Of a stretch of 64,000 nt of DNA, positions 1 to 64,000 are shown piece after piece; the first letter of the stretch is position 1, and the number at the start of each line of letters is the position of its first letter. The notes beneath the pieces were generated by a model, which searched no databases, was not told the DNA's origin, and saw only the letters and a list, made by a program, of their open reading frames with translations. Source of the DNA: a virus (Duplodnaviria; Caudoviricetes). The position numbers were made by a program, and so were the translations under genes. The DNA lies in IMG/VR virus record IMGVR_UViG_3300037423_000611, positions 1 through 64,000 of that record. One strand, written 5' to 3'.

Positions 1-958
1 TAAATGGCACTGTAGAAGTAATTGTTGCAGAAGTGAAAGCATCAAAATATCTTTCGGTTACTTCACCACCTTCGACTGTAAGTGTGATTCCATTTACGGT
101 GTATGTTAATGCGCTACTTCCATCATTACTTACAACTAGGCCGTAAACATTACCTGAAAAGTTGCGAGTCATATTAGAAGAACCTGAAAACACGTCTTTT
201 ACAGAGTAGTCTGGAGTAGATGAGCCGGATTTTAATGTATATACGTTAGCATCAAATGTACTTGTAGCATTGATGGTTATTGTCGTGAATGGGTCAAATA
301 CATCTTCAAATTCTTCGGTTGATTTTACAGTTATGGCGATACTATTAATTGTAAATGTTAAATCTGAGTTTCCTGTGTTATGGATATAAAATTTATTCAT
401 GTTACTTGAAAAGTTGCGTGTTCCTGAAGTAGTCCAGCCATCTTTAATAATAAATTTTGCTTCGGATGCGCCTGAAGTACTCCCACTTGAAATAGGAGAA
501 CCATTAAATAATAAATTTGCTCCATTATCTGATAGTTTATCTAGGGTTGATTTATTAGTATGAGTGTGCGAAGAAGACTGTAAAGAAGTGATATTATTGT
601 TTATAGGTGTTAATTTAGACTCAATTTTAGATGCAGAATAAGTTGTACCAGTGCTTGAAGCATTCGAGTCGTTTATTTCATTATTTATTAAATCTTGAAT
701 TTTGATTGCGGATAGAGTTGAAGATGACGTGTTAGTATTAGTGTCATCAATTGCTATACTAGCCGAACCTGCTGCTGCAAACAAAGCCCAATATGTTGCG
801 TTAGTTGGGTCTATTCCTATACATCCTTGTATACAGATATAAGATGCACCTGAGTATGTTACAACTTCGTTTACACGGTAAGATTTTGTATTGTCATAGG
901 CTCCTTTGTAGCCCGACATGCCTCTACCTCCGCCACCTGATGGGAAAAATCCAGACAT
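1..958 (-). CDS. Virion/fibre-associated protein, partial (runs off the left edge); N-terminal CBM5/12-like motif and two ~70-aa beta-rich repeats
   Basis: Not in the ORF track; translated by hand from ATG 958 after SD AGGAGG: MSGFFPSGGGGRGMSGYKGAYDNTKSYRVNEVVTYSGASYICI...; open to position 1. Confidence 0.75.
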   Translation of the reverse strand, partial: MSGFFPSGGGGRGMSGYKGAYDNTKSYRVNEVVTYSGASYICIQGCIGIDPTNATYWALFAAAGSASIAIDDTNTNTSSSTLSAIKIQDLINNEINDSNASSTGTTYSASKIESKLTPINNNITSLQSSSHTHTNKSTLDKLSDNGANLLFNGSPISSGSTSGASEAKFIIKDGWTTSGTRNFSSNMNKFYIHNTGNSDLTFTINSIAITVKSTEEFEDVFDPFTTITINATSTFDANVYTLKSGSSTPDYSVKDVFSGSSNMTRNFSGNVYGLVVSNDGSSALTYTVNGITLTVEGGEVTERYFDAFTSATITSTVPF

Positions 959-988
959 AATATACCTCCTTTCACCTAGTTTTAATTG

Positions 989-1267
989 TTAATAGGCTCC
1001 AAACCAATTGAATGTAATTGTTGAATCAACAATAATAAAAGAACTAATAGGCTTGTCATTTTGATCCATTTGCCAACCTTGACCTGCTCGTAGGAAAATT
1101 TGATCTCCCCCGTTAATTTTCACATGACAATCCTGATCATTCATGAATGAGAACTTGTAACAGAAGTAACCAAATGTCCATCCTGCTGGCGGTGATGGAA
1201 TTACTTCTTGGTTTGCTGTTGAAGTTTGTAGACTGCTTGAACCGATATAGCCATTACCTTGTACCAT
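989..1267 (-). CDS. Small hypothetical virion-associated protein
   Basis: 92-aa ORF with SD AGGAGG, co-directional with tail genes. Confidence 0.7.
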   Translation of the reverse strand: MVQGNGYIGSSSLQTSTANQEVIPSPPAGWTFGYFCYKFSFMNDQDCHVKINGGDQIFLRAGQGWQMDQNDKPISSFIIVDSTITFNWFGAY

Positions 1268-1292
1268 AGTTAAACCTCCTTATAAATTTAGT

Positions 1293-1393
1293 AAATAAAA
1301 AAGGAGGCTAATTTCAACCTCCCTTATTCTCGTTCATGCTCACTTATTCTCTTGTTTTCACACTTCAAAATCCAATAAAACTTGCATTTCATC
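1293..1393 (-). repeat. Intergenic ~100-bp repeat, copy 1, ending in a rho-independent terminator
   Basis: Aligns by eye with 7544-7644 (GTTTTATTGGA, GAAAACAAGA, GAGAAT, GAGGT hairpin plus T-tract). Confidence 0.7.
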
Positions 1394-1414
1394 TTAAGTG
1401 TGATTTCATTAAAT

Positions 1415-1879
1415 TTATTCTTTTAAATTTTTTAGATACTCATATAAAGTATTGGGCGTATGCCTTCCGACTTCGCTACTAGGTATCTTTCCAACCATAG
1501 CAAGCAAAGTCTCTGTCATTTCACTGCATACATATCTAGATTTATCATCTACCCAAGGTAAATCTATTCCGAATGTTCGATAGAAAAATAACCAAACTAA
1601 TTTCTTGACATCATAATAGTCGCCTTTAAGTTGATCCATATAAACCAACATATTATTGCGTTGTATATCTGTTAAATTTAAATCTATGACCACATAGTCG
1701 TCATAATGGAATGGATTTAGTCTAGCGGAATAATTGTAGTTAATTTCAAATATCATATTTGGTTCCACAAAGACTCCAACGTGACTGAAGTGGCCGTGAT
1801 CTAAGAATTGTATGAGATGGGAGATAAGAGTTTTTCTACGACAAAATACAATGTCCCCTGTTCTCATATTTATCACCAA
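1415..1879 (-). CDS. Permuted papain-like amidase (YaeF/YiiX, C92-like)
   Basis: GDIVF...SHVG (His first) ... YD ... YVCSE (Cys later) is the permuted NlpC/P60 order. Confidence 0.75.
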   Translation of the reverse strand: MVINMRTGDIVFCRRKTLISHLIQFLDHGHFSHVGVFVEPNMIFEINYNYSARLNPFHYDDYVVIDLNLTDIQRNNMLVYMDQLKGDYYDVKKLVWLFFYRTFGIDLPWVDDKSRYVCSEMTETLLAMVGKIPSSEVGRHTPNTLYEYLKNLKE

Positions 1880-2430
1880 ACAATACTATCTATCGTATCA
1901 ATTCCGCTGCCATTAACTTCTGCTTCCTTCTGCTTAAACTTCATGTACAAATCTACTTCATGACTTTGAAACTCTTTCGTGAGTGTCAGGAAATCCGCAC
2001 GTTGTATATAAAACTTACCGTGAGAATCACTGCCGATAATAGATTCAGTTTGATTCGCATCCAACGCGAATGTAAGACCAATCGATCGGTAATTATCCCT
2101 GTCTTTCGCTGTGTACGAGAATACGATATTCGCATTATCCGCACCGACTAGAGAGGAAATCACTTGACCGTTTAACTCCGCTTGATATGCGTTGTATAAC
2201 TCCGCTAACTTAGTAGATTGTAAATCCGCTAATACTGGCGCTTTACCTTCCACCCATACGCCATTAATCGAATCCCATTTAGGAAGGTGAAACCCTTCCG
2301 GTACTTCCAAGGTCACTAAATCGCTAGGAAGTGGATTCTCGTCTGAATATCGGTTTAGTTCGTCAATGTCCATGAGCACAGGTTCAACGTATAGCCCGTT
2401 TTCGTCTACTCTACTAATTTGTACTAGCAT
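1873..2430 (-). CDS. Tail fibre assembly/chaperone-like protein
   Basis: PEGFHLPKWD...WVEG motif and position directly after the fibre gene. Confidence 0.55.
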   Translation of the reverse strand: MLVQISRVDENGLYVEPVLMDIDELNRYSDENPLPSDLVTLEVPEGFHLPKWDSINGVWVEGKAPVLADLQSTKLAELYNAYQAELNGQVISSLVGADNANIVFSYTAKDRDNYRSIGLTFALDANQTESIIGSDSHGKFYIQRADFLTLTKEFQSHEVDLYMKFKQKEAEVNGSGIDTIDSIVW

Positions 2431-2443
2431 TTATATTCACCCC

Positions 2444-3730
2444 CTATTGTTCTGCTCGGAACGGCGTAACGTCCAAAGAAAGAAAAACATTTGCCACATT
2501 CTCACGACAAACAACTTTTCCATCCGGATAAACGCCAATTGCACAACCTTTATAATTGCTATCGTTCGAAGATGTTGACAAATATATTTTTGTTTTAGGT
2601 CTGTACCCTGCTGGCAATGTAAATATAACTGTTTCTACAGCAACGGTTCCGTTCTTTATGAATCCGGTTAAATGAACATTTCCAAATTCATCTTTATGAT
2701 ATCCAGCACTATTCCAATCTGTCGCATAATTCACCCACCCATTCAACAACGTAGGCGCAATCCACGGCATCTGATTCTTTCTAGCCCTCGTATTCTCCAC
2801 GACACTTTGTCTCGTTGCCAAGTCTGCAATCGCCTGCGTATTCGCTTGTACGCTGGTTTGGATATTCTGATTGTATTCTACGTCCATTTGGACTACGTTG
2901 CTAGTGATAGAATACTTGTCTAGCATGGTGTAGTCTGCTGTGTAGACTGCGGTTGGGTCGAAGTTTTCCTTTTTTGTATAAGCATTTGACGAACCGTAAG
3001 AGAAAGAACTCGTTTCCACTGACCACGACTTATCTTCAATTCCATTTTTATAAACTTTTATTATCTTGTTCGCTCTGTTTTTCAATTTAGAACCAGCAGG
3101 ATAATATGATCCGCTAACATTGATACCATAAATCAAACCGTCTGAACTTATACACGGCGTTACCTGTTCCCTCACCACAATCCCTGTATCAACGCTTACC
3201 TGATTTCCACCCGTTGCAAGTGATAATTGCCCCTCAACGGTGATTTCTTCGGTTGTAGGTGTTGCTAGTTGATATGTTAGTGAATATGGTTTGAACGCTC
3301 CGCTAGTATCATAAGTCCAGCCGCTTGAAGTTGGTAACGTTGTTGTCGATGTTGTGTTAGTGGGGAATAATTTCACTTTCGGAATTTCAGCCCACGCTTT
3401 CGTTCCTGTTCCATTATAAACTGACGTTCCTATCTGTTCCCCTGCTGTAACCATCTTCCAACCGTTAAAATACGCTTGAATCTCTGCTGCTGTCGGTGTG
3501 TAGGATTCGCCCCAACCGCTGTCAGTGTCGGAAATGGTTATTGCTGTATACCCATTGGATGGGTCTAACCAAACAATATCGGCAGAATCAAAAGCAGATA
3601 TATAATTTTTTAGTATTTTTCCATCATATTTCGTAGCAACATAATAATTTCCTCTTAACATATTCGATGAAGAAATATGAACTTCTTTATAAGCCACATA
3701 ATCCATACCAAAAACCCAATTCTGAGCCAT
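2444..3730 (-). CDS. Tail fibre protein, C-terminal piece
   Basis: ATG 3730 after SD AAGGAGGT; C-terminal WIAPTLLNGW...GNVHLTG...IFTLPAGYRP fibre-tip motif. Confidence 0.75.
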   Translation of the reverse strand: MAQNWVFGMDYVAYKEVHISSSNMLRGNYYVATKYDGKILKNYISAFDSADIVWLDPSNGYTAITISDTDSGWGESYTPTAAEIQAYFNGWKMVTAGEQIGTSVYNGTGTKAWAEIPKVKLFPTNTTSTTTLPTSSGWTYDTSGAFKPYSLTYQLATPTTEEITVEGQLSLATGGNQVSVDTGIVVREQVTPCISSDGLIYGINVSGSYYPAGSKLKNRANKIIKVYKNGIEDKSWSVETSSFSYGSSNAYTKKENFDPTAVYTADYTMLDKYSITSNVVQMDVEYNQNIQTSVQANTQAIADLATRQSVVENTRARKNQMPWIAPTLLNGWVNYATDWNSAGYHKDEFGNVHLTGFIKNGTVAVETVIFTLPAGYRPKTKIYLSTSSNDSNYKGCAIGVYPDGKVVCRENVANVFLSLDVTPFRAEQ

Positions 3731-3731
3731 A

Positions 3732-4886
3732 TTAAGCAACCTCCTTCTCTATTTCTCTGTAAATCTCTTTATCCCAAAATAGGAGAGTAATTTCGGGATA
3801 AAGAACTTCCATTAAAGCAAGTTTGCGTAAGTCCTTTTCACGAACCCACCCTTTAACTTCAATAATGTAGTCTAGTTCTCCACTTTCTTTGAAAATAAAA
3901 AAATCTGGAACGTAATAAAACTCGCCCAGATTAAATGATTGGATTTCGTAATCCCATATTAAATTTTGTTCATCTAAATATTGTGCAACCGTAACTTCCC
4001 AACCTGATCTAAATTTATACTGCTTACCACTTTTACTTAGATACGTTGGGTAGTTATGGTGATAACCGCTTTGATGATTACCTTTTTCAATAGTTAAAGC
4101 CATTACTTCACTTTGACTTCTAAATTCCACATTATTTCTTTCTAAGTGATGTCTAATATTTGCATATGTACATCCTATTTCCTCTGCAATTTCGGTCAAA
4201 TGTTTCTTTTGATTAACGTACATATCTATGATTTTATTAATGTCAATATTATATTTTACAGACCCATTTTTAGGTTGAATGTTATGTCTTTGAAGGAACG
4301 CACTCATAACAGACCAATCAATTTTATATTTATCTGATAAAACAGCAACATTCGTCCCACTTTCCGCATCTTGGATGATTCGTTGCTGAATATCCTCAGT
4401 GATAATTTTTTCTAACTTTTGTTTCTTTTTCTCTAACTTTAACTCATCGACAACTCTTAGATATTTCCACTTCGTTAAATTGTATTTATCTAAAAGTTCA
4501 TCAATCTGATACTCGTCAGATAAATAATCTTCGGTGAATGATTCAATATCAATATCTGTGACCTTGAACACTTGGTCTTTAGTTTTAAAGGAATGACCAA
4601 TTCTTTTTAAATAATTTCTGATTACAACATCAGAAGTGTTGTAATCTCTTGCAATTTGCACAAAGGGAACATTGGCTTTGTATTTAATTTCAATATCTTC
4701 AAGTTGTTGCACGGTTAATAAGTCTTCTAATTTACTATTTGTTTTCTTAGGTAGATTTAACTCCTTTACAAGTTTGTCATATTTCCATTTAGAAATATTA
4801 TACTTGGTTTGCAAATCCTTTGAAGATAGATTCGGATAATCTACTAAAAATAGATCGACATTAATACCATAAATGGGGTGAATCAT
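3732..4886 (-). CDS. Free-standing PD-(D/E)XK endonuclease with repeated HTH-like N-terminal modules
   Basis: C-terminal FRSGWE...WDYE...YVPDFF...IIEVKGW; abuts or overlaps both neighbouring ORFs. Confidence 0.75.
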   Translation of the reverse strand: MIHPIYGINVDLFLVDYPNLSSKDLQTKYNISKWKYDKLVKELNLPKKTNSKLEDLLTVQQLEDIEIKYKANVPFVQIARDYNTSDVVIRNYLKRIGHSFKTKDQVFKVTDIDIESFTEDYLSDEYQIDELLDKYNLTKWKYLRVVDELKLEKKKQKLEKIITEDIQQRIIQDAESGTNVAVLSDKYKIDWSVMSAFLQRHNIQPKNGSVKYNIDINKIIDMYVNQKKHLTEIAEEIGCTYANIRHHLERNNVEFRSQSEVMALTIEKGNHQSGYHHNYPTYLSKSGKQYKFRSGWEVTVAQYLDEQNLIWDYEIQSFNLGEFYYVPDFFIFKESGELDYIIEVKGWVREKDLRKLALMEVLYPEITLLFWDKEIYREIEKEVA

Positions 4887-6742
4887 AAGACCACCCCTGT
4901 AGCAAATCTATGTTCAATAAAATATTTTCCGTCTTGAGTATAAAGAACGTCCCTGACTGAACCATCCATATTGGATGCAAGCGTTACAGGTGTAACTCCG
5001 TCTGATAATGAAACCCCCATTAGCACGTCAATGTTTTGTGGTTCGAATGCGGTTGCGCTTGAACCGATTTCTAGTTGTGGGTTGGTGAAGGTGAATGTTC
5101 CTGATGAATTTGTATTATTAGATAGTAGAACTCTAACCTCAATGGCATTTGTTGGTGCTGTTACTGTTGTTGATACATTTCCATTTCCGTTTAACCATCC
5201 TGTAGTACTTAATTGTGTCCCGTTAACATCATGGAATGTAATACCATAATAACCTACTATATTTGCAGAAAACGTGTATTGACTTCCAGCTATAACTTTA
5301 GTTCCATTGATTTGTGAAGTTTGTGCCGCTGCCGTAGCATTCAACGTCAAACTATACGGTCCTGTCATAACCGCATTCGCATGTAATGTCCACTGGCTGA
5401 AATCCGGTAACAGGTTTTTACCTGTCTTCGTAATAATCGGCTGTTGGATGTGTTCGATTGAATCGACATACGGGAATTTATCCGCTAGTTTGTCGCCTGT
5501 GTATTCTGCATCACTGTCAATCTTTGAATACGTGGTGGAGTCGATTTCGTATAGACGAACACCATCAACGTTAAATGTGGTTACTGACGTACCACCTAAC
5601 GCCCCGGCATACAAACGCAAGCTATTTTTTCCAGTAAATTTAACATATAGCACCTGCCAAGAATTAAGTAAGGCACCATTTGCTGTTTTTTCAACCGGGT
5701 TTGTTGCCGCCCCTCCATCTGTTGCTTTTAATGAAATACCTCCACTGGTATAACTTGAAATATTGATTTCCGCTATAGCTATATAATACTTTGTGGCATC
5801 CAATGGTATATTATCTTTCCAAGTGTATGCACCACCATTGTTATTGGCTGTTCCTTTGATGGATTTTGAACCATACTTATAAACCGTTGAATCTATTGTG
5901 GCATTTGTTGCTGTCCATTTTGAAATGTCCTCACAATTCCCATCCCGCCCCAACAAATTCACCAACGTACGCCCATACAATCCAACGATTCGAACTAAGC
6001 TTGATTGATCTGCGCTTATGATCTGTGTACCATGCTTTAAAGTACTAATGACTTTTGGTACTGCAATAATTTTGTTCTCCATACTATCTAAACGTGCTTT
6101 TAATGTTGCATTTGTAACACCCGTAACACTTGGTCTACTATCAACAATTTCTTGGTTAGATGAACCGGAATATGAAACGATATTGTCAATACGGTCATTA
6201 AGTTTATCTAATCCACCTTTAACTTCTGTTACCCCTGTTACTTTACCTGAATAGGTGATATTTTGGGCTGGATGTGCCTGTGTGGAATTAGCGTGATTTG
6301 TATCACTGTTAATTCTGCTTTGGGTTTCAGATGTTATTTGGGATTGTAGAGAATTTGCTTTATTCATTATTTCCGCAGTAAAATCTTCTACATTGGTTGA
6401 TGTATATAAATTAGATGAATCGTTAAGATATATTCTTGAACTCGGATATTGGATAATTCCTCTACCCATGTAATTGGCAACAACAGTTTTTGCTTCTTCA
6501 GAAGAATTGAATGTGATACTTCCCACTTGATAATTTACAATGAATTGATTTGATGTTGGTAATCCACTTGCAATCTCGTAATATCCTGAAATGGAAACTT
6601 TGTTGAAAGGGTCAGGAACTTCCTCAAGTATTATTGTTGAATTTACAATCTTTTTAGTATCACTTCTACTAATATACGGTTCATTTGCATCACCCTTACG
6701 CCATGCAATTAGAACTGTGTCATTATTGTTAAAAACTGACAT
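4883..6742 (-). CDS. Baseplate/tail fibre protein, N-terminal piece with carbohydrate-binding-like domains
   Basis: 619 aa, NLLGRDGNCED and GKNLLPDF motifs typical of Bacillota phage fibre proteins; position after tail spike. Confidence 0.7.
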   Translation of the reverse strand: MSVFNNNDTVLIAWRKGDANEPYISRSDTKKIVNSTIILEEVPDPFNKVSISGYYEIASGLPTSNQFIVNYQVGSITFNSSEEAKTVVANYMGRGIIQYPSSRIYLNDSSNLYTSTNVEDFTAEIMNKANSLQSQITSETQSRINSDTNHANSTQAHPAQNITYSGKVTGVTEVKGGLDKLNDRIDNIVSYSGSSNQEIVDSRPSVTGVTNATLKARLDSMENKIIAVPKVISTLKHGTQIISADQSSLVRIVGLYGRTLVNLLGRDGNCEDISKWTATNATIDSTVYKYGSKSIKGTANNNGGAYTWKDNIPLDATKYYIAIAEINISSYTSGGISLKATDGGAATNPVEKTANGALLNSWQVLYVKFTGKNSLRLYAGALGGTSVTTFNVDGVRLYEIDSTTYSKIDSDAEYTGDKLADKFPYVDSIEHIQQPIITKTGKNLLPDFSQWTLHANAVMTGPYSLTLNATAAAQTSQINGTKVIAGSQYTFSANIVGYYGITFHDVNGTQLSTTGWLNGNGNVSTTVTAPTNAIEVRVLLSNNTNSSGTFTFTNPQLEIGSSATAFEPQNIDVLMGVSLSDGVTPVTLASNMDGSVRDVLYTQDGKYFIEHRFATGVVL

Positions 6743-6757
6743 AGATCAAACCTCCTT

Positions 6758-7516
6758 TTAAAATGAAAAAGAGGCGTGATTTTCATCAGCCTCCATGTAT
6801 TCTAAAATATTTAATTTTAAAAGTTCTTCACTTAATATTTTTTCAATATTTTTTAATTCCCAGTATGAAACCCTTATCAAATAAATACTATTATTTTCGC
6901 AATATGTATTTTTGATTTCGTCATTCTTTTTTCTTCTTTCAAGTGCCTCTTCACTACCATGTCTTCTTGATGGTTTGTAATGTAGTTCTCCGTCATACTC
7001 GATTAAACATAATAAATTATCTTCGTCATCCATTATTGCGAAATCAAAAGGTAATGGGGATTTGTTTTTACAATCTTTAAATCTATATTGTTGAATATAT
7101 TTAATTGAATTATTTCCCAACCATTTTCTTATCTTTTGTTCTCCTTTAGACTCTTGACAATGTGAGCATCTTACTTCATGATCTTTAAAATGATTAAACC
7201 TGACTTTAAAAATATGACCATCTGGGCATTCCATAATCAATTTTGTTCTGTTATTTTTATAGGTGTCACTCAATAATTTGTAGCCAACACCTTCAATAAA
7301 CAACTTAACATCTTCATATTCTAATTTCTTAGTAGGAGAACATTTTCCACATCTCTTTCCTTGCTTAAAAGAAGTAAAACTTGCTACATAACAATGACCA
7401 ACCGGACAAATTGATTCTAATTTTTGTTTGTTACTTTTATATTTATTTGATGTTAATTTGTATCCTTCATTTTCAAAATAAGATTTCACATAATCGTAGG
7501 TGTGTTTTTTACTCAT
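6758..7516 (-). CDS. Zn-ribbon-repeat Vsr/EDxHD-like endonuclease (putative homing endonuclease)
   Basis: Repeated CPxGH...RCxxC units; SKGE, PLPFDF, IEYDGELH motifs. Confidence 0.8.
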   Translation of the reverse strand: MSKKHTYDYVKSYFENEGYKLTSNKYKSNKQKLESICPVGHCYVASFTSFKQGKRCGKCSPTKKLEYEDVKLFIEGVGYKLLSDTYKNNRTKLIMECPDGHIFKVRFNHFKDHEVRCSHCQESKGEQKIRKWLGNNSIKYIQQYRFKDCKNKSPLPFDFAIMDDEDNLLCLIEYDGELHYKPSRRHGSEEALERRKKNDEIKNTYCENNSIYLIRVSYWELKNIEKILSEELLKLNILEYMEADENHASFSF

Positions 7517-7543
7517 ACAACCTCCAACTACTATAATTGAACA

Positions 7544-7644
7544 AAATAAAAAAGAGAGGTTGAATTACCTCTCTCATTCTCACTCATACTCGTTTATCAT
7601 CTTGTTTTCTCACTCAACTCTTCCAATAAAACCCATCTTTTATC
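7544..7644 (-). repeat. Intergenic ~100-bp repeat, copy 2, ending in a terminator
   Basis: Aligns with 1293-1393; GAGAGAGGT-AATTCA-ACCTCTCT plus T-tract. Confidence 0.7.
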
Positions 7645-7649
7645 TATAT

Positions 7650-8414
7650 TTACACAGAACCCGTAACATTTTGCTTTATAGTGAAATAAGCCGCGCGATT
7701 ATTTTGCACTTGTGTGAATTGTTGCTGAAGATACTGATATCTCCAATCTGTTGTATCATCAATAGGCATTGTATTTTGATTTACAATTGTAACCAATGCA
7801 TCTAAATAAGCAGATTGTTGACTCGTTAGTTTTGTTCGATCTAGAGCAATCCCCAACATTTTAACAATAGGCACTAAGAGAAATTCACACGCACTTAAAG
7901 CTTTTGCTATATCTTGATTAGTAGGAGAATAATTTTTAAAAAGCACCAACTTTACAGTCGCTTGTTCATCCGTACTCAAACTATCAAAATTAGCAGCAGT
8001 TATTTCTCCTGAATCGATACGTGCTTTTATTTTTTGTTCCTTATCAATTTGATTTACATCTATATTAACACCTTGTTGAATTAAATTAATGTTACTTTTA
8101 ATATTAGGTATCACATGACTTTCTGGTTCTGTGTCATTAGTTATATGATCTAATGCTTCAGAACAACTAGTATATTGAACGTTGTTTACTTTTGCTTGAA
8201 TAGTAGGATCAATATTTTGCAACTGTATAGAATACTGGATTCCTAAATTATTTAATTTGAATTCGACTTCTGTTGCTTCTGTATTCGAATAACAAATGAT
8301 TCCTTCTGGCTCTATTTGATATATATAGAACTCTTTCTTTATGTTGTCATCGACAGAAATAGAAAATAGATGGGTAGCAAATTTAACTACACCATCTACT
8401 GTTTTTAAATACAT
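7650..8414 (-). CDS. Hypothetical tail-region protein
   Basis: 254-aa ORF with SD GAGGTG. Confidence 0.7.
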   Translation of the reverse strand: MYLKTVDGVVKFATHLFSISVDDNIKKEFYIYQIEPEGIICYSNTEATEVEFKLNNLGIQYSIQLQNIDPTIQAKVNNVQYTSCSEALDHITNDTEPESHVIPNIKSNINLIQQGVNIDVNQIDKEQKIKARIDSGEITAANFDSLSTDEQATVKLVLFKNYSPTNQDIAKALSACEFLLVPIVKMLGIALDRTKLTSQQSAYLDALVTIVNQNTMPIDDTTDWRYQYLQQQFTQVQNNRAAYFTIKQNVTGSV

Positions 8415-8423
8415 ATTATCACC

Positions 8424-11400
8424 TCATGCCAATCTATTTCCTGAAGCAGTGATAGTTCCCGTCCCGCTATCTGATATCGTTGCCGTTGCGCCAGCCGTGT
8501 ATAAATCATTATTTGTAATAATATTTCCAGTACATAAGGAAGCAATATTAACACCATATCTTGGTTGATTAGTTAAGGTTCCTTTTCTAAAAATATTACT
8601 CTGTACGTTATTATAACTTGCATTACCAGTTATAATAAGATTGTCGTAAGTATTATTAGCTTGTTGGCTATTTGCTGTAATTGTATTACCGTTAATGTTA
8701 TTATGAGCAGAATTTTGTTCTATTATTAAGCCTTCTTTATTATTTTCTGAGAAAGTGTTTGCTGTAATGGTATTATAATTTGAATTATATATATGAATTC
8801 CACGATCTGAGTTCTGAGAACTCGTATTCCCACTAATAGTGTTTTTATTAGAATAATATACATATATCCCATCATAAACACATCCTTTGATTGTGTTCCC
8901 AGTAATAGAATTATTGCCTCCGCCATTACTCAATAACGAAATACCATAACTACTGCTGTTGTTACAAATATTATTTGATGCTACATTTCCATAAATCCCT
9001 GTTGATATATCTACATAAAGAATCTCTACACCAGTTGAGTTATTATTGCTAATATTTGAAGAAATAGTGTTATATGATCCTTGAACCACTATTCCATCGG
9101 CTGTACAATTGGTGACGGTATTATTGGTAATAATTCCATTTGTTATGTTAGTAAGATGGATGCCTCTACCTTTCACGCTATTGATCCTTACATTATCAAT
9201 AACAACATTAGAACATGCTCCTGCCGTGTAAATACCAATAGAGGAGCCAGTGTTAGTTTGATTGATTGAATTTCCTTGTATACTTAAATTTTTTATTTGT
9301 ATATTTGTATTGCCATTGGTGGGATCAGAGTTTGTAAACATATATAACCACGTTCCACTAGCCCCCACTGAATTATTGGCTAATTTAATTATTGTTTGAT
9401 TTCCCTGCCCCTCTATTGTTATATTCGAAGGGGTAGTAATCTGACCACTGATTGTATACGTCCCATCCATCAATACTACTTTTCCGCCATTTGAAGATAT
9501 TGAGTTGATGGCGTTATTAATGGCTACTTGTGCATTAGTAGCATTAGCAGGGACTACATAATCTGCTCTTTTTGTATTATTAGATGTAGAACCATCGGCT
9601 ACAATTACTGTTGCAGGGGTTTTACTTACACTATCATAAGCAATTCCACCAATAGTTCCGGTAATGTCTCCATTAAATGTTACACTACTACTAGGTCGAT
9701 ATGGGTTTTCTTCTGTAATAGAAGGTTTTACAATATCAGATTTCAATATCCCACTTGAGTTTATATCCTGATCCACTATCCTGTATGCCTGTACACCAAA
9801 TGTGTAATATTTATTTGCAGCCACACCATAGAGGATAAAAGATCGTTTTTCAGAAGACACATAAAATACTTGTTCACTAGCAGGGGTAGTGCCAAACGTA
9901 TAAGCAAAAGATGAACTAGATTGGTATACATATATAATGAATCCATCTATGTCATACGCATTTCCCGTTCCACTATACACCCACTCGAAACTGATATCTG
10001 CACTTCCATCTGTGTTAATGGTATGGTCAACTGCTGTTGTATCTGTCAAAACTATTGAATTGGCAGGAGTTACGTTATTTCTATCGTTTCGATTGTTAAA
10101 GTTGGTGGCAGTTGTATCCCATGTAGATTTATTGGTATCTAAAATACCTTTCGCTGTATCCCCATTGTAGGCTTGAGTTGTTAATGTGGAGGCACTTACT
10201 CCGTTGACCGTCCCAGTAATATCTCCACCAAATGCTACACTCGTACTAGGTTGATATGGATTCTCAGCAGTCAAACTTGGCTTGATTATTGCTGACTTCA
10301 AAAACCCAGTGGAATTTATATCATTATCCACAGAACGGTATGCTTGGATTCCAAAGGTGTAAAAATTATTAGCAGGTACTCCATAAAGGATGAATGCTCT
10401 TTTGTCTTTGTCTACGAAGTACGACTGTTCATTGGCAGGAGTTGTACCAAATGAATAAACAGAATTACCACTAGAAGAGTAAACATACACAACAAATCCA
10501 TCAATATCATAGGTATCTCCTGTACCCGTAAAACTCCATTCAAAACTAATATCAGCAGAACCATCAGTGTTAATAATATGGTCAATGGAAGTTCCATCAT
10601 TGGCAATGGTTGGATTGGCAGGAGTAGTTGATATTCTGTCATTTCTACTATTAAAATTTAATGCTGACTGAGATACCGTTCCAGAAGCAACCGAATTTAT
10701 AGTGCCTGCGACATCCCCTTGAAAAGAAACTGTTGCGCTAGGTAAATATGGATTTTCACCTGAAAATGTAGATTTAACAATATTTGATTTTAATACACCA
10801 TCCGGTGCAACGTCATTATCTACATCCCGATAGGCTTGAATACCAAACGTATAATAGCGATCCGCAGGTACACCATGAAGAATAAACGCTCGTTTGCTTT
10901 TGTCCACTACAAAAACCTGTTCTTTTGTAACTGTTGCACCAAATGTATACGAACTATTTTGATCACTAGAATAGATAGATATAATAAATCCATCAATGTC
11001 GTATTTGTCATCTGAAGAATAATTGGGATTGAAAGTCCAGTCAAAACTTATATCTACAGAACCATCAGTATTTGTAATGTGGTCAATAGCTGTACCATCA
11101 TTAGCAAGTATGGGATCGGCAGGAATTGTAGTCTTTCTATCATTACGGGTATCAAAATTGAGTAATAAATTATCCCAATAATGCTTCTTATTAGTTAAAT
11201 CTGTGGTAGTCTGTATAGATTTATAAAGGGATTTATAAAACTTACGCTCATCAGATTCAAAACGAGAATTGGAAGTAATAGTTAGATTTATTTTTGCTTC
11301 TTCAAAGTTTGTTTCAATCTCTGTAATTTGTGCTTGAACATCTACTTTTAGTTTGTCATATTGTACAGTAACTTTATCACCCAAAACCAACTTATCCCAG

Positions 11401-13586
11401 TTTCGCTGTTCAGTGACACATGCTAGGAAATTTACAATGTCCGTTTTAATAATTAATTGTGGCACATTGATTGTTTGCATTTTCTTAACTGTTGCATTAT
11501 ATAAATCGATGTGGTCAATGTAATTTTCATCCGTCCATTCCTGTTCTATAATGAAGGGCATTAATTCTTGATATTGTTCAGTTGTAAAGTTAGCAACATT
11601 AGTGTAAGACAGATCATTATTCATAGTGGAAATTTGACTGTTGATATTAGAAATCGCCGTATTTACATTATCTATTTCCGTTTGCTTACTTGTGATTTGT
11701 GCTAATTTATTGTCAATACTATATTTATCAACAATATCTTGAATAGGTTTTGCTGACCCCACGACCAAAGGAATAGACTGATTGTATGCTGTAGTTATCG
11801 TACTCCCTTGATTTGTTTCCACTGTTACAGCAGTAGAAATATAAATGTTTGCACTAGTAACTCCCGTTGGGAATGTTGGCAAAGTAACAGTTAACTGATT
11901 CCCTGAATCTACTGTGAATACTGATTCTGGACTTGGATTAGATTCCCCAAGAGAATTTACCCATGTGTACTGAACATAGTATGTTCCTATAGGAAGAGTT
12001 GAACTAGTATTTGCCGTTTGAGACAAAGTAGGTGCTGTGAATGGTGTTTGGGAAACATTTGTGGCGTATGCAGTTGCGTTATATTCTGCATCTGTGATTT
12101 TTACAACGACAATTTGAACATCTACATTGGTAGCAGTTCCATTTACTACTACAGACGCAACAGTTGTATTGGTAAGTTTACCTAATAAAGTCCATGTATT
12201 TGCCGTTAGTGTTTTGGATGTTCCATTTAGCGTCACATTTAAGTTAGTAGTGGAAGATACTTTCATTAATACAGCATATTTATTTGTGTTTATCAGGGTT
12301 GCAGCATTTGTTGTTAAAGTGCCATTATATGTATAATTAAAATTTGTGAGAGTATTACTCTGTTGTTGTACATATAATGTGTCTAAAATTTGTGATTTTT
12401 GCAATTGTAGACTAGACATCTCGTCTTGCTTTTGTGTGAGTAAAACTTGATTGTCTTGTAATTGATACATCAACTTCCCAAACGTACCATCTTTATATTT
12501 ACTAATTGCATCTCCAATAGTTTGACCAGTGATTGTGGTAACTGTGAAATTATTTGCATCCACAACTGTTACTTTACTGTATACATTTCCTCTGCTACCA
12601 TTTGAAATATAGTCTCCAGTAACTAAACCATGATTTGTTATGTTTATATTAGTTGCAGTAGTTCCTGTTTCCGCATAAGATGTGGTTGGTTGTTTGGTTA
12701 AGAGTTTTGCATTATAGTCAAGTATGGCGTGAGATAATGAGTCTGAAAGGTAATCACTACTTTTAAGTACATTTCTATTTGAATCACGTTGAAATGGTTG
12801 TAAGAAATAACTAAAATCATCAATTTCAACTGAACCTGTTGGATTCGCCAATTGAATAGTCAATCCATCTTTACCACTTGGCTTCAAACGGGTACAAATT
12901 TCATCTAGATTACTTTCATTATTTAACCCTTGTAAATACTGACCATACATAATTCTAAAGCCTTTATCTTGACCTATGCTTTCAGGTTTATACATATTTA
13001 CTTTTCTAAGTTCAGTATCATATGTCGCAATAGCATTATTAAATGTTTCTGCCACTTGAAGCACCATGTCTAACTTACTTTTGCTAGATACATCAAATGA
13101 GCGATATAGTAGGTCTAAGTCAGGATCAATGTAACCCACAGTCCAAGAGGTATCCGTTAATATCTCATTTAAAACTTGAGTACAATTATAGGAAGTAACT
13201 TTATAATTCCGCAATAGTTTATATTTAAGTTCATAGCCCAATGACATACATTGAACTTGTAATTCATCTTTGTCACTAGACATGACTTTTGTAATCTTTG
13301 TGATGATATACCATTCATTTGAAGTTCCTATTAAGGCTTTAACAAGGTATTTTTCCTTGATGTTATCAATATACGGTGTTCGAATTAATACATGATTCAT
13401 ATCAATTTGATATGGAACTGTAAAATTCAATTCATTAATTTTCGAAAGTATTAGTTTGTTATTTTTATTGTAAGCATGTGTAATTTTTGCGATAATTGTT
13501 CTGTTGGTATCAGGTTTAGCCAAAAACAAATCTATTTGTTGAACTTTTTTATTCAAATCCAAATCTCCGAGAGCCATTCTATACAA
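8424..13586 (-). CDS. Tail spike/central fibre: N-terminal prophage tail (Tal-like) domain, three internal ~170-aa repeats, C-terminal right-handed beta-helix (putative depolymerase)
   Basis: Follows Dit; repeated NxRNDR...IDH..NTDGS.DISF.W units; parallel beta-helix repeats (I.NNT..N...GI). Confidence 0.85.
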   Translation of the reverse strand: MYRMALGDLDLNKKVQQIDLFLAKPDTNRTIIAKITHAYNKNNKLILSKINELNFTVPYQIDMNHVLIRTPYIDNIKEKYLVKALIGTSNEWYIITKITKVMSSDKDELQVQCMSLGYELKYKLLRNYKVTSYNCTQVLNEILTDTSWTVGYIDPDLDLLYRSFDVSSKSKLDMVLQVAETFNNAIATYDTELRKVNMYKPESIGQDKGFRIMYGQYLQGLNNESNLDEICTRLKPSGKDGLTIQLANPTGSVEIDDFSYFLQPFQRDSNRNVLKSSDYLSDSLSHAILDYNAKLLTKQPTTSYAETGTTATNINITNHGLVTGDYISNGSRGNVYSKVTVVDANNFTVTTITGQTIGDAISKYKDGTFGKLMYQLQDNQVLLTQKQDEMSSLQLQKSQILDTLYVQQQSNTLTNFNYTYNGTLTTNAATLINTNKYAVLMKVSSTTNLNVTLNGTSKTLTANTWTLLGKLTNTTVASVVVNGTATNVDVQIVVVKITDAEYNATAYATNVSQTPFTAPTLSQTANTSSTLPIGTYYVQYTWVNSLGESNPSPESVFTVDSGNQLTVTLPTFPTGVTSANIYISTAVTVETNQGSTITTAYNQSIPLVVGSAKPIQDIVDKYSIDNKLAQITSKQTEIDNVNTAISNINSQISTMNNDLSYTNVANFTTEQYQELMPFIIEQEWTDENYIDHIDLYNATVKKMQTINVPQLIIKTDIVNFLACVTEQRNWDKLVLGDKVTVQYDKLKVDVQAQITEIETNFEEAKINLTITSNSRFESDERKFYKSLYKSIQTTTDLTNKKHYWDNLLLNFDTRNDRKTTIPADPILANDGTAIDHITNTDGSVDISFDWTFNPNYSSDDKYDIDGFIISIYSSDQNSSYTFGATVTKEQVFVVDKSKRAFILHGVPADRYYTFGIQAYRDVDNDVAPDGVLKSNIVKSTFSGENPYLPSATVSFQGDVAGTINSVASGTVSQSALNFNSRNDRISTTPANPTIANDGTSIDHIINTDGSADISFEWSFTGTGDTYDIDGFVVYVYSSSGNSVYSFGTTPANEQSYFVDKDKRAFILYGVPANNFYTFGIQAYRSVDNDINSTGFLKSAIIKPSLTAENPYQPSTSVAFGGDITGTVNGVSASTLTTQAYNGDTAKGILDTNKSTWDTTATNFNNRNDRNNVTPANSIVLTDTTAVDHTINTDGSADISFEWVYSGTGNAYDIDGFIIYVYQSSSSFAYTFGTTPASEQVFYVSSEKRSFILYGVAANKYYTFGVQAYRIVDQDINSSGILKSDIVKPSITEENPYRPSSSVTFNGDITGTIGGIAYDSVSKTPATVIVADGSTSNNTKRADYVVPANATNAQVAINNAINSISSNGGKVVLMDGTYTISGQITTPSNITIEGQGNQTIIKLANNSVGASGTWLYMFTNSDPTNGNTNIQIKNLSIQGNSINQTNTGSSIGIYTAGACSNVVIDNVRINSVKGRGIHLTNITNGIITNNTVTNCTADGIVVQGSYNTISSNISNNNSTGVEILYVDISTGIYGNVASNNICNNSSSYGISLLSNGGGNNSITGNTIKGCVYDGIYVYYSNKNTISGNTSSQNSDRGIHIYNSNYNTITANTFSENNKEGLIIEQNSAHNNINGNTITANSQQANNTYDNLIITGNASYNNVQSNIFRKGTLTNQPRYGVNIASLCTGNIITNNDLYTAGATATISDSGTGTITASGNRLA

Positions 13587-13591
13587 CTCCT

Positions 13592-14374
13592 TTATCCTTG
13601 CATTAAACGATAACTATATCTAAACTGTAATTTACAGTTACCTTTTACTAAGAGATTGTTAACTCCAACTAGCAATTCAAGCCAATTATTATTAAAATTG
13701 CTATAACGGTATTGTCCAACAACATCTGTTGTTATGAATTGATTAAAGTTATCAATGTATACTGTCTCGTTGGCATTCAAACTTACAAATTTAAACTCAA
13801 TATTTCCATTACTTTGATTAAATATAGAGACTGTTTGGTTGGCAGTAATATTGGTAATCCATATTTCTGGATATAGAGACAAATCCCCATTGTTCGTAAA
13901 TGTCAGTGTCGTTCCTGCTACTGGATTAGATGAATAATCGTATAATGGACTTGCATAGATTGGACTATAAGCGTAAGCATCAGAGCATCTAAACTTAAGT
14001 TTTACATACCCTTGTTTTAGACTGTTATGCACTAATGTTGGACTGTCAACTACAACTGCCCAAAATATTCGGTCTGGATTATCTGAAAAATATAAAGGCT
14101 TATAATAGGACTTCAATAGCCATTGACCTATTTTACGAATAGAAGTATTATCCCACGAATCTATAAAGGCAAATTCAACTTCAAACTCAAGTGGTTTTTC
14201 TCTTATTTCTTGAAAGTATGGTACAGTTCTTCCACGCACAGTTTGTTCTAGTATTTCACGTCCATTTGAAAAGGGCTCTTCTTGCATACCAGAAGATACG
14301 TTGACATTGTAAAGTCCCATAGTGGCACTAGACACTCCATCATAAGTAAAATCCAAAGATTCTCTAATAGTCAT
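13592..14374 (-). CDS. Distal tail protein (Dit)
   Basis: Follows tape measure; YKPLYFSDNPDRIFWA, NNGDLSLYPEIWI, GVNNL motifs. Confidence 0.85.
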   Translation of the reverse strand: MTIRESLDFTYDGVSSATMGLYNVNVSSGMQEEPFSNGREILEQTVRGRTVPYFQEIREKPLEFEVEFAFIDSWDNTSIRKIGQWLLKSYYKPLYFSDNPDRIFWAVVVDSPTLVHNSLKQGYVKLKFRCSDAYAYSPIYASPLYDYSSNPVAGTTLTFTNNGDLSLYPEIWITNITANQTVSIFNQSNGNIEFKFVSLNANETVYIDNFNQFITTDVVGQYRYSNFNNNWLELLVGVNNLLVKGNCKLQFRYSYRLMQG

Positions 14375-14400
14375 AGATTTTCTACTCCTTTCTATAAAAT

Positions 14401-14428
14401 AAAAAAGGAGTAGAGTAATCTACTCCTC
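14401..14428 (-). terminator. Rho-independent terminator after tape measure
   Basis: GAGGAGTAGA-TTAC-TCTACTCCTT followed by T-tract on minus strand. Confidence 0.7.
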
Positions 14429-17400
14429 AAATGTTACCTCCCCATTTCTTAACTTCGGTTACAACCTTAGAAAATAACCAATCCGCACCCTTCTGATCAC
14501 CTGAAATAGTATTTCCTGTAATATTGATATTGATTGTCTTTCCATCACCTACCGCAGCAGATGGCGAGAGTGTTGGTAAAGAAGGTAATCGTAAATAGTT
14601 TGCTAAATTCCTAACAATATCTACAGTTTTCAATATGTTAGAAGTATCGAATTTATTAAGAACTAGTTCCTTTTCATGTAATAAAGCAATCTTGCCATCA
14701 GACCCCCAACTCGGTGTCATCCCCCCAGTGTCGTACCCTTTTGCACCCGCTGCATGTAAAGCAGAAGACAAGTTACTGTATGAATTCCCTCCATAACTCC
14801 ATCCACTTGAAGTTTGGGTGACTCCATCTGATGAACTACTACCACTATGACTTGAAGAAGACCCTGAAGATGAACTATTAGATGATGAATGACTTCCCTC
14901 AGACGAAGAAGAACTGCTTCCAGATGAATAGTTGCCACCATTATGTTGAGATTCATTATAAAACACTGTACCTGCTGGAATTGTAACTCCATCGATTACC
15001 GTATCTTTAAGAACAGTAGTCGCTCCGTCACTATTAACTGATACCGAATCAGAAGGAAACGATGCGCCACCTACAGAAACGCCACCTTGTAGTGGTAACT
15101 GTAATTGTTGTTGAATTTGAAGATTTAATTGTTGAAGCATCGCTAAATTTTGCTGTGCTTCTTTAAGTTTGTCAATCAATCCATTCTTGATGTTTTCTCC
15201 TATACCAGACATAGTGCCACTTAAAGATGAAGTGAAACGATTTAAATCAGACATTACCGAATCTAAATGACCTTGCATGATTTGCTCTCGAATCTGTGCA
15301 AATTTACGCTCGTCACCAATTAAATCATCATACATTTTTTCTGTGGCAGTTTTTTGTTTGTCTAGGGAATCCTTAGTGGCATTATATTTATCATCTTCTG
15401 CCTTTTTCTTATCTTCTGCTTCATTTTTATTAGTGTCGAGAATATCTTGTAGAGTTTTCTTACGAATATCTTTCTCATGGTCATGCTTTAACTTTTGAAT
15501 TTCCTGATCTTGTTTTAATAAATCCTTTTGTAATTCGTCACGTTGCTTTTTACCTTCAGGACTATTATCCAAGTTAAGGAGATTCAATTTATTTTGTGTT
15601 TCTTGACGCTCTTTTTCTTTTTGCGCTAATTCTTGAGCATATACTTCAGCAGAATACTGATCGTCAATTAACTTTAATTTTGCACTGACTACATCTTCAA
15701 ACTTTTTCTGCTCGTATTCTAAATTCTCAACGTAAGTTTTATGACGTAAATCTTCTGCTTTAACTTGTTCCTCAATAGCATCAACAGCAGCTTTTTTCTG
15801 TGCCTCGTAAATTTTCTTGTAAGCGTCAATGACTTCATCAGCAATCTTCGATTTCTCTTCATTAATGTCATGTTGAAGTTGGAATGATTTTGTCTGAGAG
15901 TCGATTAAATCCTTCTCAAGTTTCTTACGTTCATCTTCAGAAAGTTTTTGTGTGTCAAGAGTATTTCGGATGGACTTTTGATATTCTTGCTCAAGAGCAA
16001 TTTTCTTAGATGTTAGAAGTAAGATTTGTTGCGTTTCATCAGTATATTGCTGTGAAGTTTGGTCGAATAAGTCACGTTGCGTTTTATGTAAGTTGACTTC
16101 TTGATCAATGGAGTCGATGAGTTCACGTTGGGCTTGTAACTGACTTTCAACTTGGTCAACCTTTATCTTGCTAATTTGTTGTTCATAATTCCACCAAGAA
16201 ATTCCAAGTTCAGTTAACTTCTCATTTAGTGAATCTACTTGAACGGCAGTCAATTTGTGTTGCTCATCTGCTTCTTCATTGGCTTTTAATGTATTTCTTA
16301 TTGACTCAGCTTCCAAATGCAAGTTGTCTTGTTTTTGCTTTAGTAATGGAATTTGCTTACCTAATTCAACACGATACTCTTGAGAAGTGTTATTATATTG
16401 AAATAAATGAGAGTTAGATGCCTCGATATCTTTATCTAGAAGTTGGTTAGCATGTTCAAATTCTTCAAGTTGAGAAGTAACTTGCTCGAAGTCTAGATTC
16501 TTCAACTCTTGTTTCCACTGGTCAATAGACTTCTTGCGTTCAAGTAGAGTTTTCTGGAAGTCGGCATCAGATACAGCGTCTTTCCCTGTGGTAATTCCAC
16601 CAAGTTGACCATAAAACTTGGATACACCATTTGCCCAATCCGAATTCATGTTGTTAGGGTCATTGTCAGCACCAATTGGAGCGTACTTCTTCTGAATATC
16701 AGAAATAGACGTTAAACCTTGTTGAATATAATTTCTAGCAAGATTAGACACCATTGCATAGATACCTTCTGAAAGGTTATCAAAATGCATCTTACCGGAA
16801 GATGTCATCATACCACCAACATTGTTATAGTTGGTGTTTGAGCCATTTCCAGTTTCGTGCATAGAAATAGCCATAGCAAGTAGGGGATCTACACCGAATT
16901 TATTGGCTGCTTCAACAAATGTAGATTCGTAACCTGAGAGATTACCACCAAGTTTACCGGATGCAGAAGTGACACCATTGTTGGATTGAACAAGTTTCTT
17001 CCCACTAACCGCTTTTCCCGTTTTCTCCATAGTCGCCAAGTCTTTTTCAGCAAGAGCTATTTTATCTTCAATAGCCTTTTTCTCTGCTGCCAGGGCTTTG
17101 CGATATTCTTCGGAGTATTTAGGGTAATCTTGGAGTTGGTTTTTGATGGCATCTAGGGCTATATCGAGTTTGTTAATTGCGAGAGTGTAAGCATCGGTTG
17201 CTTGGGTGGATTTGTTGGTTTCTTTAGGGTCTGCTAGAAGAGCATCTTTGACAGAAGAAAGATAGGTACTTTGATTTTTTAATGCTTCAAGTTGTTTATT
17301 TAAATTATTAAGTTCTGTGACTCTTCCTGATCTTCTTCTTTCATCTTCCGTCATTAATGTGCTTTGTGTATTTGCTGCATTAATCCTTTTTTGAAGTTGA

Positions 17401-20400
17401 TCTATATATTCGTCTGTCTTGTTCTTTTCATCATCAATCCACTTGATATTTTGTTCTTTTGCATTTTTGATATAATCAATAACTGCATCTTTACCTTTAG
17501 AAAGGACACTTGCAAAATCTTGATGTTTTACAATTAACTTATCTAGTGTCTCAGCGGAGATATGACCTTGATCACGCATTTCAGTAAATGCTTTATTAAG
17601 AATATCTATTTCTTTACTAGACTCTTCTACTCTTTGAGTCAAAGCACCAAGTGCCGAAGTTTTTTCAGATGTTTCGTCATTTTCTTGAACTGCATTTATA
17701 TTCTTTTTTAATGCGTCTGTGGCGCTGACAACGCCATTTTTAAAATCCTCAATAGCCTTTTGCCTATCTTCGATTCCTTTTTTTTGGGCTAGTAAATCAT
17801 CTTGTTTTTGTAAAGCCTTAGACAATTCTGGAGCCTTGGACATGTAAACAGAAATTTCAGAAACATATTTACCAAATTCTTCGTACGCCTGATTAGAACG
17901 GTCATTCAGTTGATCGACCAGAGATGTATTGCCAACTTTCCTAGCATCCTCTATTTGTTGGTTGTATAATTTTTGTCTTTCTTTATACTCAGTTTTAGCA
18001 TCTTCAATCGCTTGAACATGATATTTCTGTTGATATTGATAAATATCGTCAGATGTATTTTTCATTTTTGATTCATATTCATCGATATCTTTTTTGTTCT
18101 TCTCTAAATCATTGTTGACAATACTTAAATCAAGTTTGTTTTTCAAGTCTGCGTTCTTAAGTTGCTCATCACTCATCTTCTTTAATGTATCTGTGAACTG
18201 TTTGGCTTTAGTCGCATTGATATCTAATGAGTCTCCATACTTACCCATACTTTCGACAAGTTGAGGAGCGATGGATTTAATTTGTTGCATAACTTGATTT
18301 AATTCGTCTTGTTTTTGTTTATTATTTTCTGCTTGAGGTTTTAATTCGTTATACTTTTGAACTAATTTATCAATGTTGTCTGCTGTTTCTCTAGTTTTTA
18401 ATCCATTTTCCATTAAGGATTGTGCGCTGCTATCAGCAGATTTAGAAACACTCATGAAAGATGCTCCCAAAGTTTCAAGAGCAACCAAAGTAATACCAAT
18501 CCATCCAGCAGATAATTTTGCAACTTTGAATGCTTCAGATAAAAATATAATAGCTTTACCTAATCCATATACGCCTGCTGCAATAATTGGAAGTTTGACA
18601 TTCCATCCGTCTGTCGCTTTTGTAAATTCAGTGAATCCATGAGTTAAACTTGTAACAGCATCAATTGTCCCTCTAAAAATATTAGTTAAACCAGAACCAC
18701 CAACAACAAGACTCAATTCAGTCCAATTAGTCTTTAGTTTATTAATGGACGCTTCGATACTTTGAAGATAACGTTCATTTTCTTGAGTTGCCGAACCAAA
18801 AGATTTTAGAGATTTTTCCGAAGCGTTAGTGGCTATTTGAAAATTGTCGAATAAGGCAAGAAACCTCGTTAATTGAAATCTACCAGCCTCAGCAACAGCA
18901 ATATTTTCTTTCTGTGTGCTCGTGAGTGAATTCCAACGAGTGGCCAAATCTTTAATAATGTCATCGACTTTTCTAACTTCACCTGTATATTTATCAAATA
19001 CATCAACACCTACAGCAGATAGAGCATTTACAGATTGATCAGAAGAAAATCGGGAGAAAATTGTTTTTAAAGAGTTACCAATTACATTACCCGATTCTCT
19101 GGTAACTGAACCTATTGCGGTTATATATCCCAAGACATTATCAATACTTGCCCCATAGGTGTGCGCTGTAGCTGCGCTTTTACTTAAAGCATCACTTAGC
19201 GTTTTAGTATCAACAGCAAAGTTGTTAGAAACATTATTTAATTTGTCAACTATTGTTATTGAATCTTTAGCTGCAATACCGAAAGATATCATTGTTGCAG
19301 TGAGGTTATCCATCGATTCCTTTGCACTTAATTCACTAACGTTTGTTTGAAGCATTGCGGTATGAGTCATAGCAAGTGCATCTGCTGCGCTATAGCCTTG
19401 TTGTGCAAAGCCAATAAGAGCCTCATTTGTATCTGATAAAGATTTTCCTAATTCATTACTTATTTGTAAACTACCTTGTAGAATTTGATTCATGTTAGTT
19501 CCAGCATCCATAACACGAGACAATTGTGTCATTTGTGTGTCTATTTCTTTGATTGTGTCCAACATTGAATGTAGTGCTCGTTGCGCTCCAAATACCAAAC
19601 CACCACCAACAGACCAAAGAAACATTGAGGATATTGCGTGACTAACTTTCCCTGAAATTGAGTTTGCTGTTTCAGTAGCATCAACTTTTAATAATTTCAA
19701 TTCTTGTCTAAGTTTAACTAATTCTGTTTCTGCGCTTACGCTTGCAGGATTTATTTCTCTTATACGTGAGACTAAGTTTTCAAGTTGTTTAGTATCAATA
19801 TTACCATGATAAGATGCTTGAGCCTGTTTTGCTGCAATAAGTAAATCTTCTTGAGACTTTGTGTTATTTTGAGACTGTTTTTGCAACTGCTCTGCTTGTT
19901 TTACTTCGTCTTTTTGAATCTTAATTATTTCGTTTTGTTTTCTTTGTTCTTCTTGAATGGCTAAATCAGCCAATTTCTTCCTTATATTTTGCTCTTCTTT
20001 AAGAACAGATTCCCTTTCTGCTTCTGCTTTTTTTGCTAACTTAACCTCATTATCAAATTCTTTTTGTGCTTCTTGATCTTTCTTTTGTTGATACTTCAAT
20101 TCATTTTGAAATAATTGTTCATTTAATTTATCTGATTGGTCGAGTATTGTTTTAGCAGATAATAAAAATTGCGTATCATATGAACCATTTTTGTTGGCAA
20201 CATACAATGGCGTATATTTCATTTTTTCAATAATGCCATTTGTTTTCTCTAATTCGATGTTGTAATTTTTAATTCTGCCCGTTTCTTCATCAATATTTGT
20301 TTTGATTTTAACTTGACCAAGTTTTTTATATTCGTTTTCAATATCTTGAATAGTTATTTTGATATCTCTGCCATCTTGTTTAAGTTTTTCTATGTATTCA

Positions 20401-20609
20401 GGATCTACAATTTTAATTCCTTTTAAACTTGAACCATTAAGCATTGTTTGTAACGATTTAATTTGTTGATTTAAATTTGCCAATGCTTTAGTATCAATTC
20501 CAATGTCAATTTTTAAGTCTTTAATTTTATTTAATTCAGTTTGTAAATCGCCTTTTATTCCATCTTTAAATTTCGCTTTTATGAGTATCGATAGATCATT
20601 ATTAGCCAT
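14427..20609 (-). CDS. Tail tape measure protein with TP901-type core and glucosaminidase/lysozyme-like domain
   Basis: 2060 aa coiled-coil; TMP core (LNNVSNNFAVD...IGNSLKTIFSR); AANKFGVDPLLAMAISMHETG...NNVGG muralytic motif. Confidence 0.92.
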   Translation of the reverse strand: MANNDLSILIKAKFKDGIKGDLQTELNKIKDLKIDIGIDTKALANLNQQIKSLQTMLNGSSLKGIKIVDPEYIEKLKQDGRDIKITIQDIENEYKKLGQVKIKTNIDEETGRIKNYNIELEKTNGIIEKMKYTPLYVANKNGSYDTQFLLSAKTILDQSDKLNEQLFQNELKYQQKKDQEAQKEFDNEVKLAKKAEAERESVLKEEQNIRKKLADLAIQEEQRKQNEIIKIQKDEVKQAEQLQKQSQNNTKSQEDLLIAAKQAQASYHGNIDTKQLENLVSRIREINPASVSAETELVKLRQELKLLKVDATETANSISGKVSHAISSMFLWSVGGGLVFGAQRALHSMLDTIKEIDTQMTQLSRVMDAGTNMNQILQGSLQISNELGKSLSDTNEALIGFAQQGYSAADALAMTHTAMLQTNVSELSAKESMDNLTATMISFGIAAKDSITIVDKLNNVSNNFAVDTKTLSDALSKSAATAHTYGASIDNVLGYITAIGSVTRESGNVIGNSLKTIFSRFSSDQSVNALSAVGVDVFDKYTGEVRKVDDIIKDLATRWNSLTSTQKENIAVAEAGRFQLTRFLALFDNFQIATNASEKSLKSFGSATQENERYLQSIEASINKLKTNWTELSLVVGGSGLTNIFRGTIDAVTSLTHGFTEFTKATDGWNVKLPIIAAGVYGLGKAIIFLSEAFKVAKLSAGWIGITLVALETLGASFMSVSKSADSSAQSLMENGLKTRETADNIDKLVQKYNELKPQAENNKQKQDELNQVMQQIKSIAPQLVESMGKYGDSLDINATKAKQFTDTLKKMSDEQLKNADLKNKLDLSIVNNDLEKNKKDIDEYESKMKNTSDDIYQYQQKYHVQAIEDAKTEYKERQKLYNQQIEDARKVGNTSLVDQLNDRSNQAYEEFGKYVSEISVYMSKAPELSKALQKQDDLLAQKKGIEDRQKAIEDFKNGVVSATDALKKNINAVQENDETSEKTSALGALTQRVEESSKEIDILNKAFTEMRDQGHISAETLDKLIVKHQDFASVLSKGKDAVIDYIKNAKEQNIKWIDDEKNKTDEYIDQLQKRINAANTQSTLMTEDERRRSGRVTELNNLNKQLEALKNQSTYLSSVKDALLADPKETNKSTQATDAYTLAINKLDIALDAIKNQLQDYPKYSEEYRKALAAEKKAIEDKIALAEKDLATMEKTGKAVSGKKLVQSNNGVTSASGKLGGNLSGYESTFVEAANKFGVDPLLAMAISMHETGNGSNTNYNNVGGMMTSSGKMHFDNLSEGIYAMVSNLARNYIQQGLTSISDIQKKYAPIGADNDPNNMNSDWANGVSKFYGQLGGITTGKDAVSDADFQKTLLERKKSIDQWKQELKNLDFEQVTSQLEEFEHANQLLDKDIEASNSHLFQYNNTSQEYRVELGKQIPLLKQKQDNLHLEAESIRNTLKANEEADEQHKLTAVQVDSLNEKLTELGISWWNYEQQISKIKVDQVESQLQAQRELIDSIDQEVNLHKTQRDLFDQTSQQYTDETQQILLLTSKKIALEQEYQKSIRNTLDTQKLSEDERKKLEKDLIDSQTKSFQLQHDINEEKSKIADEVIDAYKKIYEAQKKAAVDAIEEQVKAEDLRHKTYVENLEYEQKKFEDVVSAKLKLIDDQYSAEVYAQELAQKEKERQETQNKLNLLNLDNSPEGKKQRDELQKDLLKQDQEIQKLKHDHEKDIRKKTLQDILDTNKNEAEDKKKAEDDKYNATKDSLDKQKTATEKMYDDLIGDERKFAQIREQIMQGHLDSVMSDLNRFTSSLSGTMSGIGENIKNGLIDKLKEAQQNLAMLQQLNLQIQQQLQLPLQGGVSVGGASFPSDSVSVNSDGATTVLKDTVIDGVTIPAGTVFYNESQHNGGNYSSGSSSSSSEGSHSSSNSSSSGSSSSHSGSSSSDGVTQTSSGWSYGGNSYSNLSSALHAAGAKGYDTGGMTPSWGSDGKIALLHEKELVLNKFDTSNILKTVDIVRNLANYLRLPSLPTLSPSAAVGDGKTININITGNTISGDQKGADWLFSKVVTEVKKWGGNI

Positions 20610-20632
20610 ATAGCTTCTCCTTTCTCATTACA

Positions 20633-20670
20633 AAAATAAAAAAGAAGTGGCTATATGACCACTTCTTAAT
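20633..20670 (-). terminator. Terminator after lipoprotein gene
   Basis: AAGAAGTGG-TCATATAG-CCACTTCTT plus T-tract. Confidence 0.7.
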
Positions 20671-21040
20671 CCTCTATATTCAACCTTTTCTTAAAATCCT
20701 TTGACGCTTTTATATAATCATCTATTGATGATTGGCGTAACGTTTCGTTATGCCTTGCATTGGCAACAATATTTTCATTTAAGGCAACACTCATGTCTAA
20801 AAAATCATCCATAATCTGCTTTCCTTTTTCGTCTTTTCTTATTTCAACGTATTTCTTTGCGAAGACATCTAATGTTTGTTGTTCTTGTTGTGAAAGTTGG
20901 TCACCAGTTTTCATATGTGAATCCATAATTTTAATGATTTCTTTGGAGTCAGATTGTTGTAATTTTGCCACTTCGCTTGAAGAGCATCCTGTTAAAAACA
21001 ACACTGTGGATATAATTAAAAAACATATTTTATTCAACAT
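20666..21040 (-). CDS. Lipoprotein (candidate superinfection-exclusion moron)
   Basis: ATG 21040 after SD GAGGTG; signal MLNKICFLIISTVLFLTG-C lipobox. Confidence 0.75.
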   Translation of the reverse strand: MLNKICFLIISTVLFLTGCSSSEVAKLQQSDSKEIIKIMDSHMKTGDQLSQQEQQTLDVFAKKYVEIRKDEKGKQIMDDFLDMSVALNENIVANARHNETLRQSSIDDYIKASKDFKKRLNIED

Positions 21041-21047
21041 AAATAAC

Positions 21048-21096
21048 ACCTCAGTGAATGGTATTTTAATAACCATTATATACCATTCACTGAGGT
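21048..21096 (-). promoter_or_regulatory. Perfect 17-bp inverted repeat whose 3' arm holds the lipoprotein SD, with TATAAT at the loop edge
   Basis: Arms 21048-21064 and 21080-21096; TATAAT at 21080-21075 on minus strand. Confidence 0.7.
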
Positions 21097-21107
21097 TTAT
21101 GCTATAA

Positions 21108-22784
21108 TTATTTAATCGTGGATAATTTACTTTTTAAACCTTCTAGGTCATTTTTAAGATCGCTTGGATAAACTGCGACAAATTTGTAACTAGGTAATTC
21201 TGAAAAATAATCTATTTTTCTTTTAGTCTTTTCTCTATAACCCTTAAATGTTTCATTTTCACTCTTCTCATTATACCAACCAAAATATTCTACAATAATG
21301 TTATTGTTAATAATCCAATCTGGAACATAATTCTCATTTGTTTTAATATTAAACCATTTATTTTTTTCTAAAACATTATTATAAAAATATTTCACATTTT
21401 TAAATTCTTTTTTAAGAAATTGATGGATTAAAACTTCATCTCTGGAATCAAATCGTTCTCCATCTTCTGAGTAAACCTTATTTATAAAATCTTGATGGTT
21501 AAATGTATTTGAATAAGCAAATGAGAATAAGAATCCTATATCATTAAATTTAACGGTTAAAGTTCCTAATCTATATTCATTTAATAATTTGTTGACCGGA
21601 AGTTTTGCAATATCTTTTACAGAAGAAACCAATTTATCGTCAATAACTTTATTAATAAACCAATCAATTGCAATTCTAACGTTATTGCCTTCATTCCAAT
21701 ACCCAGAAGGGACTTGTTGAAATTCCCAAGGCATCCACTTATGCGGATATAAAAAATTAAAAGATTGATAGGGAGATAAATTAAAACAATTCGCTAAAAA
21801 AGAGAAAAGCCCATATTCCTTAAATAAATTCTGTGAAACTATTTTAGGAATATCTTCTATAGAACATATTTTCCTATCTTCTATTAATTTACTCACTAAC
21901 CATTCCATTATTTCTTTTTTATTTTCATCACTTTTATAAAAGTTTTTGGGTACAGTTTTTAACTGCCATTCTTTATATTTAAAAGGGAATAAATAATTAA
22001 TAATATTATAGTTAGAAGAATTAAAGAACTTAAGATAAATTGAGTATAGATTATATTCTTCCATAATATTTTTGAAATTTAATTTCAGGAAGTCTTTATC
22101 ATCAGAAACTATACCCGATATATACAATTTGTTCTTGAGCCAGTTCATCGCCATTTCGATATTTTCTTCATTAGACCAATAATTGCTAGGAACTCTGCTT
22201 TTATTAAATTCCCAAGGTTTAAAATATCCATCAAAAGCTATTTCCAGTATATTGTAAATACCATAATTGTCAGTTAATGTTACTAGTTTATATTTTATAA
22301 ATAAATCCTTGTTGATAACATTTAATATGTCTTCACGTTTATTAATAATTCCATCATCTTTTAATTTATCAACGAAGCAAAATACTAACCCTTTTATATC
22401 TTCACTACTTAAATCATTGAAAAACTTATCAGGAAAACCTTTTAAATCTGAATTTAATACTTTTTTATAAATCAGAACTTTTTCCTCAGTGCTTTTCAAA
22501 CTCATAATTTCTTCTTTTTTATTTGAAATGCATTTAATACAACAGTCTTTATGAGTTGGATCTAAATTTTGGGTTGTGTAATTTCTAAAATCTTTATAAT
22601 ATTTTTCCTTACAATAATCACATGACACAAGCACATCTACTAGTGTTCCTTTAGATAAATCTTTTACATTGACTTCAAATGTGTCTCCCATCTTTGTAAA
22701 CGGATAACCTATAGAAACATAATATTCTTTGTTTTTACTATGCCAATTCACATTAACCTTCTGTGGTAATATCAACATTACCAA
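21108..22784 (-). CDS. Large putative endonuclease: N-terminal Zn ribbon, central W-containing repeats, C-terminal PD-(D/E)XK-like domain
   Basis: CDYC...CCIKC; repeated (K/M)PW(E/Q)..VP..YW units; FDSRDE...YVPDWII...IVEYFG. Confidence 0.7.
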   Translation of the reverse strand: MVMLILPQKVNVNWHSKNKEYYVSIGYPFTKMGDTFEVNVKDLSKGTLVDVLVSCDYCKEKYYKDFRNYTTQNLDPTHKDCCIKCISNKKEEIMSLKSTEEKVLIYKKVLNSDLKGFPDKFFNDLSSEDIKGLVFCFVDKLKDDGIINKREDILNVINKDLFIKYKLVTLTDNYGIYNILEIAFDGYFKPWEFNKSRVPSNYWSNEENIEMAMNWLKNKLYISGIVSDDKDFLKLNFKNIMEEYNLYSIYLKFFNSSNYNIINYLFPFKYKEWQLKTVPKNFYKSDENKKEIMEWLVSKLIEDRKICSIEDIPKIVSQNLFKEYGLFSFLANCFNLSPYQSFNFLYPHKWMPWEFQQVPSGYWNEGNNVRIAIDWFINKVIDDKLVSSVKDIAKLPVNKLLNEYRLGTLTVKFNDIGFLFSFAYSNTFNHQDFINKVYSEDGERFDSRDEVLIHQFLKKEFKNVKYFYNNVLEKNKWFNIKTNENYVPDWIINNNIIVEYFGWYNEKSENETFKGYREKTKRKIDYFSELPSYKFVAVYPSDLKNDLEGLKSKLSTIK

Positions 22785-22807
22785 TCAACCCCCATTGATC
22801 TATGTAT

Positions 22808-22890
22808 CCTCCACATATATAAAAAGAGATGGGATCAAGAAGTGGAGGCCTCTCTTTACCACAGATGATCAGTCCGTGATTTCCCATCTA
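22808..22890 (-). ncRNA. Structured leader RNA element A (3-way junction plus pseudoknot)
   Basis: Outer stem AGATGGGA/TCCCATCT; hairpin ATCACGGA-CTGATCA-TCTGTGGT; loop CCTCCAC complementary to GTGGAGG past the U-tract; TATAAT at 22900-22895. Confidence 0.65.
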
Positions 22891-22931
22891 TAAAATTATA
22901 CCCAATATCAATCTACAATTCTACCAATCTA

Positions 22932-23144
22932 CTAAAATTCATCTTCACCTATTACATTAATGTTCTCAGACCTATAATCACATACTGTCATTCCCTTATC
23001 TTCAATCAACTTCTCAATATGTATATCCAAGCCTCTCGTCTTGCTATCAATCAGTTCTGATAAATCACTATTCACATTATGTTCGATATCAAAACTCAGT
23101 ACCATCTTAACATCCATAAATACTGTCGATTTTGCTAATTCCAT
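22932..23144 (-). CDS. Small acidic hypothetical protein (70 aa)
   Basis: ATG 23144 after SD GGGAGGT, downstream of a strong sigA promoter. Confidence 0.7.
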   Translation of the reverse strand: MELAKSTVFMDVKMVLSFDIEHNVNSDLSELIDSKTRGLDIHIEKLIEDKGMTVCDYRSENINVIGEDEF

Positions 23145-23185
23145 CGTTAAAACCTCCCTTGGAATAGTATTTCCTTCATGAGTTA

Positions 23186-23214
23186 ATAGTAACATCATGT
23201 GCAAGCACCGTCAA
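23186..23214 (-). promoter_or_regulatory. SigA-type promoter overlapped by GTGCTTG repeats
   Basis: TTGACG-17 nt-TACTAT with TGn extension. Confidence 0.75.
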
Positions 23215-23322
23215 GCACTTTATTTCAACTGATTGCACTTTTCAAATTTGTTAATATTTGATACAATAAAATTAATTAAAGTGCTTGCAACTTCTAGAGA
23301 GTACCTTAACCTTGGAGGTATT

Positions 23323-23508
23323 ATGGAAAAGAAAATGTTAAAAACGAGAACAAGATTTAGTAATTCGTTACGTAATGACTTACATGAAGAACTCCATAAA
23401 TTGTCTTCTGTAAGTGATATACCAGTGTCTAAACTTCTGGATAGAGCAGTGGAAATGCTATTAACTGATTTTGAATATCTGCCAAAGAAATCCCCTGACA
23501 AAGAGTAG
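23323..23508 (+). CDS. Ribbon-helix-helix DNA-binding protein
   Basis: ATG 23323 after GGAGG; RTRFSNSL (ribbon)...LHEELHKLS...VSKLLDRAVEMLL. Confidence 0.8.
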   Translation: MEKKMLKTRTRFSNSLRNDLHEELHKLSSVSDIPVSKLLDRAVEMLLTDFEYLPKKSPDKE

Positions 23509-23526
23509 GGGATTTTACATAAATAA

Positions 23527-23586
23527 AAATACTCCACCTAAGACAATAAGCAGGAAAACCTGCTCAGTTCTATTAGGGGAGTATTT
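23527..23586. terminator. Probable bidirectional terminator between RHH and recombinase genes
   Basis: AAATACTCC/GGAGTATTT and CCTAA/TTAGG arms with internal GCAGG-AAAA-CCTGC hairpin. Confidence 0.6.
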
Positions 23587-24622
23587 AACCATTATCTTGT
23601 TGTTTCTTATTCTTCTCTTCTGCCATTTTACGCTTCATTTCTAATATTTTGTCTCTTGTTTCAGTTTTAGACTTTGGCTTGATGTAACTGGCTCTTGTTG
23701 TTTCTACTGACTTATGGTTAGCCATATCTGCTGCAAGTGCCAAATCTCCAGTCTTTTCATAAATTTCGTTAAGTGAGGTTTTACGAATACAGTGGCAGTG
23801 AAAATCTTCCAATCCTAATATGCGACCAATTTTTCTTACACGATCTTGGATTGTGCCATATGTCATTTGCTTGTACTCTCCATGATACTTTGTAATAAAT
23901 AAAGCATCGATTTCAAGATTATCCATTTCGGACTTTCTAATTTCCAACCATTCTTCAATTAAACTTTTTGTATTTTCCATAAAAGTAACTTCAACTCTAT
24001 ACCCACGTTTTTCACGGATCTCATTAAACATCATACTGTCCAAGTCCATTGAGGATAAAGTTAATTTAGATATTGCCCCAACCCTATTGGCACTTTCTAA
24101 CATAAGTGACCATATTATATTATCTTGGATGTCATACTTTTTTTCATCTAACAAACCTTCATTTATACGTTGAATTTCTTGATCGTTAAGATAATAGTGG
24201 TTAATGATTTTTTCGTCATTGGCACCTTTCATACGATCTAATTTCTTATCAAATGGATGGTGAGGAATCAATCTTCGTTTCATGCTCCATAGATAGAAAC
24301 TAGATACGGTACTAATTTTTGTATTGATAACCTTTTTATTATTCTTTAATATTTCTTGACAAAAATATATGTAACTCTCCATAATATCTACGGCATTATC
24401 CATGAACTCTTCACTATAAAAATTGATGTTATTCCATTCTTCGGCAATGAAAACCATGAAATGATTCATATAGTTTTGATATACTTTATAAGTGGTATCT
24501 TTTACATCGCGGTTCTTCATTATTGAACTTGTGAGGTATTTCTCATATATTTTTTTATTTTCATCTGAAATTAATGCCAATCGGTCAGGTGTAAAATATT
24601 TTATTTTTGTTACTTTAGCCAT
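23585..24622 (-). CDS. Tyrosine recombinase embedded in the tail module
   Basis: R (SANRVGA), K, HCIR, NH, Y (RASY) catalytic set; position as in SPbeta-like phages. Confidence 0.85.
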   Translation of the reverse strand: MAKVTKIKYFTPDRLALISDENKKIYEKYLTSSIMKNRDVKDTTYKVYQNYMNHFMVFIAEEWNNINFYSEEFMDNAVDIMESYIYFCQEILKNNKKVINTKISTVSSFYLWSMKRRLIPHHPFDKKLDRMKGANDEKIINHYYLNDQEIQRINEGLLDEKKYDIQDNIIWSLMLESANRVGAISKLTLSSMDLDSMMFNEIREKRGYRVEVTFMENTKSLIEEWLEIRKSEMDNLEIDALFITKYHGEYKQMTYGTIQDRVRKIGRILGLEDFHCHCIRKTSLNEIYEKTGDLALAADMANHKSVETTRASYIKPKSKTETRDKILEMKRKMAEEKNKKQQDNG

Positions 24623-24646
24623 TCTTTCACCTCCTTATATCACACA

Positions 24647-25111
24647 TTATTTAATTTCATAACCCTTACTTTTCATTGCCTCTTTCAACGCCTCTACATG
24701 TTTACCACTTTGCTCTAAAGCGTCTCTCGCAGGTTCTACAAAGTGTCTAGGTTTTTCGTAACCATATCCCCATCTATCTTGAATTGAATAAGGATTTTTA
24801 CCTTCAATAATCGAAGCCACATAAACATCATCACCATGTCCATCTGTGCCTTCTCGTGTACTATAAATGGAAACGCCATTATCTACTGGTTCTGCTTCAA
24901 AGTTAGCAGGGTCAGTTAAACCACCATGCTCCATATGTCTCGTATATAGAGAACTAGGTGAAGGAGTGTAAGGTGTATAGACATTCTGTTCAATACTAGG
25001 AATTAGTTCATCCACTACAACTTTTTTAATTTTAGGGTCTTGTTGTAATGATTTTTCAGCATCCTTGAGAGCATATTTAAGCAATTCTTCTATAGAATTA
25101 AAATTAGCCAT
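24647..25111 (-). CDS. Tail completion protein (HK97 gp10-like)
   Basis: YSPxxYxR-like segment and C-terminal PRHFVEPA motif. Confidence 0.55.
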   Translation of the reverse strand: MANFNSIEELLKYALKDAEKSLQQDPKIKKVVVDELIPSIEQNVYTPYTPSPSSLYTRHMEHGGLTDPANFEAEPVDNGVSIYSTREGTDGHGDDVYVASIIEGKNPYSIQDRWGYGYEKPRHFVEPARDALEQSGKHVEALKEAMKSKGYEIK

Positions 25112-25610
25112 CTATATCATCTACATCATTATTTTCATTTTCATCAACCATTCCACCGACCTGCGCTTTGAACAGCAACTCACCAATCATCTCTTGTGCC
25201 TGTGGTAAGTTTTTACTCATTCTCTCTACAGCAGCATTGAGTTTCTGTAGTTCATTCGCATCATATGAATTCCATAATTCCTCAAATATATCTAGGTTTA
25301 TAAGGTTATGTACAGTTGCTACTAAGACCTCATGCCCACATTCGCCATAGGGTATATTTGAAAAATATTTCAAAGTCAATCCATACATCACATATGTTAA
25401 ATAGATCATCGTATCAGACGCATCCATTTTGCTTCCGTTAGTTTTGAGTTCGTTGATAATGGATAAATAGTCGATAAGTAACTTTTGTAATTGTAATGGT
25501 TGAAAATGTTCATTAATAATAAACTCAAAACCGCCAATTTCAACTTTACGTTTAGCGTTTAGTTTAGATGCTTCTTTACTCAAATTGCTTAGAGTAGGTT
25601 TTTTAGCCAT
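25104..25610 (-). CDS. Putative tail assembly chaperone
   Basis: Position downstream of major tail gene; helical acidic protein. Confidence 0.4.
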   Translation of the reverse strand: MAKKPTLSNLSKEASKLNAKRKVEIGGFEFIINEHFQPLQLQKLLIDYLSIINELKTNGSKMDASDTMIYLTYVMYGLTLKYFSNIPYGECGHEVLVATVHNLINLDIFEELWNSYDANELQKLNAAVERMSKNLPQAQEMIGELLFKAQVGGMVDENENNDVDDIDG

Positions 25611-25756
25611 AATAAATACCTCCTTGTGGTATGGGGTAGAGTGGGTATAGATAAAAGAAAAAGAGCCTACTGGTGAGTAGACTCTGTTTGGGTGTTATAA
25701 AATTATTTTAGTTATATATTATTTTATATTTACACTTGCGCATTGTGTAAATATAA

Positions 25757-27070
25757 TTATGAAGCATATTGTAAATACTCTTCTTTAACAGAAATATTAT
25801 TTTCCATTAATATTTTAGTTATAAATTTAATATCATGCCAAGGATCTTCACTGCTGATACGTAACATTGTATAGCCATGTTCTTTTACAAGTTTATCTTT
25901 TAGTTTATCGTTCTGCTGTGTTATAAGAAAACGTTCTTTTCCACCAAAATCCTTTACTGGTTCTCTATGTTGTCTTCCATCAAATTCAACTACTAAATTT
26001 AATTCGTCATAAAAGCCATCGCAAAATAATAATGAATTGAATACTCCTCTTAACCAATCCCATTTTTTCTGAGGTTCGTAATCTACCCCTGTAATCCTTT
26101 TAATTAAATCCAATACAATTTTTTCAGCCTTGTTACTTGTTGAATCAATTTTGTAACCATAAAACTTGCACAGTTCATACCATGATTTCTTATATTTTCC
26201 TCTATAACCACTTTCAGTAATATTTGATAACTGATTAAATAACTTTTTTGTCGGATATTGTCCATATTCCCTTTTACAATACTCAAATACCCTTATGAAT
26301 TCATTCTTATAATCTTCATCACTGTAAGTTGCAGACATACCACCTGTCAATTTTCCAGCTTCTTGTTTTGCTTTCTTGCCTCTTAGTTTATATTCTTTGT
26401 ATTCATCATCGGTAACAATTGCTTTAACAATTTTCTCATATTTTTTATTATTTAATCCAAAATGCGATTCACTAAAATATGCAGTGAAGGATATTTTACT
26501 ATATCTCATAAATTCACTATAAATAGGCACACCACCAATTAAGTCCTTAATTTCATAAAAATTATCAACTAACTCTTGCTCAGTGTAACGAAGTTTTCTT
26601 ATGTCGCAACTATCTCTAATACCATCTCTTCCTATTTCTCTGGTAATATTATCAGTAATATAAGGATGAGTTTTTTCGAACCTTTTTACATTCTGAGAAT
26701 TATTTTCATCTTTGTATTTTAAAAATTCATTGATTACATAAGAATGTAGTTGGTCATATTTACCATATTCTTTTACAATATCAGTCCAAGATATATTAAA
26801 ATAATTTGTATACGATTGCGCTTTAATCAAAGAAACTTCATTAAATCCTTTTGGAGTAATCGCTTGTGGAGTTTTTATAATACAAATAAGAAAATTATTT
26901 TCGAGTTCTTCTTCATTATATTTATTTTTAAATGTTTTCTTATGATGTTTATGTAAAGTTTCTTTCCTTACAATTTTTCTACAATACGAACAATACCTTG
27001 TTGCAATATCTACATCAAGCATTTCTATATTACATCTTTCACAGTTCTTACTTTTAATTTTCTTTGCCAT
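25757..27070 (-). CDS. Vsr/EDxHD-like endonuclease with homing-endonuclease-associated repeats
   Basis: N-terminal CxxC...CxxC; repeated YTEQEL/YSDEDY...P....F helical units; WDWLRG...CDGF...VVEFDGRQH. Confidence 0.8.
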   Translation of the reverse strand: MAKKIKSKNCERCNIEMLDVDIATRYCSYCRKIVRKETLHKHHKKTFKNKYNEEELENNFLICIIKTPQAITPKGFNEVSLIKAQSYTNYFNISWTDIVKEYGKYDQLHSYVINEFLKYKDENNSQNVKRFEKTHPYITDNITREIGRDGIRDSCDIRKLRYTEQELVDNFYEIKDLIGGVPIYSEFMRYSKISFTAYFSESHFGLNNKKYEKIVKAIVTDDEYKEYKLRGKKAKQEAGKLTGGMSATYSDEDYKNEFIRVFEYCKREYGQYPTKKLFNQLSNITESGYRGKYKKSWYELCKFYGYKIDSTSNKAEKIVLDLIKRITGVDYEPQKKWDWLRGVFNSLLFCDGFYDELNLVVEFDGRQHREPVKDFGGKERFLITQQNDKLKDKLVKEHGYTMLRISSEDPWHDIKFITKILMENNISVKEEYLQYAS

Positions 27071-27079
27071 TTTTATCAC

Positions 27080-27178
27080 TCCTCTGAATGATTCCTCTTC
27101 TACATAAAAAAATAGGAGAAACAGGTTAGAGGATGCCTGCTTTCAATCGAATTGATCAGATTCAATCTATCTCCTATT
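27080..27178 (-). ncRNA. Structured leader RNA element B (3-way junction plus pseudoknot)
   Basis: Outer stem AATAGGAGA/TCTCCTATT; hairpin GATTGAAT-CTGATCA-ATTCGATT; hairpin GCAGG-CATCCTCTAA-CCTGT with loop complementary to AGAGGA at 27098-27093 and to the SD at 27085-27080; TG-G-TATTAT at 27190-27182. Confidence 0.7.
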
Positions 27179-27230
27179 CAAATAATACCACCTTTATTTA
27201 ATTTAGTAAATGATTATTTTACGTTTGTAA

Positions 27231-27998
27231 CTAAGTTAAGAACACTACATCATAGTAAACGTAGTCAGAACCTTGAGTTACAGCATACATATCTAATTCC
27301 ATATCCAATTTTGTAGCGTTCGTGCTCGAAAGCGCAAAGTTAAAATTAGGTTTGAATTTAGCATTGTAAATTGTAAATGCGCAAGCCTTGTCCGTACCAG
27401 TAACCTGATCTCTTGCAATACCTTCTCCGACAAGTTTCATAGGTTTAACAAACTTATTAGCTTTCATGGAGAATTTAGTGGCAGTATTAGGAGTTGCATA
27501 AGTATACCAAACTACAATCTGCTTACCATTATCTGCTGTATCTACAGTGATAGTTGTACCGCTAATTGAATACTGTCCTGCTGTTGGTGCAGATGCAGTT
27601 ACAGTTAATGGAGTGCCATTATCACGAGTGCCATCTAGATAGAATACAGAAGTAGTTGTTCCTGCCACTGGAGCAGAAGATAAAGTTGCCGTTCCACTAG
27701 CAACAGTTAACACTTCACGTTTTAAAACGTTCTGTGCTCCTGTTGCAACCGTATCTCCCATCAAAGATGCCATTAAGTTAATATCAACCAGTGGTAAAGA
27801 AAGTTTCATGCTAGAAACCTTTGAGTGGTCGAATGAAAGAAGTCTGTAATTCCCCTGACCTCCGGTTAAATCAATTCTTGAACCTTGGTTGTCTATCTCC
27901 GTAGTTTCCGCGTAATCGATATAAAAAAGCGGATCATTTGTTGAAAAATCTAAGCACTGTAGGTTTAATACTTCCTTTATCCCATATTGCATGGACAT
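27231..27998 (-). CDS. Major tail tube protein
   Basis: QYGIKEV start, GGQGNYRLLSFDH motif, position in tail operon. Confidence 0.75.
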   Translation of the reverse strand: MSMQYGIKEVLNLQCLDFSTNDPLFYIDYAETTEIDNQGSRIDLTGGQGNYRLLSFDHSKVSSMKLSLPLVDINLMASLMGDTVATGAQNVLKREVLTVASGTATLSSAPVAGTTTSVFYLDGTRDNGTPLTVTASAPTAGQYSISGTTITVDTADNGKQIVVWYTYATPNTATKFSMKANKFVKPMKLVGEGIARDQVTGTDKACAFTIYNAKFKPNFNFALSSTNATKLDMELDMYAVTQGSDYVYYDVVFLT

Positions 27999-28021
27999 AA
28001 TGTAATTCCTCCTTATATAAT

Positions 28022-28753
28022 TTAAGTGTTTATTTTAGACGCTAGATGATTTTTTAGTTCAGATGAATTAGGGTCAGATGAATGTGGTAATAAATATATC
28101 TGAGTTTCATAATTCTCCTTCATCATCAAGCGAATATAAATCGTATATAATTGATACACTGTTAAATCCCAAACGTTGAACATGTTCAAATTTCCACTAT
28201 AGGTGGCGACAATGCTAATAATGTCTGATAAGTTCAAACCTTCTTCAGCGTTTTTTTCTTTTACTTTTTGCCTGAAATGTTTTAGTTTCTCAATTAATTT
28301 TGCTGCCTTTTCGTCATGAGGATTAAATTGTTCTTCCTCTTCTTTATTGTCTTTAATAAAGTTCTGTTGTTTAACTAATCGAACAATCTCTTCATAAATC
28401 TCTGGAGTTATAATCCGTTGATGATTTATATCTCCTAAATAAAAAAATCCGCCTTGATGTAAGTGGATTTCTTCTTTAAACAATATATGTAATGCATGGA
28501 TAATCACATTTCGAAATGTCTCATCGCTTAAACTGCAAACCATTAGCGTTTCAAATTTGCTTAATTTTTTACCTTCAATTTTTAAAGTTTCTTGATTGAA
28601 TATGATTGAAGAAAGATATTGATTATATTTTAGTTCACCAATTTTAGATATTTCATCCAACTTTAGTGGGTGAATTTTACCAAATCGATAAACTTCAATT
28701 GGTAGACCACGGAGCAACTTCAAATCCATATCATTGTTTCCCATGACTATCAC
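28022..28753 (-). CDS. Conserved phage tail-region hypothetical protein
   Basis: IHPLKLDEI...NVWDLTVYQLY motifs; synteny. Confidence 0.6.
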   Translation of the reverse strand: MIVMGNNDMDLKLLRGLPIEVYRFGKIHPLKLDEISKIGELKYNQYLSSIIFNQETLKIEGKKLSKFETLMVCSLSDETFRNVIIHALHILFKEEIHLHQGGFFYLGDINHQRIITPEIYEEIVRLVKQQNFIKDNKEEEEQFNPHDEKAAKLIEKLKHFRQKVKEKNAEEGLNLSDIISIVATYSGNLNMFNVWDLTVYQLYTIYIRLMMKENYETQIYLLPHSSDPNSSELKNHLASKINT

Positions 28754-29227
28754 CTAATTCAATTCATTCATTTTATAAGCAATATAAATCCCAAAATACT
28801 TATCATTCACGTACATTTCATCCATTTTGTAAAATTGAGGTTTTCCAATTCCAATCCCTCTTTGTTGGTTCATCAACTTATCAATTTCAGACAAAATATA
28901 ATCTGACCTCAACCAACCGTAATCTGTTTGCATCAAGTTAATATGTACCAATACATTAATATAGATATATCCTGATTTAAATGAGGTGTTAACTAAGTCA
29001 TAGTTTCTAAATGACAAAGTGATATAATTGTTTGCATTATCATCTGCCACCGGAACAAATTTATAAGGATAAATTTTGTTGTAGATTAACACACTTGTAT
29101 CTTCAATATCGGGTTGATCTAAAAAATTAGATTGACTATAATTTAATGCCTTACAAATATTTTGAGAACCTAGCAATCGCATCATTATTGTTACTTTGTC
29201 ATTAGATAAATCCATTAATCGACTCAT
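28754..29227 (-). CDS. Putative tail terminator/neck protein
   Basis: IYPY..VP and ILSEID.LMN...GIG motifs; synteny. Confidence 0.5.
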   Translation of the reverse strand: MSRLMDLSNDKVTIMMRLLGSQNICKALNYSQSNFLDQPDIEDTSVLIYNKIYPYKFVPVADDNANNYITLSFRNYDLVNTSFKSGYIYINVLVHINLMQTDYGWLRSDYILSEIDKLMNQQRGIGIGKPQFYKMDEMYVNDKYFGIYIAYKMNELN

Positions 29228-29237
29228 TTTACACCTC

Positions 29238-30470
29238 CTAAATCAGACTCTTCATCTGTACTCTAAACCAACCAATGATACTGTTGTCACTCTGCAACAT
29301 AGTTCTTACCTGAACATATCCATTCGTAGCATTATTATTTACAACTGTACAACTCTTACCATCTTGACTTGATATTTTTGCTAATGTAGTAGTGGACACT
29401 TTATCGTCAGCAAATATATCAAATGTGACCAATTGGTCATTTACAACCACACCGTTATTGGTAACAGAACTAGTATACGTACTAGTTTGATTCTGTTTAA
29501 TTACACTAGACCCACTTATACTCACACTGTAATTATCCGTCACTACAGCAACCACATTTACACCTATTGTAGCGTAAATGGATGTATCGCTTGTCATCTC
29601 AACAGTAATTGTAGCACTACCACTCGTCACAGTAGTAACAAGTCCATTGCTATCTACGGTAGATATTGCAGTATCACTACTTGTATAAGTTAAACTTGGA
29701 CTACTCACTATGTTCCCATTGTCTGTAACAGTTATACTAAGTTGTAATGTGGAATTTGCGTTCATGGATACAGATGAACCATTAGTTATGGAGATTGCAT
29801 AGTTATGTGTAATATAATCACACACTCTTAAATCTACATTGTCAGTGGCCTCGTTTACTTGATCCTCTTCTAATGTTAGGTTAATCAGACCTGTGTTCAA
29901 ATTGCTAATGGAATTGACTTTCCAACAACGATTACCATCAAATATAAAACGCTGACCCTTTTTAATTTTAGATGTGTCTGCGTTATTCTGTATGGCAATA
30001 TATCTCCGTTCACTACCTAAAATGAGATAGTTATCTTGGTTGATCCCAAGGCTATTGTTATATGTTGTTGTAATGTAGAATGGGGCTTCTTTGATGGAAC
30101 CTGTGGAATCTTGCCATTTGATGGAAGAGACACACAACTCAATACTCCCTCGTCTATATATGCCACCCATATCATCTACAATCAAAGTCAACCAATAATC
30201 ATTTCCCCATTTAACCAAATCTCCAACAGATAAGGATGTAGAAAGTGCATCATCTGGTTTAGTGGTCAATCGTTTAAGAGATTTAGATTCTGAGTCATCA
30301 ACTATCCACACATCTGAGGGTGTGGGAGAAGAGTTGATGGTTACTTGGTAATAGGAAGGGGAATCATAAAATCCTGAAAGTATGCTTTGTTTCAGTGATT
30401 CCTTTTGAGAACCTAATATGCTTCCACCTCTTGCATCCAACAATTTTCTATAAGTGTCAAGATAACTCAT
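29238..30470 (-). CDS. Head-closure/adaptor protein with Ig-like (Big_2-type) domain
   Basis: YTSSD..ISTVDSNGLVT..TSGSATITV Ig motif; position after connector. Confidence 0.65.
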   Translation of the reverse strand: MSYLDTYRKLLDARGGSILGSQKESLKQSILSGFYDSPSYYQVTINSSPTPSDVWIVDDSESKSLKRLTTKPDDALSTSLSVGDLVKWGNDYWLTLIVDDMGGIYRRGSIELCVSSIKWQDSTGSIKEAPFYITTTYNNSLGINQDNYLILGSERRYIAIQNNADTSKIKKGQRFIFDGNRCWKVNSISNLNTGLINLTLEEDQVNEATDNVDLRVCDYITHNYAISITNGSSVSMNANSTLQLSITVTDNGNIVSSPSLTYTSSDTAISTVDSNGLVTTVTSGSATITVEMTSDTSIYATIGVNVVAVVTDNYSVSISGSSVIKQNQTSTYTSSVTNNGVVVNDQLVTFDIFADDKVSTTTLAKISSQDGKSCTVVNNNATNGYVQVRTMLQSDNSIIGWFRVQMKSLI

Positions 30471-30481
30471 ATGACACCACC

Positions 30482-30886
30482 TCAGTTTGTATAATGGTAA
30501 AGTGTCAATAAATCATTTACGTCACTTTCCAATACTTCTTTTAGATTAGTTATTTCTTTCAAAAGATTAGCCGGACTATATGTGGTGTAATCTTTACTCC
30601 CTAAAGTATTGTATAGATGTTTCTCACTCATTAACTTGGGCATCAGCCACTCTAGCCCCATAAAACTAGCCAATATGTTTTGTTCTTGAAGGCTTAACGT
30701 AATGTTAAATGTCCTATTTAAATCATCGCGATTATTTAAATCTTGAACACAATTATAAAATCTTGAAATTGCGACTTTGAGATATTTATCTGTAATTTCA
30801 TTTACCTCATCATCAAATAGTTTTGCCAATTCAAATGAAGTGATTTTATTTAAGAAAAAATCCCTTATCTCATCATACGAGGTCAT
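30482..30886 (-). CDS. Head-tail connector protein
   Basis: MTSYDEI..FL, KDY..YSPANLL motif; synteny. Confidence 0.65.
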   Translation of the reverse strand: MTSYDEIRDFFLNKITSFELAKLFDDEVNEITDKYLKVAISRFYNCVQDLNNRDDLNRTFNITLSLQEQNILASFMGLEWLMPKLMSEKHLYNTLGSKDYTTYSPANLLKEITNLKEVLESDVNDLLTLYHYTN

Positions 30887-30912
30887 TTCAACACCTCTCT
30901 TTATACAATAAA

Positions 30913-31356
30913 TTATTCGACATCTTCATAAATTTTCATTTTTGATTTTGCTTCGATTAGATCAATCTTTGCCTTACTATCAACCTTTAGTTCTCTTGCA
31001 ACCTCAACAAACTGTAAAACAATGGTTTGTTCATCAATTTCACCTAAAGCTTTTTCAAGTTTCTTGTAGTTACCTTGAACTAATTCCACAATTTCATCAT
31101 GACGAAGAACATTTTGATTCGTTTTAGTCCCATCTGGTTGTTCTAATCCAAGTTCTACTCTCTTTTCTTTGTCTTCAATCCAAAGCATTCCTTTTTGAAT
31201 AATTTCTTGATTGATATGAATATAATTTACTTCATCTTCTTCAATATCTAGGAACGCACCTTGTCTTGGTAAAAGTCTAAAAGACTCAGGAGTAGGGTTA
31301 AGATAGAAACCAAGTCCACCATGAATATTATTAACAACTTTAATTTTTCTTCCCAT
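30913..31356 (-). CDS. Conserved hypothetical head-associated protein
   Basis: ORF directly after major capsid with good SD. Confidence 0.6.
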   Translation of the reverse strand: MGRKIKVVNNIHGGLGFYLNPTPESFRLLPRQGAFLDIEEDEVNYIHINQEIIQKGMLWIEDKEKRVELGLEQPDGTKTNQNVLRHDEIVELVQGNYKKLEKALGEIDEQTIVLQFVEVARELKVDSKAKIDLIEAKSKMKIYEDVE

Positions 31357-31448
31357 TAGAATAAATCCTCCTTATAATAAATAATTATTTTAATAGCAAT
31401 AAATATACAGAGGGGACAGGGGGATTAATCCCCTCTGTCAAAATTTAA

Positions 31449-32414
31449 TTAAGAAATAGTAATTAGACCAAGGTTAGGAACTTGAAGTACGTTTACTCCA
31501 ACCTTTTGAAGTGTCTTCTTAGTTACAGAACCATCATCAAAAGATTGTTGTTCAAGCATTTCGGCTCCGCCTTCGAACGTTACTTTTACAGGCTTGTCAG
31601 CCCCAACTGGCATAACGTAGATGTAGTTGTTGCTTAAAGTCCAAGTAGTGTTCGTTTCATCAGTGAATGTATTAGGAAGTTGAACTAGTGCGCGACCTTC
31701 CCATACACCAATAAATCCATCGCGATTGAAAGCGTCTTTCATGGTATCAGACATAGCAGATTTAAAGTTAGAATCACTAGTAATGTTAGATAGTGCAATA
31801 GCAGTACCAACAATTACAGGGCGACCATATGCAGAAACAGTGTTTGCTACGTTACGAACTTGAGCAAGAGAAAACGCACCGGAATACTTATTGGCAGCAG
31901 GTGCAGAACCCATTGCTGTAACGAATGTATTTTGGATAGTCTTTAATACTTCTTCATTGATTGCATCTGCAATTTCATTGATCATATCAGTGAAGGATTC
32001 AGCGCGACCTGCAAGAATATCATCCCACTCAGCATAAACGCTTGCGCCTAATGCTTTAGGTTGAGCAGTAATTTTACCCTTGTAGATTTTTTGTCTACGG
32101 ATTTCAGAACCAAGAGCAACGTATTCAACTTTTAATTTTCCGTTGCGAACGTTGTATTCTTTCTTTTCTCCATGTCCAACATAAGTTACATCAGCAATAA
32201 TATCCAATGCTCCATCAACTTTAACTTTAAGAACTTCATTTACGTTTTCTTTGATGATTGCGTTAATTTCAGTTTTGTTACGATCATAATCCTTGATTAA
32301 AATGCTAAACAACTCGACTAATTCAGCCTTACGTTGTTCCGCAGTTTGTCCTTCTACAGAAGAACGTCCGTATCTTACGTCCATGCAAAGTTCTAAAACT
32401 TTATTCTTATCCAT
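31449..32414 (-). CDS. Major capsid protein
   Basis: 321 aa after protease/scaffold and decoration genes; HK97-like features; highly expressed-type codon usage. Confidence 0.85.
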   Translation of the reverse strand: MDKNKVLELCMDVRYGRSSVEGQTAEQRKAELVELFSILIKDYDRNKTEINAIIKENVNEVLKVKVDGALDIIADVTYVGHGEKKEYNVRNGKLKVEYVALGSEIRRQKIYKGKITAQPKALGASVYAEWDDILAGRAESFTDMINEIADAINEEVLKTIQNTFVTAMGSAPAANKYSGAFSLAQVRNVANTVSAYGRPVIVGTAIALSNITSDSNFKSAMSDTMKDAFNRDGFIGVWEGRALVQLPNTFTDETNTTWTLSNNYIYVMPVGADKPVKVTFEGGAEMLEQQSFDDGSVTKKTLQKVGVNVLQVPNLGLITIS

Positions 32415-32451
32415 CTATGTATTCCTCCTATTATATAATTGATAATTTTAA

Positions 32452-32922
32452 TTATGCTACTTCAACTTGTAATACAATTGCATCTTTACCATTCAATGCA
32501 GTCTTTTCGATTACACGGAATTTCTGTGCAGGTGGTGTAGTACCAGGGAAAGTGGAAGCAACTGTGAATTTACCTCCAACTTTAGCATAAGCATAATCTC
32601 CAACTACAACAGCAGCAAAATTAGCACGATCTCCACTAAAGTCAATTTGAGTAGTTGTGAAAATGTCATCAACTTCCAATGTGTATACTCTTGCTTCCAT
32701 ACCACCTACTTCATTGCGGAAATCAGACTCATCTAGAGAGTCATAAAGATTTGCAACTGAAGCTACTAAACGCTGTTTTTTAGTTGCATCAGTGGTAGCA
32801 GCAATTTTATTTGTTGCGTAGTTTACCTCTGCCAAAACACCATTTTCAATCGCTGTATCAAAACCATAACCTAAAGCATGTCCTTTTACTAAATCCAATC
32901 TACAAATGCCGTATGCACCCAT
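32452..32922 (-). CDS. Capsid decoration/minor head protein
   Basis: Between scaffold and capsid; IENG...and DIFTT motifs. Confidence 0.65.
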   Translation of the reverse strand: MGAYGICRLDLVKGHALGYGFDTAIENGVLAEVNYATNKIAATTDATKKQRLVASVANLYDSLDESDFRNEVGGMEARVYTLEVDDIFTTTQIDFSGDRANFAAVVVGDYAYAKVGGKFTVASTFPGTTPPAQKFRVIEKTALNGKDAIVLQVEVA

Positions 32923-32968
32923 CGTATAATTCCTCCTTATAATTTAAAAAAATTTATTTTATATTTAA

Positions 32969-34459
32969 TTAACCCTGTAAACCGTATTTTTGAAGCAAGG
33001 TTTGAGGGATTAAATCTTCTTGTTTAGAAGCTGTTACTACTACTTGTTCAGTTTTAGAGTTTGTCTCAATAACTTTTTCTTTAGCAATTTCTTCAACTAC
33101 AATACTGTTGAGTTCGATTTCATTGCATTCTTCAAGAGCGTTAACTACTCTTTCAGACTTCATAGTGTCTTCTGGGAGTAATTTTGAAAACTTCTCAACT
33201 AGAGCAGTCTTCTTTGCTTCTTTTTCAGCAACCTCAACCTGTTCTTTGTATTTAGATAGGTCTTCGATTTGGGAGTTTAATTCAGAAACTTGTCCCTCAA
33301 GAGATTTCTTAGACTCTTCTTGGGATACGATAGTTCCGTTTAATTCAGCAACCTTAGAGTTAAGTTCATCAACTTTTACATTTGCAGCATCAAGTTGAGA
33401 TTGAAGTTCTTTAATTTGTTCTTCAGTCATTCCTTGTTCCTCCTTCAATTTGTTATTTAATTCAGTTACTTGCTGCTCTTTATCAACAAGCAACTGATTA
33501 ATATTTGTCCCCACTGGTTGATATGTAATTTCTACTTGTTGCCAAGAATCCTTTGCGTCAAGTGAAACAACGTTGTTTGTAATCGAATAATTAGCCTTAA
33601 ACATCACTGCCGAATTATCCCAGTCTTCTAGAATAACATATGTCTGATACAATTCTCTAATCCAGTAAGTGTATGTTCTTTCATCTGTCTGAGGATCAAT
33701 GGGATTGACGAGATTATACAATTGATCTCTAATATCCCCATATGATAATTCATTAGTTTCAACCTTACCATGATATTTGACTTCATATCCTTTATTAAAT
33801 AAAGCCTTTTCAGGTTTTGACATAGGCTCATCTCCTTTCTTATTTGATTTCAAATCTTGTTGCACAGCACTCGCTACCTCTCTTTGGAAGATATTTGTTA
33901 CTCCAGCATCAGAATCAGCAGGTGTAACAGAACTACCTAATAGACAATTTGCAAGGTAACTATAATTAGTAGGGTATCTATATTGCTTTGTTGGATTATC
34001 TCCAAACTGATATATTTCAACCTCAACAGAACTTGTGCTTTGATTATCATTAAATAGACGTTCTATACAACTCATAATTTGAGGGTATTTATAACTCCAA
34101 ACAACTGCTTTCGCATACAACGCCTTTTTAACTGTTTCATCATTTATTTTATAATCATCTATCCAAACATCAGTAATAGTTCCAATAGCGAGAGTCCTAA
34201 GTTCTACTATATGACCATTTTCGTCAAATACAGGTTCGTGATCACCTAAATCATCTTGAAGTGGATAATAGGAGCAAACAACAGGCTTATCAATAAGAGT
34301 ATTCATAAATTGCTTTGTGTGTTCTTCTCTAAAGTCTAATCCATTTCCATTTACATGGTCTAATTTATGAACCAACATAGTGATTTCTCTTGTATTAGAA
34401 TCTTTATTTGAAATTTCGATGATGGTGGAGTTAAGTGTGAGTTTTTCTGTCACTTTCAC
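32969..34459 (-). CDS. Prohead protease fused to coiled-coil scaffold
   Basis: GTG 34459 after AGGAGG; NGNG..F, DLGDHE, SSVEVEI, NCLLG protease motifs; E/K-rich C-terminus. Confidence 0.8.
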   Translation of the reverse strand: MKVTEKLTLNSTIIEISNKDSNTREITMLVHKLDHVNGNGLDFREEHTKQFMNTLIDKPVVCSYYPLQDDLGDHEPVFDENGHIVELRTLAIGTITDVWIDDYKINDETVKKALYAKAVVWSYKYPQIMSCIERLFNDNQSTSSVEVEIYQFGDNPTKQYRYPTNYSYLANCLLGSSVTPADSDAGVTNIFQREVASAVQQDLKSNKKGDEPMSKPEKALFNKGYEVKYHGKVETNELSYGDIRDQLYNLVNPIDPQTDERTYTYWIRELYQTYVILEDWDNSAVMFKANYSITNNVVSLDAKDSWQQVEITYQPVGTNINQLLVDKEQQVTELNNKLKEEQGMTEEQIKELQSQLDAANVKVDELNSKVAELNGTIVSQEESKKSLEGQVSELNSQIEDLSKYKEQVEVAEKEAKKTALVEKFSKLLPEDTMKSERVVNALEECNEIELNSIVVEEIAKEKVIETNSKTEQVVVTASKQEDLIPQTLLQKYGLQG

Positions 34460-34589
34460 ATTCACCTCCTTTCGAACATGAATCACATTCACATTTTTTA
34501 CTTGTGCCAAATTCTAACCATGATAATTCTTTTGTGGATTGACTGTTAAGTTCAGATGTAGAGAAATGCTGCCATTGTTTTTGAGACAT
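34431..34589 (-). CDS. Putative 52-aa Cys-containing peptide
   Basis: ATG 34589 after AAAGGTGGTG SD just past the portal stop; CECDSC motif. Confidence 0.4.
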   Translation of the reverse strand: MSQKQWQHFSTSELNSQSTKELSWLEFGTSKKCECDSCSKGGECESDRKTHT

Positions 34590-34602
34590 AGTATCACCAC
34601 CT

Positions 34603-36123
34603 TTAATCTGAAGGGGATGGATTATCATTGGACCCATTGCCCTGACTCTTTGCCGTATTATCATTGGTTGGATTTGAATTAGACGGTCTTCCACCTGAAT
34701 TATCCCCTGATTGCGTGTATGAGGTAATATGAATAGGAAGAATTTCATCCAATTTAAGAACTTCATTCTCATATTTAACTTGGGCAAGCCAGTGATCGAA
34801 GTCATATCCGGCAGACTCAACATAATGTTTGAGACTTCCACGACCTTTAAGATATAAAGATTCGGCTTGTTTAAAACCTGTCTCTTTGTCGAGAATAGTT
34901 GCACGACTAAATTTAATTTTAGGATTAAAGTTGCCACTTGGCACAAGGAAACTCATATATTCATTTAGAGCCTCTTCTACATCTTTAACTAAATAGAAAA
35001 TAATAGAATAAATTTTCTCTACGTTTATGGTGCTGGAACCAAAACTTTGTCCATTACCACCACCTGAGTTAAGGCTCTGACTATAACCCAACTTTTTGTA
35101 AATATCACTATCAATTCGTTCCCATATTTCTTTTGGAAAAGTAGTCATATTTATTTCCAACTCCTGTATTTCTACAAAAGAAGGAACGGTTAAAGGCGCA
35201 GTGGAAGCATTGTCCGTAGAAGCACTATCATATTTCTTCTGTAATAGGCTTTTAAGATTATTGTGATATTGTTGCACAAGTTCTTTTGGAACAGGCAAGC
35301 TTGTTTTCCCATCTTGTCCTATCAAATTACCAATCTTTTGCACGATAATTTGATTAGTTATACGATCAGCTAATGCCTTCTCAGTTTTCTCAAGTAAATC
35401 TTTATGTATGATCGAACTTAAGGCAGGAATGCAATAAGGAATGCCAAATGGTTCATTCCTTGAACCTCTTAATTTAAACACTTGTGTTTTTTTGATATCC
35501 AATGGAACATATCTTTTAGATGAGTCCTTTTTGTAGGCATTGTAGATACCTATAGTTACTTCATCAGGAGCAGCATTAATTTGTTGCTCTAATCCATCCT
35601 TTAATTTAAATGAATCAAAGTAACTTAAATCAAACAAAACCTGCCACTTTCCATCAACCATGTATTCAATTCTTATCTGCTCATTATCCAAAAATTGGAT
35701 ATATTTATTTTTACGATTATACCAAACGCATGTTCCTTCTTGAATTACAGTAAATATGGTGTCGCGTGTGAGCCTGTCAACTTTAATGGAATTGAGGAAA
35801 GTATCTATAGTTTTCTTTTTTGAATTAAAACTTTTTTGCTGCATATTTTCCCAAAGAATAGAATAACTAAGAATTGGGAGAACGTTAAAAAGATCGTAAA
35901 CGTCAGTTACGATTCCTTCTTTGTTGTAGTAATATTTACTTAATTTAATTAATTGTTTCCTGTAGCGTGGAGGATTCTTTAGCCATGTCAGGAGGTCTTT
36001 GATGCTTACATCAACTAATCCTGCACCACTTGAAAAAGACTGAATCCATTCAGCAAACGAAGCCAATTCATAAAAAGATTGGTCTATTAAAGATTTATTT
36101 TCTATTGTAATCACCCCTTTCAA
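34603..36123 (-). CDS. Portal protein
   Basis: 506 aa after terminase; RxSxYxY, EPFGIP, YKKLG motifs. Confidence 0.8.
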   Translation of the reverse strand: MKGVITIENKSLIDQSFYELASFAEWIQSFSSGAGLVDVSIKDLLTWLKNPPRYRKQLIKLSKYYYNKEGIVTDVYDLFNVLPILSYSILWENMQQKSFNSKKKTIDTFLNSIKVDRLTRDTIFTVIQEGTCVWYNRKNKYIQFLDNEQIRIEYMVDGKWQVLFDLSYFDSFKLKDGLEQQINAAPDEVTIGIYNAYKKDSSKRYVPLDIKKTQVFKLRGSRNEPFGIPYCIPALSSIIHKDLLEKTEKALADRITNQIIVQKIGNLIGQDGKTSLPVPKELVQQYHNNLKSLLQKKYDSASTDNASTAPLTVPSFVEIQELEINMTTFPKEIWERIDSDIYKKLGYSQSLNSGGGNGQSFGSSTINVEKIYSIIFYLVKDVEEALNEYMSFLVPSGNFNPKIKFSRATILDKETGFKQAESLYLKGRGSLKHYVESAGYDFDHWLAQVKYENEVLKLDEILPIHITSYTQSGDNSGGRPSNSNPTNDNTAKSQGNGSNDNPSPSD

Positions 36124-36126
36124 TGG

Positions 36127-37908
36127 TTAGTTGTAGAAGAAGAAATTGTAATCATCGTGATTATCTTCTTTAAACAATGACCTTTCCAATTCAGATGCGA
36201 TAAAGTTTCCGTATGTTACAGAACTATAACGGTCTTTGCGCTTGGATCTTGGCTCCTTGAGTTTAATTAAACCACTATCTGTTCTTTCTCCTTCAAGGTT
36301 AATCATTTCGTTAATAAGAAGAGTGGTTTGAATAAATGGTGCTTCAAAAGTTGTTTGTATGTCCAAAGGCAAATCTTTAAATTTACTAAGTTTCTTTAAA
36401 AACTCTTTTCCTTCAAGTTCACTTGTAAGTAATTTTACTTTACCTCTTTTTAATCCATCTCGAAGAGTTATAGCGCATTCACTATTGAATTGAGCATTAC
36501 CCTTGATGCTATAAATAACTTTTTTGGCTTGAGGATATGCGCATCTATCGCTCATTTTTTCGTCATTTATACAATTCCAAGGTTCGTATTCTTTATTTCT
36601 GTCTTTGTCATAAAGTGGTTGAACTAATTGGTCATAAATTCCAAGACCAATACTCTGTGTATCTAGAACAAGATAATCACAATCAAAGTCTTCATATAAC
36701 TGTCTAATTCTTGTGGCCTGCGTAACAGTATGACCGCCCACCATGCTCTCCATGTAAACAATATGGCGGTCAAAACCCTTAGAAGTTGGAATTAATCTAA
36801 AAATAGTGTACACACTGGCATCGTTCTCTTTTCCTGCCATACCTGCAATATCACAACTTATGAGTCTAATTTCGCCCATTCTCTTTGTTTCATATGTGAA
36901 ATTTTTATCTTTGACTATTGAATAATAATCTTTAGGGTATAAAGGCCTTGGCAACTTTCTATTTTTCTCAAGTTCCTCAAATTTAAAGAATGCTTTTTCT
37001 GATTCACCAAAGAATAGACATTCCATCTCCATATACCATGCGACCTCATCGAAATCATCTTCTGACATTTCATCTTTTACTTGTTCTTCATCAAGTAAAT
37101 TCTCTTTAATTGCCAATTGGTACGGCAAACCACAAACAAAATATTGTTTACCTTCTGACATTGAATTAAAGAAACTCTTTAACTTTTCCCATGACCAATG
37201 GTGTTGGTACCACGCGGAACTTAAATATATTTCCTTGTTTCTTTCTTTCAAGTGTGCATATTCGGGTTTATTTAAATATTTTGGCTGTCTCGGAGCAGAA
37301 AGGAATTTACGCAAAACAGTGTTTATAATACTTAAATCAATCATTCGAAACTCGTCAGCGATAATACAGTTTGCTCTTTTACTTCGCGCATTCTGATTCG
37401 AAGCGACTACTTTTATCCAACTACCATTGTGAAATTCTACCTTTGGGTCATTTGATGAAGTACTTAAATCACTAATCTCTCTATGTAAGTTAGGCGAATT
37501 TTTCCTAAGATCATCTATCTTTTCAATTACTTCTCTTGCTTGACCTTTAGTACCACTGGCTATGACAATTTTCGTTTCAGGCCAAAGTATTGCCCGAACG
37601 CAACAGTAGATCGCAGTAATCCAAGTTTTTCCTTGACCTCTAGAAGCAAGATACATAAAATAGTGATTGTAATTCATCATATACATCAAAATAACTTGAA
37701 ATAATTTTAGATGTATACCTAAATATTCTCTTACAAATCTATGTGGATTTGCTCTATAGAAACTTGCCCAAATACCAATACCATTCATTAATTTATCTGA
37801 CTTTGTTAATTTGTCGTTGTTTTTGTTAAAATTACGACCTTTATTAAATATATTGATACCTTTGTGTTCTTTGTTTCTTTGAACTTGGAAGTTTTGAATT
37901 CCAGCCAT
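36127..37908 (-). CDS. terL: Terminase large subunit
   Basis: Walker A ASRGQGKT, Walker B IIADEF, YLSSA, nuclease ISCDIA and KDRYSS; start revised to ATG 37908. Confidence 0.92.
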
Positions 37909-37909
37909 T

Positions 37910-38845
37910 CTATACCACACCCTTATCCGAATCTTCCTCAAACTCAGGTGCTTCCACTTTATATTTATTAATTTCTTCATCGTACTCTTTTGAATGTTCA
38001 TTTTTAATTCCTAGCATCTTACTCAAATGACCAAGGAACCAAACATTGACATACTTACGTACTCCATCTACGTCTTTCCATGCTTCATCCGGTTCTGGAA
38101 TAGGCTTTTCATTCTCATACTTTTTAATAAGAGTGCCAAATGTAGCCTGTTCAACAGCATTTGCACCTGTTTCTTGGGCAGGTTTAATATTAGCACTTCC
38201 AAGCAAATCTTGTAGGGTTTTTAATTCTTTATCAACCGAATCGCCTTTTTCACGTCTCTTTTTAATAGTCAAACGCTGTTGTGCTGCTTCTTGAAATAAT
38301 AATTCCATAGCATAAGAGTCACATTCGTAAGAGTTCAACAATCTTTGATATTCATTGGTTAAAAAATAATACTCATCTTGGTTCAGACCTCTTCCCCAAA
38401 ATTCTTGTAACTCATACAACTCTTCTGTGGTGAATAATGGATTATTATTTTTTATATCTAGTTCAATATTATCTTTGTCTACTGTTTTATAAACAATTTG
38501 TTGATTTGATGCATTGAAATCACTATCAGCAAATGTTTTTCCTCTATACTGAGGAAAAGAACTCAATTGAGGTATGTATTTAGTCCAATCACTTCCTCTG
38601 CTTATCCACAAATCCATGATTAGAGGTTTATTTAAAATAGCCAAGACCATTTTTACACGATCTAAATATCCAACACTGTCTTTTTCACCAATGTAATCAT
38701 TTAAACATTTTTTACAAATTACAGATTTTTGAGTTGAAAACAACTCATTCTCATTCATATAATAATTAGAATCAGCTAATTGTCTTTTACACTTTAAACA
38801 TTCCAATTTTTCAGATTGGGGTTTTTGAACTTTTTTTCGTGCCAT
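37910..38845 (-). CDS. Zn-finger protein, probable terminase small subunit
   Basis: CLKC...CKKC; [37 protein letters not shown]; immediately upstream of terL. Confidence 0.55.
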
Positions 38846-38886
38846 TGTCTCACCACCTTTTTTGCAAAACAAAACAAAAAGAGGTG

Positions 38887-40167
38887 TTATAAGCACACCT
38901 CTTGCTGGTTATCTAATAATTCTTTTCTAAATTGATAATAGCTTTTTAAATCTCCGTAATCATAACCAATTTGATATTGGCTACACTTTACATCTCCTGA
39001 ATCAATATCAAATTCTATCCATGAATGACCAGACTGAAAATATTTTTTCGCATAACTAATCATTTCAATTATTTTATTGTCAGATGGTAAACAATCTTTT
39101 CTTGATGTTATTGCAATTTCCTTCCACCCTCTTCGTCTCAAAGCATAGCGTCTTTCTCTTTCATATACTTCAAATTCTTCTTTTGTCTTTTGACCAAAAT
39201 GTATTGCTAACCAATGTCCCGATCCATTGTATTCAATATAAAATTTATCTTCTAGGAATGCCACATCCAATGAAGATGTAAATACTGGATAATTTATCTT
39301 TCCACTTAGTAAATTAGCTATATGTCGCTGTTGCATTGAAACAGGTGCAGTTTGGTTATTATACATTGTTTGCCTTCTTTTAGCATCAGCACATCTTTGA
39401 CATCTAGCTCCATTAAGTAAATTGTATAGAATAGTGTAATCTTCTTTTCCACACTCGCACCTATATCTCATTGCCGTGGAACTATTTATATATTCTTCTT
39501 CAGTAATTAATAACTCGCAGTTTTCATCTTTAAATAGTTCAACAACTTCTTCAAATGGTACTCTATTCTTTTCAGAAATCATTCGAAGTTTACATACGTT
39601 ACATCTTTGACCTGCTTGAAACTTATCAAATGAAGTATTCCCTTCATTTCCACAATCACATATATAATTTAACTTTTCTTTGGCGCTATTGTATGTCTTA
39701 GAAAGTAATATACAGCCACTAGATTCAAATATATTTTTAACATAATCATATGTTAACTTTAAGTTTTCACTAATCTTTTTTAGACCGCAGTTATAACACA
39801 ATCGGCCAGAAGACAGTGCCATTAAACTAATTTTATTTTTCTCTCCGCAAACACATATGAAGTCCAACAATTCTGTGCTGTTTTTGTAAGTTGTGGATAG
39901 AAGAGCGCATCCAACCTCTTCAAATCTACGCTTAACTTCATCATAAGTTAATCTTCTAATGTTCCCACACTTTACTTTCTTGCATTCTTCACACCTTTTA
40001 CCTCGTTTAAAATTATCAAAGTTTGTTGTAGATTTATTCCCACAAACACAAATATAATCAAGTATATCTTTCTGTTTTGTAAAAGAAGTGCTTAACAAAA
40101 AACATCCTTGTTCTAAAAAATAATTAAATATTTCTTCATAAGTCCAGCGCTTTCTTTTATTTTCCAC
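38887..40167 (-). CDS. Zn-ribbon-repeat Vsr/EDxHD-like endonuclease
   Basis: Four CxCG...G.(R/L)C..C repeats; LDVAF...IEYNGSGH. Confidence 0.8.
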   Translation of the reverse strand: MENKRKRWTYEEIFNYFLEQGCFLLSTSFTKQKDILDYICVCGNKSTTNFDNFKRGKRCEECKKVKCGNIRRLTYDEVKRRFEEVGCALLSTTYKNSTELLDFICVCGEKNKISLMALSSGRLCYNCGLKKISENLKLTYDYVKNIFESSGCILLSKTYNSAKEKLNYICDCGNEGNTSFDKFQAGQRCNVCKLRMISEKNRVPFEEVVELFKDENCELLITEEEYINSSTAMRYRCECGKEDYTILYNLLNGARCQRCADAKRRQTMYNNQTAPVSMQQRHIANLLSGKINYPVFTSSLDVAFLEDKFYIEYNGSGHWLAIHFGQKTKEEFEVYERERRYALRRRGWKEIAITSRKDCLPSDNKIIEMISYAKKYFQSGHSWIEFDIDSGDVKCSQYQIGYDYGDLKSYYQFRKELLDNQQEVCL

Positions 40168-40194
40168 ACCTCATCAATCCCCCTGTCAGATTGT

Positions 40195-40273
40195 TTCCTG
40201 ATATGTAAAAAGTAGAGGAGAGGGTTCAGGAATACCCTCAATCAAGGCTCGCGACTTCCTTGGTTTTCCCCTA
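40195..40273 (-). ncRNA. Structured leader RNA element C (3-way junction plus pseudoknot)
   Basis: Outer stem TAGGGGA/TCCTCTA; hairpin CAAGG-AAGTCGCGAG-CCTTG; hairpin GAGGGT-ATTCCTGA-ACCCTC with loop complementary to TCAGGAA at 40201-40195; TG-G-TAAATT upstream. Confidence 0.7.
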
Positions 40274-40401
40274 AGTAAAATTTACCACATAATTCATAAT
40301 ATGTATATATTTTTTTTAAAGATTACTAATAATTTTATATCTATAAAAAGAATCCTAACACAGTGTCCACCATTCAGGTAGACACTGAATAATACTCTTT
40401 T

Positions 40402-40746
40402 CTATTGTTCTTCATCTCTATCACTAATACTCAATATACTAGCCAATGATTTCGATACACTATGCAACATTTCAACTTTAGCATCTTTCGCACCCTGAAA
40501 ATAACCATCATAATATAATTGCGACAATACACCTAGCATTGCATCTTGTGATACATCAAATGCTTCCATAGCCTTGTAGAACGCTGCCTCTATAATTTCA
40601 TAATGGTCAACATCCGTGTATTGGTGAGTAAGTTCGTGAATCTTCATGCTTGTGCATGTGTCACATATATGTTCAAACTCACGGTCATTGTTATTAGGGA
40701 AGTTTACAATTTTATCTGACAAGGGGAGACTCCTTTTATTCATCAT
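40402..40746 (-). CDS. Hypothetical protein
   Basis: 114-aa ORF coupled to upstream gene. Confidence 0.6.
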   Translation of the reverse strand: MMNKRSLPLSDKIVNFPNNNDREFEHICDTCTSMKIHELTHQYTDVDHYEIIEAAFYKAMEAFDVSQDAMLGVLSQLYYDGYFQGAKDAKVEMLHSVSKSLASILSISDRDEEQ

Positions 40747-41020
40747 AGGTTACATGATTTTTGTTAAGCATTTCAACAGAACGTAGAATCATTGCAAGCA
40801 ACAAATCCTCTTCTACCATATTTCCTATCTCGTCCACGAGCATTTCTATTGCTCCAGTTAATTCATCTTTAAAATTCTGTTTCTTCCTTAAGTCATATAT
40901 CATCTCAACATAGTTGTCGATAAGTTGTGAATAACTGAGAGACCTACGCTTTATTGTTACAAATGTTAAATCTCTATCATCTTCATAATAAAGATCATCA
41001 TGTTCTTGACTCATAGGCAT
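40736..41020 (-). CDS. Hypothetical protein
   Basis: 94-aa ORF with SD. Confidence 0.6.
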   Translation of the reverse strand: MPMSQEHDDLYYEDDRDLTFVTIKRRSLSYSQLIDNYVEMIYDLRKKQNFKDELTGAIEMLVDEIGNMVEEDLLLAMILRSVEMLNKNHVTYDE

Positions 41021-41033
41021 TGCACCTACTTAC

Positions 41034-42251
41034 TTATTTTAGTTTTAAATCATATGTAGTAGTGATTCCTTCACCATTTTCCAAAAGCAACATTTTAACT
41101 GCTGGTTTAGCAGCCTTTTTCAATTTCATAGCATAATCGTCTACTCCACAGAATGATGGTGCTTGTATGAAATCAATATTCATATTTTCATTCATGCCAA
41201 TAGTTTTGGAATGATTGTGATGCAGATGTCCAGATACCACAAGATCAATTTTATGTCCGTATGAAATCATGTAATCTTTTAATGATTGCTCCATGTTCTT
41301 TTCATATTGCCCATGTACCATTAATGTCTTAACACCTGAAATCTCTCGATAATGGAAATTTCCACAATTATGTATGTTAATATTTTTATTATCTTTAAGC
41401 ATAGACATTAAAAACCAATTGATTACACGTTCAAAATTTTCATCGTCAAACTCACCGCGAGATGAATTTAAGGTTCTCGTTTCTGAGTGATTGCCTAAAA
41501 TAGAATAGTAGTCGATTGTCGTATACTTAGAAAGTTCGTTTAACCAATAAACCATGAAGTTTGCATATTCCATTGTTTGGTCAACTGCACCCATCTTTAA
41601 CTTTTGCAATTGACTCGCTCTAAGAATGCCATCTATCGCATCTCCAAGATTACTTAGATGTAAGTGATTCAAGTTATCTTTTTCAAGTTTAGATACAATC
41701 CAATCCAATGCTTTCCACATTCTACTTTTGAATACTTTGGGGTTGTATTCATTTATCACTTCTCCCAACAGACCTCTAACGATTTCATCTTTTCCGAAAT
41801 GTTGGTCAGCAAGAAGAACAAGAGGGGAGACATGGAGGTTTTCTTTAGTTTGTCTCCGTGATGGTGGGGTTGGTTTATCTAATTTTTCAATTGCAGAACT
41901 TAAAGATTCAAAAATTTGCTCTGAACGAGATTGTTCACGAATCCATTTATTGATTTCAGGCTTAAGCGATTGTAGTTTATAGCGTTCTTTTTGCAATTGC
42001 AGTTTTGCTTCTTCTATCTCATCAAGAATAGAGTGGTCGGCTATATTTTCTTTAATAGCTTCTTCATATCCCTCAGAATACGCATACCACCATTTGCGAT
42101 ATTTTGATTCTCCCCATTTATCACCTGTAACTTTGTTAATAAGATCAGTTATATCTTGCCAAGATATAGAGTAAGTATCCTTATTGCTACATAAGCGAAT
42201 TTTATATTGTTTAGTGTTTTCGTTTGGAAGTTTGTTTAATTGAAATTGCAT
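41034..42251 (-). CDS. Calcineurin-like metallophosphoesterase
   Basis: ADQHFG, LGDAIDG, GNHSE, VHG, GHLHH motifs. Confidence 0.88.
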   Translation of the reverse strand: MQFQLNKLPNENTKQYKIRLCSNKDTYSISWQDITDLINKVTGDKWGESKYRKWWYAYSEGYEEAIKENIADHSILDEIEEAKLQLQKERYKLQSLKPEINKWIREQSRSEQIFESLSSAIEKLDKPTPPSRRQTKENLHVSPLVLLADQHFGKDEIVRGLLGEVINEYNPKVFKSRMWKALDWIVSKLEKDNLNHLHLSNLGDAIDGILRASQLQKLKMGAVDQTMEYANFMVYWLNELSKYTTIDYYSILGNHSETRTLNSSRGEFDDENFERVINWFLMSMLKDNKNINIHNCGNFHYREISGVKTLMVHGQYEKNMEQSLKDYMISYGHKIDLVVSGHLHHNHSKTIGMNENMNIDFIQAPSFCGVDDYAMKLKKAAKPAVKMLLLENGEGITTTYDLKLK

Positions 42252-43171
42252 AATTCACTCCCTAAGATATTGTTTATATTATTAAATTCAAAGTAAGGTA
42301 TTCTTAAAAGTTGAATATTATTTTCTTTGCAATATGTATTTTTAATTTCATCATTTTCTTTTGTATAATTTAAACTTTTTTCTCCACCAAAATAATCTAC
42401 CGATTCAAAATGCTGTCTTCCATCATACTCTATTAATAGCGACAATTTATTTTTATCATCGAATATTGCAAAATCAAAAGGTAGTGGGTTTACTCTTCTG
42501 CAATCATGAATCCTATACTGTGATATATAATTTATTTTATTTTCAATTAAAAATTCCTCAATCATTACCTCTCCTCTAGATTTGATACAATTGGGGCACC
42601 TTTTGTCGCGTAAAAAATTATGAGGAGTAACAGGATACTCGTAACCACATGTAGTATGTTTCATATTCATCTTTATATTTGCTTCTATGTATTCGCCTAA
42701 AACCTGATATTCTCCATTTGTTAATTCAAAAACTTCCTTGATAAATTTTTCAGTCGTTTTTAAGGATTTATTTTTACATACCCCACATCTTCTACCTATT
42801 AAAAATTGACCAAAGTTTGTCTTTGCTTGATTACCACATGTTAGGCATTCATATACAAAAGGGGTTCCAGAATCCTTGTATTCTGATTTGATTAAGTATC
42901 CGTTATTAAATAGATAATCTTCAACAAATTCCTTAGTATATTTCGTCCTACATTCTGAATTGTAATCATTGCTACATTCTTTACATCTGTGACCTTGTTT
43001 AAAATTATCCCAAAGTTGTTCCATTATATGACCATTTGCGCATTTTAAAACTATAAATAACCTATTCCTACCGTTACTTGCTGTTTTATAAAACATGTCC
43101 AACAATGATACATTAATTCTATTATCAAATATAAATTGTTCAATATCTTGTCTTGTTTTTCTTTTTGACAC
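42236..43171 (-). CDS. Zn-ribbon-repeat Vsr/EDxHD-like endonuclease
   Basis: GTG 43171 after GAGGAGG; C..GH/CLTCG...RC..C repeats; SRGE, PLPFDF, IEYDGRQH; paralog of 6758-7516. Confidence 0.8.
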   Translation of the reverse strand: MSKRKTRQDIEQFIFDNRINVSLLDMFYKTASNGRNRLFIVLKCANGHIMEQLWDNFKQGHRCKECSNDYNSECRTKYTKEFVEDYLFNNGYLIKSEYKDSGTPFVYECLTCGNQAKTNFGQFLIGRRCGVCKNKSLKTTEKFIKEVFELTNGEYQVLGEYIEANIKMNMKHTTCGYEYPVTPHNFLRDKRCPNCIKSRGEVMIEEFLIENKINYISQYRIHDCRRVNPLPFDFAIFDDKNKLSLLIEYDGRQHFESVDYFGGEKSLNYTKENDEIKNTYCKENNIQLLRIPYFEFNNINNILGSELCNFN

Positions 43172-43192
43172 TAAATTTCCTCCTCTCAATAT

Positions 43193-43275
43193 AAAAAGAC
43201 TGATTCTATCATCACGACAGTATCAGCCTCGAAAGGAGGTAGAGGGGATATCATCACGACATGCCATACCTCTTT
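43193..43275 (-). ncRNA. Tandem-hairpin leader element D with two identical TGTCGTGATGATA motifs
   Basis: 13-mer at 43219-43207 and 43261-43249, inside hairpins AAAGAGGTA/TACCTCCTTT and AGGCTGAT/ATCAGTCT; second followed by TTTT. Confidence 0.55.
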
Positions 43276-43317
43276 ATAATTTTTCATTGGGCAATTGACT
43301 TATCATCTAATCACCTC

Positions 43318-43512
43318 TTATTCTTCGTCTGCCAAAAATTCAGAGTCATCTTCCTCAAATGCAATGGTAAATTTGACTTTCCCACCCGTATATCGGTTTA
43401 ATACTTTACGTAGGTCGTAAGTTTTTATTTCATCCTTTGTCTCTTCAACTAAAGTCATCGAGTCTTGATCCAATCTACCTGCTACGGAAAATGAATTATT
43501 TAATTTACCCAT
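43318..43512 (-). CDS. yonK: YonK-family protein
   Basis: KLNNSFSVAGRLD...EETKDEIKTYDL..L..Y.G..VKFTI resembles SPbeta YonK; ATG 43512 after GGAGG. Confidence 0.7.
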   Translation of the reverse strand: MGKLNNSFSVAGRLDQDSMTLVEETKDEIKTYDLRKVLNRYTGGKVKFTIAFEEDDSEFLADEE

Positions 43513-43590
43513 TATCCGATTCCTCCTTGTATTGTCCATACAATTTTTGATATACTATTGTCATATCAGAACATTAAATTTATGGTAATT

Positions 43591-44112
43591 TTACTTGTGA
43601 TTATCTATCGAGCCTTTTAACATTTCCACACCATTTTTAGCAACTATCTGACTGAACCACATTGGAGCAGACGTTTCATGTATTCCAGTTCCTTTTCCTC
43701 TGTGATGGAGAGGGCAGAGCACTAACAAGTTGCGAATATCATCGGGAGATTTTACAGGTTTTCCTTTTAATTTTTTACTATATCCGTAGAAGTCAATGAC
43801 TCCATCATCAAACAGTTTTTGTACTTCTATTGAGTCTGCATTCTCCCATTCTGCCCACTCCACTACAAAATGGTGTGTTTCCAAATGTTCAGAAGGTAAC
43901 TTTTCCATTCCGAGTCTATTACACACGAAACAGGGGAGTTTTAAATCATCAATCAGCAAATCATGGTTCTTTCTATATTCAGCACTCTCAGACCTGTGAG
44001 GATGAGTAGGGTACTCTAAAATTTCTACTATGGTATGTACTTGTTCGTGCGCTTCTACTTTTCTATCTTCCAAATCAATCAACCCATCTTCTGATTCTGT
44101 TCTTTTTCCCAT
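43591..44112 (-). CDS. HNH-like endonuclease/Zn protein
   Basis: PCFVC...LETHH...NLLVLCPLHH. Confidence 0.6.
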   Translation of the reverse strand: MGKRTESEDGLIDLEDRKVEAHEQVHTIVEILEYPTHPHRSESAEYRKNHDLLIDDLKLPCFVCNRLGMEKLPSEHLETHHFVVEWAEWENADSIEVQKLFDDGVIDFYGYSKKLKGKPVKSPDDIRNLLVLCPLHHRGKGTGIHETSAPMWFSQIVAKNGVEMLKGSIDNHK

Positions 44113-44218
44113 TCACTAATAACTACACCTTGGGAATCTACGCTATATGTATCCATCTCTGCTCGTCTCTCCTCTAAATAGAAAAAGGATGGATTACTCC
44201 ATCCTGCGACCATTTATT

Positions 44219-44356
44219 TTATTCTTGCGAAAATCTTGCTATGGATTTTGCGACTAGTACATGAAGTGAATTGTTTGCATCATAGTTTGATTTACCAAAA
44301 TCTACTTTGGAGATTAGTGTTACAAGTTTAAAGTTTGTGTGAGTTCCTAAAATCAT
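44219..44356 (-). CDS. Small hypothetical protein (45 aa)
   Basis: Hand-translated MILGTHTNFKLV...SQE after SD AGAGGTG. Confidence 0.4.
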   Translation of the reverse strand: MILGTHTNFKLVTLISKVDFGKSNYDANNSLHVLVAKSIARFSQE

Positions 44357-44382
44357 TAAGTTAAGCACCTCTAATATATATT

Positions 44383-45669
44383 TTACTCTAACAACTCAGC
44401 CAATGAAGCTGTGTCGCTGCGTTCAATCTTATCAAGTGTTACTTGTCCATATAACTTTTGGTCTCGAAGAATCTTCAATGCCTGAAGTCCACTATTTCTA
44501 GCAAATTTATTCCTATCAGACTGTTTCAAATCGCCATTCAACCAAAGTTGAGAACCTTTGCCAACACGACCAAGTAATAATTGTACATGTTCTGTTGTAT
44601 TATTTTGCACCTCTGTTACATAAATCAAGGAGTTCTTTATGTCTCTTCCACGTAGAGTACCTAAGTGTTGAATTTCAATCTTTCCTTGCATAAGTAAGAA
44701 TCTAAGACCCTCAAGACCTCCAACATGGTCAGCTAAAGGCATTGCAAATTCTATTAACTTCTCAATCTTATCTCCGGGCAAAAATCCAATTGGCTCAGTA
44801 TCCTTTAGTTCGATGTTATTTCTAACCCAAACAATTTTCTCGAAACCACCATGAGAAGGTGATTTATCCAATAATGCCATTGCATGAGAAATCATACAAA
44901 AGTCTTTACCGACACCAAATTTTCCAAAAGCACTCTTCACTGTAATGTCTTTATTTTGTAGCATATCAAACATTGCTTCTTGTTTGACATTAATTGGCTT
45001 TACAGTTTCACTTAAGAATCCGCTAGATAAATTTTTATATTTTAACCTTGTAAGTTTATTTCCATCCCATTTAAAAGGTTTTTCCAATGGTTCATAACCT
45101 GTATGTTTTCCATCTTCGTTGTATGTAGGTTTTGTCAAATCCCATATCACCAAATACTCATTGGTGGCTAACTTTTGAGAATTATACTCTGGAACCTCAT
45201 ATAAGTCTGCTAGGATTTGTTGATGCTCTGTATTGTTTTTGTCTAGGTATATATCTTTAATTCCTAGATAACCGTTATCTACAGTTCGAGTATCTAAGTT
45301 GACAATATCAATATCAACATTCATTTCTTTTTGTAACCATTTACATTTTTGTTTAAGAAGTTTATCATATGTAATTACACCATAGCCATTGTCATAAATG
45401 GCCTGTAGTAGTTTGTTGTCTACGTATGAGTCATCAAAATCACTACTCAAAGTACACTTATAATCTTTTAAATCATATTTAATTTTATCTTCATGTGTTT
45501 CAAGATAATCAGTTGCTCTACGAGCGAGAAATGCCAAAGCACCATCTCTACCTGATTTATGCTTTTCGAGTTCTCGAATTACATGAGAGGTAATAACAAT
45601 ATTGTAGTTATGAAGAATATCTAAATTGTCGATCAAAACATTTGTGTCCACCAAATAATACTGTGACAT
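44383..45669 (-). CDS. phoH: PIN domain plus PhoH-like ATPase
   Basis: YLVDTNV, VIRELE, DNKLL PIN motifs; GKFGVGKD, LRGRD, EVQN, LGRVG, GD..QSD PhoH motifs. Confidence 0.88.
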   Translation of the reverse strand: MSQYYLVDTNVLIDNLDILHNYNIVITSHVIRELEKHKSGRDGALAFLARRATDYLETHEDKIKYDLKDYKCTLSSDFDDSYVDNKLLQAIYDNGYGVITYDKLLKQKCKWLQKEMNVDIDIVNLDTRTVDNGYLGIKDIYLDKNNTEHQQILADLYEVPEYNSQKLATNEYLVIWDLTKPTYNEDGKHTGYEPLEKPFKWDGNKLTRLKYKNLSSGFLSETVKPINVKQEAMFDMLQNKDITVKSAFGKFGVGKDFCMISHAMALLDKSPSHGGFEKIVWVRNNIELKDTEPIGFLPGDKIEKLIEFAMPLADHVGGLEGLRFLLMQGKIEIQHLGTLRGRDIKNSLIYVTEVQNNTTEHVQLLLGRVGKGSQLWLNGDLKQSDRNKFARNSGLQALKILRDQKLYGQVTLDKIERSDTASLAELLE

Positions 45670-45830
45670 GGGGAATACCTCATTTCGATGGGGTAGAATA
45701 GAGGGGGACAATTAAAATGGTTATCCTCCTATTTGCTGTATTCTGTCGGGTCGAACTCTCCAGTTTTTCATGACGACAGATAAAAATAAAGAGGCTCACT
45801 GTTTAGCAAGCCTCTATTTCGATATATCAA

Positions 45831-46124
45831 TTATTTAACTGCTTCTTTAAGCCCTTTACCTGCTGTGAATGCTGGTTTTAAACTAGCCAAAATATCGATT
45901 TCTTCACCTGTCTGAGGATTCCTTCCCTTACGAGCAGCACGTTCTTTTACCTCGAAATTCCCGAATCCAATTAGAGTGATTTTCTCTTTACTTTTTAGCG
46001 CAGTAGGGATGATACCAAGATTTTCAGGATCTACAGAAATTAAAGCGTCAATAATCTCACCAGACTGTTTCTTAGTGATTCCAACTTTCTCAGCAAGTTG
46101 ATTTACAAGATCCGTTTTTGTCAT
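45831..46124 (-). CDS. hup: HU-family DNA-binding protein
   Basis: [24 protein letters not shown] signature. Confidence 0.95.
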
Positions 46125-46275
46125 TTTATAATTTCTCCTTTAAATATAAATTGATATTTTATTTTTATAAAGCAAGAACCTTGTTCAAGCCTTATTTTAT
46201 CTTTCTTCCATAATCAAAAATAGACTCAATCATTCATAAACATAGAATTACCAAGGCTTTTAACGATTATCTATT

Positions 46276-46998
46276 TCAAACATTATTTTTATTTCTATTT
46301 TCAATCGTTTTCCGTATGTTTTCTACTCTGGCACACTCTTTGCAAAATCTTTTTTTATTGTTTGTTTGTTTAATCGCCTTATTGCAAGTTTCACATTTTG
46401 AATACCCGTCTTCGCCAACACACAACAAGTATTCGTAAATAAATTCATCGAAGTCTTTTATAATGATTGTAGGTTTGCCTTTTTTATCAGCGAACTTAAC
46501 CCACCGTTTACTTCCCATTGTTATATCAATTAATTCTTTAGAAGTTAGTGATTGCAGTAATTCTAATTTAGTCTTTGAGTTCAAATTCAACTTACACAAT
46601 CTATATAAGTCTTCGATGCTAATTTCAAATTTTTTATATCCATAAAACTTATACAATACCAATAACACAAAGGCGACCTTTTGTTCATTTAATTTCTCTA
46701 ATGATTTGATGCAATATATTTCTTTTTCTGTGATTTGAACTTCTCTTCCTGTAATCAGTTTCCCGTTATATGCAGTGTTAATTGTTTTATTGATTATTTT
46801 ATACCATTCATCTTTGTTGAAATGTTCATCAAATTTCTCACAGAATTTTACTACACATTCCTTAACTTCATCTTTAGTTTTTCCTTCGGCAAAATAATAC
46901 TTAGATAATACATATAACTCAAATACGTTCTTATGTTTGGTTAGATATCCTTTTTTCAACATCTCTTCAGCATACTTTTTCTCGTCAAATATGATCAA
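46276..46998 (-). CDS. Conserved hypothetical protein with C-terminal Zn ribbon, coupled to the RNAP gene
   Basis: 4-nt overlap with RNAP stop; CETC...RFCKEC. Confidence 0.65.
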   Translation of the reverse strand: MIIFDEKKYAEEMLKKGYLTKHKNVFELYVLSKYYFAEGKTKDEVKECVVKFCEKFDEHFNKDEWYKIINKTINTAYNGKLITGREVQITEKEIYCIKSLEKLNEQKVAFVLLVLYKFYGYKKFEISIEDLYRLCKLNLNSKTKLELLQSLTSKELIDITMGSKRWVKFADKKGKPTIIIKDFDEFIYEYLLCVGEDGYSKCETCNKAIKQTNNKKRFCKECARVENIRKTIENRNKNNV

Positions 46999-49802
46999 AT
47001 AACAACACTCCTTAAACTGTATTTCTTCCCTAAGTACTCTTTTCCTTTGTGGTCAAACATTGGTATTTCTACTTTACCATCACTTTTATCTTTAATAATG
47101 TTCAATATCCCCTCAATGCCGATACTCCACGCAAACTCTTTAGACTCTGTTGGATTTAATTGATAAGTGATATATACTAAGTGATTTGCTAATTCTTTTG
47201 CATTAGGGCATATAGCAAATGCTTCATTCCTAATCTCCTCATAGAACTCATTCATTCTTTTGTCGCTTTCATTGTCTTCCTCAACTTCAAAATCAATATG
47301 TTTCAGAATGTTGTTTTTAAATTTAAAATGACGTTTCTTATTAAATTTCTCATACAGCTTAATTAATCTATCTAATTTAGTCTGGTCAATTTTTATAGAT
47401 TGGTCAAAAAGAACATTGAACATATCTCCAATATTTTCGTCATTCTTAGGTCTTTTATATTTAAAATCAACTTCCTCAACCATATTACAAAGTGTATTCA
47501 TAACTGAATGATTTTTAATCACTGGCATTCTTCTATAATATTCAGATACATAGTAGGACTCTTGCTTTGTCTTATTTTTCTTCTTAAGCAGTTGATCTAA
47601 AGAACACCCAAATTTTTCCTTACATGTTCTTTCACATTTCTTTTTATACTCTCTGTATTCATTTTTAATTCTATCGTAGATATAAATCATAAAGTATGGC
47701 TTTTTATTAGCAACAAGGTTGTTATGATAATATTTATTTTGTTTTACTTCATCTGAATCATCTTCGTTAATATATTCTCGATTTTTCCATTCGGAAGGAA
47801 AGGGCTTCATCTTGATACCTTTGGCCTGATCAATTGAGTCCCCGATGTATCTACGTAGGAGTTTTATTCTTTCAATCAATTCATTATACTCCTGTGAACC
47901 TTCTTTAAAATTAGAAAGCATGGATATAAACGCAGTAGAATAATTCGTTATAACTCCAACTTTACAATCAAAACTCCTTAAATCAGTTTGTAATATATTT
48001 GTATTGTTTAACCTCTGACTTGGGGCAGAAACTTTGTCGTATGTAATCACATTCTTATTAGGATATATATTATTGAGCATCACTTCATTGTCGGTAGTAA
48101 AAACAATATCATAATCCCAATCTGAATCCGAGTGTCTTATGGTGTCAACACCCCACACATTGTAGATGATGCCCGATTTTATGTATTTGTACCATTCTTT
48201 TGTGTCCTCATTGTTTATAAAATTTAAAGGATTATGTTCGTGAAAATCAACCATTGGACTTCTACAAGCATCAACTTTTGTAACATTTCTTTCATTCCAG
48301 AAATGAGAATAATGTTCATGTTCTTTTAGTAATCCAGTGACTTCGTCATTGTCATCCTTTCTAAAAGCCCATTGCGCTTGGCCATATGGATCACTTACCA
48401 TTGCTTGATAGTTTCCTCTACTCCATACGCGTCCAATTTTCGCATCTTGAATTTTTGTGGCAATATTGTCATATAACTTCTTTTTTATATATGGGTCTTT
48501 TAATAAAGAGTCGTTATACAAAATAGCCTTTACATAATCATTGTTAGATTTATCAAATATTTTAGCAATAGAATCCGATTCTTTGCATGAACCAAGTAAG
48601 AACAAGAGCGTGTACAATTTATCTCCGCTGCAAATCTTTTCTATCCAGTTGATCGTTGGTTGTATTAAATCTTTTATTTTGTGCCTGTCGAGCGCAAGAG
48701 TCTGTATATATTGGTAATTTAGTAGACTCATTTCATTATCTACTCTTGGATTTACTTTTGTAACTCCCCATGAATGTCCATGATATTCATGAAGTTGAAC
48801 ATACTGAGACCAAGATGAATAGAACTTATACATTTTAAATTGGCTTACGCTCAATAGGATGTCAATTTGGTCAATATCCCAAGTATCTCCATAATAATCA
48901 ACAATTTTGGTTGTTTTTGCTATTTTGGCAGCGTGTTTATGGAAATCGTAGACCACCAATTGTCCTTTTACAAAAGCTGAACGAATTCCAAATTGTGACG
49001 GTAAATAGTCTAAATCTAAATCTTCCTGCCATAATTCAGCCATTCTTGGAGATATTAAACCTTGACCGTCCCACATGTTTGGTACAAATTCAAAATCTTC
49101 TCTCACTGTCATTCTTCTTCGATTAATCTTCTTTCCATTTTCTCCTTGCAGTTCAACGTCCTCTACCCAATCCACCGCTTTGGGTAATTTATACTTTTCA
49201 CAGTCTGCAATCAAACACACTCTCGGTGTTCTTACCTCATATGTAGCAGACATGTGAAGCCCGAAGTAGGCGTTATATTTTGCCACGTTAATTTTCTTAA
49301 TGTTTAATCCACAGTTTAGTCTTTTTTCTAATTCATCTTTAATCTCAACATTCACAAAAGATGCAGTACTTCGTCTAGATTGGCCTGAACCACTGCACAA
49401 TCTAAGAAAACGTATTCCGTTAATGCTGAATCCATTTTTGAAAATTTTCTTATAGACTTTGCGGTCATCAACTTTTACATTAATGATATCAGGAACAAAT
49501 AAAATATCATCGATCTCTTTTTGTTTTTCAGTAATGAGTGTAGCGTTTTCTTCTGTAGATTCTAATTCTTTAAACTGATTACGTTCTTTAACTAACTCGT
49601 CTAATTTACTCAAATCTACATCAGAATTCCTAATACTTCTGATTGAACGAAATACTTGATTATCTCCAATTTGAACAATTTCACCATTTAATCTTGCTTG
49701 AGCAACAGTTAAACTTTCAATGCTACACCCAGACTCATTGAGTCTAGATGTAGTTATTTTAAAAACGTAATATTGTTGTAATTTCACCATGCAATCACTC
49801 AC
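46995..49802 (-). CDS. yonO: YonO-like single-subunit DNA-dependent RNA polymerase
   Basis: 935 aa; WDGQGLISP, FGIR...KG, SQFK, RSP and DxDxD (DWDYD) motifs of the RdRP-like double-psi barrel family; SPbeta synteny. Confidence 0.88.
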   Translation of the reverse strand: MSDCMVKLQQYYVFKITTSRLNESGCSIESLTVAQARLNGEIVQIGDNQVFRSIRSIRNSDVDLSKLDELVKERNQFKELESTEENATLITEKQKEIDDILFVPDIINVKVDDRKVYKKIFKNGFSINGIRFLRLCSGSGQSRRSTASFVNVEIKDELEKRLNCGLNIKKINVAKYNAYFGLHMSATYEVRTPRVCLIADCEKYKLPKAVDWVEDVELQGENGKKINRRRMTVREDFEFVPNMWDGQGLISPRMAELWQEDLDLDYLPSQFGIRSAFVKGQLVVYDFHKHAAKIAKTTKIVDYYGDTWDIDQIDILLSVSQFKMYKFYSSWSQYVQLHEYHGHSWGVTKVNPRVDNEMSLLNYQYIQTLALDRHKIKDLIQPTINWIEKICSGDKLYTLLFLLGSCKESDSIAKIFDKSNNDYVKAILYNDSLLKDPYIKKKLYDNIATKIQDAKIGRVWSRGNYQAMVSDPYGQAQWAFRKDDNDEVTGLLKEHEHYSHFWNERNVTKVDACRSPMVDFHEHNPLNFINNEDTKEWYKYIKSGIIYNVWGVDTIRHSDSDWDYDIVFTTDNEVMLNNIYPNKNVITYDKVSAPSQRLNNTNILQTDLRSFDCKVGVITNYSTAFISMLSNFKEGSQEYNELIERIKLLRRYIGDSIDQAKGIKMKPFPSEWKNREYINEDDSDEVKQNKYYHNNLVANKKPYFMIYIYDRIKNEYREYKKKCERTCKEKFGCSLDQLLKKKNKTKQESYYVSEYYRRMPVIKNHSVMNTLCNMVEEVDFKYKRPKNDENIGDMFNVLFDQSIKIDQTKLDRLIKLYEKFNKKRHFKFKNNILKHIDFEVEEDNESDKRMNEFYEEIRNEAFAICPNAKELANHLVYITYQLNPTESKEFAWSIGIEGILNIIKDKSDGKVEIPMFDHKGKEYLGKKYSLRSVVI

Positions 49803-51297
49803 TTTCTTTTAAGTATTTTACGTTTGTGAACCCATAAGAAGTAAAATAGTTAATTATTTCTTGATTAAAATTTTCAATGCTTATATATTTATTAAATCCA
49901 AGTGAATTAAAATAATAATGATATCTGGGTATCATAAAAATATATTTATCTACATTTTTTCTTCTTAGAAAATTCAATTCATTAATAAATACTTCTTGCA
50001 TGTAGGAATCGTTTGCTTTAAATTCTTTTAAAAATTTAAACCTTATAGCGTTGTTTATTTTTCTGTTCTTATTTGCATTAATTAGAAAAATCTCTTTATC
50101 TAAAAAATCCTTCAACAAATTAAAGAATTTATCTTTCTTTTCTTGTTTCAGTTTTTCTTCTAACACTATTTTCTTTTTGCGTCGATTAACAACATTGTCA
50201 ACTATATCTTTAATAAATGAATTAATGATATCCTTGTCTGTTAAGTCACATTCAACGCTATCTACATTTTTGTATCCAGTTGACTTTCTCCATCCCAAAC
50301 CTCCACGCTTTCCTCTAAATGGAATAGACCTTTCATATTCAACACAACAATCAATTTGATTATCTTTAATAAAAAATGTAAATTCTGTATCATGATTTGT
50401 AAAATCAATAGCACAAATATAATATTTGCCAGTTCCTTTTCTATAAACAAAATTGCACGTGATATCTTCTGCCTTAAAATAATTATTTAATTCTATTACC
50501 ACTTCCTGAGAAGATTTATTTATGTATGTGTCAAATGCTACTCTGTTTTGTTTTATATCATATAAACGTTTATCTTCGTCAATAAATGGTTGTAGTGCTT
50601 CATTGTTAAGTGTTAAAGCCTTATGTTCAGAATTTACCTCAAAATTCGTTAGGTCATATGTATAAAATTGACTCAAATACATGATCTTATATGGAAGACT
50701 GTTGCTGATAATATCTCTCCCTATATAAACTCGACCTGTTTTAGCATCTAAATATGTATCTGAATGCTGTTCTATTGTTTTATAATGCATACTATGAGTA
50801 ATATAATCTTCTTCAATATTTAAATTGTACTTTTCTAGTCCCAATATCCATATGTCCGTTATATTTGCTAATTGATACAATCTCCTTCTTTCTATAAACT
50901 CAGTAGCAATAGGAGAGCATTGAAATTCAAATACATATTTCTGCTCATCGACTTCAAAATAAATATCTGGTCTTTGTTTGGTGGAGGGGATGTATGATTC
51001 TAATTGCAGATTCTTAATTTTTCCATCTTTCTCCAACTGTTCAAGCCAATTATATAACAACATTTTACCTTTAATATGCTCTTCGGTCTCTGGCTCAGAA
51101 TATAAACCTTCACAACTCCTATTCTTTTCACTATGTCTAAAATAAGGTAGTTTAATTTCACCATGACAATATTCATATCTGCTTCCACAGTCAGGGCAAA
51201 ATAATTTCTTTTTATCTGACCATTTCTTTAATGTGTATTTGTCATATTTACCATCGAAACAATTTATTATTGTCTCTCCAATTTTTGCAGTTAGCAG
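49795..51297 (-). CDS. CoiA-like PD-(D/E)XK nuclease-domain protein
   Basis: ORF extends 78 codons upstream to CTG 51297 after GAGGAGG: FCPDCG...LPYFRH...ETEEHIKGK, QRPDI, FEFQCS. Confidence 0.78.
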   Translation of the reverse strand: MLTAKIGETIINCFDGKYDKYTLKKWSDKKKLFCPDCGSRYEYCHGEIKLPYFRHSEKNRSCEGLYSEPETEEHIKGKMLLYNWLEQLEKDGKIKNLQLESYIPSTKQRPDIYFEVDEQKYVFEFQCSPIATEFIERRRLYQLANITDIWILGLEKYNLNIEEDYITHSMHYKTIEQHSDTYLDAKTGRVYIGRDIISNSLPYKIMYLSQFYTYDLTNFEVNSEHKALTLNNEALQPFIDEDKRLYDIKQNRVAFDTYINKSSQEVVIELNNYFKAEDITCNFVYRKGTGKYYICAIDFTNHDTEFTFFIKDNQIDCCVEYERSIPFRGKRGGLGWRKSTGYKNVDSVECDLTDKDIINSFIKDIVDNVVNRRKKKIVLEEKLKQEKKDKFFNLLKDFLDKEIFLINANKNRKINNAIRFKFLKEFKANDSYMQEVFINELNFLRRKNVDKYIFMIPRYHYYFNSLGFNKYISIENFNQEIINYFTSYGFTNVKYLKESE

Positions 51298-51358
51298 ATT
51301 GTTTCCTCCTCACTATTTTTATTATTTTTTTAAATTATGTATTATTTTATTCCTATGT

Positions 51359-51550
51359 CTAATAATAAATCTTTCCAACAACGTTTCCCCTCATATCCTT
51401 AATCACTTTCTCTTCGGCCTTATCATAATAATCATAACTCGTATCCACTCTTTGCATATCCATTAATTCCAACAGTCTGCTTTCATTCCAAGAGCCATTG
51501 TATTCCTCTTCTACTCTCATTCTTGCTTGCTCATTATTCAATTTAGCCAT
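51359..51550 (-). CDS. Small hypothetical protein
   Basis: 63 aa, SD AAGGAG, first gene after leftward promoter. Confidence 0.65.
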   Translation of the reverse strand: MAKLNNEQARMRVEEEYNGSWNESRLLELMDMQRVDTSYDYYDKAEEKVIKDMRGNVVGKIYY

Positions 51551-51641
51551 ATTTCATATCTCCTTTGTTGTGTATTATTTTCAGGTATGTCAAGATCCAC
51601 TTCACGAATCCTCACCCCCTTTTGTTTAACTTTCTATACAC

Positions 51642-51671
51642 ATTATAACTGATTATTTTATATCTGTAAAC
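51642..51671 (-). promoter_or_regulatory. SigA promoter for the leftward RNAP operon
   Basis: TTTACA-17 nt-TATAAT; 22-mer identical to 60294-60315. Confidence 0.8.
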
Positions 51672-51836
51672 AAGCAGTTTTAAAATGGTACAAGCATAGT
51701 AATATTTTCTTTTCTTGGACTGGCAATTTCTAGTCATTTGCCCATATAGTAAAGTATCACCAGTTAAACACTACATTGAAATTTAGAAGTGGTGTTGAAA
51801 TGGTTAAACAGTACTTATACAACAAGAGGTGATTAC

Positions 51837-52658
51837 ATGAGTGAGAACATAGCCATAGACAACGGGAGAGCATTTAATAAGATTGCTACCCAATCAAAAA
51901 CATTCTCTTACCCCTCAGTCTTAGGTGAATGGAAAGATCGTTCAGGATTTAAGGAAACAAAATTTGGTGAATATGACTTGGAGATTGAGTTCGAATCTAA
52001 ACGTTGGTTCGGAGGGACGCTCGCTTTAAACGAATCTACATTCCAATGTACTATGCACACAGAGACGAAAGACCGATTAGAGAATTTAGTCAATATCCTA
52101 ACAAGCATTCACTTAGCGACAGAAGAATCTAACATAAGAGTAATTACTTGTCAACCAATCAAAGTTCACACTGATGAGAATAAACGAATAATTAAGGAGA
52201 TGTTGTTGGGGAGTAAAACAATCACAGTAAATGGAATAACAAAAACCTTCAATATAGAAGATGTTCTAATCGCATGTGAAGGTGGGGTGGCTGCTTATTC
52301 GTTATCTTCCTATCCAAAACTTCTACGTTTGATAGATGTAGGTTCCGCAACCATCAATACAGCTACATTGAGGAATGATAAGTTTATATTGAACGAATCT
52401 TCAACTTTACCATTTGGCCTTGATACAGAAGAGGATATTGATTTAGAGAAGTTAGCAAGCAAGGTTATAAGCGAATGCTCAAAGAAGTGGAAGCCAACGA
52501 ACCATGTTGTTTTAGTTGGGGGAGGGGCAGAAAAGTTGCTTCCTTACATTCAGGATTATTTCAAGAAAACAACTCTTCATCCACATCATCAATTTGCTAA
52601 TGTTATGGGGATGTATAAAGTGGGGTGTTCACAGTGGCAAGTATCAAACGTGTCTTAG
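51837..52658 (+). CDS. parM: ParM/StbA-family actin-like partition ATPase
   Basis: IAIDNGRAFNK, ACEGG, IDVGSATIN, LVGGGA, FANVMG motifs. Confidence 0.88.
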   Translation: MSENIAIDNGRAFNKIATQSKTFSYPSVLGEWKDRSGFKETKFGEYDLEIEFESKRWFGGTLALNESTFQCTMHTETKDRLENLVNILTSIHLATEESNIRVITCQPIKVHTDENKRIIKEMLLGSKTITVNGITKTFNIEDVLIACEGGVAAYSLSSYPKLLRLIDVGSATINTATLRNDKFILNESSTLPFGLDTEEDIDLEKLASKVISECSKKWKPTNHVVLVGGGAEKLLPYIQDYFKKTTLHPHHQFANVMGMYKVGCSQWQVSNVS

Positions 52659-52849
52659 TTTGCTTTAATGAAGAAAATAAGTCACAAAATGATTTATGGC
52701 AACTGTTAGTTAAAGAATTTGGTACAAATTTATCTGGTGGTGTTAAAAACGTGTTGTGGTCATACTTCAATGGATCTCTAAGCAGACCACAACAGCCACA
52801 AATTGAGATTAAACAAGAAAAATCTTCATCAATGGAAAGTGTCTTATGA
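52625..52849 (+). CDS. Small ParR-like adaptor
   Basis: Overlaps parM stop; short beta-strand/helix-helix pattern. Confidence 0.5.
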   Translation: MFTVASIKRVLVCFNEENKSQNDLWQLLVKEFGTNLSGGVKNVLWSYFNGSLSRPQQPQIEIKQEKSSSMESVL

Positions 52850-52926
52850 TTTCTCAGATTCCCTCATCTTTTCAACGTCTCTTTGAACGTCTTTAGCTTC
52901 ATCTTTAGTAATATTAGGAACAGCCA

Positions 52927-53394
52927 TTGCAAATCCCTCCTAGAAAGGTGATTAGATTGAGTAAAGAATTGACCATTAAACTGTCTGAGGGTTTATATGA
53001 CAAGGCATTAAGTTTTGTCCACGTCTTAAATTATCTTAATGAGAATGTAGAAAGAGAAGTGACACTTGAAGAAATCATCAAGACCTCACTCCACTATTAT
53101 CTTTGCCGATTTTACGACAACCTAATCAACGAACACAAAAATGAAAAGGTCATTACTTTAGGAAATCCAGACTTACCACTTAGATTTAATCTTGAGCCAT
53201 TTATTGAAGAAAAGAATATGCAATATACTCACATTGCAAAGCAATTAGGAGTTAGTTTAGGAACCTTAAAGGGTATTATCAACAATAAGCACATGCCCTC
53301 TGTAGACATCTTTATCCGTTTGTGGGTACTCATAGGATGCCCACCACTTCATGAAATCTTATACAGGGAAAAGGAGAATGATTCAAATGACTAA
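52927..53394 (+). CDS. Transcriptional regulator with C-terminal XRE HTH
   Basis: YTHIAKQLGVSLGTLKGIINNKHMPSVD. Confidence 0.75.
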   Translation: MQIPPRKVIRLSKELTIKLSEGLYDKALSFVHVLNYLNENVEREVTLEEIIKTSLHYYLCRFYDNLINEHKNEKVITLGNPDLPLRFNLEPFIEEKNMQYTHIAKQLGVSLGTLKGIINNKHMPSVDIFIRLWVLIGCPPLHEILYREKENDSND

Positions 53395-53518
53395 ACTTCA
53401 GGTGTTAAAAAGTGAACTTCAAGACAAAATGGAATATTTCCAATGGCTTGTTCAGGATATTGAGGCCACACTTAATCAAATTGAAACGCTAGAAAAAGAA
53501 GGTGAACTTCATGTTTAG
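53387..53518 (+). CDS. Small coiled-coil peptide (43 aa)
   Basis: Hand-translated MTKLQVLKSEL...ELHV after AAGGAG; coupled to neighbours. Confidence 0.5.
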   Translation: MTKLQVLKSELQDKMEYFQWLVQDIEATLNQIETLEKEGELHV

Positions 53519-53699
53519 ATATCATGACGTAGGCTTTTGGAGCATTTTTAAGCGCAGAGTGTATCTCGTAGCAACTCAAACTACCGTTAAACATGTTGAA
53601 GCAAGCGCATTAGACCGCTACATTAAACGTAGTGAGGATGCTTGGAGATGGACAATTCAATATACAATGTATAGATACTTTAAGAAACAAGGGATGTAG
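53511..53699 (+). CDS. Small hypothetical protein
   Basis: MFRYHDVGFW... after GAAGGTG SD. Confidence 0.55.
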   Translation: MFRYHDVGFWSIFKRRVYLVATQTTVKHVEASALDRYIKRSEDAWRWTIQYTMYRYFKKQGM

Positions 53700-53700
53700 G

Positions 53701-54205
53701 GTGCGAGTATTTTTAAATGATAAAGTGAAGGAATTGGTTATTACAAGTGGTTTTCATTCAGTAGATACGGTTCACAAAACACCGCACACTGGAATTGATA
53801 TTCAAATGAACATGAATACCCCCATATTAAGTCCGGTCAAAGGTTACGTATCAGAAGTATTCAATTACGGTAGTCAAAATGCAGGGCTTGGTCTTAAAGT
53901 TAAAATGGAAAACGGGTCAGAATTGATTTTCGGTCATATGTCATTCGTTTCCCAAAAGGTGGGTGATGCTATTAGTGTAGGTGAGCAACTTGGCCTAAGT
54001 GGAAATACAGGTTGCTCTACTGCACCCCACTAGTCACTTACATGTAGGTTTAAAAGTAAATGGATCTTTTGCAGACCCCTCATATTACGTAGACTTGATG
54101 CAACAGGTATACTACAACTACTCCCACCACATCACTCAATTCGCTTCAGATAATTCCCATCTATATAACGCTGTTCACAGTATCATTCAAGCATTTACAA
54201 ATTAA
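53701..54205 (+). pseudogene. M23 peptidase gene broken by a 7-nt insertion in the HxH motif
   Basis: HTGID...GH...GNTGCSTAPH-stop, with HLHVG in another frame; deleting 54031-54037 restores PHLH and a 165-aa ORF. Confidence 0.8.
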
Positions 54206-54417
54206 TCTTTAATCACATCATATTCTTTCAGTACACTTATAATTTCATCCAATTTATCTACATTTTTAATACCTAACTTATCCATAATTTCAAATCTATA
54301 TTTATCAAGATTTTTTTCCCAATCTTTCATATACAGTTGCCACATGTGCATGATTATCACCTCAAGTTTAGTATAACCGTTTTAAAAGTAAAAATACATG
54401 AGAGAAGGTTGTTAATA

Positions 54418-54567
54418 ATGACAGGTTTTGAAGGTCTATTGCTTACTACAATGAAGATTTGTGCAGGTTTTGCGATTATATTTGGAGTCCGTATTGCTGC
54501 TAATTTCTACTTTGGTGACGCAGATAAAGGAGGTAAAGGCAATGAATTCAAGCGTCTTGGTCGCTAA
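54418..54567 (+). CDS. Small membrane protein (49 aa)
   Basis: One hydrophobic helix; SD GAAGG; overlaps next gene. Confidence 0.5.
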   Translation: MTGFEGLLLTTMKICAGFAIIFGVRIAANFYFGDADKGGKGNEFKRLGR

Positions 54568-55141
54568 CATCAAAGCAAGAAAAAGCGAGGCTACTGTTAA
54601 AACTGAAAGTAAAACAATCACTATTGACCATAGAAAGCAATTCGTTCCTGTGAAAGAGACTGTAAATTTTCCTTTGGAGATAGAAAAGGTGGTGAGAAAG
54701 AATCTCCAAAACAAACTATTCTCACTACCCATTGTAACAGTCACGGGGTTAGCATCCGTATTGGTAGCAGAGCCAACATTAGCACAGGAAGTAATGGGAG
54801 CAGCGCAAGCAACAGCAGACCCACTCATGTCAGGAGAGTTAGTAAAGTTCTTCATCAAGTCTGCATTATGGATGGACGTAGTAGCGTTAGGGGTGTCAAT
54901 AGCATCATCTCCAGTAATAGGGTTCGTGAGTATATTCAACGCAAATACAGCAAAAGAATGGACTCACAATCTGTTAAAAGGGATGGGAATTACGCTGTTC
55001 CTACAAATGTTATTAATAGGTCTCATTTATCTAGGTCATTTGCTGTTTGGGGAAAATCCATATTACATCGACCCTTGGGCTATCTTAGCACCATGTATCA
55101 AACCTGCTATTCTAGAAGTAGTAAGATCCTTCAAGTCATAG
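54542..55141 (+). CDS. VirB2/TrbC-like membrane protein
   Basis: SD AAAGGAGGT; long leader then two hydrophobic helices separated by a W...KG motif. Confidence 0.5.
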   Translation: MNSSVLVANIKARKSEATVKTESKTITIDHRKQFVPVKETVNFPLEIEKVVRKNLQNKLFSLPIVTVTGLASVLVAEPTLAQEVMGAAQATADPLMSGELVKFFIKSALWMDVVALGVSIASSPVIGFVSIFNANTAKEWTHNLLKGMGITLFLQMLLIGLIYLGHLLFGENPYYIDPWAILAPCIKPAILEVVRSFKS

Positions 55142-56301
55142 GGCTTTCAACGTTTGGATTTGGTTTATTCCCACAATTCGCTTTCGCAGAAGGCAACAAT
55201 CCTTCATTTTGGGATAAAGCAAGTACTTTTTTCGAGTATATGGGGAAGTTCTTTGCATGGTGCGATAAAGCACTAGATTGGATATATAACCTACCTCAAC
55301 ATATCTTAAACGGTTCTATACAATTTCTAGGATGGTTATATGAAATAATTGCTGATTTCATGTTGGGCGTTCCATCTGAGTTATTCACTAGTAATTGGTT
55401 TACAACAGCTTCAATTGTGTTTGGACTCATAGGTTGTTTATTCTCTATAGCATTGGGTAGTTATGAAGGATTACGACACGCAATCTTTCCCTTAAATAGA
55501 AGTCAAAGTAGTACATTTACAGACTGGAAAACATTATTTAAACGAATCCCCATAGCGACTATTGGAGCCGGATTTGCGCCTAAAGCATTCGAGATAGTAT
55601 TTACCTACTTAGATAAATTCACATCTGCTTTAATTCACGCAGGAAAGGATCAAATTGTTACTGCTGCTACCCATGCTAATATTGTTGGATTTGGTTGGTT
55701 CGATGCAATTGCACTTGTATTATTTGATATAGCCTTTGTTGTAAAAATGTACCCATTATTCATGCAATTGGCCTCTAGATATTTTAACCTCCTAGCACTT
55801 GGAGCATTAACGCCTTTAGCGTTAGGCTGTTGGGTGTATGATGAGCATCGAGGTTGGTTTGATGAATGGCTAGATTCCCTTAAGAAGATTATCTTCTCTA
55901 TGATTTGGTACGCACTATTCCTTACCGCAATGGGTGTCCTGATTGTCGGTATAGGTGGAACCACAACATTTAAAGGATTATTTATTAAGTTGCTAATCAT
56001 CATTGGCTGTGTAATTACAATGACAAATCCACCACATATCTTAAAAAGATACATTAACAATGGTGAAGATGTATCAGATATGATTAAAAAATTCAAAGAT
56101 GTAGTAATGATGGAGAATATTAAGAGAAGCAGTGGAGCAAAAGGAGTTAAATTCATAAAAGGTTATTACTCAAAAGAGGCGATTAATGAGCGCAAAGATA
56201 ATAGAAAGCAGAAAATAGAGGCAACCACCAAGAAACAAAAGAAGACAATTCTAAATGGTTATGTATTCTGGCATCTGCTTAAGAACAAATTTAAGAAGTA
56301 A
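54868..56301 (+). CDS. Polytopic VirB6/TrbL-like membrane protein (true start probably near 55090-55150)
   Basis: Five to six hydrophobic segments; RYFNL..LGALTPLAL..W...WFDEW pattern. Confidence 0.6.
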   Translation: MDGRSSVRGVNSIISSNRVREYIQRKYSKRMDSQSVKRDGNYAVPTNVINRSHLSRSFAVWGKSILHRPLGYLSTMYQTCYSRSSKILQVIGLSTFGFGLFPQFAFAEGNNPSFWDKASTFFEYMGKFFAWCDKALDWIYNLPQHILNGSIQFLGWLYEIIADFMLGVPSELFTSNWFTTASIVFGLIGCLFSIALGSYEGLRHAIFPLNRSQSSTFTDWKTLFKRIPIATIGAGFAPKAFEIVFTYLDKFTSALIHAGKDQIVTAATHANIVGFGWFDAIALVLFDIAFVVKMYPLFMQLASRYFNLLALGALTPLALGCWVYDEHRGWFDEWLDSLKKIIFSMIWYALFLTAMGVLIVGIGGTTTFKGLFIKLLIIIGCVITMTNPPHILKRYINNGEDVSDMIKKFKDVVMMENIKRSSGAKGVKFIKGYYSKEAINERKDNRKQKIEATTKKQKKTILNGYVFWHLLKNKFKK

Positions 56302-56313
56302 AGGAGATTAATT

Positions 56314-56418
56314 ATGAAAGAAGTTCTAATCATTAACACCATCATGATTGCAGTAAACACATTGGTTATCTTCATAGCAAGTAAAATTATTGAGGGGAGA
56401 AATAGACATGATTATTAA
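56314..56418 (+). CDS. Small membrane peptide (34 aa)
   Basis: SD AAGGAG; MKEVLIINTIMIAVNTLVIFIASKII... Confidence 0.5.
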   Translation: MKEVLIINTIMIAVNTLVIFIASKIIEGRNRHDY

Positions 56419-58747
56419 TCTAAATAAATTACGTCAATCATTCACGAGTACAATCCAAAATAAAATTAAAGAGAGTACGCTATTATCTAAAACTTTTTCC
56501 CTTCAAGAAACTCGTACATTCACACTAAGTAATCCATCATCTGTAAAATCCTTTCTTGCCAGAAGGCAGGAGGGGATTTTCGGATTTGAATATTACAATT
56601 CACTTGGTACAATCAAAAATCATTTCTTCACCACCGACCAATCTCACATCTCTTTACCTTCTACTACGCCAGTAATCTTAGACCACACAAGAGAAGATAT
56701 AGAATGTTACTATATGACATTCAGAAATCATTCGTTTGCTCCATTTATCTTTAACTATCAACATAACTTTTGGGAAACTCTCACCAAATATTTAAAGGGT
56801 TCTACTGAAAAAGGGAGCGTCTACTTGCAATTAATATTTAGCCCCTTCCAATCAGATAAATGGAAGGATGAACTGTGTGACATGTATGATGCTTATTTAG
56901 ATGGGATTAATCAACCATCAACCAATCAAATGTTACTCAAATGGCAATATAAACTACATGATGTACTAAAAGGTAGAAGGAATGCACCAATTCGAGAAGT
57001 ATCACAAAAGGTCGATCAGTATGGTTATAGCACATGCGTCAGGCTTATTATTCAAGGAAGCGAGGGTGATAGGAGACGCATAAAGGAACGTATTAAATTA
57101 GCATTGAGCAATCTTAATTATGTAAATGGATTAAACTTTGCTTTAGTTAAAAATCATCAGCAATTCTTGGAGAACATGCAGATACGTAACTTTAACAAGA
57201 AATACTCACATCAAATCATGTGCAGTAGTGAAATGATTGGATTCTTTGGTGGTATGAGTGAAAATGAGTCTGAAGAGATGAAACAAGTGTTAATGCCTAA
57301 ACCGAAGATTCCGATTGAAGAAATAATGAATGATATTGAAATACTGCCAAGTGTAAATCAACAGTCATTTAATGAAGACGACAAAGAACTAATTGACGAG
57401 TTGACTGCTGCAATGCTCAGACTAAATCTGCTTAAGAATGCAAAAGACATGACTGTTTTAGAAGTTAAAGAAGGTCCAACACTTAAATTTATTGAATTTT
57501 TAAGACCTGATTATCTCTATCTACAAAACGCAAATAGAAGGCTTGCTGATTTGAGGATTGAAATGAATGAACCTAATTTGAATCTTACTGGAGGAAACAA
57601 CAAGGGAACTTTCTGTATCAGTTACCCAAGATTAAAAAGAGAGTATATAGACTTAGCAAAAATTCTAGAAAGTATTGAGTTTAAAAGAAAATGTGATGAG
57701 TACGAATTGCCAATATGTGTGGGTACTGACATGAATGGTGAATATAAATTTTATGACTTCGTAGACCTTGTTCATATGTTGATTGCAGGTGCTACTGGCA
57801 ATGGTAAGTCGGTCTTCGTCACTGCATTGTTATTAATGCTCACAGAGGCAAGAAGTCCAGAAGAATTAGAATTGCATTTAATTGATATGAAACGAGTAGA
57901 GTTAACGGACTTCAGAAATTTCCCCCATGTTAAAAAAGTAGCTACAGATGCACGAAAAGCATTCATGATATTGGCTAATTTAGTTAAGGAAATGGATCAA
58001 CGTTATATGCAACTTGAAGCAGAAGGATTAAAAGGAATTAAATATCATAATAGAAGATTCCCCGATAATAAGTGGTCATATAAACTTTGTGTTATAGATG
58101 AATTTGCAGATTTAATGCTTAATAAAGACTTTAAAAAGGAAATTGAGGATATGGTTCAACGGCTAAACCAACTTGGTAGAGCATCAGGCATTCACGTTAT
58201 ATTAGCCACTCAACGTCCTTCTGTGGATGTTGTAACAGGAATAATAAAGGCCAATATGCCTGCCAGAGTTGGGTTTGCATGTGAAGCGAATGTAGATTAT
58301 AGGACTATCTTTGATAAGATTCCTAATTTTAATCTAATAGGTAATGGAGATGGTGCAATCAAATGGCATGGAAATAAAGAATTATTTGTCCGATTCCAAA
58401 GTCCAATTAATTATGATGAAGAGATATACGAAAGGATTATTAATAAATGGGGTAGCAAGGGTAATCAATTGCAAATTGAAGAGGAACTTGATGATAAACT
58501 ATACGAAGAAGATACTGACGAAAAGTTTTTGCTATTGAAGAAAGTTATTTGCGAAACTGGGGAAACTCGAATCAAACAACTCAGGGAAATGACAAAATTA
58601 AATCAAAATAAGATTCAAGAATATTTTCAGCAACTAGTTGAAGAAGGTTGGCTAGAAAAAGGAAACTCTAGACAGAGTGGATATAAACTTAAACTTACCG
58701 ACATAGAAAGAGAGATATTTTTAGATAGCCTTACAGATAACGAGTAG
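56408..58747 (+). CDS. FtsK/SpoIIIE-family ATPase
   Basis: HMLIAGATGNGKS, LIDMK, CVIDEFADL, GRASGIHVILATQRP, LIGNGDG; C-terminal wHTH. Confidence 0.92.
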   Translation: MIINLNKLRQSFTSTIQNKIKESTLLSKTFSLQETRTFTLSNPSSVKSFLARRQEGIFGFEYYNSLGTIKNHFFTTDQSHISLPSTTPVILDHTREDIECYYMTFRNHSFAPFIFNYQHNFWETLTKYLKGSTEKGSVYLQLIFSPFQSDKWKDELCDMYDAYLDGINQPSTNQMLLKWQYKLHDVLKGRRNAPIREVSQKVDQYGYSTCVRLIIQGSEGDRRRIKERIKLALSNLNYVNGLNFALVKNHQQFLENMQIRNFNKKYSHQIMCSSEMIGFFGGMSENESEEMKQVLMPKPKIPIEEIMNDIEILPSVNQQSFNEDDKELIDELTAAMLRLNLLKNAKDMTVLEVKEGPTLKFIEFLRPDYLYLQNANRRLADLRIEMNEPNLNLTGGNNKGTFCISYPRLKREYIDLAKILESIEFKRKCDEYELPICVGTDMNGEYKFYDFVDLVHMLIAGATGNGKSVFVTALLLMLTEARSPEELELHLIDMKRVELTDFRNFPHVKKVATDARKAFMILANLVKEMDQRYMQLEAEGLKGIKYHNRRFPDNKWSYKLCVIDEFADLMLNKDFKKEIEDMVQRLNQLGRASGIHVILATQRPSVDVVTGIIKANMPARVGFACEANVDYRTIFDKIPNFNLIGNGDGAIKWHGNKELFVRFQSPINYDEEIYERIINKWGSKGNQLQIEEELDDKLYEEDTDEKFLLLKKVICETGETRIKQLREMTKLNQNKIQEYFQQLVEEGWLEKGNSRQSGYKLKLTDIEREIFLDSLTDNE

Positions 58748-58775
58748 GGGAGAATGTTCGGATTCTCTCCTTTTT
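58747..58775 (+). terminator. Terminator after FtsK gene
   Basis: GGGGAGAAT-GTTCGG-ATTCTCTCC-TTTTT. Confidence 0.7.
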
Positions 58776-59057
58776 ATCATATGACCAAAAACTTAACATA
58801 GGTAAATACGGTAGTATGGTCAATTGGTCATTTGATATTCGCATGGTCATTTGAAGTATTTGATAATTTGATTACGAACATTCACTCACGTACACCATTC
58901 CATTGTTCGACCTCTCAGAATCAATTCTGAGACCGCTAGAAAGCCCATAGACGAGTTTAAATCTGTTCCGAGTGTAATTGCAACCCCCTACGATAAACCA
59001 TCTATAATCGCTTTATTTCATTATATTAGTTTTATAACATTTATTTTTACTTTTGTA

Positions 59058-59086
59058 TTGACTTTACCATATCCTACCACTATAAT
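59058..59086 (+). promoter_or_regulatory. Near-consensus sigA promoter
   Basis: TTGACT-17 nt-TATAAT upstream of the recombinase-like gene. Confidence 0.85.
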
Positions 59087-59140
59087 GAAATTAAATAAGT
59101 AACCTAATAAATCAAAGGTTACAAATAAGGAGGAGTTAAC

Positions 59141-60220
59141 ATGAATACAGCAAATGCGATGGGTAAAGTGATCGGGTTCCAAAGTGCAAATATATTAGCA
59201 GAAGATATTATGACATTTCTTAATGATAAGGCATTTTCACCTAAGACGAGAGAAGGATACACTACAAGCATCAAGGAGTTTATTCATTACTTTTGCAAAG
59301 GTAAAGACATTGCAACTGTTACTGAAGAGGATCTAGTTGAATATGAAGATGGTAAACCAGTTAAGTTTAAATTTAGCAACGCACAAATAAAAAAATATAG
59401 GAATTATCTAAGTGACAAGGGATTGGCAAATGTAACAGTGAATACAAAAATGTCCGGCATTAATTCATTGTTTACTGAGTTAGCAAAGGATAGACCTTAT
59501 TTTAATATTGCAGTGTTTAAGGTAAAACCATTGGCAGACACATCTGAGAGTTATGGAGATTTTTCGAAAGAAGAAATTGAAATGATGCTAGAAGAGGTTA
59601 AGAAGTATCCTGATGGCTATCAGAAGTATGTCGCAATTAAGTTACTTTGCATCACTTCTTTCAGGGTTAGTTCGATGCTTAAACTTACATGGTCTAATAT
59701 CAAGAAACATGATGACAATACTTATGTAGTTAAGGCCGAAGGTGCTGCTATTGGTAAGGGTAACAAAAAGGATGCGAAGTCAATTAATAAGGAAATGTAT
59801 GAAGAGTTGTTGATGTTGAAAGGTGAGCACGATGATAACAAGATATTCCATATGCACAGGAAGACTCTTTGGGATACGATTAATAAATTAGTAAAAGATT
59901 TGGAATTAGATCCTCAGAATGAGCGTAATTTGTGTGTGCATAGCTTGAAAAATTTCGGAATCAATAGGATTCTGGAAACCGGAGGCACAATTGTTGCTGC
60001 TCAACGTCAGGGTAACCATAAATCTGCCAAGACCACGCTTGAAAAATATGCTCGTTTCACAGATGACCCTACACAAAACCCAAGTCTCACAATCATGCAG
60101 GATGTTGACACGAGTATTATTAAAGAAGCAAGTATTGAACAATTGTTAATTGCTATAGATGGATGTGGGGATGCACTGAAGGTACAATTGGTGAAAAAGT
60201 TAAAAGAGATAATGGGATAG
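59141..60220 (+). CDS. Tyrosine-recombinase-family protein with HxxR changed to HSLK
   Basis: SAM-like N-domain; TSFRVSS, KGNK, HSLK, GNHKS, EKY. Confidence 0.8.
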   Translation: MNTANAMGKVIGFQSANILAEDIMTFLNDKAFSPKTREGYTTSIKEFIHYFCKGKDIATVTEEDLVEYEDGKPVKFKFSNAQIKKYRNYLSDKGLANVTVNTKMSGINSLFTELAKDRPYFNIAVFKVKPLADTSESYGDFSKEEIEMMLEEVKKYPDGYQKYVAIKLLCITSFRVSSMLKLTWSNIKKHDDNTYVVKAEGAAIGKGNKKDAKSINKEMYEELLMLKGEHDDNKIFHMHRKTLWDTINKLVKDLELDPQNERNLCVHSLKNFGINRILETGGTIVAAQRQGNHKSAKTTLEKYARFTDDPTQNPSLTIMQDVDTSIIKEASIEQLLIAIDGCGDALKVQLVKKLKEIMG

Positions 60221-60293
60221 AGTAGATGTGAGTCTGCTCTATTTTTCTTTTTGTGGGAGTGGGGAGGTATAAAAGAAAAGAGTAAAGAAAAGT

Positions 60294-60323
60294 GTTTACA
60301 GATATAAAATAATCATGTATGGT
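60294..60323 (+). promoter_or_regulatory. Promoter of the replication operon
   Basis: TTTACA-17 nt-TATGGT; 22-mer identical to 51671-51650. Confidence 0.65.
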
Positions 60324-60377
60324 TATAAAAAGACAGGGAAATTTGTCTTTAATTTATTTTTATAAGGAGGCTCAACT

Positions 60378-61139
60378 ATGAGTAAGAAATTTATTTGCTA
60401 CCTATGTTCCACCCACGGTATTAAAGATGAAATGATTAGAGAACAAGTAAGTCCAAACACTTCCAGATATTATCATAAGGATTGTAAAAATATAAATACA
60501 CTAAACAAAAGCATTCATTCAGGGTTACATAGAAAAGAGAGTAAAAAACATCAGGGAAGTAAACGTGTGATATTTGAACTTTTAACCAATGGTGATAGGG
60601 TACTCATAGATCAGCATCTACAGCAAGTTAACTTGGATTTCGATTTCATTGCTGTTGAATCTCCAGTAACCCATATACATAAAAATAAAATTCCATTCTT
60701 AGATATTCATGACTGCACCAGTTGTATTGAACAGTATAAGAAAGATAATGAATTTAATTTAGAGACTGTAGAGGAATTTCACAATCAGATTAATGTGAAT
60801 GCCTATAAATCAGTAACTACGCAAGATTATTTTTATCAACATCCATGTCTTAATTGTCCGTTTAATCATCTAAGATACAAATATATATTTGACGTAGGGA
60901 TCGGGAAAGAGGGTAATTACACCGCAGCGTTTGAAATTTTACATACAAGTAAAATTAGTAAAAATAAAATAATTTATTGTATAAATAATGATATCCAGTT
61001 ATTTGAAATACATACTATAGAAGCACGTAAGAAAAATAAAAAATTAAAATGCGAACGTGTATGGTGGAAAGATGCAGAAGGGAATATCCAGATTTGTGTT
61101 TCCTATAAAGGCTTGTTCAATGAAGAGGTGATTTCATGA
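60378..61139 (+). CDS. Hypothetical Cys/His-rich protein coupled to the Rep gene
   Basis: CYLC, HPCLNC, FDVGI...AAFEILHTS. Confidence 0.65.
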   Translation: MSKKFICYLCSTHGIKDEMIREQVSPNTSRYYHKDCKNINTLNKSIHSGLHRKESKKHQGSKRVIFELLTNGDRVLIDQHLQQVNLDFDFIAVESPVTHIHKNKIPFLDIHDCTSCIEQYKKDNEFNLETVEEFHNQINVNAYKSVTTQDYFYQHPCLNCPFNHLRYKYIFDVGIGKEGNYTAAFEILHTSKISKNKIIYCINNDIQLFEIHTIEARKKNKKLKCERVWWKDAEGNIQICVSYKGLFNEEVIS

Positions 61140-62986
61140 AAATCATGCTCGACACAAAATCATATACACATAAGCCTGAATCAGAAATTGGCATTGTCAC
61201 AAAAAGAATCATGCAATACCCAGTTGATATTACTCCTCAGCAACTAACACAAGAGATATTAAAAGGTAAAAGTTTTATACCTGCTTATATAGGAACTCCA
61301 AATAGCAAAGGTGTAGTAAAAAAGTCTAATGAGTGTTGGACATATCAAGAATTATTATGTTTAGATTTTGATGAAGGAATGATGTTAAAAGAAGCATTAG
61401 AAGAATTTAATAATACAGCTATGTTTATTTATACAACATTCAATCATAGTGTTAAACAAGATAAATTTAGAGTTGTATTTCAATTAGATAAGAAATTAAC
61501 GAATTATAAAGACTTTAGTGATATCATTACCTATTTAATTGATAAGTATAAAGCAGATATACAATGTAAAGATGGATCTAGATTATACTTTGGTGGTAAG
61601 GAAGTATATGAATTAAATTATAATAATAAATTAAATGTTGATGAATTATTAATTGTTAGTAGAGAGTATGTTAGTAACAAAAGTAAAAATAACAATAAAA
61701 ATAAAAATGTGAGAAAAAGTACCCATCATATATTAGATATGGGTAGTAAATATCTATCTAATATACAAAGGGTACTAAAATCCCACCATGAGAAATTAAC
61801 AAGAAATAGAACGACTGAAGCAAAGGAAATAACCAATAAGTTAGATTTAATGGGATATTTATTATCTAGAGACTTATATACATATCTTAATATTGAAGAT
61901 GGATTAACTCCATTCTGTTGTATATTTCATGACGATAAGAAGCCATCAGCTAGTATTATCAAGAATCAAAAGGGATTCCAAATATACAAGTGTCATAGTT
62001 CTAAGTGTGGATTTACAGGTAATATATTTAGAATCACCGAGAGATTATTTGAGTTAAATAATGTAGAGGCCATTGATTATTTGTGTGATGTGTTTAATGT
62101 ACAATTGGTTGAATCTGAATGGTATCAAAAACAAAAGAGGATTTATGAACAGAATATTTACTATCTGCTAAGTGGGGCAATGGAATATGAACATGAGTAT
62201 CTATATAAGGTGATTAAGAGACATATACCATTGCTGGTGATATTGAATCAAATTGCCATCATGACTATGGGTTCTGAAATGATTAAGCGAAACGAGGAGC
62301 CAATATTCTTTAAGCCTATGAAGGAAATTATGAATATGTTTGCTGCTTTTGTTGCTGAAATTAAAGAGATTGAGGAAAAAGATAAGAAGTTTACAAGAGA
62401 TTTGAAGGAACTAAATAAGCGAATCAATCTATTTGCTTTATTGGGTGTAGTGAATAAGTTACATATATCTGATGTGCCTACAGACATTTATAAGAGATAT
62501 ACAGCACTACAAAAGCAAGTGACTGGAGATGAGAAATTAAAGATCCCAAACTTTTATTATATCCCATCCTACTCAGATCAAGTGCTAACTAGCGCTAATC
62601 AATTAGCTGACCAGTTCAAACAAACTATGAGCATGAAAGGATTCTCCAGAGAAATGATTATGAGGGCTATGGGAGAAGATGCTGCGAATAGAGTTTTCCC
62701 TATGAAGAAAGGTAAAGAGTTAACTAAGACGAGTGATAAACTGGCCTTAGAGATGAAAGATTTAGTGCTGAGTCTATTGGATGATAAGGGATATGTAATT
62801 GAGAAAGAGATATTTGATTATACATATGGAAGCAAAGAGAAAAATTTGAGGGTACTGAAAAGATGCTTACAAGAAATGTTAGACGAATATGGATTGAAGA
62901 GAGTAAGGTTGAATAAAGAATTGAAAAATGGATTGGGTATAGTAGTGGAAGGATATCCAAATGTAATATTAAGAGATAGTGAGTAG
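61136..62986 (+). CDS. Replication protein: AEP/primase-like N-domain plus CHC2-type Zn finger
   Basis: LCLDFD, YTTFNH, KFRVVF primase-polymerase motifs; CIFHDDKKPSA...YKCHSSKC. Confidence 0.75.
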   Translation: MKIMLDTKSYTHKPESEIGIVTKRIMQYPVDITPQQLTQEILKGKSFIPAYIGTPNSKGVVKKSNECWTYQELLCLDFDEGMMLKEALEEFNNTAMFIYTTFNHSVKQDKFRVVFQLDKKLTNYKDFSDIITYLIDKYKADIQCKDGSRLYFGGKEVYELNYNNKLNVDELLIVSREYVSNKSKNNNKNKNVRKSTHHILDMGSKYLSNIQRVLKSHHEKLTRNRTTEAKEITNKLDLMGYLLSRDLYTYLNIEDGLTPFCCIFHDDKKPSASIIKNQKGFQIYKCHSSKCGFTGNIFRITERLFELNNVEAIDYLCDVFNVQLVESEWYQKQKRIYEQNIYYLLSGAMEYEHEYLYKVIKRHIPLLVILNQIAIMTMGSEMIKRNEEPIFFKPMKEIMNMFAAFVAEIKEIEEKDKKFTRDLKELNKRINLFALLGVVNKLHISDVPTDIYKRYTALQKQVTGDEKLKIPNFYYIPSYSDQVLTSANQLADQFKQTMSMKGFSREMIMRAMGEDAANRVFPMKKGKELTKTSDKLALEMKDLVLSLLDDKGYVIEKEIFDYTYGSKEKNLRVLKRCLQEMLDEYGLKRVRLNKELKNGLGIVVEGYPNVILRDSE

Positions 62987-63562
62987 ATCATCTGAAAAGG
63001 TGGTCTATTTTTTATGTGTGTAAATTTATATGTCGGTATATAGTATCGAGAGTGTATTTGAAATGGATCTAAAATATGCCCCCGTGGTAGGTTGAGCGTA
63101 GATTGGATAAGGGATTGAGATGTATTTTTGATGTGAGAATGTGAATGAGTGATGAAAGTGTAAAATCGATTGTGTGATGGAATGTGAGTGTGAATCGAGT
63201 AGAGTGTAGAGAATATGTGGATTCTAATACAATTTAGAGTGGAAATTAGGGTAATTTGGATTAGGGTAGGGTAGTTGGAAGAGTAATAGTGAGGAGTGGC
63301 GAGAGCGTGTTATAGAGGGATTGAGACGATATATGCTGCGATGGTGAACGCGATATGGGAATAGTAAGTGAGGGTGATAGGGAGAGAGTATGATAGGGAT
63401 ATGTAAACTTTGTGGTGAATGTGAGTTTACATATAGATGGAAATTAATGGATAGTTGGTAGGGTGATCTAGTGTAGAAGATAGGACGGAAATGTGAAGAT
63501 TAGATGAAGGGAAAGTCTAAAATTTAGGCTGAGTGTGGAAATGGAAGTGTTGCGAGGATATT

Positions 63563-63579
63563 TGTCGAATAATGTCGAA
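63563..63579 (+). promoter_or_regulatory. Tandem Spo0A boxes
   Basis: TGTCGAA at 63563-63569 and 63573-63579, 10-bp period. Confidence 0.7.
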
Positions 63580-63872
63580 TTTTGGATGTAAACCACGCCC
63601 CCACCCTTGATATATAAGGATTATTCAAACTCCATCTAATAGCAATGTAACCCAATGTTATTTATGTTACCTACATTCATACCTACATTTGCACGATACA
63701 GACCAACCAAAAAGCCCAGTCTGTAATATGCGTGTATAATACAACAATTGTAGATTGCATGGGAACGAATGTTACATATTTTCCTATGATATCATCCATC
63801 ATTCACGGCTCGTAATTGGTCTGACCAATATCGAAGAATAACATGGAAACCGCATATGAAGACTTCACATAC

Positions 63873-63881
63873 TTATCCACA
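63873..63881 (+). promoter_or_regulatory. DnaA box
   Basis: Perfect TTATCCACA; near-match TGTTGATAA at 63899-63907. Confidence 0.65.
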
Positions 63882-63911
63882 GTTAATTGTGTATATCTTG
63901 TTGATAATATT

Positions 63912-63927
63912 TGTTTCACGTGGAACG
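63912..63927. promoter_or_regulatory. Host-type parS (Spo0J/ParB site)
   Basis: TGTTTCACGTGGAACG; reverse complement matches TGTTCCACGTGAAACA at 15/16. Confidence 0.75.
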
Positions 63928-64000
63928 TTTTATAATTATTTTACATTCATATTATCTATTCTATCTGCAATCCTATCCATAATTATATATAAGTTTTACT

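What the first reader, a model, noticed from the sequence alone, without database searches (positions are those of the whole stretch)
2444..6742. Tail-fibre gene apparently split in two by an intronless endonuclease insertion (gene-in-pieces)
Seen: ORF 6742-4883 ends ...IEHRFATGVVL* and overlaps the nuclease start (TTATGA). The nuclease ends AAGGAGGTTGCTTAAT, which supplies the SD for ORF 3730-2444 starting MAQNWVF. The junctions share a degenerate duplication (GGTGGTCTTA / GGTTGCTTA), and there is no room for intron structure. Inference: the ancestral protein read ...VVL-DGS-QNW...; the new ATG looks derived from GAT-GGC codons. Knowledge: homing endonuclease splitting of a gene into functional pieces is described for nrdA of phage Aeh1. 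I do not know of it being described for a structural fibre protein.
Basis: partly seen in the sequence, partly recalled or inferred. Interest (0 to 1): 0.7.

Follow-up and report, generated by a model that had tools for sequence, protein, structure and literature searches.

The report
Nuclease gene splits phage tail-fibre gene
In this uncultured phage a selfish DNA-cutting-enzyme gene sits exactly inside a conserved motif of the receptor-binding tail-fibre gene, so a protein that is one piece in about 170 inspected relatives is encoded here as two intact pieces with no sign of splicing; this is a rare, testable second kind of "gene in pieces".

Summary
On the minus strand lie three abutting ORFs:
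- fibre N-half, 6742-4883, 619 aa
- nuclease, 4886-3732, 384 aa
- fibre C-half, 3730-2444, 428 aa

The N-half stop overlaps the nuclease start (ATGA). The last nuclease codons supply AAGGAGG 9 nt before the C-half ATG.

Both halves match one family (phrog_13022) collinearly. In 22 viral, about 85 bacterial and 60 metagenomic homologue copies the frame is open across the junction, and none carries an insert. Placed end to end, the two halves have the same residue count as 73 of 92 homologues.

The break lies between L and D of a conserved LDGS motif. In a confident model of a fused homologue this is a tight turn between two strands.

The C-half start, tATGGCTCA, is a vestige of GAT-GGC-TCA (Asp-Gly-Ser) read one base off.

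No intron matched in Rfam, and there are no intein halves.

The nuclease keeps all four catalytic residues of T7 endonuclease I behind helix-turn-helix modules. It has no close relative anywhere.

Still untested: homing, and whether the two halves assemble.

Verdict: a real nuclease-caused gene in pieces, and a new member of the kind known from Aeh1 nrdA/mobE. The scan noted a similar case on other DNA (e1-5784654).

The parts
4883..6742 (-). Fibre N-half (619 aa + TGA). It comprises an N-terminal anchor part (phrog_11315), two CBM-like jelly-roll domains, and the first strands of the module that holds the junction.
   Evidence: ORF and translation. phrog_13022 positions 25-502 and phrog_11315. 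Collinear with fused homologues. Keeps 47 of 49 family-conserved columns.
4883..4886 (-). ATGA overlap: the nuclease start ATG (4886-4884) and the N-half stop TGA (4885-4883). This is the layout of translational coupling.
   Evidence: Sequence.
3732..4886 (-). Free-standing nuclease gene (384 aa). Residues 1-255 are helical helix-turn-helix modules with an internal repeat. Residues about 285-384 form a T7 endonuclease I-like PD-(D/E)XK domain.
   Evidence: Pfam Phage_endo_I E 3.9e-4, below the curated cut-off, plus HTH hits. PHROG 9019, 190 and 945 at about 1e-10. Internal repeat E 4e-4. Atlas neighbours are viral HTH + endonuclease I/DUF1064/NUMOD3 proteins.
3852..3998 (-). Codons of the predicted catalytic residues: E297 (3998-3996), D328 (3905-3903), E343 (3860-3858), K345 (3854-3852).
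   Evidence: Invariant columns FRSGxE, PDF and ExKG in the alignment with T7 gene 3 and four phage endonucleases I. Pairwise BLASTP with T7 endonuclease I, E 5e-6. Residue numbers checked.
3740..3746 (-). Shine-Dalgarno AAGGAGG for the C-half. It lies inside the last nuclease codons, 9 nt before the ATG.
   Evidence: Sequence. The N-half has the same AAGGAGGTT before its own ATG.
3723..3731 (-). tATGGCTCA: vestige of the ancestral GAT-GGC-TCA (Asp-Gly-Ser) codons. It is now read one base off as ATG-GCT-CA(G), the start of the C-half. Four rather than six bases follow before the conserved TGG.
   Evidence: Homologues have GATGG in 58 of 71 copies and GATGGCTC in 5 of 71 at the aligned spot. Window sequence.
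2444..3730 (-). Fibre C-half (428 aa + stop). It comprises the rest of the junction module, beta domains, a long helix, and a receptor-binding head domain.
   Evidence: Translation. phrog_13022 positions 511-900. Over 99% of it aligns to the C-terminal part of proteins of 800-1300 aa. Keeps 74 of 80 conserved columns. The head of the fused homologue resembles Listeria phage PSA gp15 (Z 14.4, rmsd 2.2, 102 aligned).

Best explanation
A free-standing, homing-endonuclease-like gene was inserted between the Leu and Asp codons of the conserved LDGS motif of a one-piece receptor-binding tail-fibre gene. It encodes helix-turn-helix DNA-binding modules plus a T7 endonuclease I-type PD-(D/E)XK nuclease with an intact active site.

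Shown:
- The gene is one piece in every relative inspected.
- The 1155-nt insert is nuclease ORF from end to end.
- Its first bases (TGA) end the N-half and overlap the nuclease start.
- Its last codons carry the ribosome site for the C-half.
- The C-half starts at the cryptic ATG hidden in the old GAT-GGC codons, brought into frame by a 2-nt shortening before the conserved Trp codon.
- Both halves keep the family's conserved residues as well as intact homologues do.

Inferred:
- The RNA is not spliced. The fibre is made as two polypeptides from the late operon, with the nuclease translated by coupling to the N-half.
- The halves reassemble without a covalent link. The break is a tight turn between two strands of a well-ordered region, so the N-half's last strands would complete the fold of the C-half, which carries the receptor-binding head (about 0.55 likely).
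- The nuclease cuts uninterrupted LDGS-coding alleles in co-infecting relatives and spreads by repair.
For: - One family spans both halves. phrog_13022 positions 25-502 match the N-half and 511-900 the C-half. Paenibacillus phage Pd_22F has a 939-aa protein covering both.
- The frame is open across the junction in 22 of 22 viral loci, in all informative copies of 79 bacterial loci, and in 60 metagenomic copies. None holds a relative of the nuclease.
- Of 92 homologues aligned to within 12 residues of the junction, 73 have exactly the residue count of the two halves placed end to end, and 11 have one more.
- The junction lies inside the LDGS motif. The motif's Gly is at least 90% conserved and is Ala here.
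- The DNA vestige tATGGCTCA is present.
- No Rfam match at E <= 1 over 2300-7000.
- The nuclease active site is conserved.
- Conserved columns kept: 47 of 49 in the N-half and 74 of 80 in the C-half.
- The fused homologue model has pLDDT 83.7 and pTM 0.76. The junction falls between strands 516-529 and 536-541, where pLDDT is 94-95.
- No intact second copy exists in the 72.5-kb record.
Against: - No close relative of the phage or of the nuclease was found. The nuclease is alone among 5.8 billion protein clusters, and the nearest fibre relative is a 258-aa fragment at 77% identity. There is therefore no presence/absence polymorphism, no evidence of mobility and no dN/dS.
- Intact halves are also what a recent, still undecayed, inactivating insertion would leave.
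- Unlike Aeh1 NrdA, there are no insertion-derived tails to hold the pieces together.
- That the junction lies inside one domain is read from secondary structure and pLDDT only. I had no coordinates or contact map.
- The Pfam score for Phage_endo_I (20.5) is below the curated cut-off (29.1).
- The record is a metagenomic contig about 45% complete, so another fibre gene may lie off the record.
Confidence: 0.78

Rival explanations
1. Dead fibre gene. The insertion is recent and simply inactivated the gene. The two ORFs look intact only because too little time has passed, and the phage relies on other receptor-binding proteins.
For: No relative is close enough to date the event. Other fibre-like genes sit nearby, such as ORF 2-958 with a tail-fibre PHROG and a CBM_5_12 hit. 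The record is about 45% complete.
Against: The C-half has a strong, correctly spaced ribosome site. Its start codon came into frame only through a 2-nt change after the insertion, which suggests selection for making the C-half. Neither half has a stop or a loss of conserved residues. No second copy exists in the record.
Confidence: 0.15
2. Self-splicing intron, of a type not in Rfam or with its core overlapping the ORF, carrying the nuclease gene. The mRNA is ligated and a single fibre protein is made.
For: Phage nuclease genes often reside in group I introns. The last 290 nt of the insert region fold better than shuffles (z -3.7), with a 15-bp hairpin at 3766-3804.
Against: No Rfam match at E <= 1. 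All but 1 of the 1155 nt is ORF. By my own inspection of the sequence read, splice sites obeying the U/G rule of group I introns would delete 3-6 conserved residues, whereas plain end-to-end joining fits the homologue residue count. The stop, ribosome site and in-frame ATG would serve no purpose in an intron. The 5' end of the insert folds unremarkably (z -1.8).
Confidence: 0.04
3. Ancestral two-gene fibre. The family has a natural gene boundary here, and the nuclease merely entered an intergenic spacer.
For: A few short database proteins begin at or near the motif: P0220 'MLDGS...', P0129 'VLDGS...'.
Against: P0220 is found at 99.8% identity in L127. There its 'M' is a GTG Val codon in a frame that stays open upstream to the contig end. 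P0129 comes from a 1.5-kb contig and P0126 from a 960-bp contig. All roughly 167 inspected copies are fused. The break cuts a conserved motif rather than a variable linker.
Confidence: 0.02
4. Assembly chimera. The metagenomic contig wrongly joins a nuclease gene into a fibre gene.
For: The record is a metagenome-derived viral contig.
Against: The nuclease protein is recorded on two contigs. Both junctions are exact: an overlapping ATGA, and a ribosome site plus start built from vestigial fibre codons. A misjoin would not produce this. The nuclease GC (0.309) fits the phage backbone (0.334).
Confidence: 0.01

Closest known systems
Aeromonas phage Aeh1 nrdA split by the free-standing HNH endonuclease gene mobE (Friedrich et al. 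2007, cited in PMC10448857; Crona et al. 2010, PMC3045599)
   Same: A free-standing endonuclease gene inserted in a conserved part of an otherwise one-piece gene. There is no intron or intein, and the two ORFs have their own stop and start signals. The expected outcome is function restored by non-covalent assembly.
   Different: - The host gene here is a virion receptor-binding fibre, not an enzyme.
- The nuclease is a T7 endonuclease I-type PD-(D/E)XK enzyme with helix-turn-helix modules, not HNH.
- In Aeh1 the pieces carry insertion-derived tails that are essential for activity (PMC3045599). Here the pieces abut seamlessly with no extra residues.
- Function and mobility are shown for Aeh1 and untested here.
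Fractured genes: split inteins with a free-standing endonuclease gene between the halves (Dassa et al. 2009, PMC2677866)
   Same: A nuclease gene lies between the two halves of a gene that is contiguous elsewhere.
   Different: There are no intein halves. The C-terminus of the N-half and the N-terminus of the C-half align residue for residue with uninterrupted homologues, so no protein splicing is possible.
Intron-borne or freely inserted nuclease genes that interrupt phage lysis and packaging genes (Staphylococcus phages K, Twort and Sb-1, as summarised in PMC13729910), and the fragmented gene calls handled by Rephine.r (PMC8351571)
   Same: A phage gene is called as fragments around a nuclease gene. 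The field recognises this as a recurrent annotation problem.
   Different: Most of those cases are spliced at the RNA level or are of unknown viability. My phrase searches of the held library found no paper describing a split tail-fibre gene, which is a weak negative.
T7 endonuclease I (gene 3), a Holliday-junction resolvase
   Same: The catalytic core FRSGxE...PDF...ExKG is conserved: E20/D55/E65/K67 of T7 correspond to E297/D328/E343/K345 here.
   Different: T7 gene 3 is a 149-aa structure-specific resolvase with no DNA-binding extension. Here the domain follows about 255 residues of helix-turn-helix modules, the layout of sequence-targeted homing enzymes. The gene sits inside a fibre gene, not in a replication module.

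Membership tests
Gene in pieces caused by a free-standing endonuclease gene (Aeh1 nrdA/mobE type) | The host gene is one continuous ORF in relatives that lack the insert | tested here: met
   22 viral, about 85 bacterial and 60 metagenomic copies are open across the junction. 210 of 228 proteins match both halves collinearly.
Gene in pieces caused by a free-standing endonuclease gene (Aeh1 nrdA/mobE type) | The insert is an endonuclease ORF with no intron or intein around it | tested here: met
   The ORF fills 1154 of 1155 nt. No Rfam match. It is in a different frame from the fibre, and the junction carries no extra residues.
Gene in pieces caused by a free-standing endonuclease gene (Aeh1 nrdA/mobE type) | Both pieces are intact ORFs with their own stop and start signals | tested here: met
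   TGA at 4885-4883. AAGGAGG lies 9 nt before the ATG at 3730. Conserved columns are retained.
Gene in pieces caused by a free-standing endonuclease gene (Aeh1 nrdA/mobE type) | The pieces assemble into a functional protein | not testable with these tools
   Needs virion proteomics or co-purification. No multimer fold tool was available.
Homing endonuclease gene (mobile) | Presence/absence among close relatives, and cleavage of the empty allele | not testable with these tools
   No relative of the nuclease in 5.8 billion clusters or in any fetched locus. No close relative of the phage.
T7 endonuclease I family (Pfam PF05367, PD-(D/E)XK) | Profile match above the curated threshold | tested here: inconclusive
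   20.5 bits against a cut-off of 29.1, E 3.9e-4. PHROG endonuclease/resolvase families match at about 1e-10. Pairwise BLASTP with T7 gene 3 gives E 5e-6.
T7 endonuclease I family (Pfam PF05367, PD-(D/E)XK) | Catalytic Glu, Asp, Glu and Lys (T7 E20, D55, E65, K67; the catalytic roles are from my recollection of the T7 literature) | tested here: met
   Invariant columns in the six-sequence alignment: E297, D328, E343, K345.
Group I/II intron-encoded endonuclease | A conserved intron RNA core flanking or enclosing the ORF | tested here: not met
   Rfam permissive scan of 2300-7000 on both strands gave no match at E <= 1. Only 1 non-coding base.
Fractured gene with split intein | Intein N- and C-halves at the ends of the two pieces | tested here: not met
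   The ends align residue for residue with uninterrupted homologues. 73 of 92 have an identical residue count.
phrog_13022 fibre family (Bacillota phage and prophage receptor-binding fibres) | A collinear match of the whole profile | tested here: met
   N-half E 1.9e-66 (profile 25-502) and C-half E 1.3e-95 (profile 511-900).

The most novel reading that the evidence does not exclude
The nuclease gene is a specialised gene-splitting cassette. It brings a stop codon, translational coupling for itself and a ribosome site for the downstream piece, and it targets the DNA that encodes the conserved LDGS turn shared by a very large family of Bacillota phage fibres.

By turning a one-piece receptor-binding protein into an anchor half and a separately encoded, non-covalently docked receptor-binding half, and by promoting repair-driven co-conversion of flanking fibre DNA, it would make the host-range-determining half an exchangeable module.

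The distal fibre DNA is compositionally foreign to this phage: GC 0.40 against 0.334.
Probability: 0.15. Interest if true: 0.7.

Novelty: new member of a known kind. Interest (0 to 1): 0.48.

Why it matters
Splitting of a gene into working pieces by a free-standing endonuclease is still cited as known from 'at least one instance', Aeh1 nrdA (PMC10448857).

This would be a second, structurally different case. The host is a virion receptor-binding protein, cut in a tight beta turn, with no added docking tails. The start codon was recruited from out-of-frame ancestral codons.

If the halves assemble, three things follow:
- Structural proteins can tolerate this kind of parasitism.
- Nature has marked a split site that could be useful for modular engineering of phage receptor-binding proteins in laboratory phage-host systems.
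- Annotators are warned that such fragments are one functional gene.

It also adds an uncharacterised nuclease architecture (helix-turn-helix array plus endonuclease I core) to the candidate homing enzymes.

Tried and rejected
The contigs of the nearest fragment P0126 (77% identity, 960-bp contig) and of P0129 could therefore not be read.
- Scans for P0220 in viral contigs and genomes and for P0129 in metagenomes found nothing. P0220 was later resolved through L127 as a GTG codon inside an open frame, so it is not a second split.
- Megablast of the region against GenBank phages: no match.
- Exact 35-nt junction pattern in viral contigs: none.
- Nuclease against PDB sequences, whole protein and domain alone: nothing significant.
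- Single-sequence AlphaFold of the nuclease: pLDDT 43, unusable, so no fold search was run.
- Word-index searches for nuclease relatives, full length and domain: only the protein itself.
- The second nuclease gene upstream (6758-7516) is unrelated to this one.
- The junction 'duplication' was rejected as evidence (3% of random pairs).
- GC content does not mark the nuclease as foreign. The distal fibre is the outlier instead.
- Literature phrase searches for split or interrupted tail fibres returned nothing. Two searches failed on term length. Friedrich 2007 is not held in the library.
- I could not obtain coordinates of the model, so whether the strands on both sides of the junction share one sheet is not shown.


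Full report
**What is there**

On the minus strand three ORFs abut:
- 6742-4883, 619 aa, P0001
- 4886-3732, 384 aa, P0002
- 3730-2444, 428 aa, P0003

The TGA of P0001 overlaps the ATG of P0002 (ATGA). P0002 ends ...GAGAAGGAGGTTGCTTAA, then one T, then the ATG of P0003. The GGAGG is 9 nt from that ATG. The alternative TTG at 3739 abuts the ribosome site and cannot be the start.

The stretch 4885-3731 is 1155 nt (385 codons), so the two outer ORFs are in one frame.

The window is the first 64 kb of a 72.5-kb IMG/VR virus contig estimated 45% complete. Upstream lie a tape-measure gene, a Dit gene and a 1720-aa tail protein. This is a long non-contractile-tail type late operon.

**The outer ORFs are two halves of one gene**

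- PHROG family 13022 (933 positions) matches P0001 at profile 25-502 (E 1.9e-66) and P0003 at 511-900 (E 1.3e-95).
- The 939-aa protein of Paenibacillus phage Pd_22F covers P0001 209-594 with its residues 113-507, and P0003 27-428 with 557-939.
- An exhaustive profile-free search with P0003 found 9181 relatives. Among the best 150, nearly all are proteins of 650-2000 aa in which P0003 residue about 4 aligns to an internal position.
- Of 228 fetched proteins, 210 match both halves collinearly. Of the 92 whose alignments reach within 12 residues of the junction, 73 have exactly as many residues there as the two window halves placed end to end, and 11 have one more.

**Survey of the junction at DNA level**

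- In 22 of 22 viral-contig or GenBank phage loci, one frame runs through the junction with 414-784 codons upstream.
- The same holds for the copies in 79 loci of Paenibacillus, Cohnella, Aneurinibacillus, Bacillus and related genomes. The exceptions are one copy at a contig end and one or two with an unrelated frameshift further upstream.
- It also holds for 60 metagenomic copies; four more are cut by contig ends.
- None of these loci has an insert at this point, and none encodes a relative of P0002.
- The few short database proteins that seemed to start at the junction do not stand up. P0126 and P0129 come from contigs of 960 and 1534 bp. P0220 ('MLDGS...') is found at 99.8% identity in L127, where its first codon is GTG (Val) in a frame that stays open, with family-like residues, up to the contig end.

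The window is therefore the only split copy I could find.

**Where the break lies**

- Homologues read ...(R/K)(F/W)xx-x-V-L-D-G-S-L-x-W... and the window reads ...HRFATGVVL* / MAQNWVF.... LDGS occurs in 48 of 71 copies. Its Gly is at least 90% conserved (G531 of P0011) and is Ala in the window.
- The block is conserved on both sides of the break, even in distant SPO1-type Bacillus phage fibres whose other parts differ.
- An AlphaFold model of the best two-sided homologue (P0011, 948 aa, 112-row alignment) is confident (mean pLDDT 83.7, pTM 0.76). It places the junction (residues about 530-535) in a short turn between strands 516-529 and 536-541, inside a stretch with pLDDT 94-95. The real linkers dip to 52-74.
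- Structure comparison gives two CBM16/CBM4/CBM22-like jelly rolls at 186-327 and about 350-480 (Z 14.9, rmsd 2.1, 129 aligned). The C-terminal head at 843-948 resembles the receptor-binding protein gp15 of Listeria phage PSA (Z 14.4, rmsd 2.2, 102 aligned).
- So the N-half carries the anchor and two sugar-binding-type modules. The C-half carries the neck helix and the receptor-binding head.
- I infer that the cut runs through a folded module rather than a linker. I had no coordinates, so this is not shown.

**A fossil of the event**

At the aligned spot homologues have GAT-GGN-(TCN/AGY): GATGG in 58 of 71 copies and GATGGCTC in 5. The window has T-ATG-GCT-CAG-AAT-TGG. The bases ATGGCTCA of an ancestral GAT-GGC-TCA are still there but are read one base off, so the cryptic ATG inside Asp-Gly now starts the C-half.

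Four bases instead of six precede the conserved Trp codon, which restores the frame. By my rough estimate, a second and third codon that spell Gly-Ser in the neighbouring frame would arise by chance about 1 time in 200.

Using an out-of-frame ATG needed a second, compensating change after the insertion. That points to selection for making the C-half.

Both halves also keep the family's conserved columns (47 of 49 and 74 of 80). Intact homologues average 90% and 91%.

**Not an intron, intein or artefact**

- A permissive Rfam scan of 2300-7000 found nothing at E <= 1.
- The insert has one non-coding base.
- By my own inspection of the sequence read, group I-type splice sites that obey the U/G rule would remove conserved residues, whereas plain end-to-end joining fits the homologues.
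- The 5' part of the insert folds unremarkably (z -1.8). The 3' part folds better than shuffles (z -3.7) because of a 15-bp hairpin at 3766-3804, which I did not explain.
- The nuclease is in another frame and the junction holds no extra residues, so there is no intein or split intein.
- The nuclease protein is on record from two contigs.

**The nuclease**

- Residues 1-255 are helical, with helix-turn-helix hits and an internal repeat (KYN[IL][ST]KWKY, E 4e-4).
- Residues about 285-384 match phage endonuclease/resolvase PHROGs at about 1e-10 and Pfam Phage_endo_I below threshold.
- Aligned with T7 gene 3 and four phage endonucleases I, the columns FRSGxE, PDF and ExKG are invariant. This gives E297, D328, E343 and K345 for T7 E20, D55, E65 and K67.
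- ESM Atlas neighbours are viral proteins of 200-360 aa that combine HTH or NUMOD3 modules with endonuclease I, DUF1064 or DUF559 cores. That is the architecture of free-standing homing enzymes.
- It has no detectable relative at full length or domain level in the 5.8-billion-cluster set, none in GenBank phages beyond the core motif, and no second copy in the record.
- Homing is therefore inferred from architecture and position only.

**Context**

- A second, unrelated nuclease gene (6758-7516; DUF2726, homing-endonuclease PHROGs) lies directly before the fibre gene.
- A third candidate is at 21108-22784.
- Earlier notes of this scan describe further nuclease genes with leader RNAs at 22.8-43.3 kb and call the phage SPbeta-like. 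I did not test either claim.
- The nuclease has backbone composition (GC 0.309 against a window value of 0.334). The fibre from about 6140 down to 1873 is the outlier (0.40-0.42), while the first 600 nt of the N-half are backbone-like (0.335). This suggests an imported distal fibre module.

**Comparison with what is known**

The nearest precedent is Aeh1 nrdA split by mobE. There, tails created by the insertion are essential for assembly (PMC3045599). Here there are no tails.

A 2023 paper still cites that case as 'at least one instance' (PMC10448857). Fragmented phage genes around nuclease genes are recognised as an annotation problem (PMC8351571; PMC13729910). I found no paper on a split tail fibre.

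This scan noted a similar layout on other DNA, a NUMOD3/PD-(D/E)XK nuclease splitting a tail-module gene (e1-5784654). In that case the cassette carries a spare copy of the target residues, which is not so here.

**Verdict**

This is a real nuclease-caused gene in pieces in a receptor-binding fibre: a new member of a known kind, of moderate interest. Function of the halves and mobility of the nuclease remain open.

Noticed in passing
window 6758-7516 (-), with hairpin 7552-7575: A second, unrelated nuclease gene of 252 aa lies 15 nt upstream of the fibre N-half. It matches Pfam DUF2726 and the CapR domain, and PHROG 559/9084 'HNH/homing endonuclease'. A terminator-like hairpin and its own ribosome site precede it. 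The fibre gene is thus both preceded and split by selfish-looking nuclease genes.
   Followed up: partly
window 1873-6140 versus the rest: Composition is mosaic. The distal fibre (N-half from about residue 200, the C-half, and the downstream ORF 1873-2430) has GC 0.40-0.42 against 0.334 for the window. The first 600 nt of the N-half (0.335) and the nuclease (0.309) look like backbone. This suggests that the receptor-binding part of the fibre was imported from a higher-GC phage.
   Followed up: partly
window 3766-3804 (-): A 15-bp, 93% complementary inverted repeat with a 9-nt loop (loop UACUCUCCU on the RNA) lies inside the last 75 nt of the nuclease gene, 19 nt before the C-half ribosome site. 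The 291-nt stretch 3690-3980 folds with z -3.7. Its role is unknown; it may affect mRNA stability or processing, or act as a brake on C-half translation.
   Followed up: no
window 21108-22784 (-): A 558-aa ORF whose first 100 residues match a homing-endonuclease PHROG (12131, E 1.2e-13). It sits between the tape-measure region and upstream genes.
   Followed up: no
L043, L077, L098 (Paenibacillus tyrfis, P. oleatilyticus, P. elgii); L083-L089 (P. melissococcoides): Prophage regions carry two or three tandem paralogues of this fibre gene, each with the N- and C-parts fused. P. melissococcoides has at least seven copies, several at contig ends.
   Followed up: no
window 2-958 (-) and 1415-1879 (-): Downstream of the fibre lie two ORFs. 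One is open-ended, with a tail-fibre PHROG and a CBM_5_12 hit. The other is 154 aa and matches a PHROG labelled enoyl-CoA hydratase-like.
   Followed up: no

Follow-up and report, generated by a model that had tools for sequence, protein, structure and literature searches.

Three short elements in the 64,000-nt stretch of viral DNA analyzed here (Caudoviricetes; referred to as the window) each precede a gene for a homing-endonuclease-like protein (HEG), which raises the question of what such an RNA does for its gene. The first-pass annotation had recognized a covarying RNA family and had interpreted it as a candidate RNA-nuclease system. The observation was confirmed and the interpretation partly supported: as judged from sequence comparison, the elements are genuine and covary, and they belong to a wider RNA family distantly related to the Rfam motif int-alpA (RF02996). 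Since one loop matches the ribosome-binding region of the gene, their most likely role is to restrain synthesis of the enzyme, not to act as its partner.

The downstream genes were assigned by PHROGs matches as follows.

21108-22778, minus strand: HEG1, homing-endonuclease-like (phrog_12131 at 1e-13)
25757-27070, minus strand: HEG2, homing-endonuclease-like (phrog_9084, phrog_559), ATG at 27070-27068
38887-40167, minus strand: HEG3, homing-endonuclease-like (phrog_559 at 3e-28), GTG at 40167-40165

Pairwise BLAST detected no similarity among the three proteins, in agreement with their earlier description as unrelated endonucleases. All are homing endonucleases of ordinary type, with zinc-finger and PD-(D/E)XK-like parts, and protein-family searches, PHROGs among them, returned no RuvC, IscB, TnpB or ToxN family match. 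The N-terminal domain of HEG1 is common to HEGs of other phages, based on an N-terminal family alignment, and synteny with relatives marks HEG3 as an insertion, with a 114-amino-acid gene on one side and the yonG-like and terminase genes on the other.

With RNAfold, the three elements (E1, E2 and E3), each on the minus strand, adopted one common three-way junction. The layout held in common consists of a -10 box, a closing stem (P1) that encloses hairpin 1 (P2, with loop 2) and hairpin 2 (P3, with loop 3), a U tract after P1, and a downstream site complementary to loop 3.

22821-22889, minus strand: E1 three-way-junction RNA (minimum free energy fold; 31.6 bits with covariance model R1, 68 bits with R3)
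22889-22882 with 22834-22827, minus strand: E1 P1, 8 bp
22880-22858, minus strand: E1 hairpin 1, 8 bp, loop CUGAUCA at 22872-22866
22854-22837, minus strand: E1 hairpin 2, 6 bp, loop CCUCCA at 22848-22843
22826-22821, minus strand: E1 U tract, CUUUUU
27105-27176, minus strand: E2 three-way-junction RNA (minimum free energy fold; 27.8 bits with int-alpA, 84.5 bits with R3)
27176-27170 with 27119-27113, minus strand: E2 P1, 7 bp, extendable to 9
27167-27145, minus strand: E2 hairpin 1, 8 bp, loop CUGAUCA at 27159-27153
Between hairpins 1 and 2, minus strand: E2 J23, GAA
27141-27120, minus strand: E2 hairpin 2, 6 bp, loop CAUCCUCUAA at 27135-27126
27112-27106, minus strand: E2 U tract, U7
40206-40273, minus strand: E3 three-way-junction RNA (minimum free energy fold; 18.2 bits with R1, 41.2 bits with R3)
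40273-40267 with 40219-40213, minus strand: E3 P1, 7 bp
40262-40243, minus strand: E3 hairpin 1, only 5 bp, 10-nt loop AAGUCGCGAG at 40257-40248
40239-40220, minus strand: E3 hairpin 2, 6 bp, loop AUUCCUGA at 40233-40226
40212-40207, minus strand: E3 U tract, CUUUUU

The shared layout and the closing stem of 7 to 9 bp reported earlier were thus recovered. The description of the first loop as one base plus a palindrome holds for E1 and E2 (CUGAUCA) and fails for E3, where the 10-nt loop is not G plus palindrome. The junction bases are UA/GAA in E2, A/AAA in E1 and AAAC/AUU in E3. Folding energies of the single E1 to E3 sequences with flanks were no better than those of shuffled sequences (z of -0.1 to -0.8); support for the fold comes from covariation, not from stability.

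Because MAFFT alignments of E1 to E3 were structurally inconsistent, the first covariance model (R1) was built from E2 alone. Its top matches in the 64-kb window were E1 (31.6 bits, E of 2e-5) and E3 (18.2 bits, E of 0.05), and a structural descriptor run on the 72.5-kb contig returned E1 to E3 as the best of nine candidates. Later models identified 17 further copies in other phage contigs. Among 14 sequences, 93.5% of the stem cells are paired, compared to 62% in shuffles and approximately 47% with the partners slid, and double changes occur at 20 of 21 stem pairs, in model-fitted alignments with many members from related phages of few metagenome series. The same count was also made on five sequences. 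The pairings are therefore kept while the sequences change, as had been proposed. R1 gave no match in five related phage records, and comparison of 22 kb with named phages by megablast gave none either; R3 gave none in 151 Bacilli genomes where searched, under strict filters with few candidates scored. Structured elements preceding the yonG-like gene in relatives and SPbeta were rejected as members, reaching only 10 to 12 bits with R3 on the right strand.

Each copy in the window has a promoter-like sequence in front of P1.

22895-22902, minus strand: E1 promoter, -10 region GGTATAAT, hexamer TATAAT at 22900-22895
27182-27189, minus strand: E2 promoter, extended -10 TGgTATTAT, hexamer at 27187-27182
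40279-40287, minus strand: E3 promoter, extended -10 TGgTAAATT, hexamer at 40284-40279

These -10-like boxes are located 4 to 6 nt 5' of P1, consistent with the first-pass annotation, and GGTA is kept in one register across E1, E2 and E3. An extended -10 box is found in E2, E3 and the relative L020. Four other relatives (L041, L042, L065 and L051) carry a perfect TTGACA-17-TATAAT promoter 3 to 4 nt ahead of P1, which is also present in most of the copies from a later model search. The family thus has its own promoter, as anticipated, and in the window copies the closing stem doubles as a predicted terminator. Termination does not define the family, since the U tract is absent from L041, L051 and L020. 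A consensus promoter and terminator scan was uninformative in this AT-rich DNA (120 promoter-like sites versus 98 expected), and the terminator scan is blind to branched terminators.

As a rule, loop 3 can pair with a proximal, decoy-like target and also with the Shine-Dalgarno region.

22808-22814, minus strand: E1 site 1, GUGGAGG, 7-nt complement of loop 3 (duplex -13.8 kcal/mol)
22776-22795, minus strand: E1 five-codon upstream ORF including the HEG1 ATG (ATG 22795-22793, TAA 22780-22778)
27093-27098, minus strand: E2 site 1, AGAGGA, complement of loop-3 UCCUCU, 6 nt (-9.0 kcal/mol)
27079-27085, minus strand: E2 site 2, HEG2 Shine-Dalgarno sequence AGAGGAG, with the same AGAGGA complement (-9.5 kcal/mol)
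40195-40201, minus strand: E3 site 1, UCAGGAA, 7-nt complement of loop 3 (-9.7 kcal/mol)
40178-40185, minus strand: E3 site 2, CAGGGGGA, HEG3 Shine-Dalgarno region (-6.6 kcal/mol)

The proximal complements are exact over 7, 6 and 7 nt in E1, E2 and E3, as noted before, and start 11 to 14 nt past P1'. Nearly all members have another complement, in the Shine-Dalgarno region. In E1, the stop codon of the upstream ORF overlaps the HEG1 ATG (22778-22776) as UAAUG, suggesting that the two are translationally coupled, and a G-run within this ORF (22793-22789) is a second, weaker partner of loop 3 (-11.5 kcal/mol). Duplex energies in E1 to E3 range from -6.6 to -13.8 kcal/mol; the pairing at the true Shine-Dalgarno region is weaker than that at the proximal site in E1 and E3 and needs G-U pairs, two of the six pairs at E3 site 2 being G-U. 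Complementarity between loop 3 and the downstream site averages 6.8 nt for cognate partners and 4.3 nt for noncognate ones, and 0 of 100000 partner permutations reached the observed sum. A compensatory switch from UCCCUUUC/GAAAGGGA to UUCCUUUC/GAAAGGAA was also observed.

Loop 2 contains a 6-nt palindrome in 11 of 12 members, represented by six different hexamers, with 4 to 10% expected per loop. E1 and E2 have an identical palindrome and the hexamer of E3 differs, as do the hexamers of the three copies in contig G007. Two other explanations of this loop were rejected. CUGAUCA together with GAAA recalls a hammerhead ribozyme, in which the former would form the stem I-II junction and not, as here, a hairpin loop. 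A DNA operator or cleavage site is at odds with stems whose G-U pairs form on this strand only and with a hexamer that precedes unrelated enzymes.

The proposed association with endonuclease genes is well reproduced. An HEG-like gene follows every model match in two phage contigs (three here, three in the second), and all but one of the 17 further copies lie 30 to 70 nt 5' of such a gene; the exception, L020, precedes an integrase. Conversely, 7 of 46 HEG N-terminal-family loci carry the RNA at the same upstream distance. At matching positions in HEG-less relatives the RNA was not found, and plain or other structured terminators are present there before the yonG-like gene. Querying viral contigs with the HEG3 protein led to one locus and later to three more RNA copies; other single HEG or neighbor-protein queries of these contigs returned nothing. 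Four soil or rhizosphere DNA runs yielded short, low-depth pieces only, with no joint showing a HEG-less allele, and among sequencing runs no RNA run was listed as containing this DNA. In the literature searched, no RNA motif of HEG leaders was found to have been described.

An Rfam search of the window gave no match at gathering thresholds, and the first-pass annotation had matched the elements to no named Rfam family. Below the cutoff of 35.8 bits, E2 (27.8 bits) and the integrase-linked L020 (25.4 bits) align end to end with the int-alpA model, a motif that reportedly originates from the survey of Weinberg et al. in 2017. E1 and E3 gave no int-alpA match at E <= 10. Genuine Escherichia coli int-alpA copies score 64 to 70 bits with RF02996, and R3, built from phage elements only, recovers them at 24.4 and 24.5 bits (E of 1e-4), the next match being 6.3 bits. 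A genome search with RF02996, a route too insensitive for this purpose, returned nothing even at loci with 25 to 28 bits in cmscan.

Both groups share the order P1, UA junction, P2, GAAA(A) junction and P3, followed by a ..CCU.. P3 loop, P1', a U tract and an AGG-containing site; the Rfam consensus itself runs on to aAgGG. The three-way junction with a U tract after the closing stem is present in E1, E2 and E3, as is a C/U-rich loop on the third stem with its AGG-type partner site beyond the U tract. The junction bases agree in E2, partly in E1 and not in E3. The E. coli copies likewise show two-site loop-3 pairing with a compensatory change (ACCUUA/UAAGGU to GCCUUA/UAAGGC). In contrast, P2 of the phage copies is long (5 to 8 bp) with a 7- to 10-nt loop holding the palindrome, whereas E. 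coli int-alpA has a GACG tetraloop; L114 (1775-1832), a low-GC phage member, combines an E. coli-type GACG hairpin with a CUG junction. The genomic setting differs as well. The phage copies have their own strong promoter and precede HEGs, while the E. coli copies lie just 3' of an integrase gene, between it and genes of unknown function, in satellite-like islands. No integrase/alpA neighborhood was found in the window, where HEG-like genes follow all three copies. In our reading, the elements would represent a low-GC, divergent, long-armed phage branch of the int-alpA class. The first-pass annotation would have yielded to a known Rfam family with an established function; Rfam lists int-alpA as a candidate sRNA, and our literature search found no functional study of it.

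On balance, we consider it probable that the elements are attenuator and translation-braking 5' leaders of self-contained HEG cassettes in an SPbeta-like phage. Transcripts would start from a sigma-A-type promoter, at the first base of P1 or no more than a few bases away, and their first ~63 nt would form the three-way junction. In the window copies, P1 and the U tract would act as an intrinsic terminator, so that host RNA polymerase would make mostly a ~65- to 70-nt RNA and would only sometimes read through into the nuclease gene. A YonO-type polymerase (PMC5467207) may transcribe the late operon, which makes termination at such hairpins less certain there. When transcripts read through, or in longer late ones, the C/U-rich loop 3 would pair with one of two purine-rich sites, that past the U tract or the nuclease Shine-Dalgarno region (in E1, that of the putatively coupled upstream ORF). 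This putative repression would keep down translation of a gene from which the phage gains nothing, or suffers, when it is overexpressed. Two copies of the same leader would most likely kiss through the self-complementary loop 2.

A point against this reading is that a single loop 3 pairing only in cis would leave one of its two sites unoccupied. It is possible, although unlikely, that the terminated ~65- to 70-nt RNA is the main product and acts in trans, as a private, attenuation-derived autorepressor of each cassette resembling C4 and CI. The loop-2 kiss would dock the short RNA, whose loop 3 would cover the Shine-Dalgarno sequence while the loop 3 of the mRNA itself takes the proximal site. 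A consensus-strength promoter followed at once by a terminator would suit such a product, as would two target sites per loop 3, a loop 2 that stays self-complementary while its sequence changes (among the G007 copies and between E3 and E1/E2) and the sRNA label in Rfam. However, the short RNA could not arise from members that lack a U tract, the palindrome shared by E1 and E2 means that the address is not private within the phage, and in E. coli int-alpA the GACG tetraloop replaces the palindrome. Equally tentative, and in our view doubtful, is a self-addressing riboregulator, in which the short RNA kisses its own full-length leader via loop 2; the free loop 3 would sit on the Shine-Dalgarno sequence and the cis loop on the decoy, and nuclease output would fall as transcript dose rises. 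To our knowledge, no such dose-sensing, dimerization-based translational control has been described in phages or bacteria.

A passive insulator, consisting of an intrinsic terminator and a paired, mRNA-stabilizing 5' end without regulatory pairing, would account for P1 and the U tract in the three window copies, for a 5' end base-paired from its first bases and for the plain or other terminators that relatives carry before the yonG-like gene. It appears improbable, as it leaves unexplained the covarying loop-3/site pairing, the conserved palindromic loop 2, the junction bases shared with int-alpA and the members without a U tract. Those junction bases (UA, GAAA and sometimes CUG), kept from E. 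coli to low-GC phages, and the pseudoknot-type long-range pairing could instead point to a riboswitch-like aptamer for a small molecule or protein, with the loop-3/site pairing as expression platform. We regard this as distinctly improbable: the junctions vary in E1 and E3, no Rfam riboswitch matches the elements, and homing endonucleases and integrases offer no obvious ligand logic. Tight linkage to endonuclease genes is what speaks for the RNA-nuclease system proposed earlier, with the RNA as guide, cofactor or type III-like antitoxin, yet this is highly improbable and was abandoned. RNAs of this class are also found in front of an integrase gene and, in E. coli, of functionally uncharacterized genes beside one; the linked nucleases are ordinary and mutually dissimilar; and the match of the variable loop is in the leader of its own gene. 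There is one RNA copy per homing-endonuclease gene, not the tandem repeats of type III toxin-antitoxin systems, and neither this ~65-nt RNA nor its genes fit the RNA-guided nucleases (IscB/TnpB, HEARO RF02033), with no HEARO or omega RNA match in the window by Rfam.

Until now a catalogued motif, int-alpA gains from the phage copies a defined promoter and start, a predicted terminator and covarying loop-target pairs with which its function can be tested. One covarying target lies at the ribosome-binding site, and the second loop appears to be under selection for self-complementarity. If they are indeed braking leaders, the elements would constitute a portable RNA brake carried by selfish cassettes, of nucleases and integrases alike, in phages of Gram-positive and Gram-negative hosts, and would help explain how essential late operons can harbor homing endonucleases with no harm to the phage. 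The modular loop/site pair might also find use as a compact, programmable element for controlling translation. The self-addressing reading, if true, would provide a first function for the orphan int-alpA class.

In C4-icd-ant and P4 immunity, the loops of small phage RNAs pair with nearby downstream sites, including the ribosome-binding region. The elements resemble P1/P7 C4 (RF01695) and P4 CI in that a loop pairs downstream in the same transcription unit and would restrain a potentially harmful gene, making this the closest of the roles listed in the first-pass annotation. A match to C4 itself was not obtained: neither C4 nor c4-a1b1 was found in E1 to E3 at E <= 10, in a search that detected C4 at 74 to 82 bits in an E. 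coli island. In addition, C4 is processed by RNase P and has two targeting loops, whereas the elements have one loop and a putative terminator 3' end, and no sign of RNase P processing was seen. Loop 2 is reminiscent of the HIV-1 dimerization initiation site, which is unrelated in origin and context. Both have a purine-flanked 6-nt palindrome in a hairpin loop (here AAG-UCGCGA-G) that is kept while its sequence varies by lineage, which suggests, from sequence only, that the elements may dimerize.

In T4, homing-endonuclease expression is kept low by RNA structures that mask the ribosome-binding site, together with the placement of promoters or terminators (PMC2988022). As in the T4-family hairpins (I-TevI/II/III, segB and Aeh1 mobE; PMC2988022), where leader RNA hides the Shine-Dalgarno sequence and the enzyme is made low or late, the leaders studied here would restrain an HEG. 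The T4 design relies on local hairpins at the ribosome-binding site and on an internal promoter from which late transcripts escape. The leader of HEG4, the fourth nuclease of the window (43239-43179), resembles this design and fits it better than E1 to E3, whose predicted pairing at the ribosome-binding region is a long-range loop contact. In E1 to E3, the promoter precedes the entire fold, the loop reaches over the predicted terminator to its site, and a decoy-like site and a self-complementary loop are added.

The window covers the first 64 kb of a viral contig from IMG/VR that is 72.5 kb long. Its large terminase shows 68% identity to the YonF protein of SPbeta, a Bacillus phage, and 75 to 86% identity to the counterparts in several uncultured phages of approximately 130 to 150 kb. 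Three RNA elements, E1, E2, and E3, lie on the minus strand among the genes of the packaging, head, and tail module, all of which are carried by the same strand. The ORFs behind them (HEG1, HEG2, and HEG3, respectively) all match homing-endonuclease PHROGs, and pairwise BLAST comparison of the three found no similarity.

E1 to E3 share one layout. A -10-like box is followed after 4 to 6 nt by a closing stem (P1) of 7 to 8 bp, which encloses hairpins 1 and 2 with a 3-nt junction between them; its 3' strand (P1') is followed by a U tract. For each of them, the minimum-energy fold computed with RNAfold is a three-way junction. The loops and downstream complements are as described in the first-pass annotation, except for hairpin 1 of E3, which has just 5 bp and a 10-nt loop (AAGUCGCGAG). 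Single-sequence folding energies were no better than those of shuffled sequences (z of -0.1 to -0.8), so stability alone is no proof, and the weight of the evidence rests on the resemblance among copies. When a covariance model built only on E2 was run over both strands of the window, the best scores elsewhere went to E1 (31.6 bits) and E3 (18.2 bits). A plain structural descriptor picks out the same three elements across the whole contig, and the final model found exactly these three in the 72.5 kb.

Further copies were found in other phages. A model of the three sequences revealed a fourth copy in an unrelated 33.6-kb contig, where it precedes a homing-endonuclease gene, and a fifth in a relative of the window's phage, where a tyrosine recombinase follows it. 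The 33.6-kb contig contains three copies, each ahead of a homing-endonuclease-like gene. Among 46 loci gathered via an N-terminal domain common to HEG1 and other nucleases, the RNA is present at 7, and its end is always 35 to 45 nt upstream of the gene. A DNA-pattern scan that left the neighboring gene unconstrained added eight copies, seven ahead of intact nuclease-like ORFs and one ahead of a truncated ORF. The proposed linkage to nuclease genes holds both in the window and elsewhere. In several copies, a perfect TTGACA-17-TATAAT promoter ends 3 to 4 nt upstream of P1. This puts the start of transcription at the foot of P1 and makes the weaker -10 boxes of E1 to E3 credible. The promoter that had been predicted is supported by these copies, as is the terminator by P1 and the U tract of E1 to E3.

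The recombinase of the relative (L020, 5216-6055) lies among tail-fiber genes and is the sole RNA-headed gene that is no nuclease. The window carries a tyrosine recombinase in its mid tail module (23585-24622, minus strand; Phage_integrase, 8e-21). Recombinases in these positions could be part of a tail-fiber inversion system.

Between E1, E2, E3, and the remaining subtypes, the stem sequences are almost entirely different. In a model-fitted alignment of 14 sequences, 93.5% of stem cells are paired, versus 62% after shuffling and about 47% with the partners slid, and 20 of 21 pairs show both-sided changes; these figures lean high because the alignment follows the model and includes some closely related members. 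Together with the ranking by the E2 model, the pairing confirms a covarying structured-RNA family. The stems contain G-U pairs, which indicates that selection acts on the RNA of this strand.

The loop of hairpin 2 (loop 3) is complementary to a site located 2 to 19 nt beyond P1'. The mean complement length is 6.8 nt for cognate versus 4.3 nt for noncognate partners, and none of 100,000 partner permutations reached the observed loop-3/site sum. Clean compensatory switches are seen between loop and site, and the computed duplex energies in the window range from -6.6 to -13.8 kcal/mol. Almost all members repeat the complement at the Shine-Dalgarno (SD) region, as in two elements of the window:

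27085-27079, minus strand: second site of E2; AGAGGA occurs twice, the second copy within the SD
40185-40178, minus strand: second site of E3, CAGGGGGA

The first site of E1 (GUGGAGG) is followed 12 nt further on by a five-codon upstream ORF, the stop codon of which overlaps the HEG1 start (UAAUG).

In the best-supported reading, the leader RNA would be a cis-acting attenuator and translation brake of the nuclease gene; the resemblance to C4/CI-like logic suggested earlier is supported. Of 12 phage members, 11 have a 6-nt palindrome in the loop of hairpin 1 (loop 2), against a chance expectation of 4 to 10% per loop, and six distinct hexamers occur (UGAUCA, UCGCGA, UCAUGA, UAAUUA, UUAUAA, and UUCGAA). 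A short RNA that acts in trans by kissing would explain both this self-complementary loop and the proximal site, but could not account for members that lack a U tract. The first-pass annotation had also considered a partnership in which the RNA serves the nuclease as guide, cofactor, or antitoxin. Such roles are unlikely: members of the same RNA class also stand before an integrase and before genes of unknown function, the nucleases linked to the RNA are unlike one another, and the loop that varies matches the leader of its own gene.

In relatives without HEG3, the upstream genes run straight into a yonG-like gene, with a plain or differently structured terminator that the model does not recognize as a member. 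One relative carries a nuclease elsewhere, and its leader is different; in another relative the nuclease after the homologue of the tail-protein gene upstream of E2 has no leader. The RNA therefore tracks certain cassettes rather than genome position and is not required by every nuclease. Structured terminators occur just upstream of the yonG-like gene, which precedes the terminase gene, at four loci in relatives:

L005, 3513-3571
L003, about 3508-3560
L039 (SPbeta), 8085-8140
L008, 3491-3556

Their layout is family-like, with scores of just 10 to 12 bits under R3, a later model built from phage elements only. In contigs G002 and G004, the terminator is a three-way junction (z of -5.3) whose C/U-rich loop is accompanied by two AAGGG sites. 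In G001, G003, and SPbeta, a closing stem surrounds one hairpin (two in SPbeta), accompanied by an anti-SD-like stretch rich in C and U. In the closest relative, the yonG-like gene is preceded by a long plain hairpin (z of -8). The virion protein gene preceding E2 also has a homologue in this relative. It matches as two pieces (L019, about 1290-2329; G005, 21290-22329) with overlapping query ranges and a spacing of about 200 nt, which could reflect an intron, an insertion, or a frameshift.

Plain intrinsic terminators lie immediately 3' of HEG3 (38879-38903) and HEG2 (25662-25685) on the minus strand of the window. They should sit within the expected single long late operon, which makes sense if the YonO-type polymerase of the phage ignores hairpin terminators. 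The region 25651-25689 is also matched by high-depth contigs of other organisms from soil metagenomes.

The first-pass annotation had matched the elements to no named Rfam family. For the window's elements, no family reached its Rfam cut-off, and the match that did emerge lies below it: in sensitive mode, E2 best matches int-alpA (RF02996; 27.8 bits) in an end-to-end alignment that takes in the post-terminator AGG. The integrase-linked relative scores 25.4 bits against int-alpA, and E1, E3, and other members gave no int-alpA match in the sensitive Rfam search. Genuine Escherichia coli int-alpA copies, retrieved for comparison, score 64 and 70 bits; they lie directly downstream of an integrase gene in satellite-like islands and have the same two-site loop-3 pairing. 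Conversely, the phage-only model scores them at 24.4 and 24.5 bits, the only strong matches at their loci. This similarity in both directions places the window elements in the int-alpA class as a divergent branch, set apart by a long hairpin 1 with a palindromic loop, a promoter of their own, and the nuclease gene behind them. No functional study of int-alpA was found in the literature. A low-GC phage copy (L114, 1775-1832) has a 3-bp hairpin 1 with a GACG tetraloop and UGAAAA and CUG junctions; the hairpin and junctions are exactly those of E. coli int-alpA. This copy, which precedes a treble-clef zinc-finger nuclease-like gene, is intermediate between the phage and E. coli branches.

The window contains a fourth nuclease gene:

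42236-43171, minus strand: HEG4, matching phrog_559 at 1e-76

Its leader (43239-43169, minus strand) is unlike E1 to E3. It contains an exact 16S-tail-like CCUCCUUUC (43239-43231), complementary over 9 bp to the SD of HEG4 itself, GAGAGGAGG (43187-43179). Between the two lies a terminator hairpin (43226-43200) followed by UCUUUUU, and inside this hairpin is an extended -10 box, TGaTAGAAT (43211-43203). A relative carries this hairpin too, altered by compensatory changes (around L008 1666-1693), and the HEG4 leader holds two copies of a 13-nt direct repeat, TGTCGTGATGATA. Transcripts begun at the internal -10 would be without the anti-SD, as in the design of T4 mobE and I-TevI. More generally, phage homing endonucleases are restrained by RNA structures over ribosome-binding sites (PMC2988022), and a cis-acting brake on the nuclease leaders of E1 to E3 would match this known habit.
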